This document shows, in pieces, positions 1 to 64,000 of a stretch of DNA of 64,000 nt; positions within the stretch are counted from its first letter, which is position 1, and each line of letters begins with the position of its first letter. The stretch is from Botryllus schlosseri (lineage: Eukaryota). The notes under the pieces are model-generated. The model was not told the origin of the DNA. It did no database searches and saw only the letters and a list, made by a program, of their open reading frames with translations. A program made the translations under genes and the position numbers. The stretch is taken from NCBI GenBank assembly GCA_051294905.1, contig CM119371.1, forward strand, positions 39,806,001 through 39,870,000. The letters run 5' to 3'.

Positions 1-1272
1 AGAATTAGAGCTACACAGTTTTTTTCCAAATTAGATCAGGATTATAATTAGAGCTACACAGTTTTTTTTCCAAATAAAATTATAATTACAGCTACACAGT
101 TTTTTCCCAATAAGATTAGAATTAGAGCTACACAGTTTTTTCCAAATAAAATTATAATTAGAGCTACACAGTTTTTCCCGAATTAGATTGGAATTGGAAA
201 TAGAGCTAAATAGTTTTTTACGAATTAGATTGAAATTAGAATTAGAGCTAATGTTTTTTCCAAATTAGATTGGAATTAGACTTATACAGTTTTCCAAAAT
301 TATGGTATATTAGAATCAGAATTAGAGCTAGTTTTTTTTCCGAATTAGATTAGAATTAGAATTTGAGCTACGAAGCTTTTTCCAAATTAGATTAGAATTA
401 GCGCTACACAGTAGGGGTGCCCAAAAATGACTTTTTTTCCAAATTCTATTGGCTGTTAGATAAAATTGATAGGTTACCTAATTGAAGCCTGCACACAAAG
501 TTTGGTTCAATTCCAGCCAGTAGCCGCATTGCTACTGGAGGAGAATGTTTTTTCATTTATTATATAAAATAAATTAAAAAAATTAAAATGAATTCAAAAT
601 TTTCTGTTCATCCCATGAAATTGTTCGGTTTTCTATAGAAACGATGTTCACCAAATTTGGCTCAATTCCAACCAGCGGAAGCGGAGTTATTGAGTATAAG
701 TATATTGCCTTGACGTGCAATGGTTCAGACACTGACAAGACCGAGACGCTTAGGAAACGGCGTAGGGCGTCCTAGAGCTTTGTGAGGTATCGTGCGCAGC
801 TCAAACTGTTTAAAATAAAATGAAATTTATGATCATGATATTTCTTGTGCACAGCGTTTTACTAATATAAAGTTTTAATGCGTGGCTGCTCAACTGCGTA
901 GTCTATTTTGTCTCGATATTGCATTCTTGCGGCCCGCGGCCTCTACGAATTTTGAAAAGTGGCCAGCGACCCGTTTTGAGTTGACGACATCTGCACTATA
1001 CAGTTCTCCTGAATGACTGCACGGTGTACGCAATGCGATGGCGACTTGGCACAGGATCTCCCTGCAAAATGCCGTGTACAAATAAATATTTTCAGGAAAA
1101 CAATAAACTAGATTAGAATTAGAATTAGAGCATAAGAACAATTTACAAATCACATTAGAATTAGAATTAGAGCATAGAAGCATCACACAAATTAGAGTAG
1201 AAGTAGATTACTGGCATTTCGTTCTAAATTAATGAAACTAGACAACTAGAATTATCTCATTGTCCAAGTCTG
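1..1272. mobile_element. Right part of a satellite-bearing TIR element (AATTAG-rich tandem repeats), with other MITE remnants nested inside
   Basis: Degenerate ~40-45 bp repeats (aattagagctacacagtttttttccaaattag) at 1-410 and attaga-rich repeats at 1108-1250. Ends in TGTCCAAGTCTG (1261-1272), matching the termini of the related element at 62652-63546. Confidence 0.6.
412..700 (+). mobile_element. Truncated MITE of the TAGGGGTG/TAGGGTGG family
   Basis: Similar to the left arm of 15205-15824 and to 16095-16480 (shared ccaaatttggctcaattccaaccag motif). Confidence 0.7.
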
Positions 1273-1766
1273 ATGGTCTGATTCCATTCTGACGTGATTC
1301 AGAATGGAATCACTCAGGTACTCAATCTTGCCCAGGCAAACTTATAGGATATTACATTTTCCACTTTCCCTTGAAGTAGTTTTATTAAGTCTTTAAAGGG
1401 TCAGTTCTACTTGTAATCGCGTATATATTCAACAAGTTACGTCTACTTCTACTTGATTAGCAAGGTTGAGTACTCTGACCAGCTCTGCGTACACTTAAGA
1501 CTCGACTCGCAATATTGAAGACGAGGGGTGTTAAATTTTTTTTTCAAATTTCATCGGCTTAATTGTCAAATAGCCAGGTTACCTAAAAAAACGTTGCACA
1601 CCAAATATGACTCAATTCCAAACAGTATATCCCGAGGTCGCTCAAATTGAAATTTCGGTCGTTTATGCAATAATAGCATTTACGGTGACCAATTTCGTCA
1701 CACCGACATGACCAAAAATCGTGTTCCAGGTTTTGATCTTAACAAGGGCATATGGTGGAGTTTGGA

Positions 1767-2148
1767 CAGGGTTGTAATGACTCGTGCCAAGTCATACGAC
1801 TCCAGACAGACGGTCAAGACCGACATTTCATTGTAATTTTGAAGAATAGTAAAGTAACCACACTATTAGGATTTCGTCTATTGGTACTGGTACTTTGAAA
1901 TATGACCAGAAACTGCTAAAAGGGAGGAAAATTGGTATAAGATAAATGTGAACCAATAGATATCATCAAACAGAGTTATAAAATGTGGGTTTAACAAGAT
2001 TTTATCAGGAAACTGAGCAGTCAACACAATGACTTGGACTCGACTCGAGTTATAATACTGTGACTCAGTGTTGGATTGAAAATGACTCGACTTGACTCAA
2101 GTCAAAACTGTAAAAGTGAGATCGACTTGCGACTTGGGTACAGTCCTG
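1767..2148 (+). mobile_element. hAT-type MITE, CAGGGTTGTAA/GACTCGAGTC family (internally deleted copy)
   Basis: Termini CAGGGTTGTA...TACAGTCCTG; 8-bp TSD agtttgga/ggtttgga. Confidence 0.85.
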
Positions 2149-2490
2149 GGTTTGGATGAAGACACCGCCCATTACACACGATGCCCATTAGTCTTATCGT
2201 TCACCTGTGATATAGTAGGCTACTATAGAAGTGCTGCAGAGCAAATAATAAAATATCATATAATATCAAATTGAATAGTGAAGAAATGTACATTGGACTG
2301 ACAAAGAATATAGATATTGACTATCACTTGAGAAATGTATTTACCCGTATTTTACGTGCTTATTGTCAATTCATGACCTTTTCGTGGCCGTTAATTTCAG
2401 TGTGTAAAGTACTCTATTTGAAGATTTTCTCACCATCGTTTTAAAGTCTCTATTTCAATGAAGTGAACCAATCTCCAGGTAATCCGTGTC

Positions 2491-3821
2491 CAGGGGCGTA
2501 TCCAGAGCGCGAAAAAGGGGGGGGTTTTGCGTAACGAAATTGGCCATTATTACGTCATCATTACGATCACTCGTCTCCACGCCGTGGCGAATATTTACGA
2601 TATTGTATAGTTTAATAATAAAAAGAGATTTGCGGTGAGTGGGAGATGTACGAATACGATACAGACATTGCCTGAAAATCGCGTTTTTTTCACGGTATGA
2701 TCGAAAGAAATTCGTAAATGCTCACATTTAGTCATGAGCCGGCAAACGCCGCCCGTCTCCAAGCGCCTAGTTCCGGCCAGAGATGCGCGATTTTGTCAGG
2801 TTTTGACGATATTACGCGCACGGCCGGTAGTATCGCAGCGGACGAACAAGCGCGGAATAGGGCGGTAGCATAAACGAGGGCGATCGCGACCGCCACAGAG
2901 AGGTGTAGTGTGAACAGTGACGTCGTACACCAATGTGTGCTTTTCGATGGCTTTACTAGCCGTACGGCTGAGCGTGTTGTACGCGCGAAGATAATTAGGC
3001 CTTAATTGCAAGCACGCAAGTCAGTAAATTAATACAGAGTACACACTGGGATAATAACTTGATCGACAGAGAAACTTGTCAGCAGATATAATCAGGTTAA
3101 CTTTACTACTAGGCCTACTCAATTCTCCCGTTCAGCGACAACATAGGCCTGTATTTGGACGACAGCAAGCCACCTAACAATCGGGAACGTGGATCGCTAG
3201 GCTTGTATTTTGTAATGTGAATGTTAATCGCAGGCCATTTCTCGCTAATAATCGCGAAGACAATGTGGATTAGAGAACAGCATTGTCGTACTGGTGCCGT
3301 CGTGTCTGCGTCTCGCTGATCAATCAACACGCCGCCGCGTGCAATTCTTAATTAGGATTTCAAGGCGAGCAGGTGGAGCGAATTCGCGAGCGATGTTGAT
3401 TGCCGACAACTTCGTCTTTGCAATTACGTATCGCGTCGACCAATTAGATTAGATTTTCCTAAAATGCGTCTCTCGTTTTAGCAAGGCGAGAGAGAAATCG
3501 AGGGAAGAAAGTTGAGAACGTCAGCAACTGCCACAGCTGAAATGTAGCTGAACAAGCGTAGAATTCGTACGGAATTAGCGAAATATAACGACTTATTTTA
3601 TCCTTTCGACTAATTCAACGCATAATTCCAATATTTTGTAGGGGTGTTAGTCCCCTTAAATAACATTAAGACGCCATATTCGCCTTCTTATACGTAAAAA
3701 CGAATATGTTAAACTAATAAATTAGCAAACATTAGAGGCTATATTTGACATCAATTTTTTGGATTTTGAAAAGGGGGGGGGGGTTCCGACCCCCTAAAAC
3801 CCCCCCCTGGATACGCCACTG
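2491..3821 (+). mobile_element. Non-autonomous hAT element, about 1.33 kb (copy 1)
   Basis: TIR CAGGGGCGTATCCAG...CTGGATACGCCACTG; perfect 8-bp TSD TCCGTGTC; near-identical copy at 13821-15137. Confidence 0.92.
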
Positions 3822-4577
3822 TCCGTGTCATATCTTTTTTTCGTTTACTGGCGATGCCTTCATTCAAACCCCACCATTGGCCCTTGTCAAGATCAACACA
3901 ATTGGAAAATACATCCCTGCCACTTCAGGAATACCTGGAACACGGTTTTTGGTCATGTCGGTGTGACGAAATTGGTCACCGTAAATACTATTATTTCAAA
4001 AATGACCGAAATTTCAATTTGAGTCACCTCGGCTTCTACTGGTTGGAATTGAGTCAAATTTGGTGTGCAACGTTTTTTTAGGTAACCTGACGATTTGACA
4101 ACGAAGCCGATGAAATTTGAAAAAAAAGAGAGACGAGATGCGGAGGTTGACAACACAATCTTCAATTGAAAAATCCGTCTCAATGAACTGTGCATGGTAT
4201 ATTTACTGAAAATATCAAATTAAATATTTTATGTTTTTCCCAATAAAAATAGTAAAACTTGAGATTCCGAAACACCATATCAACTCTACTTGAATTGCAA
4301 CAGAAAGTCATTCCGTGCAGATCTGAAAAGAAATAGCGGGTATGCACACGAAACACCTCGAATTATGCTTGATTCAGGCGCGCAAAAGAAATCGTTTTAC
4401 TCCTGATATCTGTTATATAGTTAGACCATGATTACTTGATTATCCACTTGTGGATAAAGTATGGATAAAAGTAGATTTAAATAGGATAAAAGAACCGATT
4501 AACCACAATGTAATGTTTGAGTTTTAAAGCAAACTTGAAACTGTATATTTATGAGAAGAAAAATATCAATAACTGAC

Positions 4578-4733
4578 CTTTTCCAATTTGCGATCTGATA
4601 ACTGCCGCAAATCATCCTGCTTGGCCAACAGATGTTGTTGTTCGTTCAATTTGATAAATTCTGCATCGAAAAGTATCCCGAGAAATACCACGTCAGTTAC
4701 GCAATCAATCTGGTCGACAGACAGAGTAGATGT
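4578..4733 (-). CDS. Putative internal exon of an unidentified gene (TSTLSVDQIDCVTDVVFLGILFDAEFIKLNEQQHLLAKQDDLRQLSDRKLEK)
   Basis: ttttcacag acceptor, AAG/gtcagt donor, 156 nt open in phase 0-0, non-repetitive. Confidence 0.5.
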
Positions 4734-6015
4734 CTGTGAAAATGTTGTCAGTTACATCACATCCTACGAAGAACTCATTCTCAGAGATACGACCAATCAT
4801 AAGAGAATATTGCCACTACATATAGCCAATGCCGGTAAGACGATGAGATCTCGTTATCAGAACATAGCTTGCCAAACGAGTCGTCTGAAATTGCGCACAT
4901 GAATAACACAACCGCTACATGAATTATATTGACTGAGACTTTCATGAAAATATATTAGCTCCCTCCATATCTATATTGCGCGAAGTATCACCAAATTCTC
5001 GACTCTCCATAAAAACGGTCACTGAATTTCTTCGTCATGGTCTCTTTCTCTCTTATTGGAAGTACATAACACTTCTACTTGACAAACTGTAAATGGCGAA
5101 AAGTAAGTTGGTGAGTCACAAAATATGACAAAGTACAAGTAGAAGTAGAGCGGCGGAAAATTTGATTTACTCGAGTGAGTACTACAAGTAGAGGGAAATA
5201 CTTGAGTACTTGGAAAGTAGAAGTTCCCCCTCTGGATTTGAATTAATAGAATACTCCCAACCAACCTTTCACTGTATCGCACGGTTATTTAAATTGAGTA
5301 AAGTCGACTAAAGTTTGATAAACGGTGATTTGAATTGATTGAAATTAAATATCCGATTTCAAATCGTAGCCTTCTCTCGGGTATGACCTGATGATGATAT
5401 GGTCAAGTACTGCTTACGCCATAATAACGCTCATAATTACGTCATAAGCAGAGGTGGCTACACTACACCGTGAATCCATTGCTGTATGTGATTATTATGT
5501 TGCTTTACAGCTTCGTAGTGAAGTCAGTGAAATAAACAAAGATCCGATCATCAGCATGAACCCGTTTATATAAAATATTAAATTTCATTTTGCCCATGAC
5601 TCTGGATCCCCCAAAAATCAGCGTCGAATTGTGCATTGTGATGGAGCTTGGCATTGTGACACACCAATGCTGCCTGGCTCTTGCTCCTGAGCTACAGCAT
5701 TGTTGTCAGACAACATTGTTGCGTCACAATGCCCAACAACAACACAATGTAAAATACAAGGCTGATTTTAGGGGGGAAATAAAATTTCTATTTTCGTAAT
5801 CGGTAGAGCAGTAGATTTCCATCAGTACACGTTTTATCAAATTCGCCACTCGACAAACTGGTCAAAATTGACCTTAGATTGCCTTTGGACAAATGGAATG
5901 TATGGCGTAACCCAATTGCAGTGAGCCGTTTAATCTCAACGTGTACACACCATATATAGGTCACTGGTGAATTGAACTAAGATCCGATCATCAGTAATGA
6001 TGTCATCATTCCAAC

Positions 6016-6114
6016 CTTGATGGTAAACTGACCACTAACACCGTCAGTTATCTCGATGACATCTTCTCCGTTCTTCAAATCAAAACCCCATCCTCCTGGA
6101 GACAGCTCGACAAC
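6016..6114 (-). CDS. Putative internal exon of the same unidentified gene (VVELSPGGWGFDLKNGEDVIEITDGVSGQFTIK)
   Basis: aattttcag acceptor, AAG/gttgga donor, 99 nt open in phase 0-0; phase-compatible with 4578-4733. Confidence 0.45.
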
Positions 6115-6218
6115 CTGAAAATTGTTCAGAAACTCGAGTATTCCATCATCCAAAAATATTGTGACGTCATATCAGATATACAGTGATGACAACAGCATCG
6201 GAAAACGTCACCGACACG

Positions 6219-6811
6219 CAGGTTTGTAATGACTCGAGTCACGATTTTCTGATGACTCGACTTGACTCGAGTCATTTTCTCAAAATACGGAAATGAATCG
6301 ACTCGACTCCAGTCAATTTGTGTATTGGACTCACCTTGGACTCGAGTCATTGCGAATGACTCGAGCCCAGTCATATGACTCCAAGACCAACATTTCATTA
6401 TTGTTGTTGTTGTTTGTGGAATTCATGGTATTTGTCAACTACTATGGTCATTTACACCAGGCCGATATTCTGCATTTTTATTCTTATGGCACGTCCCACT
6501 TCTAGGCCTTTTGTAAGACATTGCCGGTACTTGAAAATGCGACCAGAAACTGTGAAAAGTGAGGAAAATTTGTACATTATAAATGCAAACTATTCGATAT
6601 CACCAAACAAAGTTTTAAAAGGGGGTTTAACAAGACTTTAACTGGAGACCGAGCAGTGAACACAATGACTCGGACTCGAGCCGTTGCTCGATGACTTGGA
6701 CTCGGACATGACTCAGTGGCGAATTGAAAATGACTCGACTTGGCTCGAGTCAAAACTGTATAAGTGTAATTGACTTGTGACTCGGAGCCTTGTGTCTTGG
6801 TTACAACCCTG
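6219..6811 (+). mobile_element. hAT-type MITE, CAGGGTTGTAA/GACTCGAGTC family
   Basis: TIR CAGGTTTGTAA...TTACAACCCTG; perfect 8-bp TSD CCGACACG; many subterminal GACTCGAGTC palindromes. Confidence 0.92.
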
Positions 6812-6938
6812 CCGACACGGTTCACAGTATTCCAGCATTTACACTAATTCACGAGACATTTCAAGGGATTTTCGTTTTTATCATCGGTGCGCAAAATACG
6901 ACAGTTTGTCATTGTGAGCATGTATATAATTATATATA

Positions 6939-7583
6939 CCGTAATTTTCCGAGTATAGTACGCCCCCATGTATAATACACACCCCTAAAATAGCATGTAA
7001 ATTCTGGGGAAAAGCCTGTACCCATGTAGGCCTATAGTACGCACCCTGCATTTCAGTACATGAATAGTTCCGATGTCGTATACGATCCTTATCGCTGACG
7101 CCTTACCAATTACATTTCATTATCCTGACTCAGCTCTGAGTAGCATAATCGTTTAAATACATTTCATTGACTGTCCTGTAGCCTATTTGCTGTAAGTCGC
7201 TCAAACCTTTGGTTCTTAACAGTCGCTTGAAACCTTTTTCTGTTCTTGTAGTTTTCAGTACTCATGATTAGGAATAGTTCGAATACGTTCCAGTTTTTTT
7301 AATTAAAGGGTATTCTACATATATCAGGAATGAAACATGAATAGCTTGAGATTGTTACTAATTACGTCACTACGGTTGGCAAAGAACACCTCTTTACTGA
7401 ATCAATTACCTGTTAAATTGTAATTGTAATTATAATTGTAATGTAATTGAAACATACAAGGAAGTAATTGTAATTGTAATTGAATTAAAATATTGTAATT
7501 GATCTAACTCTGATACGCACCCCCCCCCTATTTTAGGGCAAAAAATCGTGATAATTTTGCGGATTATACATGGAAAATTACGG
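6939..7583 (-). mobile_element. Tc1/mariner-pogo-type MITE (CCGTAATTTTCC TIR, TA target)
   Basis: TA|CCGTAATTTTCC...GGAAAATTACGG|TA inside a (TA)n tract; ends shared with 12070-13014 in the opposite orientation. Confidence 0.85.
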
Positions 7584-7595
7584 TATATATATATG

Positions 7596-8186
7596 AAGGG
7601 TAGTTCAAAAATACTTTTTTTTGGATCCACGGGATTCACTGATTACATTGTCAGGTTGCCTAAAAAAACGCTGCACACTAAATTTGGCTCAATTCCTACC
7701 AGTAGAGGCCGACGCAGAGTCAGTTGAAATTTATTATTTTTAATAATAATTACTGTAATCCTCGTGGAATTGTTCAGTTGTCTACGAAAACCATGCGAAA
7801 CAAATTTGACGTAACGCCAACCCATAGAAGCCAAGTTATTCGAGTTTTTCATCAATAATTTTCGGTTTTACCACCGACAATGCTATTTTTGCAAGTTTAG
7901 GACTTTCAACTGCAATCACTTCGCTTCTTCCGGTTGGAATGGAGCAAAAATTGTCATGCTTCGTTCTTTCAGGTAACTGAACAATCTTATGGAGTTGGCA
8001 GTAAAAGTGGAACAATTTAATTTTCAATTTTGGTATATTAAATTCAAAATTTCAATTGGCTCTGCGTTGGCTTATACTGTTTCTAATCGAGCCAAATTTG
8101 ATGTGCAGCGATTATTTAACCAACCTAACAATTTAATCAGGAAATCCACGGAATCTGAAAAAAAAAGTTATCTTTGAACAATCCTA
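7596..8186. mobile_element. Palindromic MITE, TAGGG..TTCAAAAA family
   Basis: Arms are imperfect reverse complements (aagggtagttcaaaaata / tatctttgaacaatccta); family motifs shared with 37747-38365. Confidence 0.7.
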
Positions 8187-11100
8187 ATGTATATTTGTAT
8201 TGTATAATATTGTATGCATGTTTTATGAGCAGACCTGATATGGCATGATAGCTTCTACTATACTGTTATACTGTTATTATCGGCAAACGATTTGCCGATG
8301 TGATATCAGAACTCACTGTGTTGACCTATTGCTAATTAGATGGGCGCTTTCTTGAGGACTTGAAATCATCCCCTGCGTGCTAATTCATGTCTACATGCTC
8401 ACTCAAGAATTGCCGCGTTCCCAGTAATGCCGCTTGTTACCGAAGGCAGTCAGTGACGAAGTGCTTCTACTTTTTGAAGCACACAAGTCATTTTCGACTA
8501 CTTCTAGTACTTACTCAAGTAAAACTAATATTTCGCTACTTCCACTTCTACTTCATATTAGTTTGCGACTTACATACTTTCCACTATTTACAGTTTGTGA
8601 ATTAAAATGATTATATTATTCCAATAGAGTAAGAGAGAGATAGAGAATGAGACTAAAAAAATTTAGCGACGTTTTTTGCCGAGTATCAAAAATAATTTAC
8701 CTATCACAAAAGTTTAAAAAGTTCGGAATGTTTGTCGTGCTTCGAGCGAAATAGATATGGAGCGACAAGAATGTTTTCATGGAGCTGTTGGTCAGTATCA
8801 TTTAGGTAGGTTCATTTCATAACACACTTTCGCCTGTATGACACGTTTCATCACAGTAAATTTGGCTCAGAAAATATATTCGGAACTATCTCATCGTATT
8901 CTTGCATTCTAGCCACACATCGAGTGCTCAAACAGCGAAAAAGTGGTCCTTGACTTTTTAGCACTAGACCCTTGAGCGGCAACCACCGTTGAAACCGTCT
9001 GAAACCTGTTTTACATATTGTAGTTGAATTTCTCTTCATGCACGGTATCATTACAGTTGGTTTTTTAATCAATCTTCGTTCTTTTGTCCGAGACACATAC
9101 GCATAGAAGTGTAATGTTACGAAGTAAATTGGAACGTGAATGGCATTTTACAATCTCCCGTATTGTTGTTTCACGTAACAATCATCGCACAAATCGGTAA
9201 TACTGTTTCTGATACAACTCCATGTCGCTTTTCGCCTTAACTATGGGCCTTATAATACTGCGGAGGGCATAATTCCATGACATTATCTGAAATCGAGCTC
9301 TGGGGTAAACGAAAGTTGAGAGTCGCTTCTTTGAAGTAAAGCCATCATTTGCATCCCACGATGCGGTCGAATACGAATCCAGCTCTCTGTACCATTCGAA
9401 GGGCCCAGTTTCCGGCTTTTGACAGCCAACGACAGCGTATTTATGGCTGCTTATCACAGCTACCTACTTAGTTGATTACTTGAGTACATTTTAGCTTCGC
9501 TACTCCTAATTCTACTTGAAGAAGTTTTAGGATGCTTAAAAAAGGGCTACTTTTACTCGTACTTTAGTAAATTTTAGCTTCGCTACTTCTACTCCTACTT
9601 GACTAGATTACTTGACTGCATTGACCACCTCTGATTGTTACTCGCACAGTGCATTTCGCAGTGGCATGTGGCGTTGGAACACGCAACTGCGACATAATTT
9701 GTAACAAATGCTGATGCCCATATTCTGAATTCATTTTAGTTGCCAATAAGCTTGATCGCCAACGAACTGACAGGCATCCAGCACGCCAATATTGAACTTC
9801 AGTCAATTGTGTATTTAGTAGAAAGCTGATTTCTATGTTTAGGTCTCGACATTCGCTGAGCGTTCCTAGTGCTGCTGCTACTCTAGATAACTCACCATTT
9901 CACTGAATTCGATTGCATAGCTCGGTATTAATGACACGTGCGAATATGAAAACATCATATCAATGGTAAATGTACGTCTTGTGGATGAATGCAAATGGCT
10001 TGTAGCAAAATGCCTTCTCTAGCGACTATGACATCACGGATCATGAGTGATTGTGACGTCACAAGTCGCCGCATACCCACATAATATCACGCCTACACTT
10101 CTTAGTACGCAACTAAATCTTAGAATCGAACTCACTTCCCAATCCAAATTTCCAGATAGCGACACAATCTGACGATGTCTAAGTAATGAACGTAGTGCTG
10201 TTGCCGAGAAATCGTTTCCATACAATTTCACTTCCTTCACCTAAAACGATGGAAACATGATATGAAGTGTTGACAGAAACTAAGTGTGAAAGTCAGTCTG
10301 AAATCAAATCATCAGCGTCAAAATACAAAGTAACTGAGCCGTAATCAATTCGCTTTACTATTGAAGGATCTTCGATGTAGCCGACATTACAAAGTGATAT
10401 CTTAAAGGTGGTGATATCAGCGACTGTCAGTGAATAAAATATCCATTGCGAGTGTTTGCGACTAATGTCATGTAGTGATATCATGCCATTCATTACCATT
10501 ATATTTGGAATAATTTAAAAATTCATATTCGCTGCGCCTTTAAATTCCAAGAATAGGAGTCGATTCCAGATTTACATAATTGTGCGTGTGAGCAGCAATC
10601 CCTTGCATATTGAACGATATGAAAAAATGGATCACATTGGAGATTACTGAAGAAATTTCGACCAACATTCATGAGAAAATGATTTGACAGGAGTAATATT
10701 ATTATTATACAAATACCCGTATGTGTTCCGAAAATATTCAAATAATTCTGCGAAGATGGAAAGCCAATATTTACATTTAAATCATTTTATAAAGACACCA
10801 GAAAGATTATACACAAAATTTCTACGACCAAAGACGGAAAAATATAGATTCCTCCATGAAGGCAAACCAAAGACACTCAATTTCATCAAATTCACTGTTC
10901 TGACGCACAAGGACTGAGCTGGCGATGATCAACACTGTCGTTGATGCGTTACAAGACTATTGATAATACCAGGGGTCAGCAGTGTTGAGCCCGCCAATTG
11001 TTCCGCTCAGGTCCGGATTCAGTTGCACATGTAAAACGTTTGCAAGAAACCCAACCTGCTATGTCAGTGGTTCTCAAACCTTTTGGACACGCCCCCGTTG

Positions 11101-11773
11101 ATGGTAGTGAAAAATTCTGCGCCCCCTTATCGCCATATCAAAAAAATACTAAAAAGTGCAGCAAGAATACTTGCAATCCCAACGCATAGTCTGGTGGTAT
11201 GTAACGTTATGACTGTTGAGATACCATTAAAATATCAAATTGGGACTAAAGACCAGGGATGGCTGCTAACCTTTCCAGCCAAAGTGCAACAAGAGATTTA
11301 CGAACCATTGGGTGGGCCACTTGAAAATTGATGACCTGTTAGTAGTCGTCCAATAAGAGCGAACCGTATTAGGTAACGGTGAAAACAAGACTTATATTAC
11401 AATGCACCAAAATCGATAGCAATTATGTCATTAAAACCCAGTAATAGCCGCGCGGAGCGAGAAATTTATTCCAGTTATAAATGAATTCCGTCAATAATAA
11501 TGGTACTTGCATATATTGCTAGTCGCCTCTGTGTACCGCTAGACTCATTTGTCAAGGACTGGAATATTCAGGACGTGGACATATCAATATCTAAGATTTT
11601 AGCGAGCATGCGTCCATCATTTTGTGCCAAGGTTTCATCGCCAACAATCTTTCTGCGAGTGTCGACATGTAGACGCATGTTGGACGACACGTTCTCTCAT
11701 AATTGCAAATATAGCTAGACTCAATTCTGTAAATTGGGCGTATTATGAATTTTCAGGGGGGGTACCAAGATAC

Positions 11774-13258
11774 CAGGGTTGTAATGACTCGATTCGAGCC
11801 ACGATTTTCTGATGACTCGACTTGACTCCAGTCATTTTCTCAAAATATGGAAATGACTCGACTCGAGTCTATCTGTGTATTGACTGGTCTTGGACTCGAG
11901 TCATTGCTCATTACTAGAACCAAGTCATATGACCCGAGACTCAGACGGCCAAGACCGACATTTTTATTGTAATTTCCAAGAATAGTTGAGTAACCACACT
12001 ATTAGGATTTCGTTTTGGTACTGGTACTTGAAAAAGGGAGGAAAATTAGTATATTATATATACGAACTACCGTAATTTTCCATGTACAATGCGCAAAATT
12101 TTCACGATTTTTTGCCCTAAAATCGGGGGGTGCGTATTATACATGGGAACAACACGCTTGAAAAAAATCTCCCTCGATAAAAAAACTTGAAATCACACCT
12201 TTCTTCATTCGTCATGTTGGTTTTCAATCACGCATCACTTTCAGCCGTCGCGCGTAGTAATTACAGGGAAGCGTGTATCCAATTACCGAGTGTCGTGTGC
12301 GAAAGCAGGCGATCTCCTGCTGAGTTGTTTTGCAGTTTGTACGCGAGCGAAATTAGGTCACTAATAGACAATCGTGCGCGGCACGGCAATTCTCGCCAAT
12401 TCATCGCGTCAACGACAGGCCCGAACAATCCCATACGCAATTTATACATACACAAGAGATCATGTGCGAGAGATAGAATCGCTTGCGTAATCAGTCGCAT
12501 CTCCAACAGATCTGTTGCGCATGACATAACCGTTAGCCTAGGCACAATCGCATCTATAATAGGCATCGTGCGCAAGATGTCGATTGTCGGTTCGTTGGCC
12601 TAAACTAACTTGCCGCGGGCTTCGCAGGCTTTGGCTGCTATCTACTATCGTTAAGTGACAATACCGTTAATTGTATAATGATTACCAATCGCATCTGTAA
12701 AAGGTCTCCTCGTGCTCAAGATGTCGTGTCGCTAGCCTGAACTATCGCGCCGCTCGCCGAGCAGGCTTTGGCTGCTATCTACTATCGTTTAAAGACAATC
12801 CCGCTAATTGTATAATGATTAGCGATCGTTGTGTAATGATTGTTCAAGAGTGACATCGCAAAACAGAATGACATCGTATACGAAATCGGAACTATTCATG
12901 TACTGAAATGCAGGCTGCGTACTATACAAGGGTACAGGCTTTTCCCCAGAATTTACATGCTATTTTAGGGGTGCATATTATACATGGGGGCGTACTATAC
13001 TTGGAAAATTACGGTATTTGATATCACCAAAACAGAGTTATAAAAAGTGGGTTCATCAAGACTTAAACTGGAAACTGAGCAGTCAACACAACGACTTGGA
13101 CTCGGGCTCGGGTCATATTTACCATGACTCGGACTCGACCCTCTGCTCGCTGACTTGACTCGGTGGTGAATTGAAAATGACTCGACTTGACTCGAGTCAA
13201 AACTATAAACGTGAGATTGTCTTGTGACTCGGAGCCTTGTGACTTTGTTACAAGCCTG
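11774..13258 (+). mobile_element. hAT-type MITE (GACTCGAGTC family) carrying a nested pogo-type MITE
   Basis: CAGGGTTGTAA...TTACAAGCCTG; perfect TSD CAAGATAC. Confidence 0.92.
12070..13014 (+). mobile_element. Tc1/mariner-pogo-type MITE nested in the hAT MITE
   Basis: TA|CCGTAATTTTCC...GGAAAATTACGG|TA; the empty site (aactattcgatatcacc) is visible in the 6219-6811 copy. Confidence 0.9.
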
Positions 13259-13820
13259 CAAGATACTAAAAGCAAGTAATAGAGATACAATAAATCACAC
13301 TAAGCGCTGAGACAAATATCTACTTCGTGGTCATAAAAAACATCTATGAAAAATGTGGCAGGGCACTACCTACGCCAATGCGTTGGAATTGATATTTTAG
13401 TTAGCAACATCTCGTATTCTGCAGTCAGGCTAATCAAGTTTATGGTTGGCCTTGCAAGTTCAAAATAAATTTCTTGGGTAATTCATTTTTTGATATTATA
13501 AATAATATTGAGGATTACCTCGCGGGTCACTCAAAGCCTTCTCGCAGGACACATGTTGGCCATCCCTGCTATCAGCTAGCTAAATCGAGCGAAACAAGAA
13601 AAAATTCTAGTTGATGTCTAAAATAATCATTTTCAATGGTAGCACGTATAGCATTAACATATTTTAGCGATTTTGGTGTCTAATATCTTATGTTTACCCA
13701 CTTCTGGCCATAAGCGAAAACAAAAACCCATGGCGCGGCTTCGTTCTAAGCCACTTTGATTTAAACCCTCATTTCCAAAATTCAAAAGGCATGTTAAAAT
13801 CATGGCATATGGCATGAGCC

Positions 13821-15137
13821 CAGGGGCGTATCCAGAGCGCGAAAAAGGGGGGGGGTTTGCGTTACGAAATTGGCTATTGTGACGTCATCATTACGATCAC
13901 TCGTCTCCACGCCCTGGCGAATAATTAATACATTATAGTTTAATATTAAACAGAGATTTGCGGTGAGTGGGAGATGTACGAATACGATACGGACATTGCC
14001 TGAAAATCGCATTTCTTTTATGGTCTGATTGAAAGAAATTCGTAAATGCTCACATTTAGTCATGAGCCGGCAAATGCCGCCCGTCTTCAAGCGCCTAGTT
14101 CCGGTCAGAGATGCGCGATTTTGTTGGGTTTTGACGATATTATGCGCACGGTCGGTAGTATCGCAGCGGACGAACAAGCGAGGAATAGGGCGGTAGCATA
14201 AACGAGGGCGATCGCCACAGAGAGGTGTGGTGTGAACAGTGTACGTCGTACACGAATGTGTGCTTTTCGATGGCTTTACTAGCCGTACGGCTGAGCGTGT
14301 AGTACGCGCGAAGATAATTAGACCTTAATTGCAAGCACGCAAGTCAGTCAACTAATACAGAGTACACACTGGGATAATAACTTGATCGACAGAGAAACTT
14401 GTCAGCCGATATAATTAGGCTTTACCACTAGGCCTACTCAATTCTCCCGTTCAGCGACAACATAGGCCTGTATTTGGACGACAGCAAGCCACCTAACAAT
14501 CGGGAACGTGGATTGCTAGGCTTGTATTTTGAAATGTGAATGTCAATCCTAGGCCATTTCTCGCCAATAATCGCGAATACAATGTGGATTTGAGAATAGC
14601 ATTGTCGTTCTGGTGCCGTCGTGTCTGCGTCTCGCTGATCAATCAACACGCCGCCGCGAGCAATTCTTAATTAGGATTTCAAGGCGAGCAGGTGGAGCGA
14701 ATTCGCGAGCGATGTTGATTGCCGACAACTTCGTCTTTGCAATTACGTATCGCGTCGGCCAATTAGATTAGATTTTCCTAAAATGAGTCTCTCGTTTTAG
14801 CAAGGCGAGAGAGAAATCGAGGGAAGAAAGTTGAGAACGTCGGCGATTGCCACAGCTGAAATGTAGCTGAACAAGTGCAGAATTCGTATGGAATTAGCGA
14901 ATTATAATGACCTATTTTATCCTTTCGACTAATTCGGCGCATAATTCCAATATTTTGTAGGGGTCTTAGTCCCCTTAAATAACATTAAGACGCCATATTC
15001 GCCTTCTCATACGTAAAAACGAATATGTTAAACTAATAAATTAGCAAATATTAGAGGCTATATTTGACATCAATTTTTAGGATTTTGAAAAGGGGGGGGT
15101 TCCGACCCCCTAAAACCCCCCCCTGGATACGCCACTG
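13821..15137 (+). mobile_element. Non-autonomous hAT element, about 1.32 kb (copy 2)
   Basis: Same TIRs as 2491-3821; TSD catgagcc/tatgagcc. Confidence 0.92.
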
Positions 15138-15204
15138 TATGAGCCTATGAGAGGACATATTTTATTTCTCCATATTGTTGAGTCTTACTACGCTCTTTGT
15201 ACAG

Positions 15205-15824
15205 TAGGGGTGTTCAACCGTTCAAAGATAACATTTTTCTTCAAATTTCACTGGCTACTTGATAAATTGAAAGGTTGGCTAAAAAACTCAGCATACCAGA
15301 TTTGGTTTAATTCCAACCAGTAGTCGCATTGCTACAAGAGAAGAAAGATTTGGATTTATTATATAAAAATTAAATAATTTTTTTTTAATTTTCTGTTCAC
15401 CCCGTAACATTGTTAGGTTGTGTACAGAAACGGTACTCACCAAATTTCGCTCCATTGCAACCAGTGGAAGCGGATTTATTGCAGTTCAAAAATTTGGATA
15501 CGACTAAAATAGTAATCCGACCAACGTAAATATTATTTTAGTCAAATCCAAATAACGTCGCTCACACTGGTTGCAATTGAGCAAAATTTGTTGAACATTG
15601 TTTCTGTACACAACCTTACAATATCATGGGTTGAACAGAATATTTAATTTTTTTTTTATATATTTTCAGATAATAAATATCAAACTTTCTTCTCTTGTAG
15701 CAATGCGGCTACTGGTTGGAATGGAACGAAATTTGGTGTGCAGTTGTTCGTTAATTAGGTAACATATTAATTTTATCAAGTATCCAGTATGATTTGAGAA
15801 AAGAGTCATTTTTTAACACCCCTA
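15205..15824. mobile_element. Palindromic hAT-type MITE (TAGGGGTGTT family)
   Basis: TAGGGGTGTT...AACACCCCTA; TSD ttgtacag/ctgtacag. Confidence 0.88.
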
Positions 15825-16094
15825 CTGTACAGATGCTTGACAGACAAGCCATAAAAGTATTAGCTATGACACACGCAATCACCAGTCACTCCTACATGTC
15901 AAAATGTTCGACTTAATTTTTCCCGCGCATTCGATGTCGCTTCTGCATTTGTCGTGGGCAAACAAATCAAATCCCGTCATCATTGCAACGATATAACATA
16001 GTAGTTGTACAAGCCATAGTCGTTAAACCAGGGTATGGTGAGTATGCTGCAGTTATCCTGTATTGTTAGTAGGCCTAAACGGCATACTCGCAAT

Positions 16095-16480
16095 AGGAGT
16101 ATGCAAAAATGACTATTTTTCAAATTCTACTGGCTTCTTGATAAAATTGTTAGGTTGCCTACTTGAAGGCTGCATACCAAATTTGGTTTAATTCCAAGCA
16201 GTAGCCGTATTGGTACAGGAGAACAAAGTTTTGAATTTATTGTTTAAAAAATGAATAAAAATTTTCTCAAGATTTTCTGTTCACCCGATGATATTGTTAG
16301 GTTGTCTATAAACGGTGCTCAACAAATTTGGCTCAATTTCAACCAGTCGAAGCGGAGTTATTGCAGTCGAAATATTTGGATTTGATTGTAATAGTATTTA
16401 CGTTGGCTAGTTCGAGAACTAGCCACCTTAAATATTATTTTATTCAAATCCAAATTATTCGACTGCAATTACTCCGCTTC
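16095..16480 (+). mobile_element. Truncated MITE of the TAGGGGTG family
   Basis: Similar to 412-700 and 15205-15824. Confidence 0.7.
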
Positions 16481-16564
16481 CACTGTCGAGCCGTGTTACT
16501 TGCTAGTGCATTACTCACGCGGCGCGTTGTGTGACAATTACGTTGTCAAATATTGATGCAACAA

Positions 16565-19500
16565 CAAATTTTCAGTAGCACAAATTCTCACAGTATTCGA
16601 TACATTTGAACGGGAACCTAGTGTATTCCAATTCATAAATAGCAACAGTTTTCCTACTGGTGTCGAAATTAATTATGGCAAGTACGGGGAAGCGGCGTAT
16701 TGAAATTTGTAGCGGTATTTGTTATATTGATCAAGGCTTTTGTACAGTTACAGAAGATTACGACCGAGCCCCGGCTGGTATCATGATTATACACCCTACA
16801 TTTATATATATGTTAATAAAAGGTGGTCAATATAGAAGGAGACGCGTGTTGAAATAGAAATGGTGATGCAGAATTATATACCGGTATACTCAAATACGAG
16901 TTGAAGCAGTGCTGTTCGAAGCAGCTCAAAACTATTTCAAGTGGAAGTGGAATTGCTGTCTTTGAAAACTACTCGAGTAAGTAAGTAGTTTTGAAAAGCA
17001 ATAATAAATACGCACTCATAGATCGCTAACACCTGGAAACTGAGAGCTGGTTCTGTGTTGCTACATCCCCAGGGAATTATTATGGCATAAGGATTCTCTT
17101 GCATCATGCGAAACAAATGATAGCTTTGCCATTGAAAAGTGGTTATGTACATGTTTTAACCCCAGTGCCCCCTTACAGAATATATGACGGTATGGCGCTT
17201 TTTATCGTAGTACAAGGCCCATAGTTAATGAGACGATGAACGATACGGACAAGTTGATTTAGATACTACATTCACGCTTTGATCGACTAGGAAGGAACCT
17301 GGAAATATGGAAGATCGTATAATTCCAAACATTTTGATGAGTGTTATTTACTATGACGAAACTGATATATGGGCGATGATGTGGTCTTAAAGTTTGCACA
17401 TACCACATAGGACAGCTACATAAATCATATTGACCGAGAGAGATATACATTTCGCAGAATCATGGTGAAAATTCCGAGAAAACAGCCACTGAATTTCATC
17501 GTCTTGATCTTATTCATTCTTTTATCGGATTATTAAAATACTTCTTCCTGATAAACTGTAAATAACGAAAAGTAAATAAGTAATTCACCAAATGAAACGA
17601 AGTTAAAGAGAAAGTAACTGGAAAGCGGATTTACTTGTGTAAGTAGGTACTGAAAGTAGAGGAAAACTACTCAAGTAGTTCCAAAAATGGGTAACGAAGG
17701 AAAGTAACAAAGTACCTCATTGCACAATGCATATTTTGACTCAAGTCAAATCACGGGGATTTTGAAAGTGACTCGATTCGAGTCAAGTCAAGTCGAGTCA
17801 CAATTTATAGCCAAGTTGATTTTTCACAGTATGAGGCATAATTGTGTTATTGCATTTTGATAGCTTTTTGAAAGTTGCCATTTATTTTGAATCGAGAGAC
17901 GATATGATGCAATGCACTAGCCATCTACACATCCGTGAGATCGGTGCCGATGGTTGACAAGTAACATGAATTCATAAGCTTCATTAAAATTTGGTTTCAA
18001 TTTTACAACAGGTTACTGACCACCTTAGGCGCTGAACCCTAATTTACCGAAGGTATGCGTGATCGATGACGGCATGAAGGGGCGACGTCATAATAGTCAG
18101 AATTGACGAATTAGCCGACTCGCAAACGTTCAATAGTCGGTTGTACATGGTGACAAAATTACGATACTATTAAGCAGACATCCTGCTGAATTGATTTCAA
18201 AATTTCCAAGGTAGCATCAATTTATTAGGTTTTAAGTACGTGCCCCAATCCCGATAATAATCTATCGCATTAGCTTCGTCGTGTTAATGAACTCGCACGT
18301 ATGATTATTATATATACTCGAAATCTACCGTAAGATAACTAGCGAGTCCGACTGTAGCCTACAGTGTACACTTGATTTGCAAGCTCACAATCTCCCATCA
18401 ATACGCGTTACGCTAACAGTCCGCCTCGGGAACAAATGAATATGCATTTTCGAAGACGGCTAATAAACCAAGTTCCATGCTCTGGACCCTGTTCAGTAGC
18501 GACAATAACTTTAAAGGAGCCTGCAACACATCTTCCGATCGTTGTGTTTTTGGTATTACCGCAAATAAAAGTCAATCACTCCGCATGATTCTGATTACAG
18601 CCAGTATGTATTTGAATTAATTCCGCCCGTGTTATATGTCTTGTGACAGTACGACATCACAATCACAGCAGACGCAATAGTACCGGCAGGCGAGCCAGAT
18701 ATCATATTTCTACACAGCAGGAGATGACAATTGCTACTTTTCAGGCCTATACAAATTAACATCATTCTAGTATTGAGGTTTCGGTCTTGTTGCCTCGCAT
18801 CGCATCTTCTAATTAGCCGCATTCGATCAATGTATTGCTGCTGATTTTCTCAAGTGGGCAGCAAGATTACGAAATACATTGCTGATTTCTAAATCGCACA
18901 ATTCACTAACTAGTCAAGCAGTTACATACCTAATGGAATTCTGGGTATGCGGCATACCGAAAAAAATTCCTAGCTATGCACGGCATACGAAGCATACCCG
19001 AGTCCAGTGCCTGTGCCGACCAAAATGAACACTGTTGGCCTACTCAATATTTTTTTAAATTTCACTGGTTATGTTATACAATTAATGTTTTGGCTAAAAC
19101 AGCGCTGTACACCAAATTTGGCTCAATTTCAACCAGTAGAAGTGAGGTTCTTGCTGTATAAAGTATTGAATTTATTATTTAAAAAGTAAAAATTAGAAAA
19201 ATTCGTATTTTTGCAGACTCTATAAAATAGTTAGACTGTCAGTAGAGATAATGCACACCAATTTTAGCTCAATTCCAACCAGTAGAAGTAAAGTTACTGC
19301 AGTAAAAAATTTTGGACTCTTTTTTTGAACTCTTTCAATAACTATTATTATAAAATCATAGAATTAGAAATTGAACAGTCCATAGAAGAGAGATATTTTG
19401 CCATTAGATTATTTTACTACTATAGTTAGGAGCTCCGATCACTTCGTTTGCGGTCAATTTATTTGTGATAGAGGAATGGAGGCCCGCCCAGTGAAATATA

Positions 19501-20100
19501 TGCAATATCCGTCATTTTGATTGACACCGTTACTTGATGACTTGAAATTGCCTCATAAATTTTGCTCCGAGTCACGAGTCAATCCACATTTCTAAACCCG
19601 CAAGTCAAGTCATTTTTGCAAAGCGACTCGAGTCAAGTTAAGTCATACGAAAAGAGTGACTCGAGTCCGACTTAATCGAGTCATCCCAACACTGTCACTT
19701 AATATACATAGCGAATACCAGGATCCGCACCACAGCCGAAAACGAACTAGGGCAGTCCATTAATATACACGGACGCAGTGACATCTGAACGCATGTGCCT
19801 GTAAACCGGCGCGATACCGTTCATTTTCAACCTTATCGGCTACAAAAATCCTAGAAGTGGGCCGTGCTACAAGTCGGCAGATACAGAAACATAATAAATA
19901 ATATCGGTCTGGCGTATGACCGATGCAGTCGAAAAATGTCATGATTACCCGAAAATGCAACAAACTCATCAGGTGGACCGAGCTTAATCGTGTGGGAAAA
20001 CACGCAAATTCGCATCCCTGCACAACGGCGACTTTACTTAATAATGATATAACTTGGCTGTGTCGATGTGTGAGATTCACTTATCCAATCGCACACGCAA
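16565..20100 (+). pseudogene. DCAF1: DCAF1/VprBP-like pseudogene, copy B (inverted; N-terminus to armadillo-like region)
   Basis: VAQILTVFDTFEREPSVF~MVPILTRMSQLIEKETEEY; ETNDSFAIEKWL~QTNDVLLTFEALKHL; GAIPFIFNLIGYKNP~GIKVLLSLLSIKMP. Nucleotide matches to the reverse complement of copy D (taaggattctcttgca near 17088 and 62410; gc(a/g)ggcgagccag near 18686 and 58680). Confidence 0.6.
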
Positions 20101-20372
20101 ATGGTAACTTTTCATATTTCATAGAGCAGTATCGCAGTAAGGCATACACACTCTTTTATCTTCATTTATAAACAATGATGATGAAAACTGATTACCGTGA
20201 ATTATCCTGTGCCAATTCGCCTTTAGTATACTTGAATATATTTCGAATGACAAGTGAAAACTGTGGGTGTGATCTGTGAATGGCAGCCTGGTAAACTAAT
20301 TTTGCAATTTACATAAACAGGTTAGCAATTGTGGAGGAATTGAAGCGTCACCCACGGGTGTCGTTGATTTGT

Positions 20373-20625
20373 ACATGTCGCCAATGTCGCCAATGTCACC
20401 AATGTCACCAATGTCGCCAATGTCGACGTCTATCTATTTTGTCCATGTCGCCAATGTCGCCAATGTCACCAATGTCACCAATGTCGCCAATGTCGACGTC
20501 TATCTATTTTGTCCATGTCGCCAATGTCACCAATGTCACCAATGTCGGCTATGTCACCAATGTCGCCAATGCCGACATTGCCGACAATGCCGCCATTGCC
20601 GACAATTCCGACATTGCCGACGATG
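20373..20625. repeat. 9-bp minisatellite (TGTC[A/G]CCAA)n switching to inverted units (GCCGACA[A/T]T)n
   Basis: Directly visible; includes a duplicated tgtcgacgtctatctattttgtcca spacer. Confidence 0.9.
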
Positions 20626-20879
20626 CCGCTCGGGGGCCGAAACTAGGGTAATGTAATGACAGGATTTTTGGTGACTCGACTTGAATCAATCTTATTGGTA
20701 TTGACTTGACCTGCACTCGGCTACTCAAGCACTTCGACTATCTCGCTACATACTACGCGATTCTTGACGGGAAGACCTGCATGGCCACAAACGCAAATTA
20801 TTTATAACTAATCATATTATTTATATTATTAGGCCTACGTTGAATTGAATGAACGTCGAAGTCTTTATACATTCCAGTG

Positions 20880-22727
20880 TAGGATTCGCGAGGAAAATAC
20901 ACGACCGGGCGTGGGTACGCTGGCAAAAAAGTACACCATTTCGCATTCCATTGGTGTCAGATAGTGCTCTGTCTGTGAACTTATCATTTGACTCCAAGGC
21001 CCCCAAATGAAGTGTGGACTGCGTCTCCCGAAGACAAGAAACCTGTCACCTCGATTATTTTCGAGCAAGCAAGATTATCTAACAAATGTTTATGGCATTT
21101 GCCTGTTGTGAGCGCGAAAAGACGAAAGATTTCGTGTTGACGGTTGAAACGCATTCAAGTCGAAATACAAGCAATTTCTTCTAAATCAATACTAGCCAGT
21201 CTTCAGGATTACCGGACCACAACCTAACATCGACCTCGCCCTCCGCCACATGCCACCCCATTTTGTCGCTTGCGTCTTATATTCTCTGCATTACTTTTCA
21301 TTCAGTGTGCATGCCTCTTATTTACTTCGCCTAGGCTAAGGTGGGTGTCTGATCTTAATGGCTAATCAAAGTTGTTTCGACACCTTCCTATCTTTTCATT
21401 GTATCGCAGTCTTGTGATGTTTTGAAACGATGAAAATAATAATAAACCTGATTGATTGACGGTAGAGGCCGACTTTTATAAAAATGACGAGTGTCAGCTG
21501 AAAATATTCGGGTTCATTTCAATATCAATATACTATTCACTTGGGAAGGTAGGCCTACTTAATTTAAAATTTCCATTCGTGTAAACCAGGGGTGGCCAAC
21601 CAGCGGCCATAAAAGGAAATCTGTGCGGCCGTGGACACGTCTGTTGCGGAGACGAAAAAGTCTATCACACCAATGTGACGTCTACCAGCTTCAGATATAC
21701 GGTATATCATATTTGAAACGGTTGCTAATTTGCTGTTCACGTCAAATATGATTTTGAAAATTGCAATCGTTCCTACAATAAACCTAAACTACCAGTAGGC
21801 TTACATCAGAATATTGCTCCTGTACGATTACTGGTACTAGATCCGTGCAGTGGGGCTAAAGTTGAAAATTGTGTATGATAACTGAATTGGGAAGACGTCA
21901 CAATGCTGAGCTTCGATGAACTCATGATAACTCGAGAGGTGACATTTTTATTCCAACTCAAGTTCACATACAGTACGAATGTTTTCATTTAAATTGCAAT
22001 ATAGCGTGAGAAATAGCCAGTCACATAGTCAAATATCCACCGAAAAGCAAATCTGTTTCGCTCGCCCAGTCAAATGGAATTTAATCGCCTAATTGGGTTT
22101 GGATACTGAAGGGAATGAAAATGTTAAGTTTGGCATAATGAATGCTCGTTAGTGCTGTTTTTTTTTTTCGTGCTAGAAATGGACGGAGGAGGAATGCATG
22201 GGGGTTACACATTACCGAATACTAGGTTACGGAAGGCATCGGCTATGATGATGAATCTAGAAAACCGCTATTTGTCGTTTTCCTACGGAAGCTATGATCT
22301 AATGAAGTGACTCACATGTATTGTATCCATGATGCACCGTGTTGAGCTGCCGAAGGCAGCGAAACAGAAAAATAAGCTGCACATATTAAGTCACAGTATA
22401 TAATTTCTGTAGTGGATCCATTTGGAATTCTTACGATCGAATATAACAAATTGGATTTGGTTTTTTGGCTTTGGCTCGGATTTGGATTTGGTTTGGTGGC
22501 TGCGCCACCCCGCCACCCCGTAACTCGGCGCCTATGGCATACAGTTGGTCGAGCAATCGTTCTCATACGGCGATTTGACTGCAGGTGAAAGCATGCGATA
22601 AGACTTTGTTTGGTGAGGAGTTGCTGTAGCTGAAAGTTACCATCCCAGGAAATGACGATGAATAGCCGCGCCAGAAAAAACAATTACTGTGGCAAGTGTC
22701 TATATTTCTCTACGCAAACGTGAATAC
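20880..22727 (-). pseudogene. DCAF1: DCAF1/VprBP-like pseudogene fragment, copy C (N-terminal half)
   Basis: LARLFIVISWDGNF~LGHLLRILFKNDDF; 21485-21540 closely matches 62317-62370 of copy D; weaker matches to 61480-61770. Confidence 0.55.
21197..21460 (+). mobile_element. ~270-bp retroposon-like element (SINE or LINE 3' end) with AATAAA and (TGAT)n tail
   Basis: Homologous to 31230-33232 (split), 49925-50198 and 55852-56119. Confidence 0.7.
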
Positions 22728-22989
22728 CAGGTTGGTATAACTATTGTCGTATTCAGACACGTAGTCGTGATTAGCATTCGTAATCGATTACGACGATTAC
22801 AGCATTTTCAAGTAATGTTAAGCGCAATCGGTTATATTCGAAAAATCGTAATTGTAATATTAATCGATTATTTCACATATCTAATCCATTTCTTCGTGAG
22901 AAAACGTTTACTTTGACTTAAAGAAATACTATAGGAGAAACTGAACATTCGTTAACGCGGAACAGCGCAATATTAGCCTATACAGTATA

Positions 22990-23656
22990 CACGGTTACCA
23001 TATTTTGGAGACCTGAAAAGAGGACAACTCGGTCAACCCCTGAATACATTTCCCGTTGTTCATTGGTCAGCTTTCCGGCTCAGCTCCCGAAATAGCCGCC
23101 GAGGCGTTACTTCAGTGCCGATTTACTGTGTCTCAGTCGAATTTTATGCTATATTTAAACAAAATTCTCAAGAAAGGGGACAAAATCTCAAAAAAGAGGA
23201 CATTTGGGCGTCCTCGTAGGCCACTTTCAGAAAAGTCCAAAGATATGACCATTCCTCTTAAAATAGCGTTACCATACGACCTTCTATGGGAAGATTTGTC
23301 TTCTTTCTTCAGGTTTTTTGAAAATGTCCTCCTTTTTGACTATTCGTCATCCTTTACAGCTTTTAGAGCTAAGACAGTGGATAACTTCGAGTGAAAATGA
23401 GCATGAATGACGCCAAATAGGAAATTCGTGTTTTGAACGAAAGTGACGACCTTTTTTTAGTGTGAATGAAAAACTGTATTTTTGGAGTTGAGCTGGAAAG
23501 TTGACCATTTTTATTAATCAACCAACAAAATTTCGTGTCATCATTTTTCGAATTTTACTCCAGTATTCTAATTCTGAAAATTTTGAAAAAGTGTCCTCCT
23601 GTCCTGATTCCAAAATATGGTAACCCTATCTTAAAAGAGGACGTATGCGAACCCTA
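22990..23656. mobile_element. hAT-Blackjack-like MITE (GGTTACCATA termini, AGGACA repeats), composite right end
   Basis: cggttaccatattttgg ... ccaaaatatggtaacccta; related to 32472-32922 and 45433-45726. Confidence 0.7.
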
Positions 23657-23795
23657 TATAACACCACGGTATTGATTGCAGAAACGTTGGATTGTCGGAA
23701 GCACTGGTCAGTATCACGTCACGAGTATTATCCTTGCTTATAATCGCGTAACGAATCATTTATCGACACAGTAAATTGATATTCAATGTACTATA

Positions 23796-24307
23796 TAGGG
23801 CTGGGCAAAATCGAGTACCTGAGTGATTCGTTTCTGAATCACGTATTATGCTTCGAGTCTAGTCGAGTATTCCAGTATCACTAATTATGACGTCACGGCA
23901 GAATTTACAATGTAAAAATTCAAATTTGTACGTTTTATGCCACCACATAGAACATAATGCTTGTTATGCTTCGCATTAAAGATACTATGGTATTTTTACG
24001 ACCATACCGATTTCACTGCACCTCTTGATCATGTTGTGGGATGATCATGACTTCGCAAATGTGTTATTTCCAGGTATATTCGTAGCTTTGTACTATCTCT
24101 CGTACGCTGCGACACGGCCAATCAAGGTTTCATGGCTTCATCGGTGGAAAATAGTATCAAAACTTTAATTCATCTTACTAAATTTAGTTTCAGTTGCGAC
24201 CAGTGTATAATTTCAGTACTCAAAAAATCGTATTTTTGCTACTCGTATCGAATCATTAAAATTAATACTCGATTCAGATTGCAATACTGGAATTGTGCCC
24301 AGACGTA
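23796..24307 (+). mobile_element. hAT-type MITE, TAGGGCTGGGC family (older copy)
   Basis: TAGGGCTGGGCA...TGCCCAGACGTA; colinear with 54752-55253. Confidence 0.8.
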
Positions 24308-24771
24308 GCGCATTGTAAATATTGTAGTGTGATTGTTAGAGCCACCAGCATGTCCTATAAAAAGTTATATATGCATCCCTGACGCCACTACCTAGCCGCA
24401 GGAAAACCACTCTGCTCAGTTTTGAATATGAATATATGTATTGATCTTTGATTGTGCTTATTTATACTCAGTTTGAACGTTGCTGCTTGGCGAGGAGTAG
24501 GCCCAAGCCCCGTGCGCCGGACAAAGATTGGAAATTTTATGGTCAAATGAAACATTATGAATTTCACATCAGAGCATTACAAAACAACGGCTGCTTACAT
24601 AAATTAAAATCGAGCTGTTCTTTGCCGTTACGAGTAAAGACTAATTTCAGAGCGTATTACGTAGAAATAAAATTTCTGATAATATATAATAATCCATTCA
24701 TTAGTGTGCGGACTCTGTATTCCCTCGACCGATTCGAGTATCCGGCCCCCTTATTATCGTTAGGTTTCTAC

Positions 24772-25614
24772 AGGGTTGGTTCCATTATGTTTACAATAAG
24801 AACAGTTTAGTTCAAAATAATAATAGTCTCATGTTCACAATTAGAACAGTCTCATGCTCACAATAAGGACAGTCGTTATATTCACAATAACGTCAATCGT
24901 AGCTCCCACATATCCCAGACACGATGTCCGAGAGCCAACACAGTACAAACACATCCCAGACATGATGTCCGAACACGTCCCAAACACGATTTTCGATTGG
25001 CAACGCAGTCCGGAGACACCCCAGACATGATGTCTGGTGGTGTTCTGACATCATGTCTAGGGTGTGTTTAGAAAATAATGTCTGGGGTGTCGCCGGACAG
25101 CGTTGACACTCGGACATCGTGTCTGGGGCATCACGTGTTCGGAGTTCGGACATCATGTCTGGGGTGTGTTCGGACTGCGTGGTTGCACTCGGACATCGTG
25201 TCTGGGGGTTTCCGGACATCATGTCTGGTGTGTGTTCGGTCTGTGATTCCAATCGGAAATCGTGTTTGCGCGTGTTCGGACATCATGTCAGAGGTGTGTT
25301 CGGACCGCGTTGGCACTGGGATATCGTGTCTGGGGGGGGGGGGGGGGGGTTCGGACTTCATGTCCGGTTGTATTAGGACTATGTTGCCAATCGAAAGACG
25401 TGTTTGGGGCGTGTTCGGACATCAGGCTGGGAAGCGTTCGGACTGCGTTGGCGTTCGGACATGGCGTGTGACGGTTTTTGGACTATTTTGCCACTCGGAC
25501 ATCGTTTCCAGAAGATGTGTTGGTGCTGCGACTGACGTTATCGTGCGAATATAACGACTGTTCTTATTGTGAACACGAGGCTGTTTTTATTGTGAACATA
25601 ATCGAACCAACCCT
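24772..25614. mobile_element. Foldback element with AGGGTTGGTTC TIRs and internal CGGACATCATGTCTGG subrepeats
   Basis: Terminal ~130 bp are imperfect inverted repeats; ~40-bp internal units occur in both orientations; no clear TSD. Confidence 0.75.
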
Positions 25615-25909
25615 CTTTTTAGGCTTAACCCAAATGATTTCGGTATTATGTTATGTCTCCGAAAGCCTTCGGAATCATATTAAGGTTACGTGAGGATTGG
25701 GGTAATGGTTACATTAAGGGTTAGGTTATAAAGTCCCATATCCCGGTTCCCAGTGCTGAGTTTTTTTGCTAAACATTCCCTTTCCATTGTACCGCATGCA
25801 TAAGTATCGGTCAACGGTCCTTCAATAAATAGCAGGTCATAATTCGGAGTTCGTCCAGCCTACACAAGGGGGTCTAATCGCGCATAATTCATGTGTCAAC
25901 AGATTGTAC

Positions 25910-26441
25910 CCAAGATCACTAATAAAACTATCACGACTAGCAGGCCTTGAAGTATTTTAAAACAAATTTTGCGCGTCATTGAAAACGTGCCTGGAAGTAA
26001 ATCATTCTACCCAATTAGGATACCGTATTAAATAAATAAAAAAACAGCGCACTCACATTGGCTCGAGGGACTTGTTCCTCCTTCACCAATGGTAATGTTG
26101 CAGAAGACGTTGTTTACATTGGTCTGATTTCCGGCCGCGACGTTAAGAGAGCAATTTTCGAACTTCTGATAGACATTTTCTCCTTCAGCCAAAGTTGCAG
26201 ACCCTAAGACACACATGATTATTGTACTGCGTGTCAGGTTCTGCATCTTATTTATTGAATGAGCGAAGATTTACTGTATTAAAATAGCTTAATGACTATT
26301 TTATGTCGCTAATATTATTTTGAATTTCAAGTACTCTGCCCTGCACTACATCGGGCATCACTTACCGCTTGTTCCCGGTGATAATGATGTGGACGTGACA
26401 TCAGCGACACTAGAATTGTGATCTCGACCTTCTTCCGCCAT
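25910..26441 (-). CDS. First three coding exons (26441-26366, 26203-26057, 25990-25910) of a putative type II membrane protein with an N/Q/V-rich RHIM-like cytoplasmic segment
   Basis: accATGG start; GT-AG introns (gtaagt, gtgagt donors), all phase 1, no stops. Translation: MAEEGRDHNSSVADVTSTSLSPGTSGSATLAEGENVYQKFENCSLNVAAGNQTNVNNVFCNITIGEGGTSPSSQCTFSMTRKICFKILQGLLVVIVLLVIL. Downstream exons not resolved. Confidence 0.72.
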
Positions 26442-26634
26442 GGTATTGATCACGTGGTATTAATCAGATAGCGTATACGAAAATACTGCAGATACATAAA
26501 ATTACACGTCATGATACATCTTTTCTTAACAACAGGCGGAGACTATCAGTTCTTAGCATTTAACTATGGTAGATCTGATAGATATATTCCAGCAATATGG
26601 CCTGACAGCGGTCACATGTAGGCTTGCACAAATA

Positions 26635-27570
26635 GGGGAGATGTGGTACCGATGGATCGAAAATTGGAAAATGATCGCTGGCCCCGAAATGTTCAGCCGA
26701 AAACAGCAGATCTTTTGCTGGCTCAGCACTCTACCTATCGCGCACATATACATGAATATCCGTCTTTTCAAAAAATATTAATGGACGTTCAAAATTTGTT
26801 GCTCGAACGTGTCATCGGTCCAATGACACACGACCCGGGGACCTATGACACATATACCCTAAAAAACTCAATGTGACTACTTTTCTTGCTCAGTATATTA
26901 TAATCTAAGCTGCAGCAAGCCAAAGAAGAATGTTTGGTCGCAACTGTCAAAAAATAGAATAAATATTAACTCAAATGTTGTCATAAAATCACGTTTCGAT
27001 TTAGGCTCGAACTTATAAATTTGTGGGTACATACATATTGCCCGAAAATCGACAGTGTGACTTCCAAATACCTCGTTATAGCGATAAAACATCATATGCA
27101 ATTATTAGATAAAGATTTTCTGTACGTAGGCATGTTTCATTTGTTTCATGATTAGTATGCTTGATTATTTTGCTTGATTTGGCTATTGCATCATCGGTCC
27201 CCACCCTAAGAATTTTATACATGAATCGAAAAGAAGTCCACTCAAGGAAAGTACTGAAAACAATAATAGGTGCCATTATATAGCCTGATACAAGCCCTAC
27301 ACTTCACAATAAAAATGATTGCTGGTATGTTCGTGTTGAAGGTTACAAAGAAAAATGTATATGTCGATCTAAATTTAGTTTAGACCCCCCAAAAAACAAA
27401 TCATCTGTGAGAGACCCCATAGCTCGCGAACGTCGAATTATTTTGTATGCGAGGAAAGATTTTGCCAGCATGCAATTGTAGACAAGTTCATGGAGTGTAA
27501 TCATGGAATTATCATACAGAATTTTCAAAGTATTTTCGGTCCCAGTGATCCATCGGTACCACATCTCCCC
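26635..27570. mobile_element. TA-flanked MITE (Tc1/mariner-pogo-like)
   Basis: TA|GGGGAGATGTGGTACCGATGGATC...GATCCATCGGTACCACATCTCCCC|TA, perfect 24-bp TIR. Confidence 0.88.
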
Positions 27571-27779
27571 TACGTAATTCTCTATATCAGTGCATTTCAA
27601 CATTTTGAGCTCTATTCGCACTTTTTTTGTAAAATAAATTTCATTCACACAAACTAATCGAAAATTGTTATATAGAAAGGAGATGAAGATACGTAACAAC
27701 ATTTTGTTTAGATGTGTAACAAATCGGCTACTATTTAGCTTAAGCTATCAAGTGTATCATTAAAAAGTCAACTTTTTCG

Positions 27780-28760
27780 CTCGTTTTGCTTTCAACTATT
27801 TCACTAAAACCCCTCTCGGCCAAACAATGTTGTTGTGAATTTGTACAAGAATGTCTACCAGTGCTTGGATGGCAAAGGTCTTAAAATCTGTTCTGCACTC
27901 CTATCCAAAATACAGCGTAATTTTCGCGAGTGAAAAATGCTTGCAGGCAGAAATCGTTTTAGAGAGCTGACACAAAGGTCCCGGAGGCTCCAGTTTGTCG
28001 AAAGGATGAAAAACCCACATGTTTGTGTTAAGGCTATTGCCGTATATCTTGGAACATAAGGTGCAAAACGATCAAGGAGAGTATAGGCACATTAGAGCTC
28101 GCTACCTTGTGATACGTTGCTCCAACTTCTGTCTCGAGAGTTTATGAGAAGAGCAAATAAACTCACGATACTGTGTGTTCTACTCTTTAGCTCAAATTAA
28201 CTTGAAAATTCATAATAGTTTTAATAACGGTAAAGCTGCTTTTAGATTACCACCAAAATCTGAGTTTTTGTGGCATCTCGCGACCCGATGCCTCACCCAT
28301 GAAAAAGAATTCATTTTTAATATTACAGTTGTATGCTATGATTTTATGGGCATTTATGACATACAGAACGCGCACACCACAACACAGCTCCACAAAACAT
28401 GTCTGACGCACGCGATTTCAAATTAGGACAAACTAAATTCCTCCGCGTATCGCAGCTGCACTATACTCAGATTGCAAGAACGGGACTATTCCGTGCCGAC
28501 AACTGAGCATATCCAATCCATCTCGAAAGGTTCGGCCATCCAGCATCGGTCATTTTTAGACCGAGGTTTCGTCGCCGCGTATGATTTTGGCACCGCATTT
28601 TATCAGCGGTTTGTTCGCCAAAACTATATGTTTTCATGTTCCTCGACGCAGAAGGGGTTGGCCTCGAAATGAATGAGTCTCATAGGACTGAACTCGCTCG
28701 TTTCACACCCCTACACTAGTTCCTCCCAACGGTCTTCAACTATGTTTTCCAGAAAGAAAG
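27780..28760 (-). pseudogene. DCAF1: DCAF1/VprBP-like pseudogene, copy E (N-terminal half)
   Basis: ANKPLIKCGAKII~REPPLNTAACRLL; HGIVPFL~EGIVENL; PNLKSRASDMFCGA~QPLRTYSTGLLGGA; KLEQRI~AIEQRL; LKRFLPASIFH~LKHLASLLLH. Confidence 0.6.
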
Positions 28761-29087
28761 AAACAGTTGGAGAATTCCTATCATGTATTCTCACGATAAA
28801 GTCATATTTTTTGCGTGTCTCGCTTATTGGCTACAGTACCCAACACATTGACCTTGGATATGTAAAAACTGTCGCAGGATTTTTTTGTAATAAATTCAAT
28901 AAATAATACATACATATTAACAGATAACTCTGGCACCGTGTCAACCCTAAATTATACCCTGTGCGATCCATACTTTAATAATTCGTGAAGGGTTAAAATT
29001 TGCGGTACAGTAACTCGCAATTGTAAGTCTGTAATGATGGTATTTACTACTATCCTCGTGCCTCGCGCTAATCGAACAGTTATTACT

Positions 29088-29400
29088 AGGGCGATTGTTT
29101 TTACCTAGAAGAATGATTTTGACCTAATAAATCAAAATTTTGCCTTTTTTTGACTTAAACAAACTGAAATTTGACTAAATTTTGACCTAACGTATGAAAA
29201 TTAGGTGTTTTCCCACTTGATGTTAAAATTGTACCTCTTATCTTCATTTCTAGTTGGAACTGGTTATCCTGACGATGTAGTTTGGCCTGAAAAAACGTTT
29301 TTGGCTTAGAAAGAGGCAATTTTTTACAAAAAAAAAACTAATATTTTTGACGAAATCTGGCCATATGGAGAATTTCAATAGCTACAATACGTATTAATGC
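29088..29400 (+). mobile_element. Partial MITE (TTTGACCT-repeat family)
   Basis: Reverse-complement similarity to about 59000-59312. Confidence 0.6.
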
Positions 29401-31379
29401 ATAACTTTTGTCTTGATCCGTTAATGTATTGTCTGCTGCACATTTGGCCCGCCGGTAAAAATAATACCCAATCCTGTGCTATATTGTGGTAAGTACTATC
29501 ATCAGAGAGAGTGCCTTCGACATCATGGATAATAATGCAACAAATATAGCTAGCTGGCCGCCTTGTCGGTTTTCAAATATTGCAATATGTGGGTAAATAT
29601 TCTAAACAGAATTATCATCTATTTGTATACAAATAATGCTGTGTACTGTTGTACATTTGGCATTAACATACACATTTCAAATGTCTTTTCACGTAACTCC
29701 ATCTCGGTAGGCGGCGCAAAAACCTATTTTATCAAATAAATGTCACTCTACAAGCGTTCACTGTTCTATTCGACATGAGCCAGAAAATCTCTTTATGGGG
29801 AATTGTGCATATTCCTCAGCAGATCTTGAATGCACCAGTGGACTAATTTAGCTTTTAATGTACTCGAACATCAAATTGTAATTGTAATTGTACTCGAACA
29901 TCAAAGCATAATTTCTGTAATTTCGAGTCTTCATTTTCAATCGTCTATATAGGCTACCTTTGCAGCTCGTGCCAATTTTTCACCTAACACTATTCCGTTA
30001 TCTGATGTCTTCATGTATTGCACAGAATTATCAATTTGATTCCATTACTGAAGTCGTAAAAGTTTACGTCAATCTCGCCATTTTCCTTGGGGAAAAGGAT
30101 ACTACTCGGATTATGCGTGTATTCACCAGTTTTACTCTGGCGTAGCTCAAAGCGATGTATTTCTCCAACGGTCATAAAGCATGAAAATTATGCTTACGAC
30201 TGTGAAGTCATAACGATTCAATGGATGTTTTTTAAACTTCTGCATAAATATGTTGCATAAGTCGCATTATATATATATAAGGGTGTGATATCACAGAATT
30301 CATGTCAACGTGGGATTTTCTGCTATTGCTATGATCACCTATCGATGTGTAGCCTACACATCATGAGCGAGGCAGTGCTCAACAAAATCAATTGTTGTTA
30401 TAGATATGGGTCGACTGGACCATGAATTGAATATGTTGGTGTACATCATTGAATTCGGTTAATTAGATGCTGTATAAGTGAACAGCTTTTAGGATCACTT
30501 AATTTTATAAGACCATAATTGTGAATTTAAGCTTTACCTTCGCATAATAATCACATGATCTACAAAAGTCATATATGATCGTTACCTTCAGTTACCATCA
30601 CTTGATCATAAGATCCGGATAAAACACGTCGGCTACATGATGAAAGACGTGGCTATTAGATCATGAAACAATCTCACTCAACATAATTGATCTCGCGTGA
30701 GTCATCGAACGGTACGTACCGCTGTTTGCTCCGTAAATTTTGCAAGATAACAGAGTAGCGCAAAGGACGAAATTGTTGAACAGCGAAAATTTATTGACAT
30801 GTCCAGGATCATTTTCCAATAGTACGGCAGCAATCATTGTCGCTCGAATATGCATGATATTTGCTCAGAGTAGCCTACTAGTTTTGAAGTCCCCGCTAAT
30901 TATTTCTGAACGTTCGCAAATGAAGCATACATTAAAAATAGGCCTACGCGGTGAATTTTTGCGATACTAAGATTCAGGTACTATTTTTCCCAGCAACTAT
31001 ATCAAGTGCGACTTGATTTCAGAATTGAGATCGTACCTAGTTTATATATCCATTGAAAATAGAGATGTATTAAGAATCTTTTTTTTTTACTTTTCCCTTT
31101 TCTAGCTTCACGTATGATTCAATCAGCAAGCAGCAAGTTACACCTAGGTCTGGGCAAAATCGAGTACCTGAGTGATTCGATTCTGAATCACGTAATACTC
31201 TTCGAGTCTAGTCGTGTATTCGAGTATATCAGTCCATCCTCAACATTACCGGACCACGACTGACCTATCGATCTCGCCTTCCATGACATGCCTCGCCTTT
31301 TTTTGCTACTTGCCTTTTTCTATACTATCTTCTTTACTTTTCATTCAGTGTGCATGCCTCCTCTTTACATCGCCTAGGC

Positions 31380-33100
31380 CAGAGGTCTCAAACTCAAATG
31401 TGTTCGCGGGCCAATTTCTAGTTTTTAATGGCGCCGCGGGCCGCAGCAAAAATAATAGGGGTTTTCAATGTATTTCCTTGTATAGGCCTTATTTTACGGG
31501 ACCTTTGAAAACAGGCATAATGCACGCAACGCGAAATGTGATTTACTATCGTGAATTCACGCCTAGTACGAAAAATATCACATTTTCAAATGTTTGAATA
31601 AAATTGTTGTTGTACTTGGCATAGTCTGTCAAAATATCTAGTTGTAGTCACCATGCGAGAGTACAAATGCATCTCATGACATCGTAAAAGCTGTCGCGTT
31701 ATAATTTGGCAGCTAGCAGACATTTGACGTGTCGCAATTATCGGTAGATTATAGAAAAGTTTAACATATTTTGATCTGATCGAAGCATTGGAGCGATACT
31801 TCCTAATCTGGGTTGCGGGCATACTCCTGATAACTTGACTATTTATCATTACCAAAGTAAAACCAAATCAGCGTTAGATTTACAGATCAATAACAACTGT
31901 CGACTGATTAATGTGTTATAGCAATATAAGTTTTTAGTCGCCGACGAATCCATTGGTGTTACAGCAATGGAGCGAAACACCGCTAATTTATACTCGCCAC
32001 CTTCAATAGGCAATATATTACCATGGTTCAAGAGACCTAACATTACGCAGGAAATAACTAACTTCACATTAAGGAGGCGGGACAGAAATGCCAATGGTTG
32101 CCATACCGGCCTACTTTGATGGCTAAATACGCTCCACAGCGCAAGCGACGACCTTTTGATATATTACTATTTCAGTTTGTTCAGTTCATTTACTATAACA
32201 TTTTGGTATTTGGTTGCGTCTGTGGTTGTACCAAGTCACGGCTTTCCGAGTCACATGTCCTTCTCTGATTGTAACGTTTCACCCGACTCAACTCGAGTCA
32301 TCCTTATTTTATCACCCATTCAGTACGAGTTCGAGTAATTCTACAAAATGTCGCGCCCAAGTACAAATCACAAATTCACGAATTATCAATGGGTCAAGTC
32401 CTATCATCCTAAACAAGTAATGTGACGTGATCTTCCACCGCATGGTAACTTTTGGAGGTGATGTGACAGTGTAGGCTTACCATACGTCCTCTTTTAAGAG
32501 GATTTGTCCTCTTTTTTGACTTTTTTTAAAGTGTCCTCGGAGGACGCCCTTTTGTCCTCTTTTTTGAGATTTTGACCTCTTTTTTGAAAATTTACGTCAG
32601 ATTTAGAGCAAATTGCGAGTGATATGCCGTAAATTAGCACAGAAGTGACGGTCCGGCGGATATTTCGGAGTGAAAAACGGTGAATTTAGCTCTGAGCGAA
32701 AAGATGACCTTTTTTTTGTATAATCTTCCACCCGGCAATGTGGAGAGAAAAACGGTATTTTGGGCTCTGAGCGGAAGTGATGACCTTTTTTTTTTTTTAG
32801 TCAAACCGATCACAAAGTGGGAAAAATTCACCGGTTTTTGAGAATTCTACTCCGGTTTTGCATCTTGCAAATTTCTGAAAAAGTGTCTCCTCTTTTTACA
32901 TTTTCAAAATATGGTAAGCCTATGATAGTGAAGTTTGATGAGTAAAGTTTCAGGAATTTGGAGAAGTTTTAGAGCGAATTTCAAGTTCTCAAATCTTAAA
33001 AAAGATGTGTTGCAGTTGAATACTGTCGAATACTAAAAATCCAACATGCCGACGCGGGCCGCACAAAATGATCTGGCGGGCCGCGTATTTGAGACCTCTG
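31380..33100. mobile_element. Non-autonomous hAT (Charlie/Buster-type)
   Basis: CAGAGGTCTCAAA...TTTGAGACCTCTG; subterminal GCGGGCCGC motifs; perfect TSD GCCTAGGC. Confidence 0.92.
32472..32922. mobile_element. hAT-Blackjack-like MITE nested in the Charlie-type element
   Basis: TAGGCTTACCATA...TATGGTAAGCCTA; TSD tgacagtg/tgatagtg. Confidence 0.88.
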
Positions 33101-33234
33101 GCCTAGGCCATGGTGGGTGCCTGATTCAATAGACTGATCCAAGTCGCTTCGACACTTTCCTATATTTTCATTGTATCGCATTTTGTGGTGTATTGAACCG
33201 ATAAATTGCTAATAAACCAATGATGATGATGATC

Positions 33235-33570
33235 AATTATGACGTCACAACAAAATGTACTATGTGAAAGTTCAAACATGTACCTTTCATGTCACCACAA
33301 TGAACAAAATGCCTGTTATCCATCGCATTTAATGAACACTTATTATGACGTCACAACAAAATGTACTATATGAAAGTTCAAACATGTGCCTTTCATGTCA
33401 CCACAAAGAACAAAATGCCTGTTATCCATCGCATTTAATGATCACTTATTAGTTATTATGACGTCACAACGAAATGTACTATGTATCACTTATTAGTTAT
33501 TATGACGTCACAACGAAATGTACTATGTGAAAGTTCAAACATGTGCCTTTCATGTAACCACAAAGAACAA
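33235..33570 (+). repeat. Local tandem duplications inside the host MITE
   Basis: ttatgacgtcacaac[ag]aaatgtacta occurs four times. Confidence 0.85.
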
Positions 33571-35189
33571 AATGCCTGCTTTCCATCACATTAAGATACT
33601 TTGTGGTATTTTTCTACCATACCGATTTCAGTGAGATTATCATGACTTATGAAATGTGTTATTTCCAGTGTTATTCGTAGCTTTGCACTATGTCTCGTAT
33701 GCTGCGACATGGCCATTCAAGGTTTCAAGGCTTCCTCAGTGAAAACTAGTACCGAATCTATAACTCTCGTGGATAAATTAACTTTCAGTTGCGAGGAGAG
33801 TAGTGTTATGGGAATCGTTTGGTACCGTCCAATCAGAGAGCGCCACATCATCCTAATTACCACGCCCCTTTTCATACCCTAAGGGTACATTTTGCAAAAG
33901 TCATTAAATTCCGAAACTTAATAATAACATGCTTTCGAGAGAAAAATAACATTCAGATTACACATAAATTTCGGAAACTATGATATCTATACAAGACTAT
34001 ATTCGCCAGATATTCTATTATGTGTATTTAGGACTTTGAATTTTCGCGGATAATATATGACCTCTCAGATAACACTCATCCATGTTGAACTAGGCGCGAT
34101 TTTTATGATGATATATTAAAATTCTACGCACATTTCGCACGATCAACTTCGCATGATTGTATGTGTATTTAAGGCTATCTATGTTCACGAGAACACTAGA
34201 GAAATGACACTCATCAACGTTGAACTAGGCGTGGTTTATGGGAATACGATTTCTAAGGGTACACATTTAGATACTTTCCTCAGCAGAATCAATTTATGTG
34301 TATTTAAGACTATATATGATACACAAAACCTGTGTAAATATTTAGAAATGGCATCATCACTAATTAATTAATGTTCATTAATTTCGAATAAATAGCATAA
34401 TATATCAGTAATAGCGTTAACGTCACAAACGCATCCAGCACGATCAGATGGTGTAAAACAACGCTTTCGCTCGATTCTTGTAGTCACCACCTTTCATAGG
34501 ATTCAGTCCTTTTCATGTCACTAGAATAAGGGTGATTAAATCGACAATGAAACGCTGCCGGCGTCTTATAACGTAATAATGTAAGCTGCGTCGGGTGCTG
34601 CTATAATGTTAGGAGCGAATATTGTAGAAAGTCCACGTCTGGACGCCTGTAAGCAGGTGCGCATAGTAACGTAGTAATACGCATAACAGAATTCACGCAA
34701 AAGTCGATATTGCTTTGTGATGATTTTGATGTTGTTCCATACCGATGGGGAAGATAGCAAACCTAATTTCGTAACTAACTACATAATCCTTGGTAACGTA
34801 GTCAGACGCATAACGGAATTTACGCAAAATCGGTATTGCTCTGCGATAATTCGGATCACTATGTTTTGATAATGACTTGCTTCCGAGAAATAAATAACAT
34901 TCATTATACGTTAGATGATACTTTTCCTTGATATTCTATTATGTGTATTAAGGGCTAATGCGACATCACTATGTTGGCGACAGGCCTGATTTGAACAGAC
35001 TAATTTTGCGAATTAAACTTATGACCCACCACGGGCACTCAATGAAGAGCACCCTGGAGCACCACATAAATGCTCTACAATTGTTGACATATATTATACA
35101 ATGGTCGATGTTTCCTGACAATTTTTCAAATCTGAACAACCCTAGTGGACACATACAAGCCCGGTACGAGTTACAAGCGTAAGATGATG

Positions 35190-36225
35190 AAATGAAATGT
35201 GTGATGAAATTTGATGTGTCCCATTGTCATAATGTCCTACACCTGTGAACCAATCTTCAAGTTACGCATTCAATGTCTAGCTCGGTAATTCCGTTATTAA
35301 AGTTGAGTACGCATAGGTACGTGCTACGCTCCCGCAAAAGTCGGTATGGAAATGCGTTAGTTTTAAAGTTGTTCAATCATGAAATGCGTAACAAAATTTG
35401 ACATGGTGCATTGTCATAATGTCTTACAACTGCGTACCGAGTTTCAAGGTGGGGAGTCGATTATTAACATCGTAATTCCGTTATTAAAGTTGACTATGTA
35501 TGGGTACGTGCTATGCTACGGAAAAACAAATTTAGCCAAAAGTCTGTATAGAACTGCGTTGGTTTTAAAGGTGTTACATCATGAAATGTCTGACGAAATT
35601 TGGTATGGTGCATTTTTATTATGTCCTACAACTGTGTGCGAACGTTCAAGGTGAGAATTTAATGTTTAGCATGCTAATTCTGTTATTAAAATTGACTATG
35701 TATGGGTATATGCATGTTCACGAAAAACAGATATGCGTAAAAGTCGGTATTCGACTGCGATAGTTTCAAAGGTGTTCCATCAGTAGATGTGTGATGAAAT
35801 TTAGCATGGTGCATTGCCATAATCTCCTACAACTACGTATCAAGTTTCGAGTTGGGATTCAATGTTAAGCGTGGTAATTCCGTTATTAAAGTTGGCTATG
35901 TATGGGTACGTGCTATACGCTCCCGCAAAACAGATGTACGCAAAAAGTCGATGTAGAGCCGCGTTAGTTTTAAAGTTGTTCCATTATGAAATGCGTGAGG
36001 AAATTTGGTATGCTGCATAATCACAATGTCCTACAACTACGTACCAAGTTTCAAGGTGAGGAGTCACATATTAGCATGGTAATTATGTTATTAAAGCTGA
36101 TTATGTATATGTACACGCTACCGAAAACAGATTTAGGCAAAAGTTGCTATAGAACTGCGTTAGTTTTGAAGTTGTTCCATCATGAAATGTGTGATGAAAT
36201 TTGGTATGCTGCATAATCACAATGC
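35190..36225 (+). repeat. ~200-bp tandem repeat, about 5 units plus a partial unit, inside the Polinton-like element
   Basis: Units starting ATGAAATG[CT]GT at about 35192, 35379, 35581, 35780, 35986 and 36182. Confidence 0.9.
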
Positions 36226-36314
36226 CCTGGAGCTCATTTAAATACGTTTTTTTTTAATGTAGTTACACATTCTAGTTGTTTTGATGTAAGGAAAAAATCA
36301 TTCGATAACTCGAT

Positions 36315-37740
36315 ACAACTAGTTAACAGGCGTTGATGTAACTTTCCTCATTTGTATGCATAGCCTACGCGAAATTGGTTACCGAATTTTTCGATTAGTT
36401 TATATTCCGTATTTTATCTAAAACTGAAACTGTTAAGTACTACTTAAAGTGTTATAAAATGTGAAAAAGTGTACAAGTAGAATTATTATTATGTCATGAA
36501 TAAGTAGTTTACAAATTCATACGAATTTTCTTGTTATGTTCCGGGATAAAATGTAATTTTTCGCTCTTTTTTATTTTTTATTTTTTCAATAAAATTAGTA
36601 TTCATTTTACAAAAAACGTCGTTTAAAGATAAAGTACTTGTACATTTCGTAGTGCTCAAGTATAAGTTTCTAAACCATTACCTTGACAAAATTTTCAGAA
36701 TAGCAACTTTTGCGTAAAGTCTGTCTTGCATTTAGTTGCCGGCTTTGAAAGCAAGCAAAGTTTGTGGTATTTGCGCAACATCGAAATTTGTACACTTCAC
36801 GGTTATCTTATGATGTCGAAAACATAAGTTAGTTAAAAGTATTTCGATTCATGGGTATGAATAATTTTTAAAAACCCAAATATGTCGCATCCAAACTTCG
36901 AAATTTTTTCGATTAGTTTTTTCGATTCTATCTACTTTAAAAGACTCAGTGTAGAAGTTTCGAAACTTGCATGAATTACAAGCTACATAATACAATTAGT
37001 TAACACGCGTTCATGTAACTTTCCTCATTTGTATGCATAGCCTATGCGAAATTGGTTACCGAACTTTTCGATTAGTTTATATTCCGAATTTTATTTAAGT
37101 ACTACTAAAATTGTTACAAAATATGAAAAAGTATACAAGTAGAATTATTATGTCATGAATAAGTAGTTTACAAATTCATACGATTTTTCTTGTTGCGTTC
37201 CGGGATAAAATGTCATTTTTCGCTCTTTTTTATTTTTTTATTTTTTCAATAAAATTAGTATTCATTTTACAAAAAACGTCGTGTAAAGGTAAAGTACTTG
37301 TACATTTTGTAGTGCTCAAGTATAAGTTTTCAAACTATTAACTTGATAAAATTTTCAGAATAGAGACTTTTGCGTAAAGTCTGTCTTGCATTTAGTTGCC
37401 AGCTCTGAAAGCAAGCAAAAATTGTGGTATTTGCGCAACTTCGAAAATCGATAAAGTAGTCTAAAACCTAGTCACTTTTTACGTGGAGGGAGTACATAGC
37501 GAAGTCCTTGTACATTTTGGAGTACTCAAGTATAGGTTTGGGCTGCTTGCGCTATACTTAATGAATCATTCCTGTGTCATAAACACTCGAGTAGTTGGTG
37601 CGTGTAGACAAAAACCTACTTGAGTACATAATTTTTATTTTTCAATAAAATTAGTATTCATTTTACAAAAACGTCGTGTAAAGGTAAAGTACTTGTACAT
37701 TTCGGAGTACTAAAGTATAGGTTTTGTCAGCTTATTATAT
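36315..37740 (+). repeat. ~460-bp direct repeat (36315-36785 vs 36990-37445) plus partial further copies
   Basis: Near-identical blocks starting ..gatgtaactttcctcatttgtatgcatagcc; aagtacttgtacattt recurs to 37740. Confidence 0.85.
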
Positions 37741-37746
37741 GCTCAG

Positions 37747-38365
37747 TAGGGTGGTTCAAAAATAACCTTTTTTCCTGAATCTTGCAGGTTACTTGATTAA
37801 ATCGTTAGGTAGCCTTAAAAAACGACGCACACCAAATTTGAATTCATTCCAACCAATATTCGCGGATTTCGTAGAGTTTGAAAATTTTGAATTTGCCTAA
37901 AAATGCAAAAAAAAAATTTTTTCAGATTTTCCTTCCAACCTTACGAAATTGTTGCGCTGTCTTCAAAAACGATGGAAAACAAATTTGACTCAATTCCAAG
38001 CTGCAGAAGCGGAGTTATTCAAGTTTTTTGATGATAAATCTGAGATGATCCACCAATCAAGGATAATCCCAGAAATATCAAAGAAAAACTGAAATAACTC
38101 CACTTCTACGGCTTCGAATTGAGTCAAATTTGTTTTGCATCGTTTTCGAAGACAGCGCAACAATTTCATGGGGTTGGCAGAAAAATTTGAAAAAAATTTT
38201 TTTTTGCATTTTTAGGCAAATTCAAAATTTTCAAACTCTACGAAATCCGCGAATATTGGTTGGAATGAATTCAAATTTGGTGTGCGTCGTTTTTTAAGGC
38301 TACCTAACGATTTAATCAAGTAACCTGCAAGATTCAGGAAAAAAGGTTATTTTTGAACCACCCTA
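37747..38365. mobile_element. Young palindromic hAT-type MITE
   Basis: TAGGGTGGTTCAAAAATAACC...GGTTATTTTTGAACCACCCTA with near-perfect arms; perfect TSD ATGCTCAG. Confidence 0.93.
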
Positions 38366-38373
38366 ATGCTCAG

Positions 38374-39030
38374 TATATTATATGTCAAGAATTGTGGAGC
38401 ATTTATGTGGGTTTCCAGGGTGCTCTTCATTGAGTGTCCGTGTTGGGCGATAAGTTTAATTCGCAAAATTAGTGTGTTCAAATCAGGCCTGTCGCCAACA
38501 TAGTGATGTCGCATTAGCCCTAAATACACATAATATGAAAATCAAAGAAAAGTATCGTCTAACGTATAATGAATGTTATTTATTTCTCGGAAGCAAGTTA
38601 TTATCAAAACATAGTGGTCAAAATCATCGCAGAGCAATACCGATTTTGCGTAAATTCCGTTATGCGTCTGACTACGTTACTAGGGATTATGTAGTTAGTT
38701 AGGAAATTAGGAGTCCTATCTTCCCAATCGGTATGGAACAACATCAAAATCATAACAAAGCAATATCGACTTTTGCATGAATTCTGTTATGCGTTTTACT
38801 ACGGTAGTATGCGCACCTGCTTACCGGTGTCCAGACGTGGACTTTCTACTATTTTCGCTCCTAACATTATAGCAGCACCCGACGCAGCTTACATTATTAC
38901 GTTATAAGACGCCGACGGCGTTTCACTGTCGGTTTAATTACCCTTATTCTAGTGACATGAAAAGGGCTGAATCGTATGAAATGTGGTCAATACAAGAATC
39001 GAGCGAAAGCGCTGTTACACGCCGTCTTGC
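38374..39030. repeat. Internal diverged third copy of part of the Polinton TIR
   Basis: Reverse complement of about 34450-35100; same orientation as the right TIR, with more mismatches than between the two TIRs. Confidence 0.85.
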
Positions 39031-39752
39031 ATCGGTCACGATTAGTTTTACTTTTCAACTAACTTGTTGTCTGTCGTTACATTCATTAGACTCGCTTACA
39101 TGCGGCTAATTTGTCCCTATCATTATAACGTCGGGGATCGCGTACCTGCGGCGAAGGTGTTCGTTTAATTATAGCGACGAGAACCGGGTCCCTGCGGCTA
39201 GTCCGTTGGCATTTTAGTGCTGAGTTAAATACCCTTATACTCGACATGCAAACATTAATTTTTTTAATAAAATTAGTATTTATTTTACAAATTAGAATTT
39301 ATGCGTCTTCGGCTATATTGCCGGTTAACATTATAGCCGCGCACAGAACTCTTTATTACGTTATTAGCTATTTAAATGGTACGAAATAGGAGAAAACTCG
39401 GTACGCTGGCGATTTTTTCAATATAGTTGAGAAATGATATAACGCACCTTTAGGGCTCTGCAATCTGTTCCATTATCATACGCTTGTAACTCGTCCCGGG
39501 CTTGTATGTGTCCACTAGGGTTGTTCAGATTTGAAAAATTGTCAGGAAACATCGACCATTGTATATTATATGTCAACAATTGTAGAGCATTTATGTGGGT
39601 GCTCCAGGGTGCTCTTCATTGAGTGCCCGTGGTGGGTGATAAGTTTAATTCGCAAAATTAGTCTGTTCAAATCAGGCCTGTCGCCAACATAGTGATGTCG
39701 CATTAGCCCTAAATACACATAATAGAATATCAAGGAAAAGTATCATCTAACG

Positions 39753-40986
39753 CAGGGGTTCTCAACCCGCGGCCCGCGGGCCGCATGCGGCCCGCCGACG
39801 ATTATTTTGCGGCCCGCGACATCTTCCATTATGAACGCAATTGCTACTGGCACAGTATTGTTATGGAAGACCGATGTGTCATATTTGTCGAAGAACAGTT
39901 GTTGTAACGAAGCGTAGAAGCTTAAAATGATACCACGATAGTTTCTTCTGGAGTTATACATATCGCCTGATCTTAGGTAAAACGTTGCTAGCTTGGTGTC
40001 AAGCCCAGCAATCCATATTTCGAGGCATTGTTAAAATTGCCGACGACGTTACCGACGCATTGTTCAAAATTCTTAGAATATCGCTAAACCCAAGAATCTG
40101 CGAGAGAAGGTGTGACTGCTATAAAACTTCAACGTACTGTGCGAATATTCGCTGTTTCTGCAACTTAGCAGCAAGGCCAACACAACATCACCTGACAAAT
40201 TTCGAAGCTACAGTTGTCTGATTCAATCGTCACCAGAAGAGTAGCAGCGCAGTCTCAGTCGATGTTTTATCGCGTGTTCTGAAACACGTTGCCACGTAGA
40301 CTACTTCAGCCTCTAGGGTTGGACGAATCCACCGACTTCACACACATTGTATAGCTAATTATCCAGATGCGTTTTATCAGATTGGACATGGACATATTTC
40401 CAGAGTAAATGCTGATGGGGCAAACGTGCGAAGGGGACCAGTGAAAAACTTCAACTGGAGAAAGCTGACTTCTGTAACTATGTGTTGGGCTCCAGTAATG
40501 GAAAAATGAGATGGGTTGATTGGTTTGCTCAGAAATGACCCCGCACACCAGACTTCTTCTCGTATCACTGAGAGCTCAAAATGATAATGGCCTCTGTAAC
40601 AAATAACGTAATCTGAACGTAATTTTATACTTGCTCGCTCACGCATTGAAACAGAGGTTTGATTCTATGGTGGAAAGGTTTGAAGGTGCATATACCGACT
40701 TGCAACGAATGCTATTCGCACGCTCCATTAAGGGATTTACTTGCGCGGCTGAAAGATAGATATTGTCACAAAAAAAAAAAACAGCAACTGCAAACTTACG
40801 AACGCTGTCCAATATTGCTTAGAATGCCTTAAAATGTACTAAATGTCCGTATAAGACTGGTAAATAGGCTACAGTAGCCTAAATTTAATAGTAGCCCACA
40901 AATACGTGGCGATGATGTTATGCGGCCCGCGGCGCCTTTTGTTGTTACAATGCGGCCCGTTATACGAGCGAAGTTGAGAACCCCTG
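39753..40986 (-). mobile_element. Charlie/Buster-type hAT deletion derivative with transposase remnants
   Basis: CAGGGGTTCTCAAC...GTTGAGAACCCCTG; perfect TSD ATCTAACG; remnants such as IILSFYASL resemble the C-terminal part of Buster/GTF2IRD2-like transposases. Confidence 0.88.
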
Positions 40987-42007
40987 ATCTAACGTATAAT
41001 GAATGTTATTTATTTCTCGGAAGCAAGTCATTATCAAAACATAGTGATCCGAATTATCGCAGAGCAATACCGATTTTGCGTAAATTCCGTTATGCGTCTG
41101 ACTACGTTACCAAGGATTATGTAGTTAGTTACGAAATTAGGTTTGCTATCTTCCCAATCGGTATGGAACAACATCAAAATCATCACAAAGCAATATCGAC
41201 TTTTGCGTGAATTCTGTTATGCGTATTACTACGTTACTATGCGCACCTGCTTACAGGCGTCCAGACGTGGACTTTCTACAATATTCGCTCCTAACATTAT
41301 AGCAGCACCCGACGCAGCTTACAGTATTACGTTATAAGACGCCGGCGGCGTTTCATTGTCGATTTAATCACCCTTATTCTAGTGACATGAAAAGGACTGA
41401 ATCCTATGAAAGGTGGTGACTACAAGAATCGAGCGAAAGCGTTGTTTCACACCATCTGGTCGTGCTGGATGCGTTCGTGACGTTAACGCTATTAATAAGA
41501 AATTAATGAACATTAATTAATTAGTGATGATGCCATTTCTAAATATTTACAGAGGTTTTGTGTATCATATATAGTCTTAAATACACATAAATTGATTCTG
41601 CTGAGGAAAGTATCTAAATGTGTACCCTTAGAAATCGTATTCCCATAAACCACGCCTAGTTCAACGTTGATGAGTGTCATTTCTCTAGTGTTTTCGTGAA
41701 CATAGATAGCCTTAAATACACATACAATCATGCGAAGTTGATCGTGCGAAATGTGCGTAGAATTTTAATATATCATCATAAAAATCGCGCCTAGTTCAAC
41801 ATGGATGAGTGTTATCTGAGAGGTCATATATTATCCGCGAAAATTCAAAGTCCTAAATACACATAATAGAATATCTGGCGAATATAGTCTTGTATAGATA
41901 TCATAGTTTCCGAAATTTGTGTATAATCTGAATGTTATTTTTCTCTGGAAAGCATGTTATTATTAAGTTTCGGAATTTAATGACTTTTGCAAAATGTACC
42001 CTTAGGG

Positions 42008-43474
42008 CAGGGGTTCTCAACTTCCCTTGTACAACGGGCCGCATTTTTACAAATAAAGACCCTGCGGGCCGCAGAATATTATTATCATGTATTTGCGGGC
42101 TTTTATTAAATTCAGACTACTATAGCCTATTTACCAGTCGTATACTGGCATTTAGTACGTTTTCATGCATTCAGGGGCATTAATGGACAGGGTTCGTAAG
42201 TTTACAGCGGCTGTTTTTTTGTGAGAATATGTATCTTCCAGCGGCGCAAGTAAATCCTCATATGGAGCCTGCATTGCATTCGTTTCCAAGTAAGGTAGGT
42301 ATATGCACCCCCAAACCCTTCCAACAGAGAACTGAACTCCTTGTTTCAATGCGTGAGTGAGCAAGTAAGTATGAATTTACGGCCACTCTTTCGTTACAGA
42401 GGCCATTATCATGACTTTCAGCTCTCAGTGATATGAGAAGAAGTCTGTTGTTTGGGGTCATTTCTGAGCAAACCAATCCACCCTTCTCCTTTCCTTCCAT
42501 GGCTGGTGGAACCCTGCACCAACAGTTACAGGAGTCAGCTTTGTAAATTTGTTGTTTTTCGCATTTCCTCTGCAAATATGTCTACTCTGATAAAATGCAC
42601 CCAGATACTTAGCTGGAATCGGTGGATTCGTCCAATGCTAGGCTAAAGTAGTCTACGCGGCAACATGGTTCTGAAATGCGATAAAAGATCGACCGGCATT
42701 GCTGTTACTCTTCTAGTCACGGTTGAATCAGACAACTGTAGCTTCGAAATTTGTCAGGTCATGATGTCATCGCTGCTAAGTTCGGGAAACAGCGAATATT
42801 CGCACAGTATATTGAAGGCGTATTGAAATCACACCTTCTCTAGCAGATTTCTTTGGTTTAACGATATTCTGAGCACTTTTGAACAATGCGTCTGTAACGT
42901 CGCTGCCAATTTTTACAATGCCAGAAATATGGATTGCTGGGCTTGCCACCAAGCTTGCATCGTTTTTTCTAAGATCAGGCGATATGTGAAACTCCAGAAG
43001 AAACAGGCGTGGTACAGGCGTGGTATCATTTTAAGCTTCGACGCTTCGTTACGACAACTGTTTTTTGACAAATATGACACATCGGTTTTCCATTTATATC
43101 TGGGAAAGCAAATTCATTGCTCCACGCAGAGTTACAAACCCAGCTTTCGACGTTCTCGTTCCTAGTACTTATGTCTGCTCAAACCATTCAAGGTGTGTGA
43201 CACACTTTTTAAAAGTGTTCTACGCAGCGGGATTCTCTTGAAGCAGAGTGCAGCCAAATACTGATTCAAAACAATATCAATCTACACTTCAGCATAGGCC
43301 TATATCATGATACCAGAACTCATCAAAGAATGAATAATCAAACGACACAGAAACAGTGCGATAAGAAAGCTAAGTAGCTAAATTAATGCAACAATTCTGT
43401 GCCAGCAGTAATTGCTTCCGTAATGAAAGATTTCGCGGGCCGCAAAAGAAACGTCTGCGGGTTGAGAACCCCTG
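42008..43474 (+). mobile_element. Charlie/Buster-type hAT deletion derivative, related to 39753-40986, opposite orientation
   Basis: CAGGGGTTCTCAAC...GTTGAGAACCCCTG; perfect TSD CCTTAGGG; degenerate transposase-like pieces (HTFSSRF, IILSFDASL). Confidence 0.88.
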
Positions 43475-43946
43475 CCTTAGGGTATGAAAAGGGGCGTGGT
43501 AATTAGGATGACGTGGCGCTCTCTGATTGGACGGTACCAAACGATTCCCATAACACTACTGAGGAGAGGTTTAATTTTAGTACTCGAAAAAAACGTTTTT
43601 TACTACACGACTCGAATCATTAAAATTAATACTCGATTCAAATTCGAGTACTCGAATCGTTGTGCCCACCCCTAGTTACATCTGATTGAACAAATGCGCA
43701 TACATTGACCTCAATCAACGAGATATATGTAGGCGCAAGTCACCGAGCGATATCATTTGTTTGTTTCAGTTGATATCGCAACATTACGTGGTCGTTGGTG
43801 CATTGACATTGTTACATATTTACTATGTGACAACTTCAAACTTTGTAGCGTCGAATTTACGGCGATTCAAAATTCGTAACATAATACACCGAAGTGGATG
43901 CCGCGATTACGGAATGAAATGTTCTCGAATTATTTAAATGAGAAAC

Positions 43947-45250
43947 CGTGCTGGGGGGATGGTTGCAGCACCGTAACTGCCGCACCCCAAACCCCCTAAT
44001 TGGGTGGGTGGCGAGCTCGAAGGGAGCCCAAAATTATTTCGTGAATTAGCATAAATCATAGAGTATTTTTTGAAAATTTATGCAATTTTTTCAAAAATTT
44101 TTCGTGCTGCGTGCGAATGCAAGTAGCCATTTCTCTATTTTATTGGGTATTGGCCCATTACGGCGCCACGACCCACCAAGACATACAATCAAGTTTAGGC
44201 CATATAACATGCGACTCCAAGAAGTGTGCCAGAACGATCGGAAGCGAGAAAAGCTTGGCCGAAAAGGTCTATGCCCTTATACTGACCAAAGACTTCTTTA
44301 TATAGGCAATACAAAATACATATAGGTTCTATTGTCCACAAGCGCCTAAATGACTGGCGCCGAATGTCCCTGTCTTTGCAATCTGAACCTCACAAGACAA
44401 ATACCATCCCGCTGGGAAAAAAATTTATGCCAGTGAAGAAATACTAATTTGAAATCGTGTGCGTCTCTTAGTTTAGAAGCCTACGTTTGGGCGAATCTAT
44501 ATTTTTTGATATAGCAGACTGGAAGTCGCGAAATAGCATCATGTAACAAAGTCATATCAACGGGTCCGCCCGCCCGAAGATGTTTAATCATTATTTACGG
44601 GCCCTCCCGTTTTCACTTCACTCAGCTCTACCGGTAAATCTAATTACGTGAGGAGAGCGCACAATAAATTGATAGCATAATATATATGCAATCGCCGATC
44701 TGGTTGACCGATTTTATCATAAATCACCGAAAATTTTCGCGCTTCATGCTGACTAACTATACAGTACAGATAATTTCGTGACAAACGCGAACAACGTGAT
44801 GGGGGTCGTTTTATCACCCTATGGGAGCCCAAGACCCACGTTTTTGGGGCCTGACGAGGTGCTGTTTCGTACCTGCCAATGGGTATACGCCCGAAGATGT
44901 TTAATTATTATTGAATGGTCCTACCTTTTTAAACACACCTCACTCAGCTCTACTGGCGTATCTGATTACGTGAGCAGAGAGAAGAAAAAAATTGATAACA
45001 ATATATGCAATTCCCTATCATACTGACCGATGAAATCAAGAATTCTAGAAATTTTCCGCGCTTCGCGCGCTTAGGCGGCAAAAGCTGATTCACTAACCAA
45101 ACTCCTAATGAATATGATGAATAGCGGTAAACAGTGTACCGCCGGAGGTGGGTCTGGGGGGCAAAGCCCGCCGAAGTTCGGTCTATAACCCTATGGGGGC
45201 CCAAGACCAAAGTTTTTTGGGGGGGCTGACGAAGTGCTGTTACGGCCCTG
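43947..45250. mobile_element. Degenerate hAT-like element with an internal duplication
   Basis: Ends in ACGGCCCTG; 44160-44720 is homologous to 47518-48040; 44570-44720 is duplicated at 44888-45060. Confidence 0.55.
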
Positions 45251-45432
45251 GATGGTTCCCTTCATAAATCCCTAAATTATTCAAATAATAAATCCAAATA
45301 ATCCACAGCCTTTGACGTCTTTTCGATATCATTAGGGATGGGAATACAATAGTTAGTTCACACGTTTTAGCAAGAGGAATCTGCTCAATGTCACCGGTAT
45401 AGTTGCAATCTTTCTCAGTACATAGTATAAAA

Positions 45433-45726
45433 TAGGCTTACCATATTTTGGAAATCTAAAAGAGGACACTTTGCTCTCCACATTGATAGGTGATTGACTA
45501 AAAAAAACGGTTAATGTTTCGCGCAGACCTCAAATCACCGTTTTTCGCTCCGAAATAACCGTCGGATCGTCACTTCTGTGCTAATTTACGGCATATCACT
45601 CGCATTTTGCTCTAAATGTGACCTAAATTTTCAAAAAAGAGGACAAAAGGGCGTCCTCCGAGGACACTTTCAATAATGTCAAAAAGGAGGACAAATCCTC
45701 TTAAAAGAGGACGTGTGGTAACCCTA
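45433..45726. mobile_element. hAT-Blackjack-like MITE
   Basis: TAGGCTTACCA...TGGTAACCCTA; perfect TSD GTATAAAA. Confidence 0.9.
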
Positions 45727-47329
45727 GTATAAAATCATATATTGTATATAAATTATTGTCTATCAACCTGGGTTTGACCAAGACTTGATCAACAAATTAT
45801 ATTCAGTTCCTATCAAATATGCTTTCATCTCGTGGCTATGGCATGCCCGTACAGTCGGATGGGCTCGTTTCGCACCATACAGCTCACCTGTTGCTTGTGC
45901 AGGAAATCAGAAATGAGATAAGTATTAAAATATAGCATCGAAACAATATACCAAACATAAATGCAATGACTTGACAATGACTTACTTCGCACATTAATGT
46001 TTCAGAGGTAAGAAAGTGCGAGACTGAATTTTTTCGTGGATAGCAGGATTGTGGGTAAATATGCGTGTTCCTAAATGAAATTGTAACGATAAACGTCACC
46101 ATCGCCACTATCAGATCGATATGACGTGTTTGGAATTATGACAATTTAATGTACAGAGCCTGCGCATTGTGAGCAATCATGGAAATGCAAGATCGATAGC
46201 TGTCACGCAACAAATATTCGTCCTAGGTATTCCGACATCAATATATAATATGCTAATCATTAATGAAATATTGCGCCGAACTCTTTTCTTGAAAAGTGAC
46301 AATTGTACGGTTTCTTATTGAAATGACTCCGATAACTGACTGGTCGTGACCTATCTTCTGATTACTAGCAATCGAATTCCGTCCTATATATTGATAAATT
46401 TGTAAAGGCGCAACAAGACACACGCTCTGCAATAATTGGTTTAACGCAATCAGCAATATCGTAATATAATAGTCGAATAGTTCATCGGTCGCCTTTTCTA
46501 TCGCTAGCGGGTCGTTATTTATTGACAATTAGCAAACATTCCGTACTCCAATAAACCAGAGGAGAGCGACCGAGCATTCATCTGGTATGGACTGCGATAT
46601 GATTCATAATTCTGACAGCTATCCGAGGCTTCACGATTTCGCTTCGTATCAGTTCTTTTTGAAAAATCTCATCAACGAGTCGAACATTCGAAACTCTATC
46701 AACGAGTCGACCATTCTAAATTCTAAATCCTATATTTAAGTATATATTCCGAAAACTTATTGAACTTCATTTGCAAAGCAATCTATTTCGTTCAGTTGTT
46801 GACAAATTAGCGACGAATAGCCAGGAATTACACGTCAACTTTTAAATCATAAAACGAGTTCAGCCATAAAAATATATGCTTGACATCGAGTGATATATGG
46901 TTTGTTTGTTTCAGTTGACACTCCAAGATACCATGATCTTGTACTGTGTACATTGCGTCGCTATAAATTAACTTGGCGAGTCTGCACTTTTGTATCGTCT
47001 TACGCCTAGTCGTTTGGAATTCCCAACGCACAACATCGAATTCGTACTCAAATTAGTACCATAGTACGGTTTCAAAATGTTTCAGCTCATGTGAATTCTG
47101 GTCGGAGCGGAAAAGTTCGTGTGACTGCCTCTGCTTGGCAAGCGATTATTTCATTTTCTAATAATCAGGAGTTTCGGAATGCTATTCCTGGGCCTGCTTA
47201 CTTGCCCGCATATGCTCGCAGTCGAAGTTGACTCACCAGAATGATCGAAGTTTGCTTCGGATCGGCGCCAGCAGTCTGTAGAATAGAATGGGCATAGAAT
47301 AGATTGGGAACAATAAATTTATTTTGCTG

Positions 47330-48040
47330 CTACAAGAAAAGAAACAAAATCAAACGTTCGACAAGCATCGAGATCTTTCAAAATAACTCCATATGCCACA
47401 ACGATGACGAGCCACTGACATATGTAATGATACTGCGTTAGCAAGAAATGGTAAAATATAATAGAAAATTCCCCATAGATGACCAGGAAGATGATGACAT
47501 TTCGTCGTCGGCATTTCTGCGCCACGACGCACCAAGACTTGAGGTTTTAGAGGCCATGTAACATGCGACTCCGAAAAGTCTGCCTGAACGATCGGCAGCG
47601 AGAGAACCTTGGTCGAAAAGGAATGCCCTTATCCTGGCCGAAAACTAGATCTAAATGCATATATCTTTAGTTGTCTACTGGCGCTCAAATAACTGTCGCC
47701 GAATATTCCTGTCCTGACAATCTGAATCCCACGTGAAAAATGTCATCCCGCAGAGAATTATTTGTCAGTGCAGAAATACAAATTTGAAATCGCCAGCGTC
47801 TTTCAGTTTAGTCTGTTTGGGCGGTTTCAAAATCTTTTGACATATCAGACAGGAAGTCACGAAATAACATCTTGTAACTAACTCATTACACAAACGGGTC
47901 CTCTCGAATATGTTTGATATTTTTACGGGTACTACATGTTCCAAGACACCTCACTTAGTTCTACTGGAAAATCTGTTAATGTGAGCAGAAAGAGGATAAA
48001 ATATATTTATAGCAATATGTAGGCATTGCCCGATTTTATT
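47330..48040 (+). repeat. Dispersed repeat fragment inserted in copy G
   Basis: Colinear with 44160-44720. Confidence 0.65.
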
Positions 48041-48689
48041 GACCGCTTCAATCAACAATTTCAACGAGGATTTGGCTAGGCCGGACATGCGTGTTCTTAG
48101 GAGTGAAACACCGCTTTCTATATTTGCGCCAGTTTTATGTCAAAGACAAATTACACAGTTGCGAACACCCCATCTATCAGGCTTACGGAATCTATTACTG
48201 TACTTCAAGCTAACGATAACATAAGCAGTAAGCCCTGATCATTTCGTTTGCGACAAATGTATCTTAACCATTATTGTTACCTCGTCCGTTTAATGTGGCT
48301 TATTTGTGAGGCGGCGAATCAGCGATTTCAAACATTATATTCATAAAGAATCATAACTGAAACTTTCACCGCGGCCTTCGATTCTCTCCCGCCACATTAA
48401 AACCGTATTTAAATAAGTGGCATTTAATACAAAATCCCAATTCGCACACTCATAGGCGCCGAGTCACGGCCACCCCATACAATAAGATTATGCGCCCTCC
48501 CTCTGCGATTTCAAATCATCAGCGCTGTCAATTAGCGAGTCTGTGATAGCGCGTAAATGCCAACCATTTACCATTAACCGATACTCGCGCGAATAATTGA
48601 ATACGCAGCTTCGTTGGTGACGACGAACTAGCAACTAGTGCATAACACGCCCCAATAAATTGTAATCCGTGATTAGTAAGATAAGTTTT

Positions 48690-49401
48690 TGTTGCGGTTA
48701 AATCCGTGGAAAGTGGCATTTATTTGAAAAAAAAGTTGCACGACCACATTTTGCTTGCTTGACTAAAAGGAAAGGACGTTGTTTATTTTTATCCTTGATG
48801 TTTTTGCGGCATTTACACCGACTCATGATACACATACACGCGATCTTCGCATATGCATACCATGAGTACATGATGTGCATATGCCGCTGGACAAGGAAGT
48901 GCAGATATAGCCTTTACAGCTTTCTAAGTCATGCACCACCCCTCCATGCTATCCCAGTAATGCATGAGCACCAAGCAGGGAAGCCATGGATACCAGTGTT
49001 ACTAATCAGGTCTTTGGTCTGACCCCGGCCGGGAATCGAGCCCACGACCTACCGATCAAGAAGCAGGACGCTTAACCATTACGCTATCTTGTTGCTTGAC
49101 TAAAAAAGGTCAATTTCCCGGCTCAGCTCCCGAAATACCCGTAAAAGCCTTACTTCGGTGCTGATTTACGGTGTTTCAGTCGCATTTCACCAGAATCGAC
49201 AATACTTGCACGAAAAATCAAGAAAGTTGCAAAATGTTGCAAAAAGTTGCATGGAAAATAATGGACAAAAGTTGCAAAAAGTTTCACTATAAGATTCCTT
49301 CAAACAGCTTGAAACAGCATTCTACATAACTTATGAGTATTTAGGAAGCTGCCGAAAGCTGTAAAAAAAGTTGCAAAAGTTGTAAAAACTTGCCCTAGAC
49401 T
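48690..49401. mobile_element. Degenerate MITE with AAAAGTTGCA repeats, hosting the SINE
   Basis: Repeated aaaagttgca motifs on both sides of the SINE; flanked by a duplicated cgtgattagtaa. Confidence 0.55.
48769..49091 (-). mobile_element. tRNA-derived SINE with a Meta-like central domain (MetaSINE-like)
   Basis: A box TAGCGTAATGG, B box-like GGCTCGATTCC, then GGGTCAGACCAAAGAC...TGGTATCCATGGCTTCCCTGCTTGGTGCTCATGCATTA; 14-bp TSD TTGCTTGACTAAAA (48755-48768 and 49092-49105). Confidence 0.85.
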
Positions 49402-49924
49402 GATCGTGATTAGTAATCAGACAATCGAAACAACGTCGATTTCGGCACACTTGCGCTGAGAAACACCAGCTCTCTCGACCGGACGAACGAATTCGCGTTC
49501 TCCTTCTAATAGATTCTATTGGCGCTTATATTCGTTTACAAAATAATTCTGGAGTTAGTTCCGTGATAGTCTCTTTAACTGGAGGCTTGGAGCACGAAAT
49601 AGGACAGTGTCCTGGTGCATGTGTAATGAACAATTTGCATGCCTGCGAATTGAAAGTCATTCCTGCGCAAAGTGCGCAGATTCATTACTCTAACAAGGCT
49701 TTGCCAACTTTTGTCAGGAAATGCAACAATGCAGATCAAAGAATTGTCGCTATGTCAGACTTGGAACCCCATTGTGCAGTAGGCAAGTTGAGGAATTACT
49801 GATTACACGCGCGCTTTCTCGTTTGCTTTCATCTGTAGGCTACTAATTCTTGTCTGCTTTATACACTCGTATTCCCTCGATGTCACTGGTCAGTGTTTGC
49901 TTTGTTATCAATACGGCGCAAATA

Positions 49925-50198
49925 CAGTCCATCCTCAAGATTATACCGGACCCCGACTGACCTATCGATCTAGCTTTCCATGACATGCCGCCCTATTTCT
50001 TGTCGCTTCCTTTTCTATACTATCTTTCTTACTTTCATTCAGTGTGCATGCCTCCTCTTTACATCGCCTATAGGCCAAGGTGGGTGTCTGATTCCATATA
50101 GACAACTCATAGTCGCTTCGACATCCTCCTTTCTTTTCATTGTATCGCATTTTTGTGGTGTATTAATAAAATTGCTAATAAACCAATGATGATGATGA
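49925..50198 (+). mobile_element. ~270-bp retroposon-like element, intact copy
   Basis: Ends aataaaccaa(tga)n; four copies in the window. Confidence 0.75.
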
Positions 50199-51658
50199 CT
50201 GTGCAGTGCACGGCGTTGAATTGCGATGTAAAAAATTGATGCAACACGAGATTCTCGCTGGCGCAAATTCTAAATTTATTCGATTAGTTTGAACGGGCAC
50301 CTGTGTTCAATAAACTTCATGACCGGACGGACTCTATCGAGCGCAACCATGTCGCGGATCGAATTTCAAACCTTTGGGATTTCTATTCATAAGGTCGCGG
50401 AGCGCGCCCATATTGCTCTTATTGCAATAACACATGGGTAATTAAAAGCACACCTTCTTACGGTCAAATTCGACTGGTTGATCGGGGCCTACGTACACCC
50501 CGGGCTGATATTAACCAGCGCGTTGTCGGCATAAAAACCCCAGGTGCGTAGCAAGGGAGTTTCTCATTTACAACTTGAAATCCCGCCCTTTTGAAATGCC
50601 AATTGACTCATTCGTATAATCGATGCTGCGTACTGCAAATTAGCGAGAATCATTTGTATGCGAAATGGGTCATCGATATCTCATGTGCACTTAGTCGCTG
50701 GCTTGATTTAACGCGTCGGCAATCCGCATACACGCCTGCTACCGTCCGCAGAAACACTTTCGTCAAACAGTAACAATCTCCGAGTGTAATATTGTTAGTG
50801 TTCATGTATCTTTTTGATTAAAACTTATGCCCGCGTCTGAACAAATTGTGCTCTATGCCATTGCCGAATCTGGGTATTTAGGTTTGACTCGCGCACACTG
50901 TAATTGTAAATATTGCGGGTTTGCGGCATGTCTGCAATTTCGGTATCAGCGCAACCTTGCCGGCCGATTGTGCAGTCCGATAAAATTGTTCACTACTATG
51001 TATTTTGCACAGCGTACTGATACTGATTTCAGCAAACTAACGATCGTTGTGAAATGTCAAAATTCGACCTCATTGCTAGATACGTAGATTTCATCACGCG
51101 CTCTGAGAAACACTATATCTTCTACCCCGATTTGACGACCAAATATACGTTCACCTACTACAAATTAAAATGCAATAATGCCGATGCCGATAATGACGAT
51201 GACAATGTGGATTTGAGAACGGCATTGTCAAACAGGCGCCACCATTTCCGCTTATCTATGATAAATTACCACACGATACAATCCCTAATAAAGATTTCAA
51301 GGCGTTCGATAACCCCGGTACCCAAGATTTACCAATATATGATTTCATTAGGGTTGAGTGCATCGTAAATGCCAATAAATCAAGTTTTCTAGCTTCGACG
51401 AACTTACGCATAAGCTCCACTCTCGCACGCTGCGCACACACGTAGACCTACATAATAACATAGTAACATATAGTCACTAAAATGTGACGTTTACGCAAGT
51501 AGTGGGGATTCTCGGCAGACTGGGGCCACGGGCTACATTATAATGTAAGACGAGAAACTGTCCGCGGGCCGTATGTTGCCGTTCCCTGGCCTATACTATA
51601 TGCCTGGAACTGAAAACTGAGAATAATTCGCATACCTTGTCCGCCGACATCCTCAAAA

Positions 51659-51660
<2 letters not shown>

Positions 51661-51698
<38 letters not shown>
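51661..51698. repeat. (AG)19 microsatellite
   Basis: Directly visible. Confidence 0.98.
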
Positions 51699-51706
<8 letters not shown>

Positions 51707-52044
51707 ATTGATTCGTCCAACCGAAACGAAAATAACATTGGCGCATGATATTATAACAAGATACTTAACGGTGTAGGACAGGGTGTAATCGATATGACTC
51801 TGGGTAGGGTCAACTAGTCTGATCACACCCTGCATTAACAGTGACAGATATTCTTTATAAATTTGGTTGCATCAGCGTTCCACCTACATATTCGAACAGC
51901 AGCAAAGCAGGATGGTGCTTACAGTCTATCTTCGGTGGATATGCGTCTAATCAGTCTCAATGACCTACGCGTGTATAATGGTTTGATAGAACCGCCGCTG
52001 TGTGGTTCATAGCAATGAAGGGATAAAATCCACATTTAATAGTA

Positions 52045-53302
52045 GGCTAATTCCATTATAATTCAACAGGGGCTGTAATGCATACCCTCAGAATTGTCCA
52101 ATATTTACAAATGTTATTATTTTTTGAATTCCAAGTTTATTAAAAAAAAAAAAATTGAAAAATGTTCAGCGGTTTAAAAGATATTGCGATTTAAAATCCT
52201 CTCGTCACTAGGTGGCGCTACTTTCAAAAATCTTTGAAATCGATATTTTTCGCTTAAATGATGGTAGAGAACCAATTAAAATGTCCATTAAACCAATTCT
52301 GGGGCCAAGGAATTCAATGAAACCAACTGTTTCGCCCTAAACTCAATGAAAAAAAAGTTACGAATGAAAAAAAATGGGGGGGACGGGCTTGAAAATGTCT
52401 GTAGGATACGGCCTACACAAAAAAAATTCTTGTGAAATGTGCTTTTAAGGAGTATGGTTGATAAAAAGCTTGATTTTAAATTTCACATTCATTCCACCGT
52501 GAAATATGCATTACATAAAAATTTCATGGTCCTAACCCATATCCCTGCTCATCGTAAATACTATTATGACCAGTCAGATATATCAATAAATTTATTCGTA
52601 TTGGTTTTCGAAATTTTTCAAGTAGATTTCGCGCGGAACCACCGCTTCAACAATAATAGAAGCAAGTAACAAAAGACAAATTTACAATTGATCTTGAAAT
52701 GTGGCAAGGATTCTACTTGAAAAATTTCGAAAACTAGAATAGAAAAATTTAATGATATATATGACTGGTGATAATAGTATTTACGGTGAGCAGGGATATG
52801 GGTTGGGACCATGAAATTTTTATGTAATGCATATTTCACGGTGGAATGAATGTGAAATTTAAAATCAAGCTTTTTATCAACCATACTCCTTAAAAGCACA
52901 TGTCACAAGATTTTTTTTTTGTGTAGGCCGTATCCTACAGACATTTTCAAGCCCGTCCCCCCCATTTTTTTTCATCCGTTACTTTTTTTTTCATTGAGTT
53001 TAGGGCGAAACAGTTGGTTTTCTTGAATTCCTTGGCCCCAGAATTGGTTAAATGGACATTTTAATTGGTTCTCCACCATCATTTACGCGAAAAATATCGA
53101 TTTGAAAGATTTTTGAAAGTAGCGCCACCTAGTGACGAGAGGATTTTAAATCGCAATATCTTTTGAACCACTGAACATTTTTCAATTTTTTTTTTTACTA
53201 AACTTGGAATTCGAAAAAGAACAACATATGTAAATATTGGACAATTCTGAAAGTATGCATTACAAATCTCAAAAAATTTGCTGAATTATAATGGAATTAG
53301 CC
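52045..53302. mobile_element. Long palindromic foldback MITE (~585-bp arms, ~80-bp spacer), apparent 4-bp TSD
   Basis: AGTA|GGCTAATTCCATTATAATTCA...TGAATTATAATGGAATTAGCC|AGTA; a partial older arm lies at about 60110-60618. Confidence 0.9.
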
Positions 53303-53809
53303 AGTAGTAACAATCTACGATGCTTGGAGCAGGCCTGAATCGATATATCTACGAAGGGTCTTATCCGCGCCGGCAGACCGGTAAGGCTCCAATATCACGC
53401 GGCTGGAAAGGTCCTCCCACCGATCCCCGGCTTGATTCGCGACACAGTGCGACAGTACGTTTTAATATTCTTGCAAATGCTAAAGTAACGTTTATATTAT
53501 TTTATTAAGTCCTGATCAGCATTCCCTTAATTCATCATTCTCCATACGCTCCGACCCATCACCGTGATTTTATAGGATATTTTGCCATCCTCCCAGAATA
53601 CAGTTTCACCGGACCATTGACGGGACCATACGGCTTTTCGCGTGTAACACAGCGACGTAGCATCAACCATGTTGTGCGGTATGAAGCCATTTCGGTGCTG
53701 TTATTTCAAAGTTGCTTGAAGTTACTTTACCGCGGTTCGACGATTATGCATTTTTATCATACTTTCATCGATTCAGTACACCACACGATTGTAATAAAAT
53801 GAAATTCTA

Positions 53810-53937
53810 GGATCCTTCAAAGGAGTCCATACGTATTGGAGTGGTGAGCTGCCGAAGGCAGCATAGCGACAAAAACTACGAGCTGCGCCCGCAAGGGCGC
53901 AGTATAGAGAAAGCGCGATGGATCCACCAAAGTTCTT
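53810..53937. other. Double-hairpin module (GCTGCC-GAA-GGCAGC; CTGCGCCC-GCAA-GGGCGCAG) bounded by GGATCC
   Basis: Perfect stems at 53848-53862 and 53883-53902; related module at about 22300-22432. Confidence 0.6.
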
Positions 53938-54751
53938 ATTGGAGTTTTAATCGTAGATATGTCGTTAAAATATAGTGATAAACAATACATTTGGTGTTTT
54001 AGCCAAGGGATCTTCCTCCGTAAGCTGTCATAGGCGGGCTTAACCCTACCGACAAAAATCCAAAGATTGGTATTATGGGTAGATATAATGTAATATAAAA
54101 TCTGGAAAAGTAGTGGATAAAAGGTAAGATGTAATTAAGTAAAGGAGTTGTAGTATAGATGTATGAAATAGTAGATATTCAACAAAAAGATATATTTATA
54201 TGTGTAAATATGCAACAAAACATATATAAATTCGTGAAAACTTAGTATAAGCAGAGGGAATGAATATAGTAAAATGGATATTGACTCATTCCAAAGCAAC
54301 TCTACCCTAGCACCTTACTTCGTCAGGGGTATAAAGGCGTGGGTAGGGTCTTAGCCTCTCCTTTTCTGTCGCAATTAACCGGTAATGCTTACACCCAATC
54401 GGTCGCCCACCCTAGGCCGAGAACAGTGGTTCCCAAAGTGCGCAATATCGCCGCTGGAACGAATTTGAGAGACAGTGGTCGAAAATGTTAGAACGTTCAG
54501 TTAATAAGTAAACTGGGTTTTTGCTAAGTACAATGTAGACGATTGATGTGATAGGAATGTCGAGGCTGATAGAAAAGCAGTTCAATGCTTGACTCATCCC
54601 AGCTCGCGGGGTGAAAATGATCAAATGTAACAAATTTGCTCTAAACCTGTAATTTGACCTAAGGTCAAAACCCATGTCGCGAGACGTCACTCAGAGGTTC
54701 TCAAACTTTCTAGAGCGCCACAAAAATCGGACTGTTATAACATCTCGCGAC

Positions 54752-55253
54752 TAGGGCTGGACAAGATTCGATTCCGAATCACGTAATATGCTTCGAGTCG
54801 AGTCGAGGATCGAGTATTAATCACTATGACGTCATTACAGAATGCAATATGTCTAAGTTCAAATACGTACCTTTTATGTGACCACAAATAATGTAATGCC
54901 TGCTTTCCATCACATTTAAGATACTTCGGTATTTATTCAACCATACCGATTTCATTGCACTTGGTAACAATGTTGTGGAATGATCATGACTGCGGAAATG
55001 TGCTATTCACAGTAACGTACATATCTTTGTACTATATGTTTCATTTGTTAAGATACGGGCAATTAAGGTTTCAATGCTTCAACAGTGAAAATCTGTGTCG
55101 AAACTATCATTCTCGTTGCTAATTTAACTTTCTGTGGCGATGAGGAGCGTATAATTTCATTACTCGAAAAATCGCATTTTACCTCTCGACTCGAATCATT
55201 AAAATTAATACTCGATTCAGATTCGAGTACTCGAATTATTGTGCCCAGCCCTA
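54752..55253 (+). mobile_element. hAT-type MITE, TAGGGCTGGGC family
   Basis: TAGGGCTGGAC...TGCCCAGCCCTA; perfect TSD CTCGCGAC. Confidence 0.92.
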
Positions 55254-55851
55254 CTCGCGACCCAAGCCTCACATTTCTCATTTTCTATTGCTATTGTTTT
55301 TTATTGTTGCGATCAAAGCTCTGTGGCTGCTTTAGTCGTTTCAAAATCCAATGTGTCTGGTGTGATAGCCAATTGATGAAACGCGCATCAAAGTTGTTAC
55401 GACAATATGGCCGGTAAGTCTGTTACTATCACGTGACTGTACGACTGCACGCTTTACTATTCGCACAAATGAATTATACCCCTTTCGTATCATTTGTTCA
55501 CAGGTCATCACTGATTCCGCAATGTGTGTTCAGTTTAGCACCAGTATGGTATCCAACTGCCTGCTGCTGAAATAGTGTTGCAGATTTTAAAACCAAATGT
55601 TTGTTTAGCCGAGTTGCGTGCATAAGCAACAACTTTCAGTAGCAATAATAGGGCCTACTCGCTATTATAACATGGAAAGACTTGTACACACTACCCTGGT
55701 TGAATGCCAACTAACTAACAATTGTTGAATACTCATATAGTTTTACTTGCGTATTTCGAAAACTGAGTAGTTCTAGTTGTAATGTAGGTATAGTCTCGAA
55801 TTTGTAATTTTCGGAACTTGGCTGTTGTGTAAAGTATGTTTGCATCAATAC

Positions 55852-56119
55852 TAGTCAGGGGTCACGTTTACCGGAACACCAACTCTCATTTCGATCTCGC
55901 CTTCATACACATACCACCTCTTTTTGTCACCTGTCCTTTTTATTATCTTCCTTTCTTTTCATTTAGTGTGTATGCCCACTTTTTACATAGCCTTGGCCTG
56001 GTGGAAGTCTGACTTCAAAGACTACTCCAAGTCGTTGCGACGCCTTCCTATCTTTTCATTGCATCGCAGTCTTGTGGTGGATTGAAATGATGAAATAGTT
56101 ATTAATAAATTGAATTGAA
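55852..56119 (+). mobile_element. ~270-bp retroposon-like element, diverged copy
   Basis: Homologous to 49925-50198; tail aataaattgaattgaa. Confidence 0.65.
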
Positions 56120-58850
56120 CCTACATAAATGAAATATGCAAACAAACTGCGCAAATTAGCCGCTATGCCACAGCATCGGCCTCTACTTTCGAAAATGCCT
56201 CGTAATCATATTGTCAATAATCTGCTTTTGTGCTGATTGAAAGCAGTAACTCCCGAACAACGATACTAAAAGCATGGTGCTCCTCGCCAAAATCTACCAT
56301 TACAAACAACTTGCTCAAAAACTTTACATGCGGTACATTTTCTTTTCACGTGTCTTCGACATCGTTATAGCTACTTGTACTCCACTCGGAATCGAAGCCG
56401 TTACACTTCTCGTGTATCAACGATGACTCCTTTGCATCTTGGGTAGCACTCGAAACTAACACTATTATATTTCCTCAGACTTACACCATTGAATAGCAGT
56501 GAGATCTGTATTGAACCAAATCAACGATAACGATTTGTAACGATCGAGTTAACATGACAAGACATCACGCAGCAGATCTAGTTGCCGAGTCCGGATCAAA
56601 TCAGAATTCACCATTCATATACTTTTCCGTCCGTATTCGCCCGAATATTCACCATACCAACTGAGCGATCTTTTGGATCTGTCTCCTTCATCATTTTCAC
56701 TCGGCTACGTTACGGTCCCAATCGTCCAAAGCGAGAGCGCACACTTGTTGTTTTACAGAGATAAAACCCAACTGTTCGTAAATCGACGAGTCGGAAGTGC
56801 GGAAAAAATACATCAAACCTGGCCGCTCTTCGGTGGCAATCTTCGTTGGCTCGTGGAGCACATAACACTCAGGCTACGATTGATAAGCAATTGGCATTGA
56901 TCGAGAGCAGGTACCGACTGAATCAATTTAAAATCTCTCATATCCCAAACTTCAGTGTTTATGATCACTTCCAAACCATTTGACGGAATACACTGCTGAC
57001 GGCATGGTTGAACTCCTCAAATCTATATACAGGTAACGTCTGGTGCTTTCGGACATCCCAGAAACACCCGTCGCTTAGGACTAACCGGTCGTCATACGAA
57101 AACGTGGCGCGTTTTTTTGGTAGCAACGCGAGTGGTTGTCTTCTATATAGGTATAAGCACCCGCGTCATTTCCGTAGGTGTTGATAGCCGTGCCAGTGTT
57201 GAGTCGAAGATAATTGCTTGGGTTGAAACACTCGTGACGACTATTTTGTCTTGCACGGTCTTGGAAAATTCGACGTATTCAATACTGTCAAAGTTACCTT
57301 TATGTCGGACGTTTTGTCCATAGCTAAAAGAATGCAGTTGTGGAAGCACCAGTTGGACCATAGGGTCAGCATCACGCCTCCGGCGTACGAGGGTTCGATG
57401 CTAATAACGGCCGAATCGAAAACTCCTGTCTTGATGCGATCTTCAAAGTTTGACGCTCTGGGGAAGTGAAAATTTCCAGCACTGTCTCCGAGAATCAGTT
57501 CGCAATGGTCATCATGACTGAACGCAACAGACATGAAGCGCGAATTTCGATCCCTGGCAGGCCGGATCTCCCCAGCAGGCCTGAATTGGCTGTAGATCAT
57601 TCTCAATTCGTGCCTCATACCGCCCCATTCAGGATAAACCCCCTGTCGATCACAGTGTCGTTTTCGGATGTTGATCGATGCTTCAATTTTGTTCATAAGC
57701 TTGGAGCAACGGTGGCGAATGAATAGAGAAAACGGGGGCATAGGTGCTACCGGATTTCGACTTTTGGAGTGTTTGTGATTGCTGCATTCCTCGATGAGAG
57801 AATTGAGAGTAACACACCGAGCGATATCATTTTCTGCAATAAACCTTTTGCTAGTTTCTAATTTTTTCACATATTGATCCATGAATAAAAAGTTATCATC
57901 TGCATCTGGAAAAGCCTCAACCCAAAGTGTCCTGCGAGGATCCGACAAAACAGACAAATATAAATAATCAGCAGAAAGTCCTCATAGTCTCCGAGGCAAC
58001 ATTACTTGTCATCACATTCTTCCAGTAAGCGTCGAGTGTAATTGCTCTTCTCGTTACGATTCTTTCCAAGAGTAACTTCACTTCGTTGCAAAACTTGACG
58101 TGTAGCTGTTTGCTGTCTTTGCGAATTGGCTTCAGGATAGCTTCATGTATTTTGCTGGTCAACACGTGAAGCTTTGGTGAGATCTCACGCAGTGGACGGT
58201 ATTCGGCAAATCTTATGAGCGCTTTACAAGCAAAGTAACGGGTTTCATCTGCCGTACGTACCGGCTTCGTGACACCTAACAAAGATAGCAGGGTGTTCAA
58301 GCCATCTGCCTGCCGAATGAGTTTCTTTAACTTCACGTTTCTTCTTGTTACATCATGGTGCAGCATGCACTTTGAAAGGTTCACGTCCGGATGCATAATA
58401 GTGCTGATAACAAGATACGATATCTCACATATCCTCCACAGTCATATCTTTCAAAATCTGGCAGTAGTCCACATTCCAGACAGCTTGATCGTCCCACACT
58501 TTGGAAGACAAGAGAATAGCACCTGAACACAAAATCGACCAAATTACCAGCTATAAATAGTCAATCAAATGGACCAAGTTATCATAATTAAATAAGGGAA
58601 AGCAAAAATCGTGATATAGAGAATATATAATGAAACACATTCTCATTCATAGCATATTGCCACATTGTAAAGACCTGGCTCGCCCGCACAAACTACCAAT
58701 GTTGTTTCGTTGAAGGTTAACTAAATACCGTTTTTTGAGTGGTTCTAGTTCTAGTTGCGTGTTTTGAAATAGATTTGTTCCAGGTCTTTTTCTTTAAAAA
58801 AAGGAATTAGTTGCGGACCAACTAGAAAGCCATCGTTAGGCATAATCATT

Positions 58851-59312
58851 AAGGCGATTTTTTCTTTACACGTTGAAATTATGTCAAAATTGTAGCGTTA
58901 GGTCAAAATATGAACTTTCTTTCTCTATTCTTGACAAGATACTTAGTAGGGCATACACTTTCTACCCGATAATGGAGGAAAATATATTTTGTTGTGCTAC
59001 AAAATTTTCTCATTGTTCCTACCATAATGCGTAATTTAACTACTGGAATTCTTCATATGGCTAGATTTTGTTGAAATGATATTTTTTGATGTAAAAATTT
59101 GCCAGTTTTTAGGGCAAATTTTTTTTTTGTCAGGCTGAAGCACTTCGATAGGACAGGCATTTCCAACCAGAAATGAAGATATAAGTAGTAAAATTCTAAC
59201 TTTATGTGGGAAAACCCCAAATTTGACTACGTTAGGTCAAATTTGGTCAAAATTAAGATTCTTAAGGTAAAAAATGTCAAAATTCTGATTTTTTAGGTGA
59301 AAAAATCGCCTA
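58851..59312. mobile_element. MITE of the AGGCGATTTTTT/TTTGACCT family inserted in copy D
   Basis: aggcgattttt ... aaaaatcgccta inverted ends; related to 29088-29400. Confidence 0.65.
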
Positions 59313-59714
59313 CTAATGACAATCGTGCAGTTAACGAGTGCACACACCTAGCACGATACGCTTCAATTCCCAGGACATAAAATAATATCCGGGTATGCTA
59401 ATAACCTTTTTAAATAAACCTGAAAAGAGGAAGAAGCAAGTCACTAATGGCACCAATAATCTATCAAAGGATCATTGGCAACGTAGAGAAGCAATCGATA
59501 CAATAAAGAGCTGATTTGAAGTTTAAATATAAAAACTGTGTATGGGGGTGGGATATAGGCGCATATATATTGATGTATATAATTTTCCGCTGATTAAAAT
59601 ATGTAATGTTTGAATGGATGGGGACTGGGGAATATTAATAAGACAATATGAGAGAAAATCATTTTAATATACTGGCGTTTGTCTCATTCTTGATGAAGTA
59701 GCGGTGTGCTTATT

Positions 59715-61331
59715 GGGACTGTTCAAAAATAACATTTTTTTCAAATGTTACGGCCCACTTAATAAAACTGTTGGATTGCCTGAATAAAACCACGCTGCAA
59801 ACCAATTTTGGCAAAATCCAACCAATAGAAGCATTGCTATATAAGAAAAAGTATTATATTTATTTAATAAAGATCAATATAAAAATTACTGGCAACCCCA
59901 TGAAATTGTTAGGTTGCATGAAGAAAAAATGTACAACAAGTTTGGCTTAATTCCAACCAGTAAAAGCAAAGTTATTAGAGTACAAAATTTTCGGATTTGT
60001 AAAAAATAGTATTTACAGTGGAATAGTTTTCAATTATCTACTATGGATCTTTCAGATTATTCATGGCTTATAATAGTATTTACAGTGAACAGCTGGTCTG
60101 TGCTGCTCATCGTAAATACTATTTCAAGCAATCAATAATTGAGATTTCATGAAGGAATAGATGGCACCTCCTAAATCCTATTTTATATCAACCATACTGC
60201 TTCAAAGTACATTTTGCAATATTTTTTGTTTTGTGGAAACGGAACACCACATTGATTTTCAAGTCCCCCCCCCCACGGCTTTATATCCTCGGTAACATTT
60301 TTCCATCGAGTTTAGAGCAAAAAAGTTGATTTTTTCCAATTCCTTGGTCCCAGAATTGTATAATTAGACATTCTAATTGGTTCTCCACCATCAATAAAGA
60401 AAAAAAATATCGATTTTAAAGATTTTTGCATGCAGCGCCACCTAGTGACAAGAATCGCATTTTGAATCGCATTATCTTTTGAACAGTTGGAAAATTTTCA
60501 AAATTTTTTTCAATCTACTTAGAATTCAAAAAAGAACAACATTTGAAAATATTTGACAATTCTGAGGGCATGCATTACAAATTTCAAAAAATTTGCTTAA
60601 TTATAATGGAATGAGTCTCCTTTTGGTTGGAATTGAGACAAATTTGTTGTGTTTCGCTTTTTCAGACAACCTGACAATTTTGTGAGGTTAGCCAGCAGGG
60701 TTGTAATGACTCGAGTCATGACTGGATTCGAGTCACGATTTTCTGATGACTCGACTAGAGTCGAGTCATTTTCTCAAAATACGGAAATGACTCAACTTGA
60801 GTCAATTTGTGTGTTGACTCGACTTGCAATCGAGTCATTGCGCATGACTTGAACCAAGTCCTATGACTTGATACTCACACCGTCACCTCAAGACCGACAT
60901 TTCATTTTGATTTTGAGGAATAGTAAAATAACCACACTATTGGGATTTCATCTATCGGTACTGGTACTTGATAATGTGACCAGAAAATGCTAAAAGTGGG
61001 TTTAACAAGACTTTACCTTGAAACTGAGCAGTCAACACAATGACTCGGACTCGACCCTCTGCTCTCTGACTTGGACTCAAACTTGCCTCGGTGGTGAATT
61101 GAAAATGACTCAAGTCGAGTCAAAACTATAAAAGTGAGATTGACTTGCGGCTCGGAGCCTTGTGACTTGGTTAAAACCCTGGTAGCCAGTAAAATTTAGG
61201 AAATATTTAGGGCTGTTTTTCCACAGGTTTCTTCTTATATAGCAATGCGTCCATGGGTTGAAATAGAGCCAAAATTGGATCTCAATTTTCATCAAGCAGC
61301 CAGTAAAATTATTAAAATTTGAACAGCCTTA
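59715..61331. mobile_element. Degenerate TAGGG..TTCAAAAA-family MITE with nested foldback arm and GACTCGAGTC MITE
   Basis: Left arm 59715-60010; right-arm pieces 60620-60695 and 61182-61331. Confidence 0.6.
60696..61181 (+). mobile_element. hAT-type MITE, GACTCGAGTC family
   Basis: CAGGGTTGTAA...TTAAAACCCTG; TSD ttagccag/gtagccag. Confidence 0.9.
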
Positions 61332-61777
61332 TTGCAGCATGTCTTATAAATAAATAATACATGAAATCAGATAAAAATACACCTAATTACTTCTACTGTT
61401 ACCGGAGAAATGATTTTAATCACTTCAAGCGTTTCATTGTTTCAGGAATTCAATTTTATCGGTAATTGATGACAAGACGAATCGACTTGACAACGAGTTC
61501 TGTCACAGAGGATTGGTAAGTGAGCTAGAGCAAACGAAGTAGTCTCCCAGGAATTAAAACTATTAGATCTGCTATCGCCTCATCAGTGGGCTGATAGAAA
61601 TCTGAATAATATATTCATATTGAAATCAGCCCAAATATATTTACGGCTGACAATCAATCCCGGGGGTAATCGTTAAGACCTCGTAGAGATTTCAAAAGAA
61701 GTTTGTAGCTTATATCAACAATCGTGATGTCATATTTAGCGACACGATTGTTGATGCACAAAGTTCTTTCAAAATCC

Positions 61778-62281
61778 CAGGGTAGTAACCAAGTCACAAG
61801 TCAATCTCACTTTTATAGTTTTGACTCGAGTCATTTTCAATTCACTGCCGAGTCAAGTCCGAGTCCAAGTCAGCTAGCCGAGGGTCGAGTCCGAGTCATG
61901 GTATTATGACGAGTCTGACTCCAAGTCATTGTGTTGAATGCTCGATTCCCAGTTAACGTCTTGTTAAACCCACTGTTGTAACTGTTTTGGCAACATCGAA
62001 TGGTTCGCATCTATAATATACTAATTTTCCTCACTTTTAGCAGTTTCTGGTCGTATTTTCAAGTACCGGTACCAGTACCAACAGACAAGATATGAATGGT
62101 GTGGTTATTTAACTTTTCTTCGATATTACAATGAAATGTCGGTCTTATTTGTTTGAGTCTCGAGTCATATCCTTGGTTCGAGTCATGCGCAATGACTCGA
62201 GTCCAAGTCGAGTCAATACACAAATTGACTCGAGTCAAGTCGAGTCGTCGGAAAATCGTGACTCAAGTCATTACAACCCTG
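61778..62281 (-). mobile_element. hAT-type MITE, GACTCGAGTC family, inserted in copy D coding sequence
   Basis: CAGGGTAGTAA...TTACAACCCTG; perfect TSD CAAAATCC. Confidence 0.92.
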
Positions 62282-62651
62282 CAAAATCCCATCTAGTCAC
62301 CGACGATCAACCCCCTGACGAGTGTCAGCCGAAAATATTCCGATTCATTTAAATAAGAATACACTATTCAATAGTATGGTACCGCATGTCGAAGTTCTGT
62401 TGGCTGCCTGCAAGAGAATCCTTACCAAAGTAACTATTGTACATCCCGCAGTCAATTGCGCCGCACTAAATAACGTCCTGATGAAGCGATAAATATGCCG
62501 ATGCTCCGGCTCTCACTTGTCGTAATCCGACAGCACATGATCGCACTGAAATGAAGATCGAAAAAACGCGGTTTGTAAGTCTTGGTATCGTATTATTGAA
62601 TCAAGCATTGGCAGTTTACTCGCAAACATTGTTGGTCGTCAAAACACATCC

Positions 62652-63546
62652 CAGACTTGGGCCACAAATTTTCAGATTTTCTATATGAGATAGAATTATT
62701 GCTGTGTACACTGTACAGCCTTTATCCAAATTGGACTCGAATTAGAATTATTGCCACACGGTTTATTCCAAATTAGAATATTCGCTGCACAAGTTTATTC
62801 TAAATTTGACAAGAATTAGAATTGTAGCCACACAGTTTATTCCAAATTTGATTGAAACTAAGAATAATAGTTGCACAGTTTTTTTTCAAAATTAAACTAG
62901 AATTAGAATTATAGCCACACATGCTAGTCCAAATTAGATTAGAATTATAGCAAGAATTTTTTCAAATCAGATTAGAATTAGGATTATAACTATATTTTTC
63001 CAAATTACGTTGGAATTGAAATTGTGGCTACGGTTTATTCCTAATTAGATTAAAATTAGAATAATAGCTACGCAGTTTATTTTCTAAGTTTGATTAGAAC
63101 TAGAATTATAGCTAACATTTTTTTCAAATTACATTACAATGAAAATTGTGGCTAAAGTTTATTCCAAATTAGATTAAAATTAGAATAATAGCTATACAGT
63201 GTTTATCTAATTAGACTAGAATTACAATTATCGCTAGTTTTTCCTTCAAATTAAGTAAGGATTAAAATTATGGCTACAGTTTTTTCCACATTCGAATTAC
63301 CTCCACAAAAACTTGTAAATTGAATGGAGTTTGTTGATATCAAATCAGAGGCACGAGAATTGCAAATGTTAGTGTACAGAAAACTCGGCGCGATTTGCAG
63401 TGTACAGTAAGTCTGTAGCAGTTTCAGGTAAACCAGAAATTAGGTCAATATCAGAATTACAATTAGATCGTAGAAAGATTTTTCAAATTAAACTAGAATT
63501 AGAATGATGGCATCTGGCTTTAAAATTAAGTAGTTGTCCAAGTTTG
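62652..63546. mobile_element. Satellite-bearing TIR element (AATTAG repeats)
   Basis: CAGACTTGGGC...GTCCAAGTTTG enclosing ~40-45 bp degenerate repeats like those at 1-410; no TSD seen. Confidence 0.7.
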
Positions 63547-63809
63547 CTGCTAACGATCTTGATATATGTAAAAATTTATTTCGGGTTTACAGATTACTGG
63601 CGCCGGACATAGTACAAGTCCTCAAACCATACCATGAACTATTACAAATCGAAAATATCTCACTGTCAAAGGATGCTTTTTTTCGTCGAAAATTACCTTA
63701 GTCTTCTTTCCACTGTCCCATTTTTCGATAAGGTGATAAACGGCTAATGCCACGCTGTATGGACAGAAAATACGGGTGGCAACGATATTGGATAACGTAA
63801 TAAGTTCCA

Positions 63810-64000
63810 ACTTGTGCCTGATATTGCAAATTGAGCAAGATTGACATGAATCAGAATTGAGCGTTAATTCTAATTTATGGAGTCGTATAGCGAGAGATGA
63901 GATTTGAGAAAACTTAATCATCAGCTCCAATTCACCGAGAGTTAATTTATCAGCAATTATAGTTTCAACACTATTTTCCACTGGAAAAGGCTGTAATCCT
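63810..64000 (-). mobile_element. Old partial MITE, TAGGGCTGGGC family
   Basis: Reverse-complement similarity to 55060-55250. Confidence 0.6.

Follow-up and report, generated by a model that had tools for sequence, protein, structure and literature searches.

The window (the whole stretch of 64,000 nucleotides analysed here) carries one locus with similarity to DCAF1/VprBP, an intronless pseudogene located on the minus strand between positions 56364 and 58383, that keeps only the C-terminal half of the gene. The initial annotation had described a tandem array of nine decayed DCAF1 genes; a single one of its nine segments, copy D, proved real, and no significant colinear matches were found outside 56.6-58.5 kb, an outcome that the annotation itself had named as refuting an array. 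Copy D had been placed at 56615-63760; its DCAF1-like character was confirmed, with boundaries at 56364 and 58383, and no DCAF1 similarity was detected beyond 58.45 kb (best E-value between 58450 and 63760, 1.8).

The DCAF1 similarity of D begins at 58383-58421 and runs down to 56675-56703 on the minus strand. When intact paralogs from the same genome were used as tblastn queries against the window, D was matched with E-values as low as 3e-149. It covers positions 666-1257 of the family HMM in an hmmsearch of the six-frame window and is the single match (58384-56692) of the nhmmer DNA profile. Two matches (E 3.6e-19 and 4.7e-12) were obtained between D and PDB entry 7v7b, which, like 7okq, is human DCAF1. 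The coding-derived part (56675-58383, minus strand) corresponds to nucleotides ~1908/1924-3735 of the CDS of the intact C12 paralog, that is, to the region of human DCAF1 residues ~724-1393. It is followed by a flank-derived part (56364-56674, minus strand) that is 76% identical to L009 5799-6133, the 3′ flank of the C12 paralog; this is probably the 3′ UTR of the parent-type paralog, and no poly(A) tract comes after it. DNA identity between D and the C12 paralog is 78-80% (78% over 1726 bp, plus 76% over 345 bp beyond the stop). No match to family HMM positions 1-665, which correspond to the N-terminal helical (armadillo-like) half, was found anywhere in the window.

Alignment to the C12 paralog shows that D has no uninterrupted reading frame. 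It contains ~9 frameshifting indels of 1-16 nt each and one in-frame stop, along with a 21-nt in-frame deletion and a 68-nt deletion at 56702. Two open pieces, the longest and third-longest in the window, are left. The longer one (246 aa, 57241-57981, minus strand) matches human DCAF1 residues 1001-1177; residues 37-131 of the other (157 aa, 57968-58441, minus strand) match human residues 724-819, and the ~20 codons at its start, above 58383, do not derive from DCAF1. Both WDxR motifs, which matter for DDB1 binding, are readable as relics (WDVR at ~57060 and WDMR at ~56947), in different frames. The upstream flank of D, which was considered as an old promoter, matches the C15 locus only (66 nt and 381 nt, ~75%), part of this match being a dispersed repeat. 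A word-index protein search for longer homologues of the 246-aa piece was too insensitive and yielded none; homologues were recovered by an exhaustive HMMER search and by a query with the intact paralog.

The remaining segments (A, B, C, E, F, G, H and I) gave nothing above the reversed-sequence control in protein, profile and DNA-profile searches. The queries were the five intact paralogs of the genome and 36 long DCAF1 homologues (41 proteins), with the reversed window as control; P0001 (27 matched stretches), a low-complexity repeat protein and not DCAF1, was dropped from the queries, and P0002 (18 matched stretches) was likewise excluded. Tblastn with the five intact paralogs at E<=1e-3 returned 0 matches outside 56703-58421, and the 36 long homologues produced 104 HSPs (36/36 queries) within 56.6-58.5 kb and 1 HSP outside, at E 0.53. 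A six-frame search of the window with hmmsearch --max retrieved only one domain other than D, at E 4, while nhmmer --max found none outside D at E<0.06. None of the 41 protein queries matched the eight segments at E<0.1 (best E by segment, 0.14 to 5.0); the best E-values in the reversed window were 0.034 and 0.12. When weak HSPs were joined into colinear chains, the top scores were 55-197 bits for the eight segments and the rest of D, compared to 67-166 bits in the reversed control, whereas the D core scored 596 bits against 105. Since reversed sequence gives chains of equal score, we caution that reading through stops and frameshifts can yield “colinear peptides” out of noise. The remainder of the interval assigned to the array, 9-56 kb and 58.4-63.8 kb, consists of repeat-rich non-coding DNA with no DCAF1 content.

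The initial annotation had also relied on a protein region around the peptide LKQTND, said to recur in most segments. Six-frame translation of the window contains this peptide exactly once (43752-43769, minus strand), outside any DCAF1-like sequence, and the sole one-mismatch variant is LKQTNH at 46897-46914 (minus strand). The two sites have a 24-nt stretch in common (22/24) and no flanking homology. “LKQT” occurs in no DCAF1-family protein checked: it is absent from the intact paralogs (0/5) and from P0003-P0005, and also from the neighbouring reverse-transcriptase ORF checked alongside the five paralogs. LKQTND is not a DCAF1 motif.

Several repeats were recognized in the window. The 3′ tail of a LINE-like element with reverse transcriptase is present as a copy next to D at 55862-56113 (plus strand), and further copies of the tail are at 21152-21448, 31230-31386, 33101-33233 and 49920-50198. 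A high-copy interspersed repeat at 60042-60622 is present on many contigs, often as inverted pairs. Another, at 43966-45100, within the territory claimed for segments F and G, has at least 39 copies elsewhere on 15 contigs (88-93% identity), those scored out of 8974 first-look candidates. No Pfam family reached its curated cut-off in the 118 window ORFs of at least 75 aa, where four weak matches (E 0.002-0.006) remained below it; the models used evidently do not include DCAF1, as the intact paralogs were blank too, so that this result concerns other domains, e.g., those of transposon proteins. No Rfam family was found in the window.

The genome contains five long intronless DCAF1 paralogs dispersed over five places; from the start methionine onwards, their ORFs are 1196-1255 aa long. 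They are 51-66% identical at the amino acid level, with pairwise dN/dS of 0.34-0.76, and the C3 paralog is interrupted by a 2.3 kb insertion of a reverse-transcriptase element (retrotransposon). In the tree, the five paralogs and P0005 form one clade (100/100) that is nested inside ascidian DCAF1 as a sister to the Styela clade. Upstream of the start codon, homology between the paralogs is lost after ~50-80 nt, and beyond the stop after ~300 nt. These limits approximate those of an mRNA and suggest that the family spread by retroposition. Three small DCAF1 fragments were also seen in the genome. That the family may be turning over is suggested by the retrotransposon-split member, the seven truncated dead copies described below and these fragments. 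Thus, the lineage-specific expansion with dead members that the annotation had envisaged does exist at the scale of the genome, with five paralogs and seven dead copies, but not in the window.

All seven truncated dead DCAF1 copies, D included, lie on contig C1 and on the same strand. Six of them are at 39.45-40.70 Mb, spaced by 100-670 kb, and the seventh is at 26.79 Mb. In a maximum likelihood tree, the seven are monophyletic (100/100) and sister to the C12 paralog (90/92), and every one (7/7) is missing the 5′ half. Group 1 (D and the copies at 39.450, 40.699 and 26.787 Mb) starts at C12 CDS ~1908-1924 and has three deletions in common, of 11 nt at 1971, 21 nt at 2493 and 1 nt at 3229 (C12 CDS numbering). 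Group 2 (39.600, 39.760 and 40.027 Mb) begins in all cases at C12 CDS nucleotide 1716 and has in common an insertion of 1 nt at 2479 and the loss of 3 nt at 2693. The 5′ ends thus differ between the groups (1716 vs ~1908), and no disabling mutation common to all seven was found, a 1-nt deletion at 2373 being present in 5/7, so that the case for an already dead ancestor common to the two groups is built on parsimony and the absent 5′ half. Pairwise dN/dS between dead copies is 0.50-0.82 and not 1, which could mean some constraint after duplication; since pairs with common frameshifts also give 0.50, the estimator itself or mutation bias more probably explains the values. The birth and death of working genes proposed in the annotation does not agree with dead copies that form one clade, lack the 5′ half in 7/7 cases and have frameshifts in common within subclades.

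D is embedded in duplicated DNA. A younger block, 55805-64000, is 88-96% identical to and colinear with C1 sequences at 39.45, 40.70 and 26.79 Mb; small indels and repeats break it up, and it reaches the window end. Identity to the 39.45 Mb locus is ~92% in its non-coding flanks (55805-60346 and 61750-64000). An older, patchy colinear continuation at 46139-55361 extends towards 39.42-39.43 Mb in five blocks of 75-88% identity. Around D and its closest relatives, colinear duplicated non-coding DNA spans at least 8 kb, or 18 kb when the patchy stretches are counted, and the upstream flank of D (58384-59852) recurs 4-10 kb upstream of the group 2 copies. Together, the common frameshifts, the missing 5′ half and the colinear non-coding duplications indicate that the dead copies multiplied after death.

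D is very probably the non-functional 3′ half of an intronless DCAF1-like gene of the C12-paralog lineage, with ~340 bp of 3′ flank, that was passively duplicated. One partial gene copy would have arisen already dead, with no start codon, N-terminal domain or promoter; segmental duplications within the 2.4-Mb distal part of C1 would then have multiplied it, one copy would have relocated to 26.79 Mb, and D would have no present-day function. No poly(A) tract was seen where the 3′ homology ends, nor at the 5′ ends of the dead copies; as the parent genes are intronless, the absence of introns in D is uninformative with respect to a processed or non-processed origin.

A different mode of spread, in which the truncated fragment travelled as transposable-element cargo (by fragment capture or LINE transduction) and was multiplied by transposition and not segmental duplication, could account for the sharp common ends of the three older copies (C12 CDS nucleotide 1716 to the 3′ flank), for the one copy 13 Mb away at 26.79 Mb and for the LINE-like 3′ tail that lies tail-to-tail 0-600 bp downstream of D and of the C11 and C3 paralogs. 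Yet there are just seven copies, on one contig and one strand, their flank homology is colinear over kilobases on both sides, the unit showed no flanking terminal repeats and the truncation point has no poly(A), for which reason a LINE 3′-transduction origin was rejected; we consider such spread improbable. It is harder still to see D as belonging to a functional gene that encodes a short, WD40-only form of DCAF1, with the frameshifts being small introns or assembly errors. The two fairly long open pieces of 246 and 157 aa, the still legible WDxR motifs and a between-copy dN/dS below 1 would fit a functional gene, but indels of 1-16 nt, ~9 in number, are too short for introns and are accompanied by a stop, several of the frameshifts recur in paralogous copies elsewhere and are thus not assembly errors, the WDxR relics do not lie in one frame and the start region is lacking.

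The array of the initial annotation, i.e., nine tandem DCAF1-like paralogs across 9-64 kb that are too decayed for ORF detection, retains hardly any probability. The region does belong to a larger cluster of dead copies, and segment E has one weak match (27931-28083, minus strand) to N-terminal residues ~27-83 of three paralogs, with E 0.14-2.9. However, this match was rejected as DCAF1, being within the null range and invisible to the family HMM at --max and to the DNA profile; the eight segments have no match at E<0.1 with any of the 41 proteins, the reversed control reaches better E-values and equal chain scores and LKQTND is foreign to the family. We therefore retain the passively duplicated, truncated pseudogene as the explanation of D.

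The window itself matters little: its DCAF1 copy is an ordinary, truncated pseudogene of a routine kind, surrounded by duplicated DNA that is rich in repeats. Mild novelty attaches to the paralog family; in the part of the literature available to us, no DCAF1 expansion was found under ascidian or tunicate, paralogs, gene duplication or positive selection. A tentative and rather doubtful reading is that the host swapped the usual single DCAF1 for five fast-evolving, dispersed, intronless paralogs that are still turning over, which could reflect genetic conflict, with the window pseudogene as debris. Provided that the paralogs are expressed and that diversifying selection acts on them, the family would be a non-vertebrate system in which to ask why a CRL4 substrate receptor diversifies.

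DCAF1/VprBP, whose Drosophila counterpart is Mahjong, is a substrate receptor of CRL4, normally encoded by one conserved gene and hijacked by viruses in vertebrates. The intact C12 paralog is colinear with human DCAF1 residues 9-1393 (E 1.7e-166) and has both WDxR motifs, whereas D aligns to residues 724-819 and 1001-1177, is frameshifted and is missing the entire N-terminal half. The intact genes differ from the usual arrangement in being intronless, ~1200-1255 aa long and five instead of one. Duplicated (non-processed) pseudogenes ride in segmental duplications of subtelomeric and pericentromeric regions of animal genomes. Like them, D is a partial copy, has disabling lesions in common with other copies and lies within colinear duplications of non-coding DNA, and its relatives are likewise of graded age (95% to 85% identity) and clustered near a contig end; the difference is that the parent of D is itself intronless, which makes the usual intron test inapplicable. 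The nearest named relatives of the paralogs are the DCAF1 proteins of the ascidians Styela clava (P0004), Phallusia, Clavelina and Ciona savignyi, at 29-36% identity, and the paralogs lack the long acidic C-terminal tail of the Styela protein. While each named ascidian contributes one lineage to the tree (Ciona savignyi has two, nearly identical, entries), this genome has five diverged paralogs and dead copies.

The assembly comprises 495.5 Mb in 219 contigs. Across the window, the GC content is ~31-44% per 2 kb, and just 12 stop-to-stop ORFs reach at least 120 aa. Two of them, the longest (246 aa, 57241-57981) and the third-longest (157 aa, 57968-58441), lie next to each other on the minus strand and belong to a DCAF1/VprBP-like pseudogene, D (56364-58383). 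The 246-aa piece matched residues 1001-1177 of human DCAF1 (PDB 7v7b) with an E-value of 3.6e-19, and the 157-aa piece matched residues 724-819 with an E-value of 4.7e-12. No Pfam family passed the curated cut-off among 118 ORFs of at least 75 aa, a blank that covers other domains only, since the Pfam set contains no DCAF1 models; four weak matches (E 0.002-0.006) fell below it. No Rfam families were found in the window.

According to the initial annotation, at least nine decayed DCAF1 genes (segments A-I, D included) lie in tandem between 9065 and 63760. The window was searched by tblastn with five intact-type paralogs from the same genome, and matches at E<=1e-3 were confined to 56703-58421 on the minus strand. 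A family HMM, built from the five paralogs and three homologous proteins (P0003-P0005) and run with --max on the six-frame translation, gave domains at 56703-58333 alone (profile positions 666-1257), apart from one with an E-value of 4. At the DNA level, nhmmer --max with a profile built from the coding sequences of the five paralogs returned a single hit, 58384-56692, the next best having an E-value of 0.06. When 36 long DCAF1 homologues from an exhaustive search were compared with the window, 104 HSPs, involving 36/36 queries, fell inside 56.6-58.5 kb and one outside (E 0.53). The best E-values obtained with all 41 queries were 1.0, 4.1, 2.3, 0.14, 0.67, 3.9, 1.6 and 5.0 for segments A, B, C, E, F, G, H and I, respectively, while the reversed window used as a control gave 0.034 and 0.12.

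Since the peptides had been described as colinear, weak HSPs (E<=100) were chained colinearly. The eight segments and the rest of D scored 55-197 bits versus 67-166 bits in the reversed control, and the D core was the sole outlier (596 bits versus 105). The site at 27931-28083 in segment E (36% identity, 61 residues, 14 gaps), considered as a possible DCAF1 relic, is within control noise. The peptide LKQTND, thought to recur in most segments, is present exactly once in six frames, together with one LKQTNH; the two sites have 22/24 nt in common and no surrounding similarity, and LKQT was not found in the five paralogs, a neighbouring reverse-transcriptase ORF or P0003-P0005. Since E-values and chains are at noise level, and HMM, nhmmer and tblastn matches are confined to D, there are no significant colinear DCAF1 hits outside 56.6-58.5 kb. 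The hidden nine-copy array is thus absent from the window: D is the one copy, and even in its segment the similarity holds within 56.6-58.5 kb and is lost beyond 58450 (best E 1.8).

Over 1726 bp of DNA (C12 CDS nt 1924-3640), D and the C12 paralog are 78% identical. Read in the C12 frame, D is interrupted by about nine frameshifting indels and a single in-frame stop, and has one in-frame deletion of 21 nt; a 68-nt deletion lies at 56702. Both WDxR motifs are still readable, in different frames. Past the C12 stop codon, homology runs for 345 bp more (76% identity), to 56364. No poly(A) tract was seen at the end of this 3' homology or upstream of the D 5' end.

The upstream flank of D (58843-59303) is colinear with 7348-8136 of L011, the C15 paralog locus, over 66 nt and 381 nt at ~75%; this part of L011 lies 180-970 bp upstream of the C15 start codon. 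Part of the match also belongs to a dispersed repeat (window 29082-29396), and the flank is a candidate old promoter relic. One LINE-like 3' tail is found tail-to-tail 0-600 bp downstream of the stop codons of D and the C11 and C3 paralogs (window 55862-56113; 6573-6744 of the C11 locus, L013; 3458-3774 of the C3 locus, L012), which may be chance, the repeat being abundant, or old linkage.

Genome searches with two full-length ascidian-type proteins, P0004 (Styela clava) and P0081, returned one and the same set: five long paralogs, seven broken copies on C1, the contig of the window, and three small fragments. The broken copies, all on the minus strand, are at 26.787, 39.450, 39.600, 39.760, 39.863 (D), 40.027 and 40.699 Mb; six are clustered in the final 2.4 Mb of the 41.8-Mb contig, with spacings of 100-670 kb. 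The other six broken copies were each retrieved within 9.9 kb of sequence. In an ML DNA tree, the seven form one clade (100/100), sister to C12 (90/92), with two subclades (each 100/100): D with the 39.450, 26.787 and 40.699 Mb copies (group 1), and the 39.600, 39.760 and 40.027 Mb copies (group 2). Identity to D is 95% for the 39.450 Mb copy, 85-87% for group 2 and 80% for C12.

The 5' half is missing in 7/7 dead copies. All group 1 copies start at C12 CDS nt ~1908-1924 and have three deletions in common, of 11 nt at 1971, 21 nt at 2493 and 1 nt at 3229; all group 2 copies start at nt 1716, with a shared 1-nt insertion (2479) and a shared 3-nt deletion (2693). Within each group, therefore, disablement came before duplication. 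A 1-nt deletion at 2373 is present in 5/7 copies, and no lesion is common to all seven. Pairwise dN/dS among dead copies is 0.50-0.82, not 1, which we tentatively attribute to estimator or mutation bias, because frameshift-sharing pairs also give ~0.5. Both the lack of a common lesion and the dN/dS below 1 count against a simple picture of dead-copy history.

Homology extends into the non-coding flanks of D: 55805-60346 is matched at the 39.45 Mb locus (92%), 55788-61462 at 40.70 Mb (90-96%) and 55805-60998 at 26.79 Mb (88%). With 60 kb of extra sequence around 39.45 Mb, colinear blocks span 46139 to 64000, and the upstream flank 58384-59852 is found again 4-10 kb upstream of two group 2 copies. 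Judged from these alignments, the pattern is that expected of segmental duplication with later insertions and not of independent insertions. D is an ordinary truncated, frameshifted DCAF1-like pseudogene carried in such a duplication.

Interspersed and local repeats are numerous in the window, including an interspersed repeat at 43966-45100 (39 further copies scored, on 15 contigs), a high-copy element at 60042-60622, five copies of a reverse-transcriptase element 3' tail and several tandem arrays. A complex of inverted duplications with 92-97% identity (33877-35192 versus 38373-42007; for example, 33877-34916 versus 42007-40987 and 34909-35192 versus 39752-39468) flanks a 202/405-bp tandem array at 35333-36228 and looks like a young foldback-like structure. 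A 1.33-kb direct duplication (2490-3822 versus 13820-15138, 94% identity) has its copies 11 kb apart. One ~40/120-bp AT-rich tandem repeat family occupies both window ends (1-412 and 62712-63299) and also adjoins the 39.45 and 26.79 Mb copies. A diverged ~64-bp minisatellite at 24831-25600 accounts for spurious ORFs of considerable length (129 and 160 aa) on both strands.

A search of the same genome with the 246-aa piece gave 19 matches, among them several broken copies on C1 and five loci (on C12, C1 at 17.78 Mb, C15, C3 and C11) with uninterrupted open frames of 1214-1302 aa. The C12 protein is colinear with human DCAF1 residues 9-1393 (E 1.7e-166), which identifies the five loci as full-length DCAF1 homologues lacking introns; the genome searches with P0004 and P0081 revealed no separate DCAF1 gene with multiple exons. 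The C3 paralog (L012, C3:36544500-36553500, 1248-7376) is split near its 3' end into residues 1-1138 and 1125-1212 (C12 numbering) by a 2.3-kb insertion that contains, on the opposite strand, an intact 700-aa open frame for a reverse transcriptase (PF00078, E 8.5e-35). The displaced last ~88 codons (C3:36545753-36545962, one of the three fragments) are still open, and the insertion may have disrupted the gene very recently or may be a new intron. The other two fragments are a C-terminal one (C1:36444596-36444874) and an isolated N-terminal one (C12:4259107-4259721, residues ~6-211), which lies in a 283-aa open frame located 26 kb upstream of the intact C12 paralog.

Homology among the paralog loci ends ~50-80 nt ahead of the start codon and ~300 nt past the stop; these limits, the dispersal of the loci and the lack of introns hint at spread by retroposition. 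The paralogs are 51-66% identical in amino acid sequence, and their dN/dS is 0.34-0.58 (NG86) or 0.43-0.76 (YN00), which we take to be high for DCAF1. The genome-wide family, with its seven dead copies and three fragments besides the five long paralogs, sits mostly outside the window and is the sole part of the results with some novelty; in the literature open to our full-text search, no paper on DCAF1 expansion in ascidians or tunicates was found.

Among named sequences, those closest to the C12 protein come from ascidians, with Styela clava (35%) first, followed by Phallusia, Clavelina and Ciona savignyi. In a protein tree of 19 rows (LG+C20), the five paralogs and the homologue P0005 form a 100/100 clade, sister to P0003 and P0081, followed by Styela with P0082, other ascidians and then vertebrates. 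Both WDxR motifs are kept in 5/5 paralogs. The paralogs stop soon after the propeller and lack the long acidic tail of the Styela protein.

Follow-up and report, generated by a model that had tools for sequence, protein, structure and literature searches.

The element at 33799..43560 of the window (the whole 64,000-nucleotide stretch of Botryllus schlosseri DNA analysed here) probably belongs, as a copy without its centre, to a family of palindromic elements ~15 kb long with Polinton ends. These elements would depend on a co-resident Polinton for their copying and integration, and this copy seems to have lost its middle after integration. The copy itself is a fossil, and its value is that it gives a way into the family.

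Inspection of the window placed the start of AGTAGT at 33799 and the end of ACTACT at 43560, with GAGGAG directly outside both ends as a 6-bp target site duplication (TSD). This agrees with a previous reading made from the sequence only. The flanks are a short repeat, a MITE, with two more copies in the window (23876-24301 and 54815-55253, 72-86% alike). The copy at 54815-55253 has a single GAGGAG at the corresponding place, which bears out the proposed clean insertion into a MITE with an empty form in the window. The parts of the locus are (strand in brackets):

33491..33798 (+), host MITE, left part
33793..33798 (+), left TSD, GAGGAG
33799..33804 (+), left end motif (AGT)2, as defined for Polintons (PMC8097293)
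33805..33828 (+), variable end tag of 24 nt, at nt 7-30 of the element; both ends of this copy carry the same tag, which is a mosaic across the family
33829..33847 (+), conserved CCAAT-N9-CCAC box (nt 31-49), with its last base changed at this left end; ERSE-like in most relatives
33799..35192 (+), remnant of the left arm (1,394 bp), previously described as the terminal inverted repeat (TIR)
35193..36250 (+), array of a ~202-bp repeat, an arm module found family-wide, which starts at the unique deletion junction 35192/35193
36313..37446 (+), arm module present as a local duplication, its copies being ~90% alike
37747..38365 (unstranded), later insertion 1, a self-palindromic MITE with ends TAGGG..CCCTA and an 8-bp TSD ATGCTCAG, which we take to be hAT-like from its ends and TSD; the relative C6a has the empty site
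38366..39467 (-), right arm, inner part, collinear with the left arm of the palindrome C16a
39468..43560 (-), right arm, outer part, which matches the left arm and is broken by insertions 2 and 3
39753..40986 (unstranded), later insertion 2, a CAGGGG..CCCCTG element with an 8-bp TSD ATCTAACG, in the right arm only
42008..43474 (unstranded), later insertion 3, a CAGGGG..CCCCTG element 77% identical to insertion 2, with an 8-bp TSD CCTTAGGG, in the right arm only
43555..43560 (+), right end motif (ACT)2
43561..43566 (+), right TSD, GAGGAG
43561..43674 (+), host MITE, right part

The element thus has the (AGT)2//(ACT)2 ends, 6-bp TSD and long (1,394-bp) TIRs of Polintons/Mavericks, and lacks their core genes. 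An ORF scan and tblastn with the ORFs of resident Polintons revealed no gene or remnant for pPolB, integrase, ATPase, protease or capsid, as had been claimed: the longest stop-to-stop frame is 112 aa, and the best match to 71 ORFs from four Polinton loci of the same genome has E 0.013 over 14 aa. Searches of the element for a Bcl-2 remnant and against Rfam gave no match.

The family's ends number at least 677 genome-wide, helpers included (five end patterns, 677 matches versus 1 in reversed controls). Gene-poor copies sit at many sites with differing TSDs, and the duplication is perfect at 6 bp in 30 of 36 end pairs and in none at 4, 5, 7, 8 or 9 bp; the Polinton-type ends and 6-bp TSD of the element are therefore repeated at many loci, as the sequence-only reading had anticipated. 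Intact members are ~15 kb long and palindromic over their whole length, with one conserved, non-palindromic G-rich loop of 39-46 nt at the centre. Seven of the 20 copies compared, these seven being 14.6-16.2 kb long, match their reverse complement from one terminus to the other. The centre motif occurs at 218 sites in the genome (control, 0), and its pattern had no match in viral contigs; it is complete in 10 of 14 copies picked by their ends, and all or half of it is missing in the other four. Among the matches listed, 101 end pairs, paired by hand and including helpers and nested insertions, have a median size of 15,483 bp (range 5-42 kb). The family band is 14.5-17 kb, with a peak just below helper length. 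Insertions later than integration stay in single arms. The family is, by its sequence, non-autonomous and Polinton-ended, and a literature search found no description of such a palindromic satellite family.

Contrary to the earlier proposal, the family is not gene-less, since in many intact members each arm contains a Mcl-1-like Bcl-2 gene that is spliced. We dropped an initial description of this gene as intronless, as the GT..AG joint is present. A homologue search found none for it and so did not place its donor. RNA over one arm is low and comes from both strands. Three other candidate observations were set aside: a flip/flop of the loop on the + strand merely follows insertion orientation, an apparently symmetric Penelope-like RT in the copy C1b is an inverted insertion in one arm, and the folding z-score of the centre is true by construction.

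The layout of the element can be read against these relatives. Its inverted repeat pairs 33799-35192 with 39468-43560, the right side being split by two insertions, in three blocks of 98.8, 96.9 and 97.2% identity. The arms differ by 21 substitutions in 1,391 aligned positions (1.5%) and one 19-nt gap, very close to the near-identical ~1.39-kb TIRs with one ~20-bp indel noted before. The three later insertions, each flanked by 8-bp duplications, also stand, and ~6.4 kb are left once they are subtracted. Insertions 2 and 3 are confined to one arm, so the copy was not re-templated after their arrival. Almost all core positions (6,339 of 6,423) match the 20 compared family copies, with which the element shares its arm modules. 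The segments 35192-36998 and 38385-39257 occur in the same order in C16a, and 38366..39467 holds a third copy of 34446-35099 (92% alike). The 1.39-kb repeat is the remnant of arms that are ~7-8 kb long in intact relatives.

The sequence-only reading had taken the 6.4-kb long-TIR form as the mobile unit. The data do not support this: the conserved centre is absent from the window, and the arm/interior junction at 35192 was seen only here among 40 scored of 1,915 candidates. Because the centre is missing and the junction has no counterpart in the scored set, the copy likely decayed in place. The switch at the junction is not clean but has a few additional repeated bases, which weakly favours host repair. 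The best-surviving alternative, though an unlikely one, is a copy-back (panhandle) origin, in which the polymerase would have switched to its own nascent strand after 5 kb and synthesised 1.39 kb back along it, the product then integrating unchanged; the long-TIR form would then be rare but mobile. The layout, T followed by the reverse complement of (T X Y), is indeed that of a panhandle with a 4.3-kb loop, the ends and TSD are clean, and AAV is described to form asymmetric snapback genomes (PMC8235507). Yet the junction has no second copy in the scored set and its extra bases lean towards repair, 6.4 kb is far under the family band, and relatives often show partial central losses.

The postulated helper is present in the same genome, as gene-bearing Polintons of 17-18.6 kb with the same ends (AGTAGT-N24-CCAAT..CCACGTC in A_C4, A_C1 and others). 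Of 41 close loci of the putative capsid gene, 28 also have the putative polymerase gene, both genes being of one family, and nine have Bcl-2 instead of the polymerase; those of the 28 that were read have the family's ends. The helper A_C4 (18,649 bp, TSD CATCCG, family end) has a 1,294-aa polymerase-like ORF and the same gene set as the C6 copy, which has rve plus chromo integrase, A32 ATPase and BIR matches. The helper integrase (PF00665, E 1e-12, with a chromodomain) and packaging ATPase (PF04665, E 8e-9) were recognised by Pfam, whereas capsid and polymerase were assigned by their Atlas neighbours. The neighbours of the putative polymerase are PF03175 at 0.97, with a query ORF from a 79-81% sister lineage; Pfam and PDB scans of it were negative, and patterns for motifs A and C had no match. 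The putative capsid matches PF21738 at E 0.011, below the cut-off, and lies at 0.98 to Atlas clusters with 15-30% PF21738 carriers, a recognition below the tool's bar. It has 2,544 relatives at E<=1e-10, and a separate homologue search found one. Pfam gave no call above the cut-off for the ORF after the capsid gene, where a protease was sought, and a genome-wide Pfam search had no match for polymerase PF03175 or adenoviral protease PF00770. We regard these two blanks as sensitivity failures because the helper surfaced through an ATPase match and a nested copy. A second gene-bearing lineage, C11 (TIR of 359 bp, capsid 67% identical), was discounted as helper because it has non-matching ends. 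The satellites likely spread with enzymes borrowed from the co-resident Polinton, the shared ends and the TSD length being the observations that point to mobilisation in trans.

Helpers and satellites also have in common the mosaic of the end tag. Nucleotides 7-30 show 74 variants in 82 elements, shuffled in blocks that recombine freely among elements on different chromosomes, and the tag sometimes differs between the two ends of one insertion. Origin and integrase recognition would then tolerate 54% sequence difference at these positions. The shuffled tag is a barcode for each copy lineage and records end recombination between helper and satellite. The box at nt 31-49 was compared with the published ERSE consensus (PMC5890977). 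Since 67 ends are without this downstream box, the minimal cis signal is about the first 32 nt. The tag alleles do not appear to be copied from an internal cassette: each of 18 recurrent 8-mers was counted 0-3 times in a pair of gene-bearing copies and 0-6 times in a pair of palindromes, and none forms an array. Tag-like TSDs are not insertions into other ends, as their flanks are unrelated DNA.

We infer that the satellites may replicate as hairpins, be packaged and interfere with the helper. The replicating unit, as read from integrated DNA, would be a hairpin of half the element's length, made of a single ~7.5-kb arm with one closed loop and one origin primed by protein. The helper polymerase would start at AGTAGT, displace a strand and pass through the loop to give a 15-kb duplex with two origins, whose displaced strands would snap back and restart. 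The helper integrase would insert the duplex and thereby duplicate 6 bp of target; sizes that peak just below helper length suggest that the helper capsid selects what is packaged. Template switching among co-replicating molecules would shuffle the arm modules and the tag. The presence of acquired modules in both arms (Bcl-2, and the helper's left-end genes in K263) is what re-templating from one arm predicts. The palindrome would be unstable in the chromosome, and here a deletion across the centre would have taken the greater part of the left arm; divergence of the arms and the three insertions would have followed.

Arm identity could alternatively be maintained by chromosomal gene conversion. 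In its full form this alternative has the satellites spread by excision and reinsertion with the helper integrase, with neither hairpin replicon nor packaging. We saw no free form, the sharing with the helper is limited to the ends, and the arm RNA is low and on both strands, all of which would fit. We nevertheless judge it improbable, given that the loop is fixed and the size band narrow in hundreds of copies whose arm content differs, post-integration insertions that remain in one arm, and tag blocks that recombine between chromosomes.

Replication as a hairpin also differs from the recurrent generation of snap-back, truly defective-interfering genomes from the helper itself, arising anew each time. 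Satellites do have the helper's ends, and in some palindromes both arms contain up to ~550 bp from the left end of the helper or the two genes located there. This explanation is largely refuted and very unlikely: a single conserved centre is present in 218 copies, and comparison with stretches of gene-bearing Polintons gave no equivalent of it, apart from 11 matching nt in the capsid gene beyond which the similarity stops. In 14 satellites of 10.7-16.2 kb, only 98-1,194 bp (1-11% of the length) match the helper, so they are not simple deletion products of it. The earlier idea of a derivative or defective-interfering genome is a loose fit at best: intact relatives are self-complementary, as this copy is in part, but the scant helper match, the centre and the Bcl-2 gene do not agree with it. 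Foldback chimeras yield near-perfect palindromes, but long-read or assembly artefacts are hardly credible here, given perfect TSDs spanning both outer ends, a non-palindromic conserved loop, and insertions and substitutions specific to one arm.

We know of no animal Polinton with a well-described replication cycle. The single-stranded fold-back intermediate of current models is presented as a proposal (bioRxiv 10.64898/2026.07.28.741278). Natural whole-length palindromes with a fixed loop open this intermediate to testing, and with it the minimal cis signal and the size limit set by the capsid. They also call for caution in annotation, as "long-TIR" Polinton relics can be collapsed palindromes. 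More tentatively, and with rather less confidence than in the origin of this copy, we envisage a three-tier germline virus ecosystem: a Polinton helper, a polymerase-less Bcl-2 form, and a satellite. The latter would exist as a hairpin of half length that has a single protein-primed origin and is closed by a fixed G-rich loop, be padded to capsid size, and ferry a spliced anti-apoptotic gene. Helper and satellite would have in common a 24-nt tag at the origin, beside an ER-stress-type promoter box; recombination on a fine scale would have diversified this tag, perhaps as an end "code" under pressure between helper and satellite or from host silencing.

Repbase contains non-autonomous Polintons, which are helper-dependent and Polinton-ended like the satellites. 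The closest mechanistic precedent is the yeast "hairpin plasmid" that Kikuchi et al. reportedly obtained in 1985 from a protein-primed linear plasmid, with hairpin and doubled palindromic forms; unlike the satellites, it is said to be cytoplasmic, non-integrating and laboratory-derived, with neither capsid nor TSD. Autonomous Polintons/Mavericks (adintoviruses), as described in PMC8097293 and PMC8502044, share with the family the 6-bp TSD, the size of intact relatives (~15-17 kb) and the ends, defined in the former as (AGT)2//(ACT)2 or (AG)3//(CT)3. Their published TIRs span 46-1,447 bp, and their accessory genes include Bcl2 and IAP homologues. The satellites differ from the elements described there by the absence of core genes, the inverted repeat over the whole element, the conserved central loop, the shuffled tag at nt 7-30 and the intron of their Bcl-2; the main text of PMC8097293 contains neither "palindrom" nor "non-autonomous". 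The polB-less cargo Polintons of Pieris (bioRxiv 10.1101/2025.02.07.637071) are also helper-dependent and Polinton-ended, and our nine loci with Bcl-2 for polymerase are of the same kind. As described there, they keep capsid and integrase genes and no palindrome is mentioned, whereas the satellites share with their helper little beyond the ends. The snapback genomes of AAV are likewise self-complementary, helper-replicated (as the satellites would be) and symmetric or looped, but are reported as heterogeneous pieces of the parent virus (PMC8235507), whereas the satellites are a heritable germline-integrated lineage with a fixed loop, their own modules and cargo. Finally, hairpin-based replication has been proposed for other endogenous Polinton relatives, the virophages and PLVs of Halocafeteria (bioRxiv 10.64898/2026.07.28.741278); there, ~52-nt palindromes are described at the ends of gene-bearing genomes, whereas in the satellites the palindrome is the whole element and the loop lies at its centre.

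The element at 33799-43560 has the ends, the GAGGAG target-site duplication (TSD) and the long inverted repeats that the sequence-only reading described, the repeats being arranged in three inverted blocks that span 33799-35192 and 39468-43560. Its arms differ by 21 substitutions in 1,391 positions and by two indels. The same reading proved correct on the three later insertions, each flanked by an 8-bp duplication, on the MITE host site, of which the window holds two further copies, and on the absence of genes, no coding remnant being found within 33799-43560. Two of the insertions, 39753-40986 and 42008-43474, are related: they are CAGGGG-ended, have 8-bp TSDs, and lie in the same arm in opposite orientations. 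Other features of the window are:

2606-3400 and 13934-14719, duplicated repeat of ~800 bp (94-96%)
20359-20628, 9-bp minisatellite with open frames
52144-53196, foldback element of ~1 kb
57241-58441, minus strand, two adjacent open frames matching DCAF1/VprBP

The DCAF1/VprBP frames (E 3.6e-19 and 4.7e-12) correspond to residues ~724-819 and ~1001-1177 and are close-set with no obvious intron; the match may represent either a gene fragment or a processed copy. In runs X12 and X16, labelled as two other organisms, 0.23-0.24 of the words of the window stretch were present.

We searched the 495-Mb assembly (219 contigs) for relatives. The first 200 bp of the element gave 41 matches among the 40 scored of 447 candidates, and five mutually exclusive end patterns gave 83, 251, 93, 183, and 67 ends, i.e., at least 677 against one control match, a lower bound that includes helper ends. 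The 6-bp TSD predicted for multiple loci was perfect in 30 of the 36 end pairs with both loci compared (window element included), agreed at 5 of 6 bases in three, and at fewer in three; lengths of 4, 5, 7, 8, or 9 bp fitted none of the 36. Among 158 ends, the target sites show a tendency towards N-A-Y-R-T-N. The median span of 101 end pairs, paired among the matches listed for the first three patterns (100 of 251 for the 251-end pattern), is 15,483 bp (quartiles 14,528-17,259), with 43 pairs within 14.4-16.5 kb.

Intact members are palindromes. The copy C15a and its reverse complement are 99.65% identical across 16,223 alignment columns, and such end-to-end self-alignment was obtained for 7 of the 20 copies compared, most of the others having long arms interrupted by one-sided indels. 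The arms are mosaic: a single copy covers 1,432-4,860 of the 6,423 core positions of the window element, and the 20 copies jointly cover 6,339. The conserved fold point consists of a GC-rich stem base and an unpaired loop of 39-46 nt with one G-rich strand. Its pattern occurs at 218 sites genome-wide (control, 0); this centre is whole in 10, half present in 1, and absent in 3 of 14 copies chosen by their ends, and family ends flank both sides in 6 of 10 loci chosen by the centre (20 kb examined per locus). One loop (L033:7663-7705) has telomere-repeat-like TTAGG/TAGGG runs, and, judged by eye, the loop could form a two-tier G-quadruplex. A Polinton of the helper family is nested in a 44-kb palindromic element (G000:C6:90195-134615, L082-L086; TSD TGTCCG), and several further spans, of 20-42 kb, appear to be nested in the same way. 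A single 22.3-kb element with matching ends (G000:C1:40580318-40602659) contains two centre motifs, possibly as a replication dimer or an internal duplication.

Inward from its right end, the window element shows the 1,394-bp arm remnant T and the inner arm parts X and Y, in the order seen in the palindrome C16a. Its left arm is T only, joined at 35192 to the distal end of Y. No centre was found in the element, and the 35192 junction was seen only here among the 40 scored of 1,915 candidates. This copy probably underwent a deletion across the centre following integration; that it was instead made as a copy-back product seems unlikely. Two of the insertions sit in the right-hand T only, and therefore the arms were not re-templated after these insertions. 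The window element is accordingly a member of the palindromic satellite family, and probably a decayed one.

The large gene-bearing helper that had been anticipated was found as A_C4, a Polinton of 18,649 bp with TSD CATCCG and 168-bp TIRs. Here and in the other helper copies, the putative polymerase and capsid were assigned from Atlas neighbours and the arrangement of the genes; for these two proteins, no match in Pfam or PDB scans passed. A copy on C6, nested in a palindrome and with the family end, encodes an rve integrase with a chromodomain, an A32 ATPase, and a BIR protein. With its capsid-like ORF as query, 101 loci were scored, in four identity bands; the 41 loci at >=90% have upstream a polymerase-like ORF (28), Bcl-2 in its place (9), or neither (4), three loci of each kind being examined in detail. 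The polymerase-less form B_C3 is 15,556 bp long (TSD GACGTG). The centre has no match in the gene-bearing Polinton stretches compared. A second Polinton lineage (G000:C11:4506703-4526063, L103-L105), with 67% capsid identity, was rejected as helper, its 359-bp ends being unrelated to those of the family; one of its ORFs has a caspase domain and another encodes a ubiquitin-conjugating enzyme. In 9 Polinton loci with integrase, ATPase and capsid genes, a Bcl-2 cassette common to the palindromes replaces the polymerase and its upstream ORF. Bcl-2-bearing Polinton copies are:

G000:C3:4178811-4194366 (L137-L139)
C1:8322176 on
C8:24814930 on

The Bcl-2-family ORF of the relatives (PF00452, E 1.9e-19), absent from the window element, has BCL2L10 and Mcl-1 as nearest solved structures and gave 150 matches among the 150 scored of 420 candidates, mostly in inverted pairs. 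RNA coverage of one Bcl-2 arm is sparse, at 129-249 reads per 1.3-1.9 Gb, and comes from both strands; splicing out of a 184-nt GT..AG intron directly past the BH2 GGW motif is seen in nine reads, spread over 3 of the 4 runs, and the exon that follows encodes DGFVGFF and then a hydrophobic tail. This intron suggests that a cellular Bcl-2 gene may have been captured as DNA; the homologue search found no donor. Among 13 distinct copies, obtained by parsing 19 of 36 sources, pairwise dN/dS is ~0.44, with non-independent pairs and an uncorrected counting that biases it low.

Family ends differ from one another at 54% of positions in nt 7-30, compared with 2% and 7% in the stretches that flank it. 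This tag lies between the invariant nt 1-6 and a CCAAT box, and has 74 distinct 24-mers in 82 elements. It is made of recurring blocks (nt 13-20 has 18 alleles seen at least twice, differing on average at 5.3 of 8 sites), which are linked when adjacent (p 0-0.008) and as free as shuffles when not (p 0.34-0.44). The direct reading is that recombination made this mosaic; template switching early in protein-primed synthesis would shuffle the tag, and selection for diversity may act on it. An exactly identical tag occurs in a palindrome and in a helper form that lacks the polymerase. A single tag recurs at six loci (C2:29187335, C6:20256852, C9:14193423, C10:3516346, C11:742786, and C11:23464495), which, against mostly unique tags elsewhere, suggests a recent clonal burst. 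The two ends of an element mismatch in the tag by 0 bases in 29, 1 in 5, and 2 in 2 of 36 pairs, a rate biased by partly tag-selected pairs. Candidate pairs with unlike tags have a perfect TSD in 5 of 6 cases, as does C3b; either a molecule can integrate with its two ends unlike, or one of them was exchanged later. Four elements (L292-L299) have tags identical at both ends, yet in each of them the ends differ at nt 37, A against C; there is a hint that end-to-end correction is limited to the outermost ~36 nt.

The box, CCAAT-N9-CCACG at nt 31-49, is present in 134 of 145 ends examined. PMC5890977 gives this consensus as the ER-stress element, to which NF-Y and ATF6 bind, and by this match the box is a candidate element of that kind. 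Since 67 ends are without it, and two palindromes of that type have 99.7% arms, it is dispensable for the satellites.

Polintons that lack a polymerase, or are otherwise non-autonomous, are already known. We found no description of whole-length palindromic Polinton dependants in the literature searched, which covered few subscription journals; the comparison sources were PMC6431247, PMC8502044, bioRxiv 2025.02.07.637071, PMC8097293, PMC5890977, PMC4443254, PMC8235507, bioRxiv 2026.07.28.741278, bioRxiv 2026.10.13.758929, and PMC3014272. The supplementary Bcl2 figures of PMC8502044 and Repbase entries may be relevant to how new the family is. The satellite family is real, and its reading as a palindromic family that probably depends on a helper is well supported. 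The proposal of a defective-interfering genome failed on derivation from the helper, as the satellites match A_C4 over 98-1,194 bp only. The family also differs from an autonomous Polinton, which it is not; in its inferred mode of working it would resemble a snap-back satellite.
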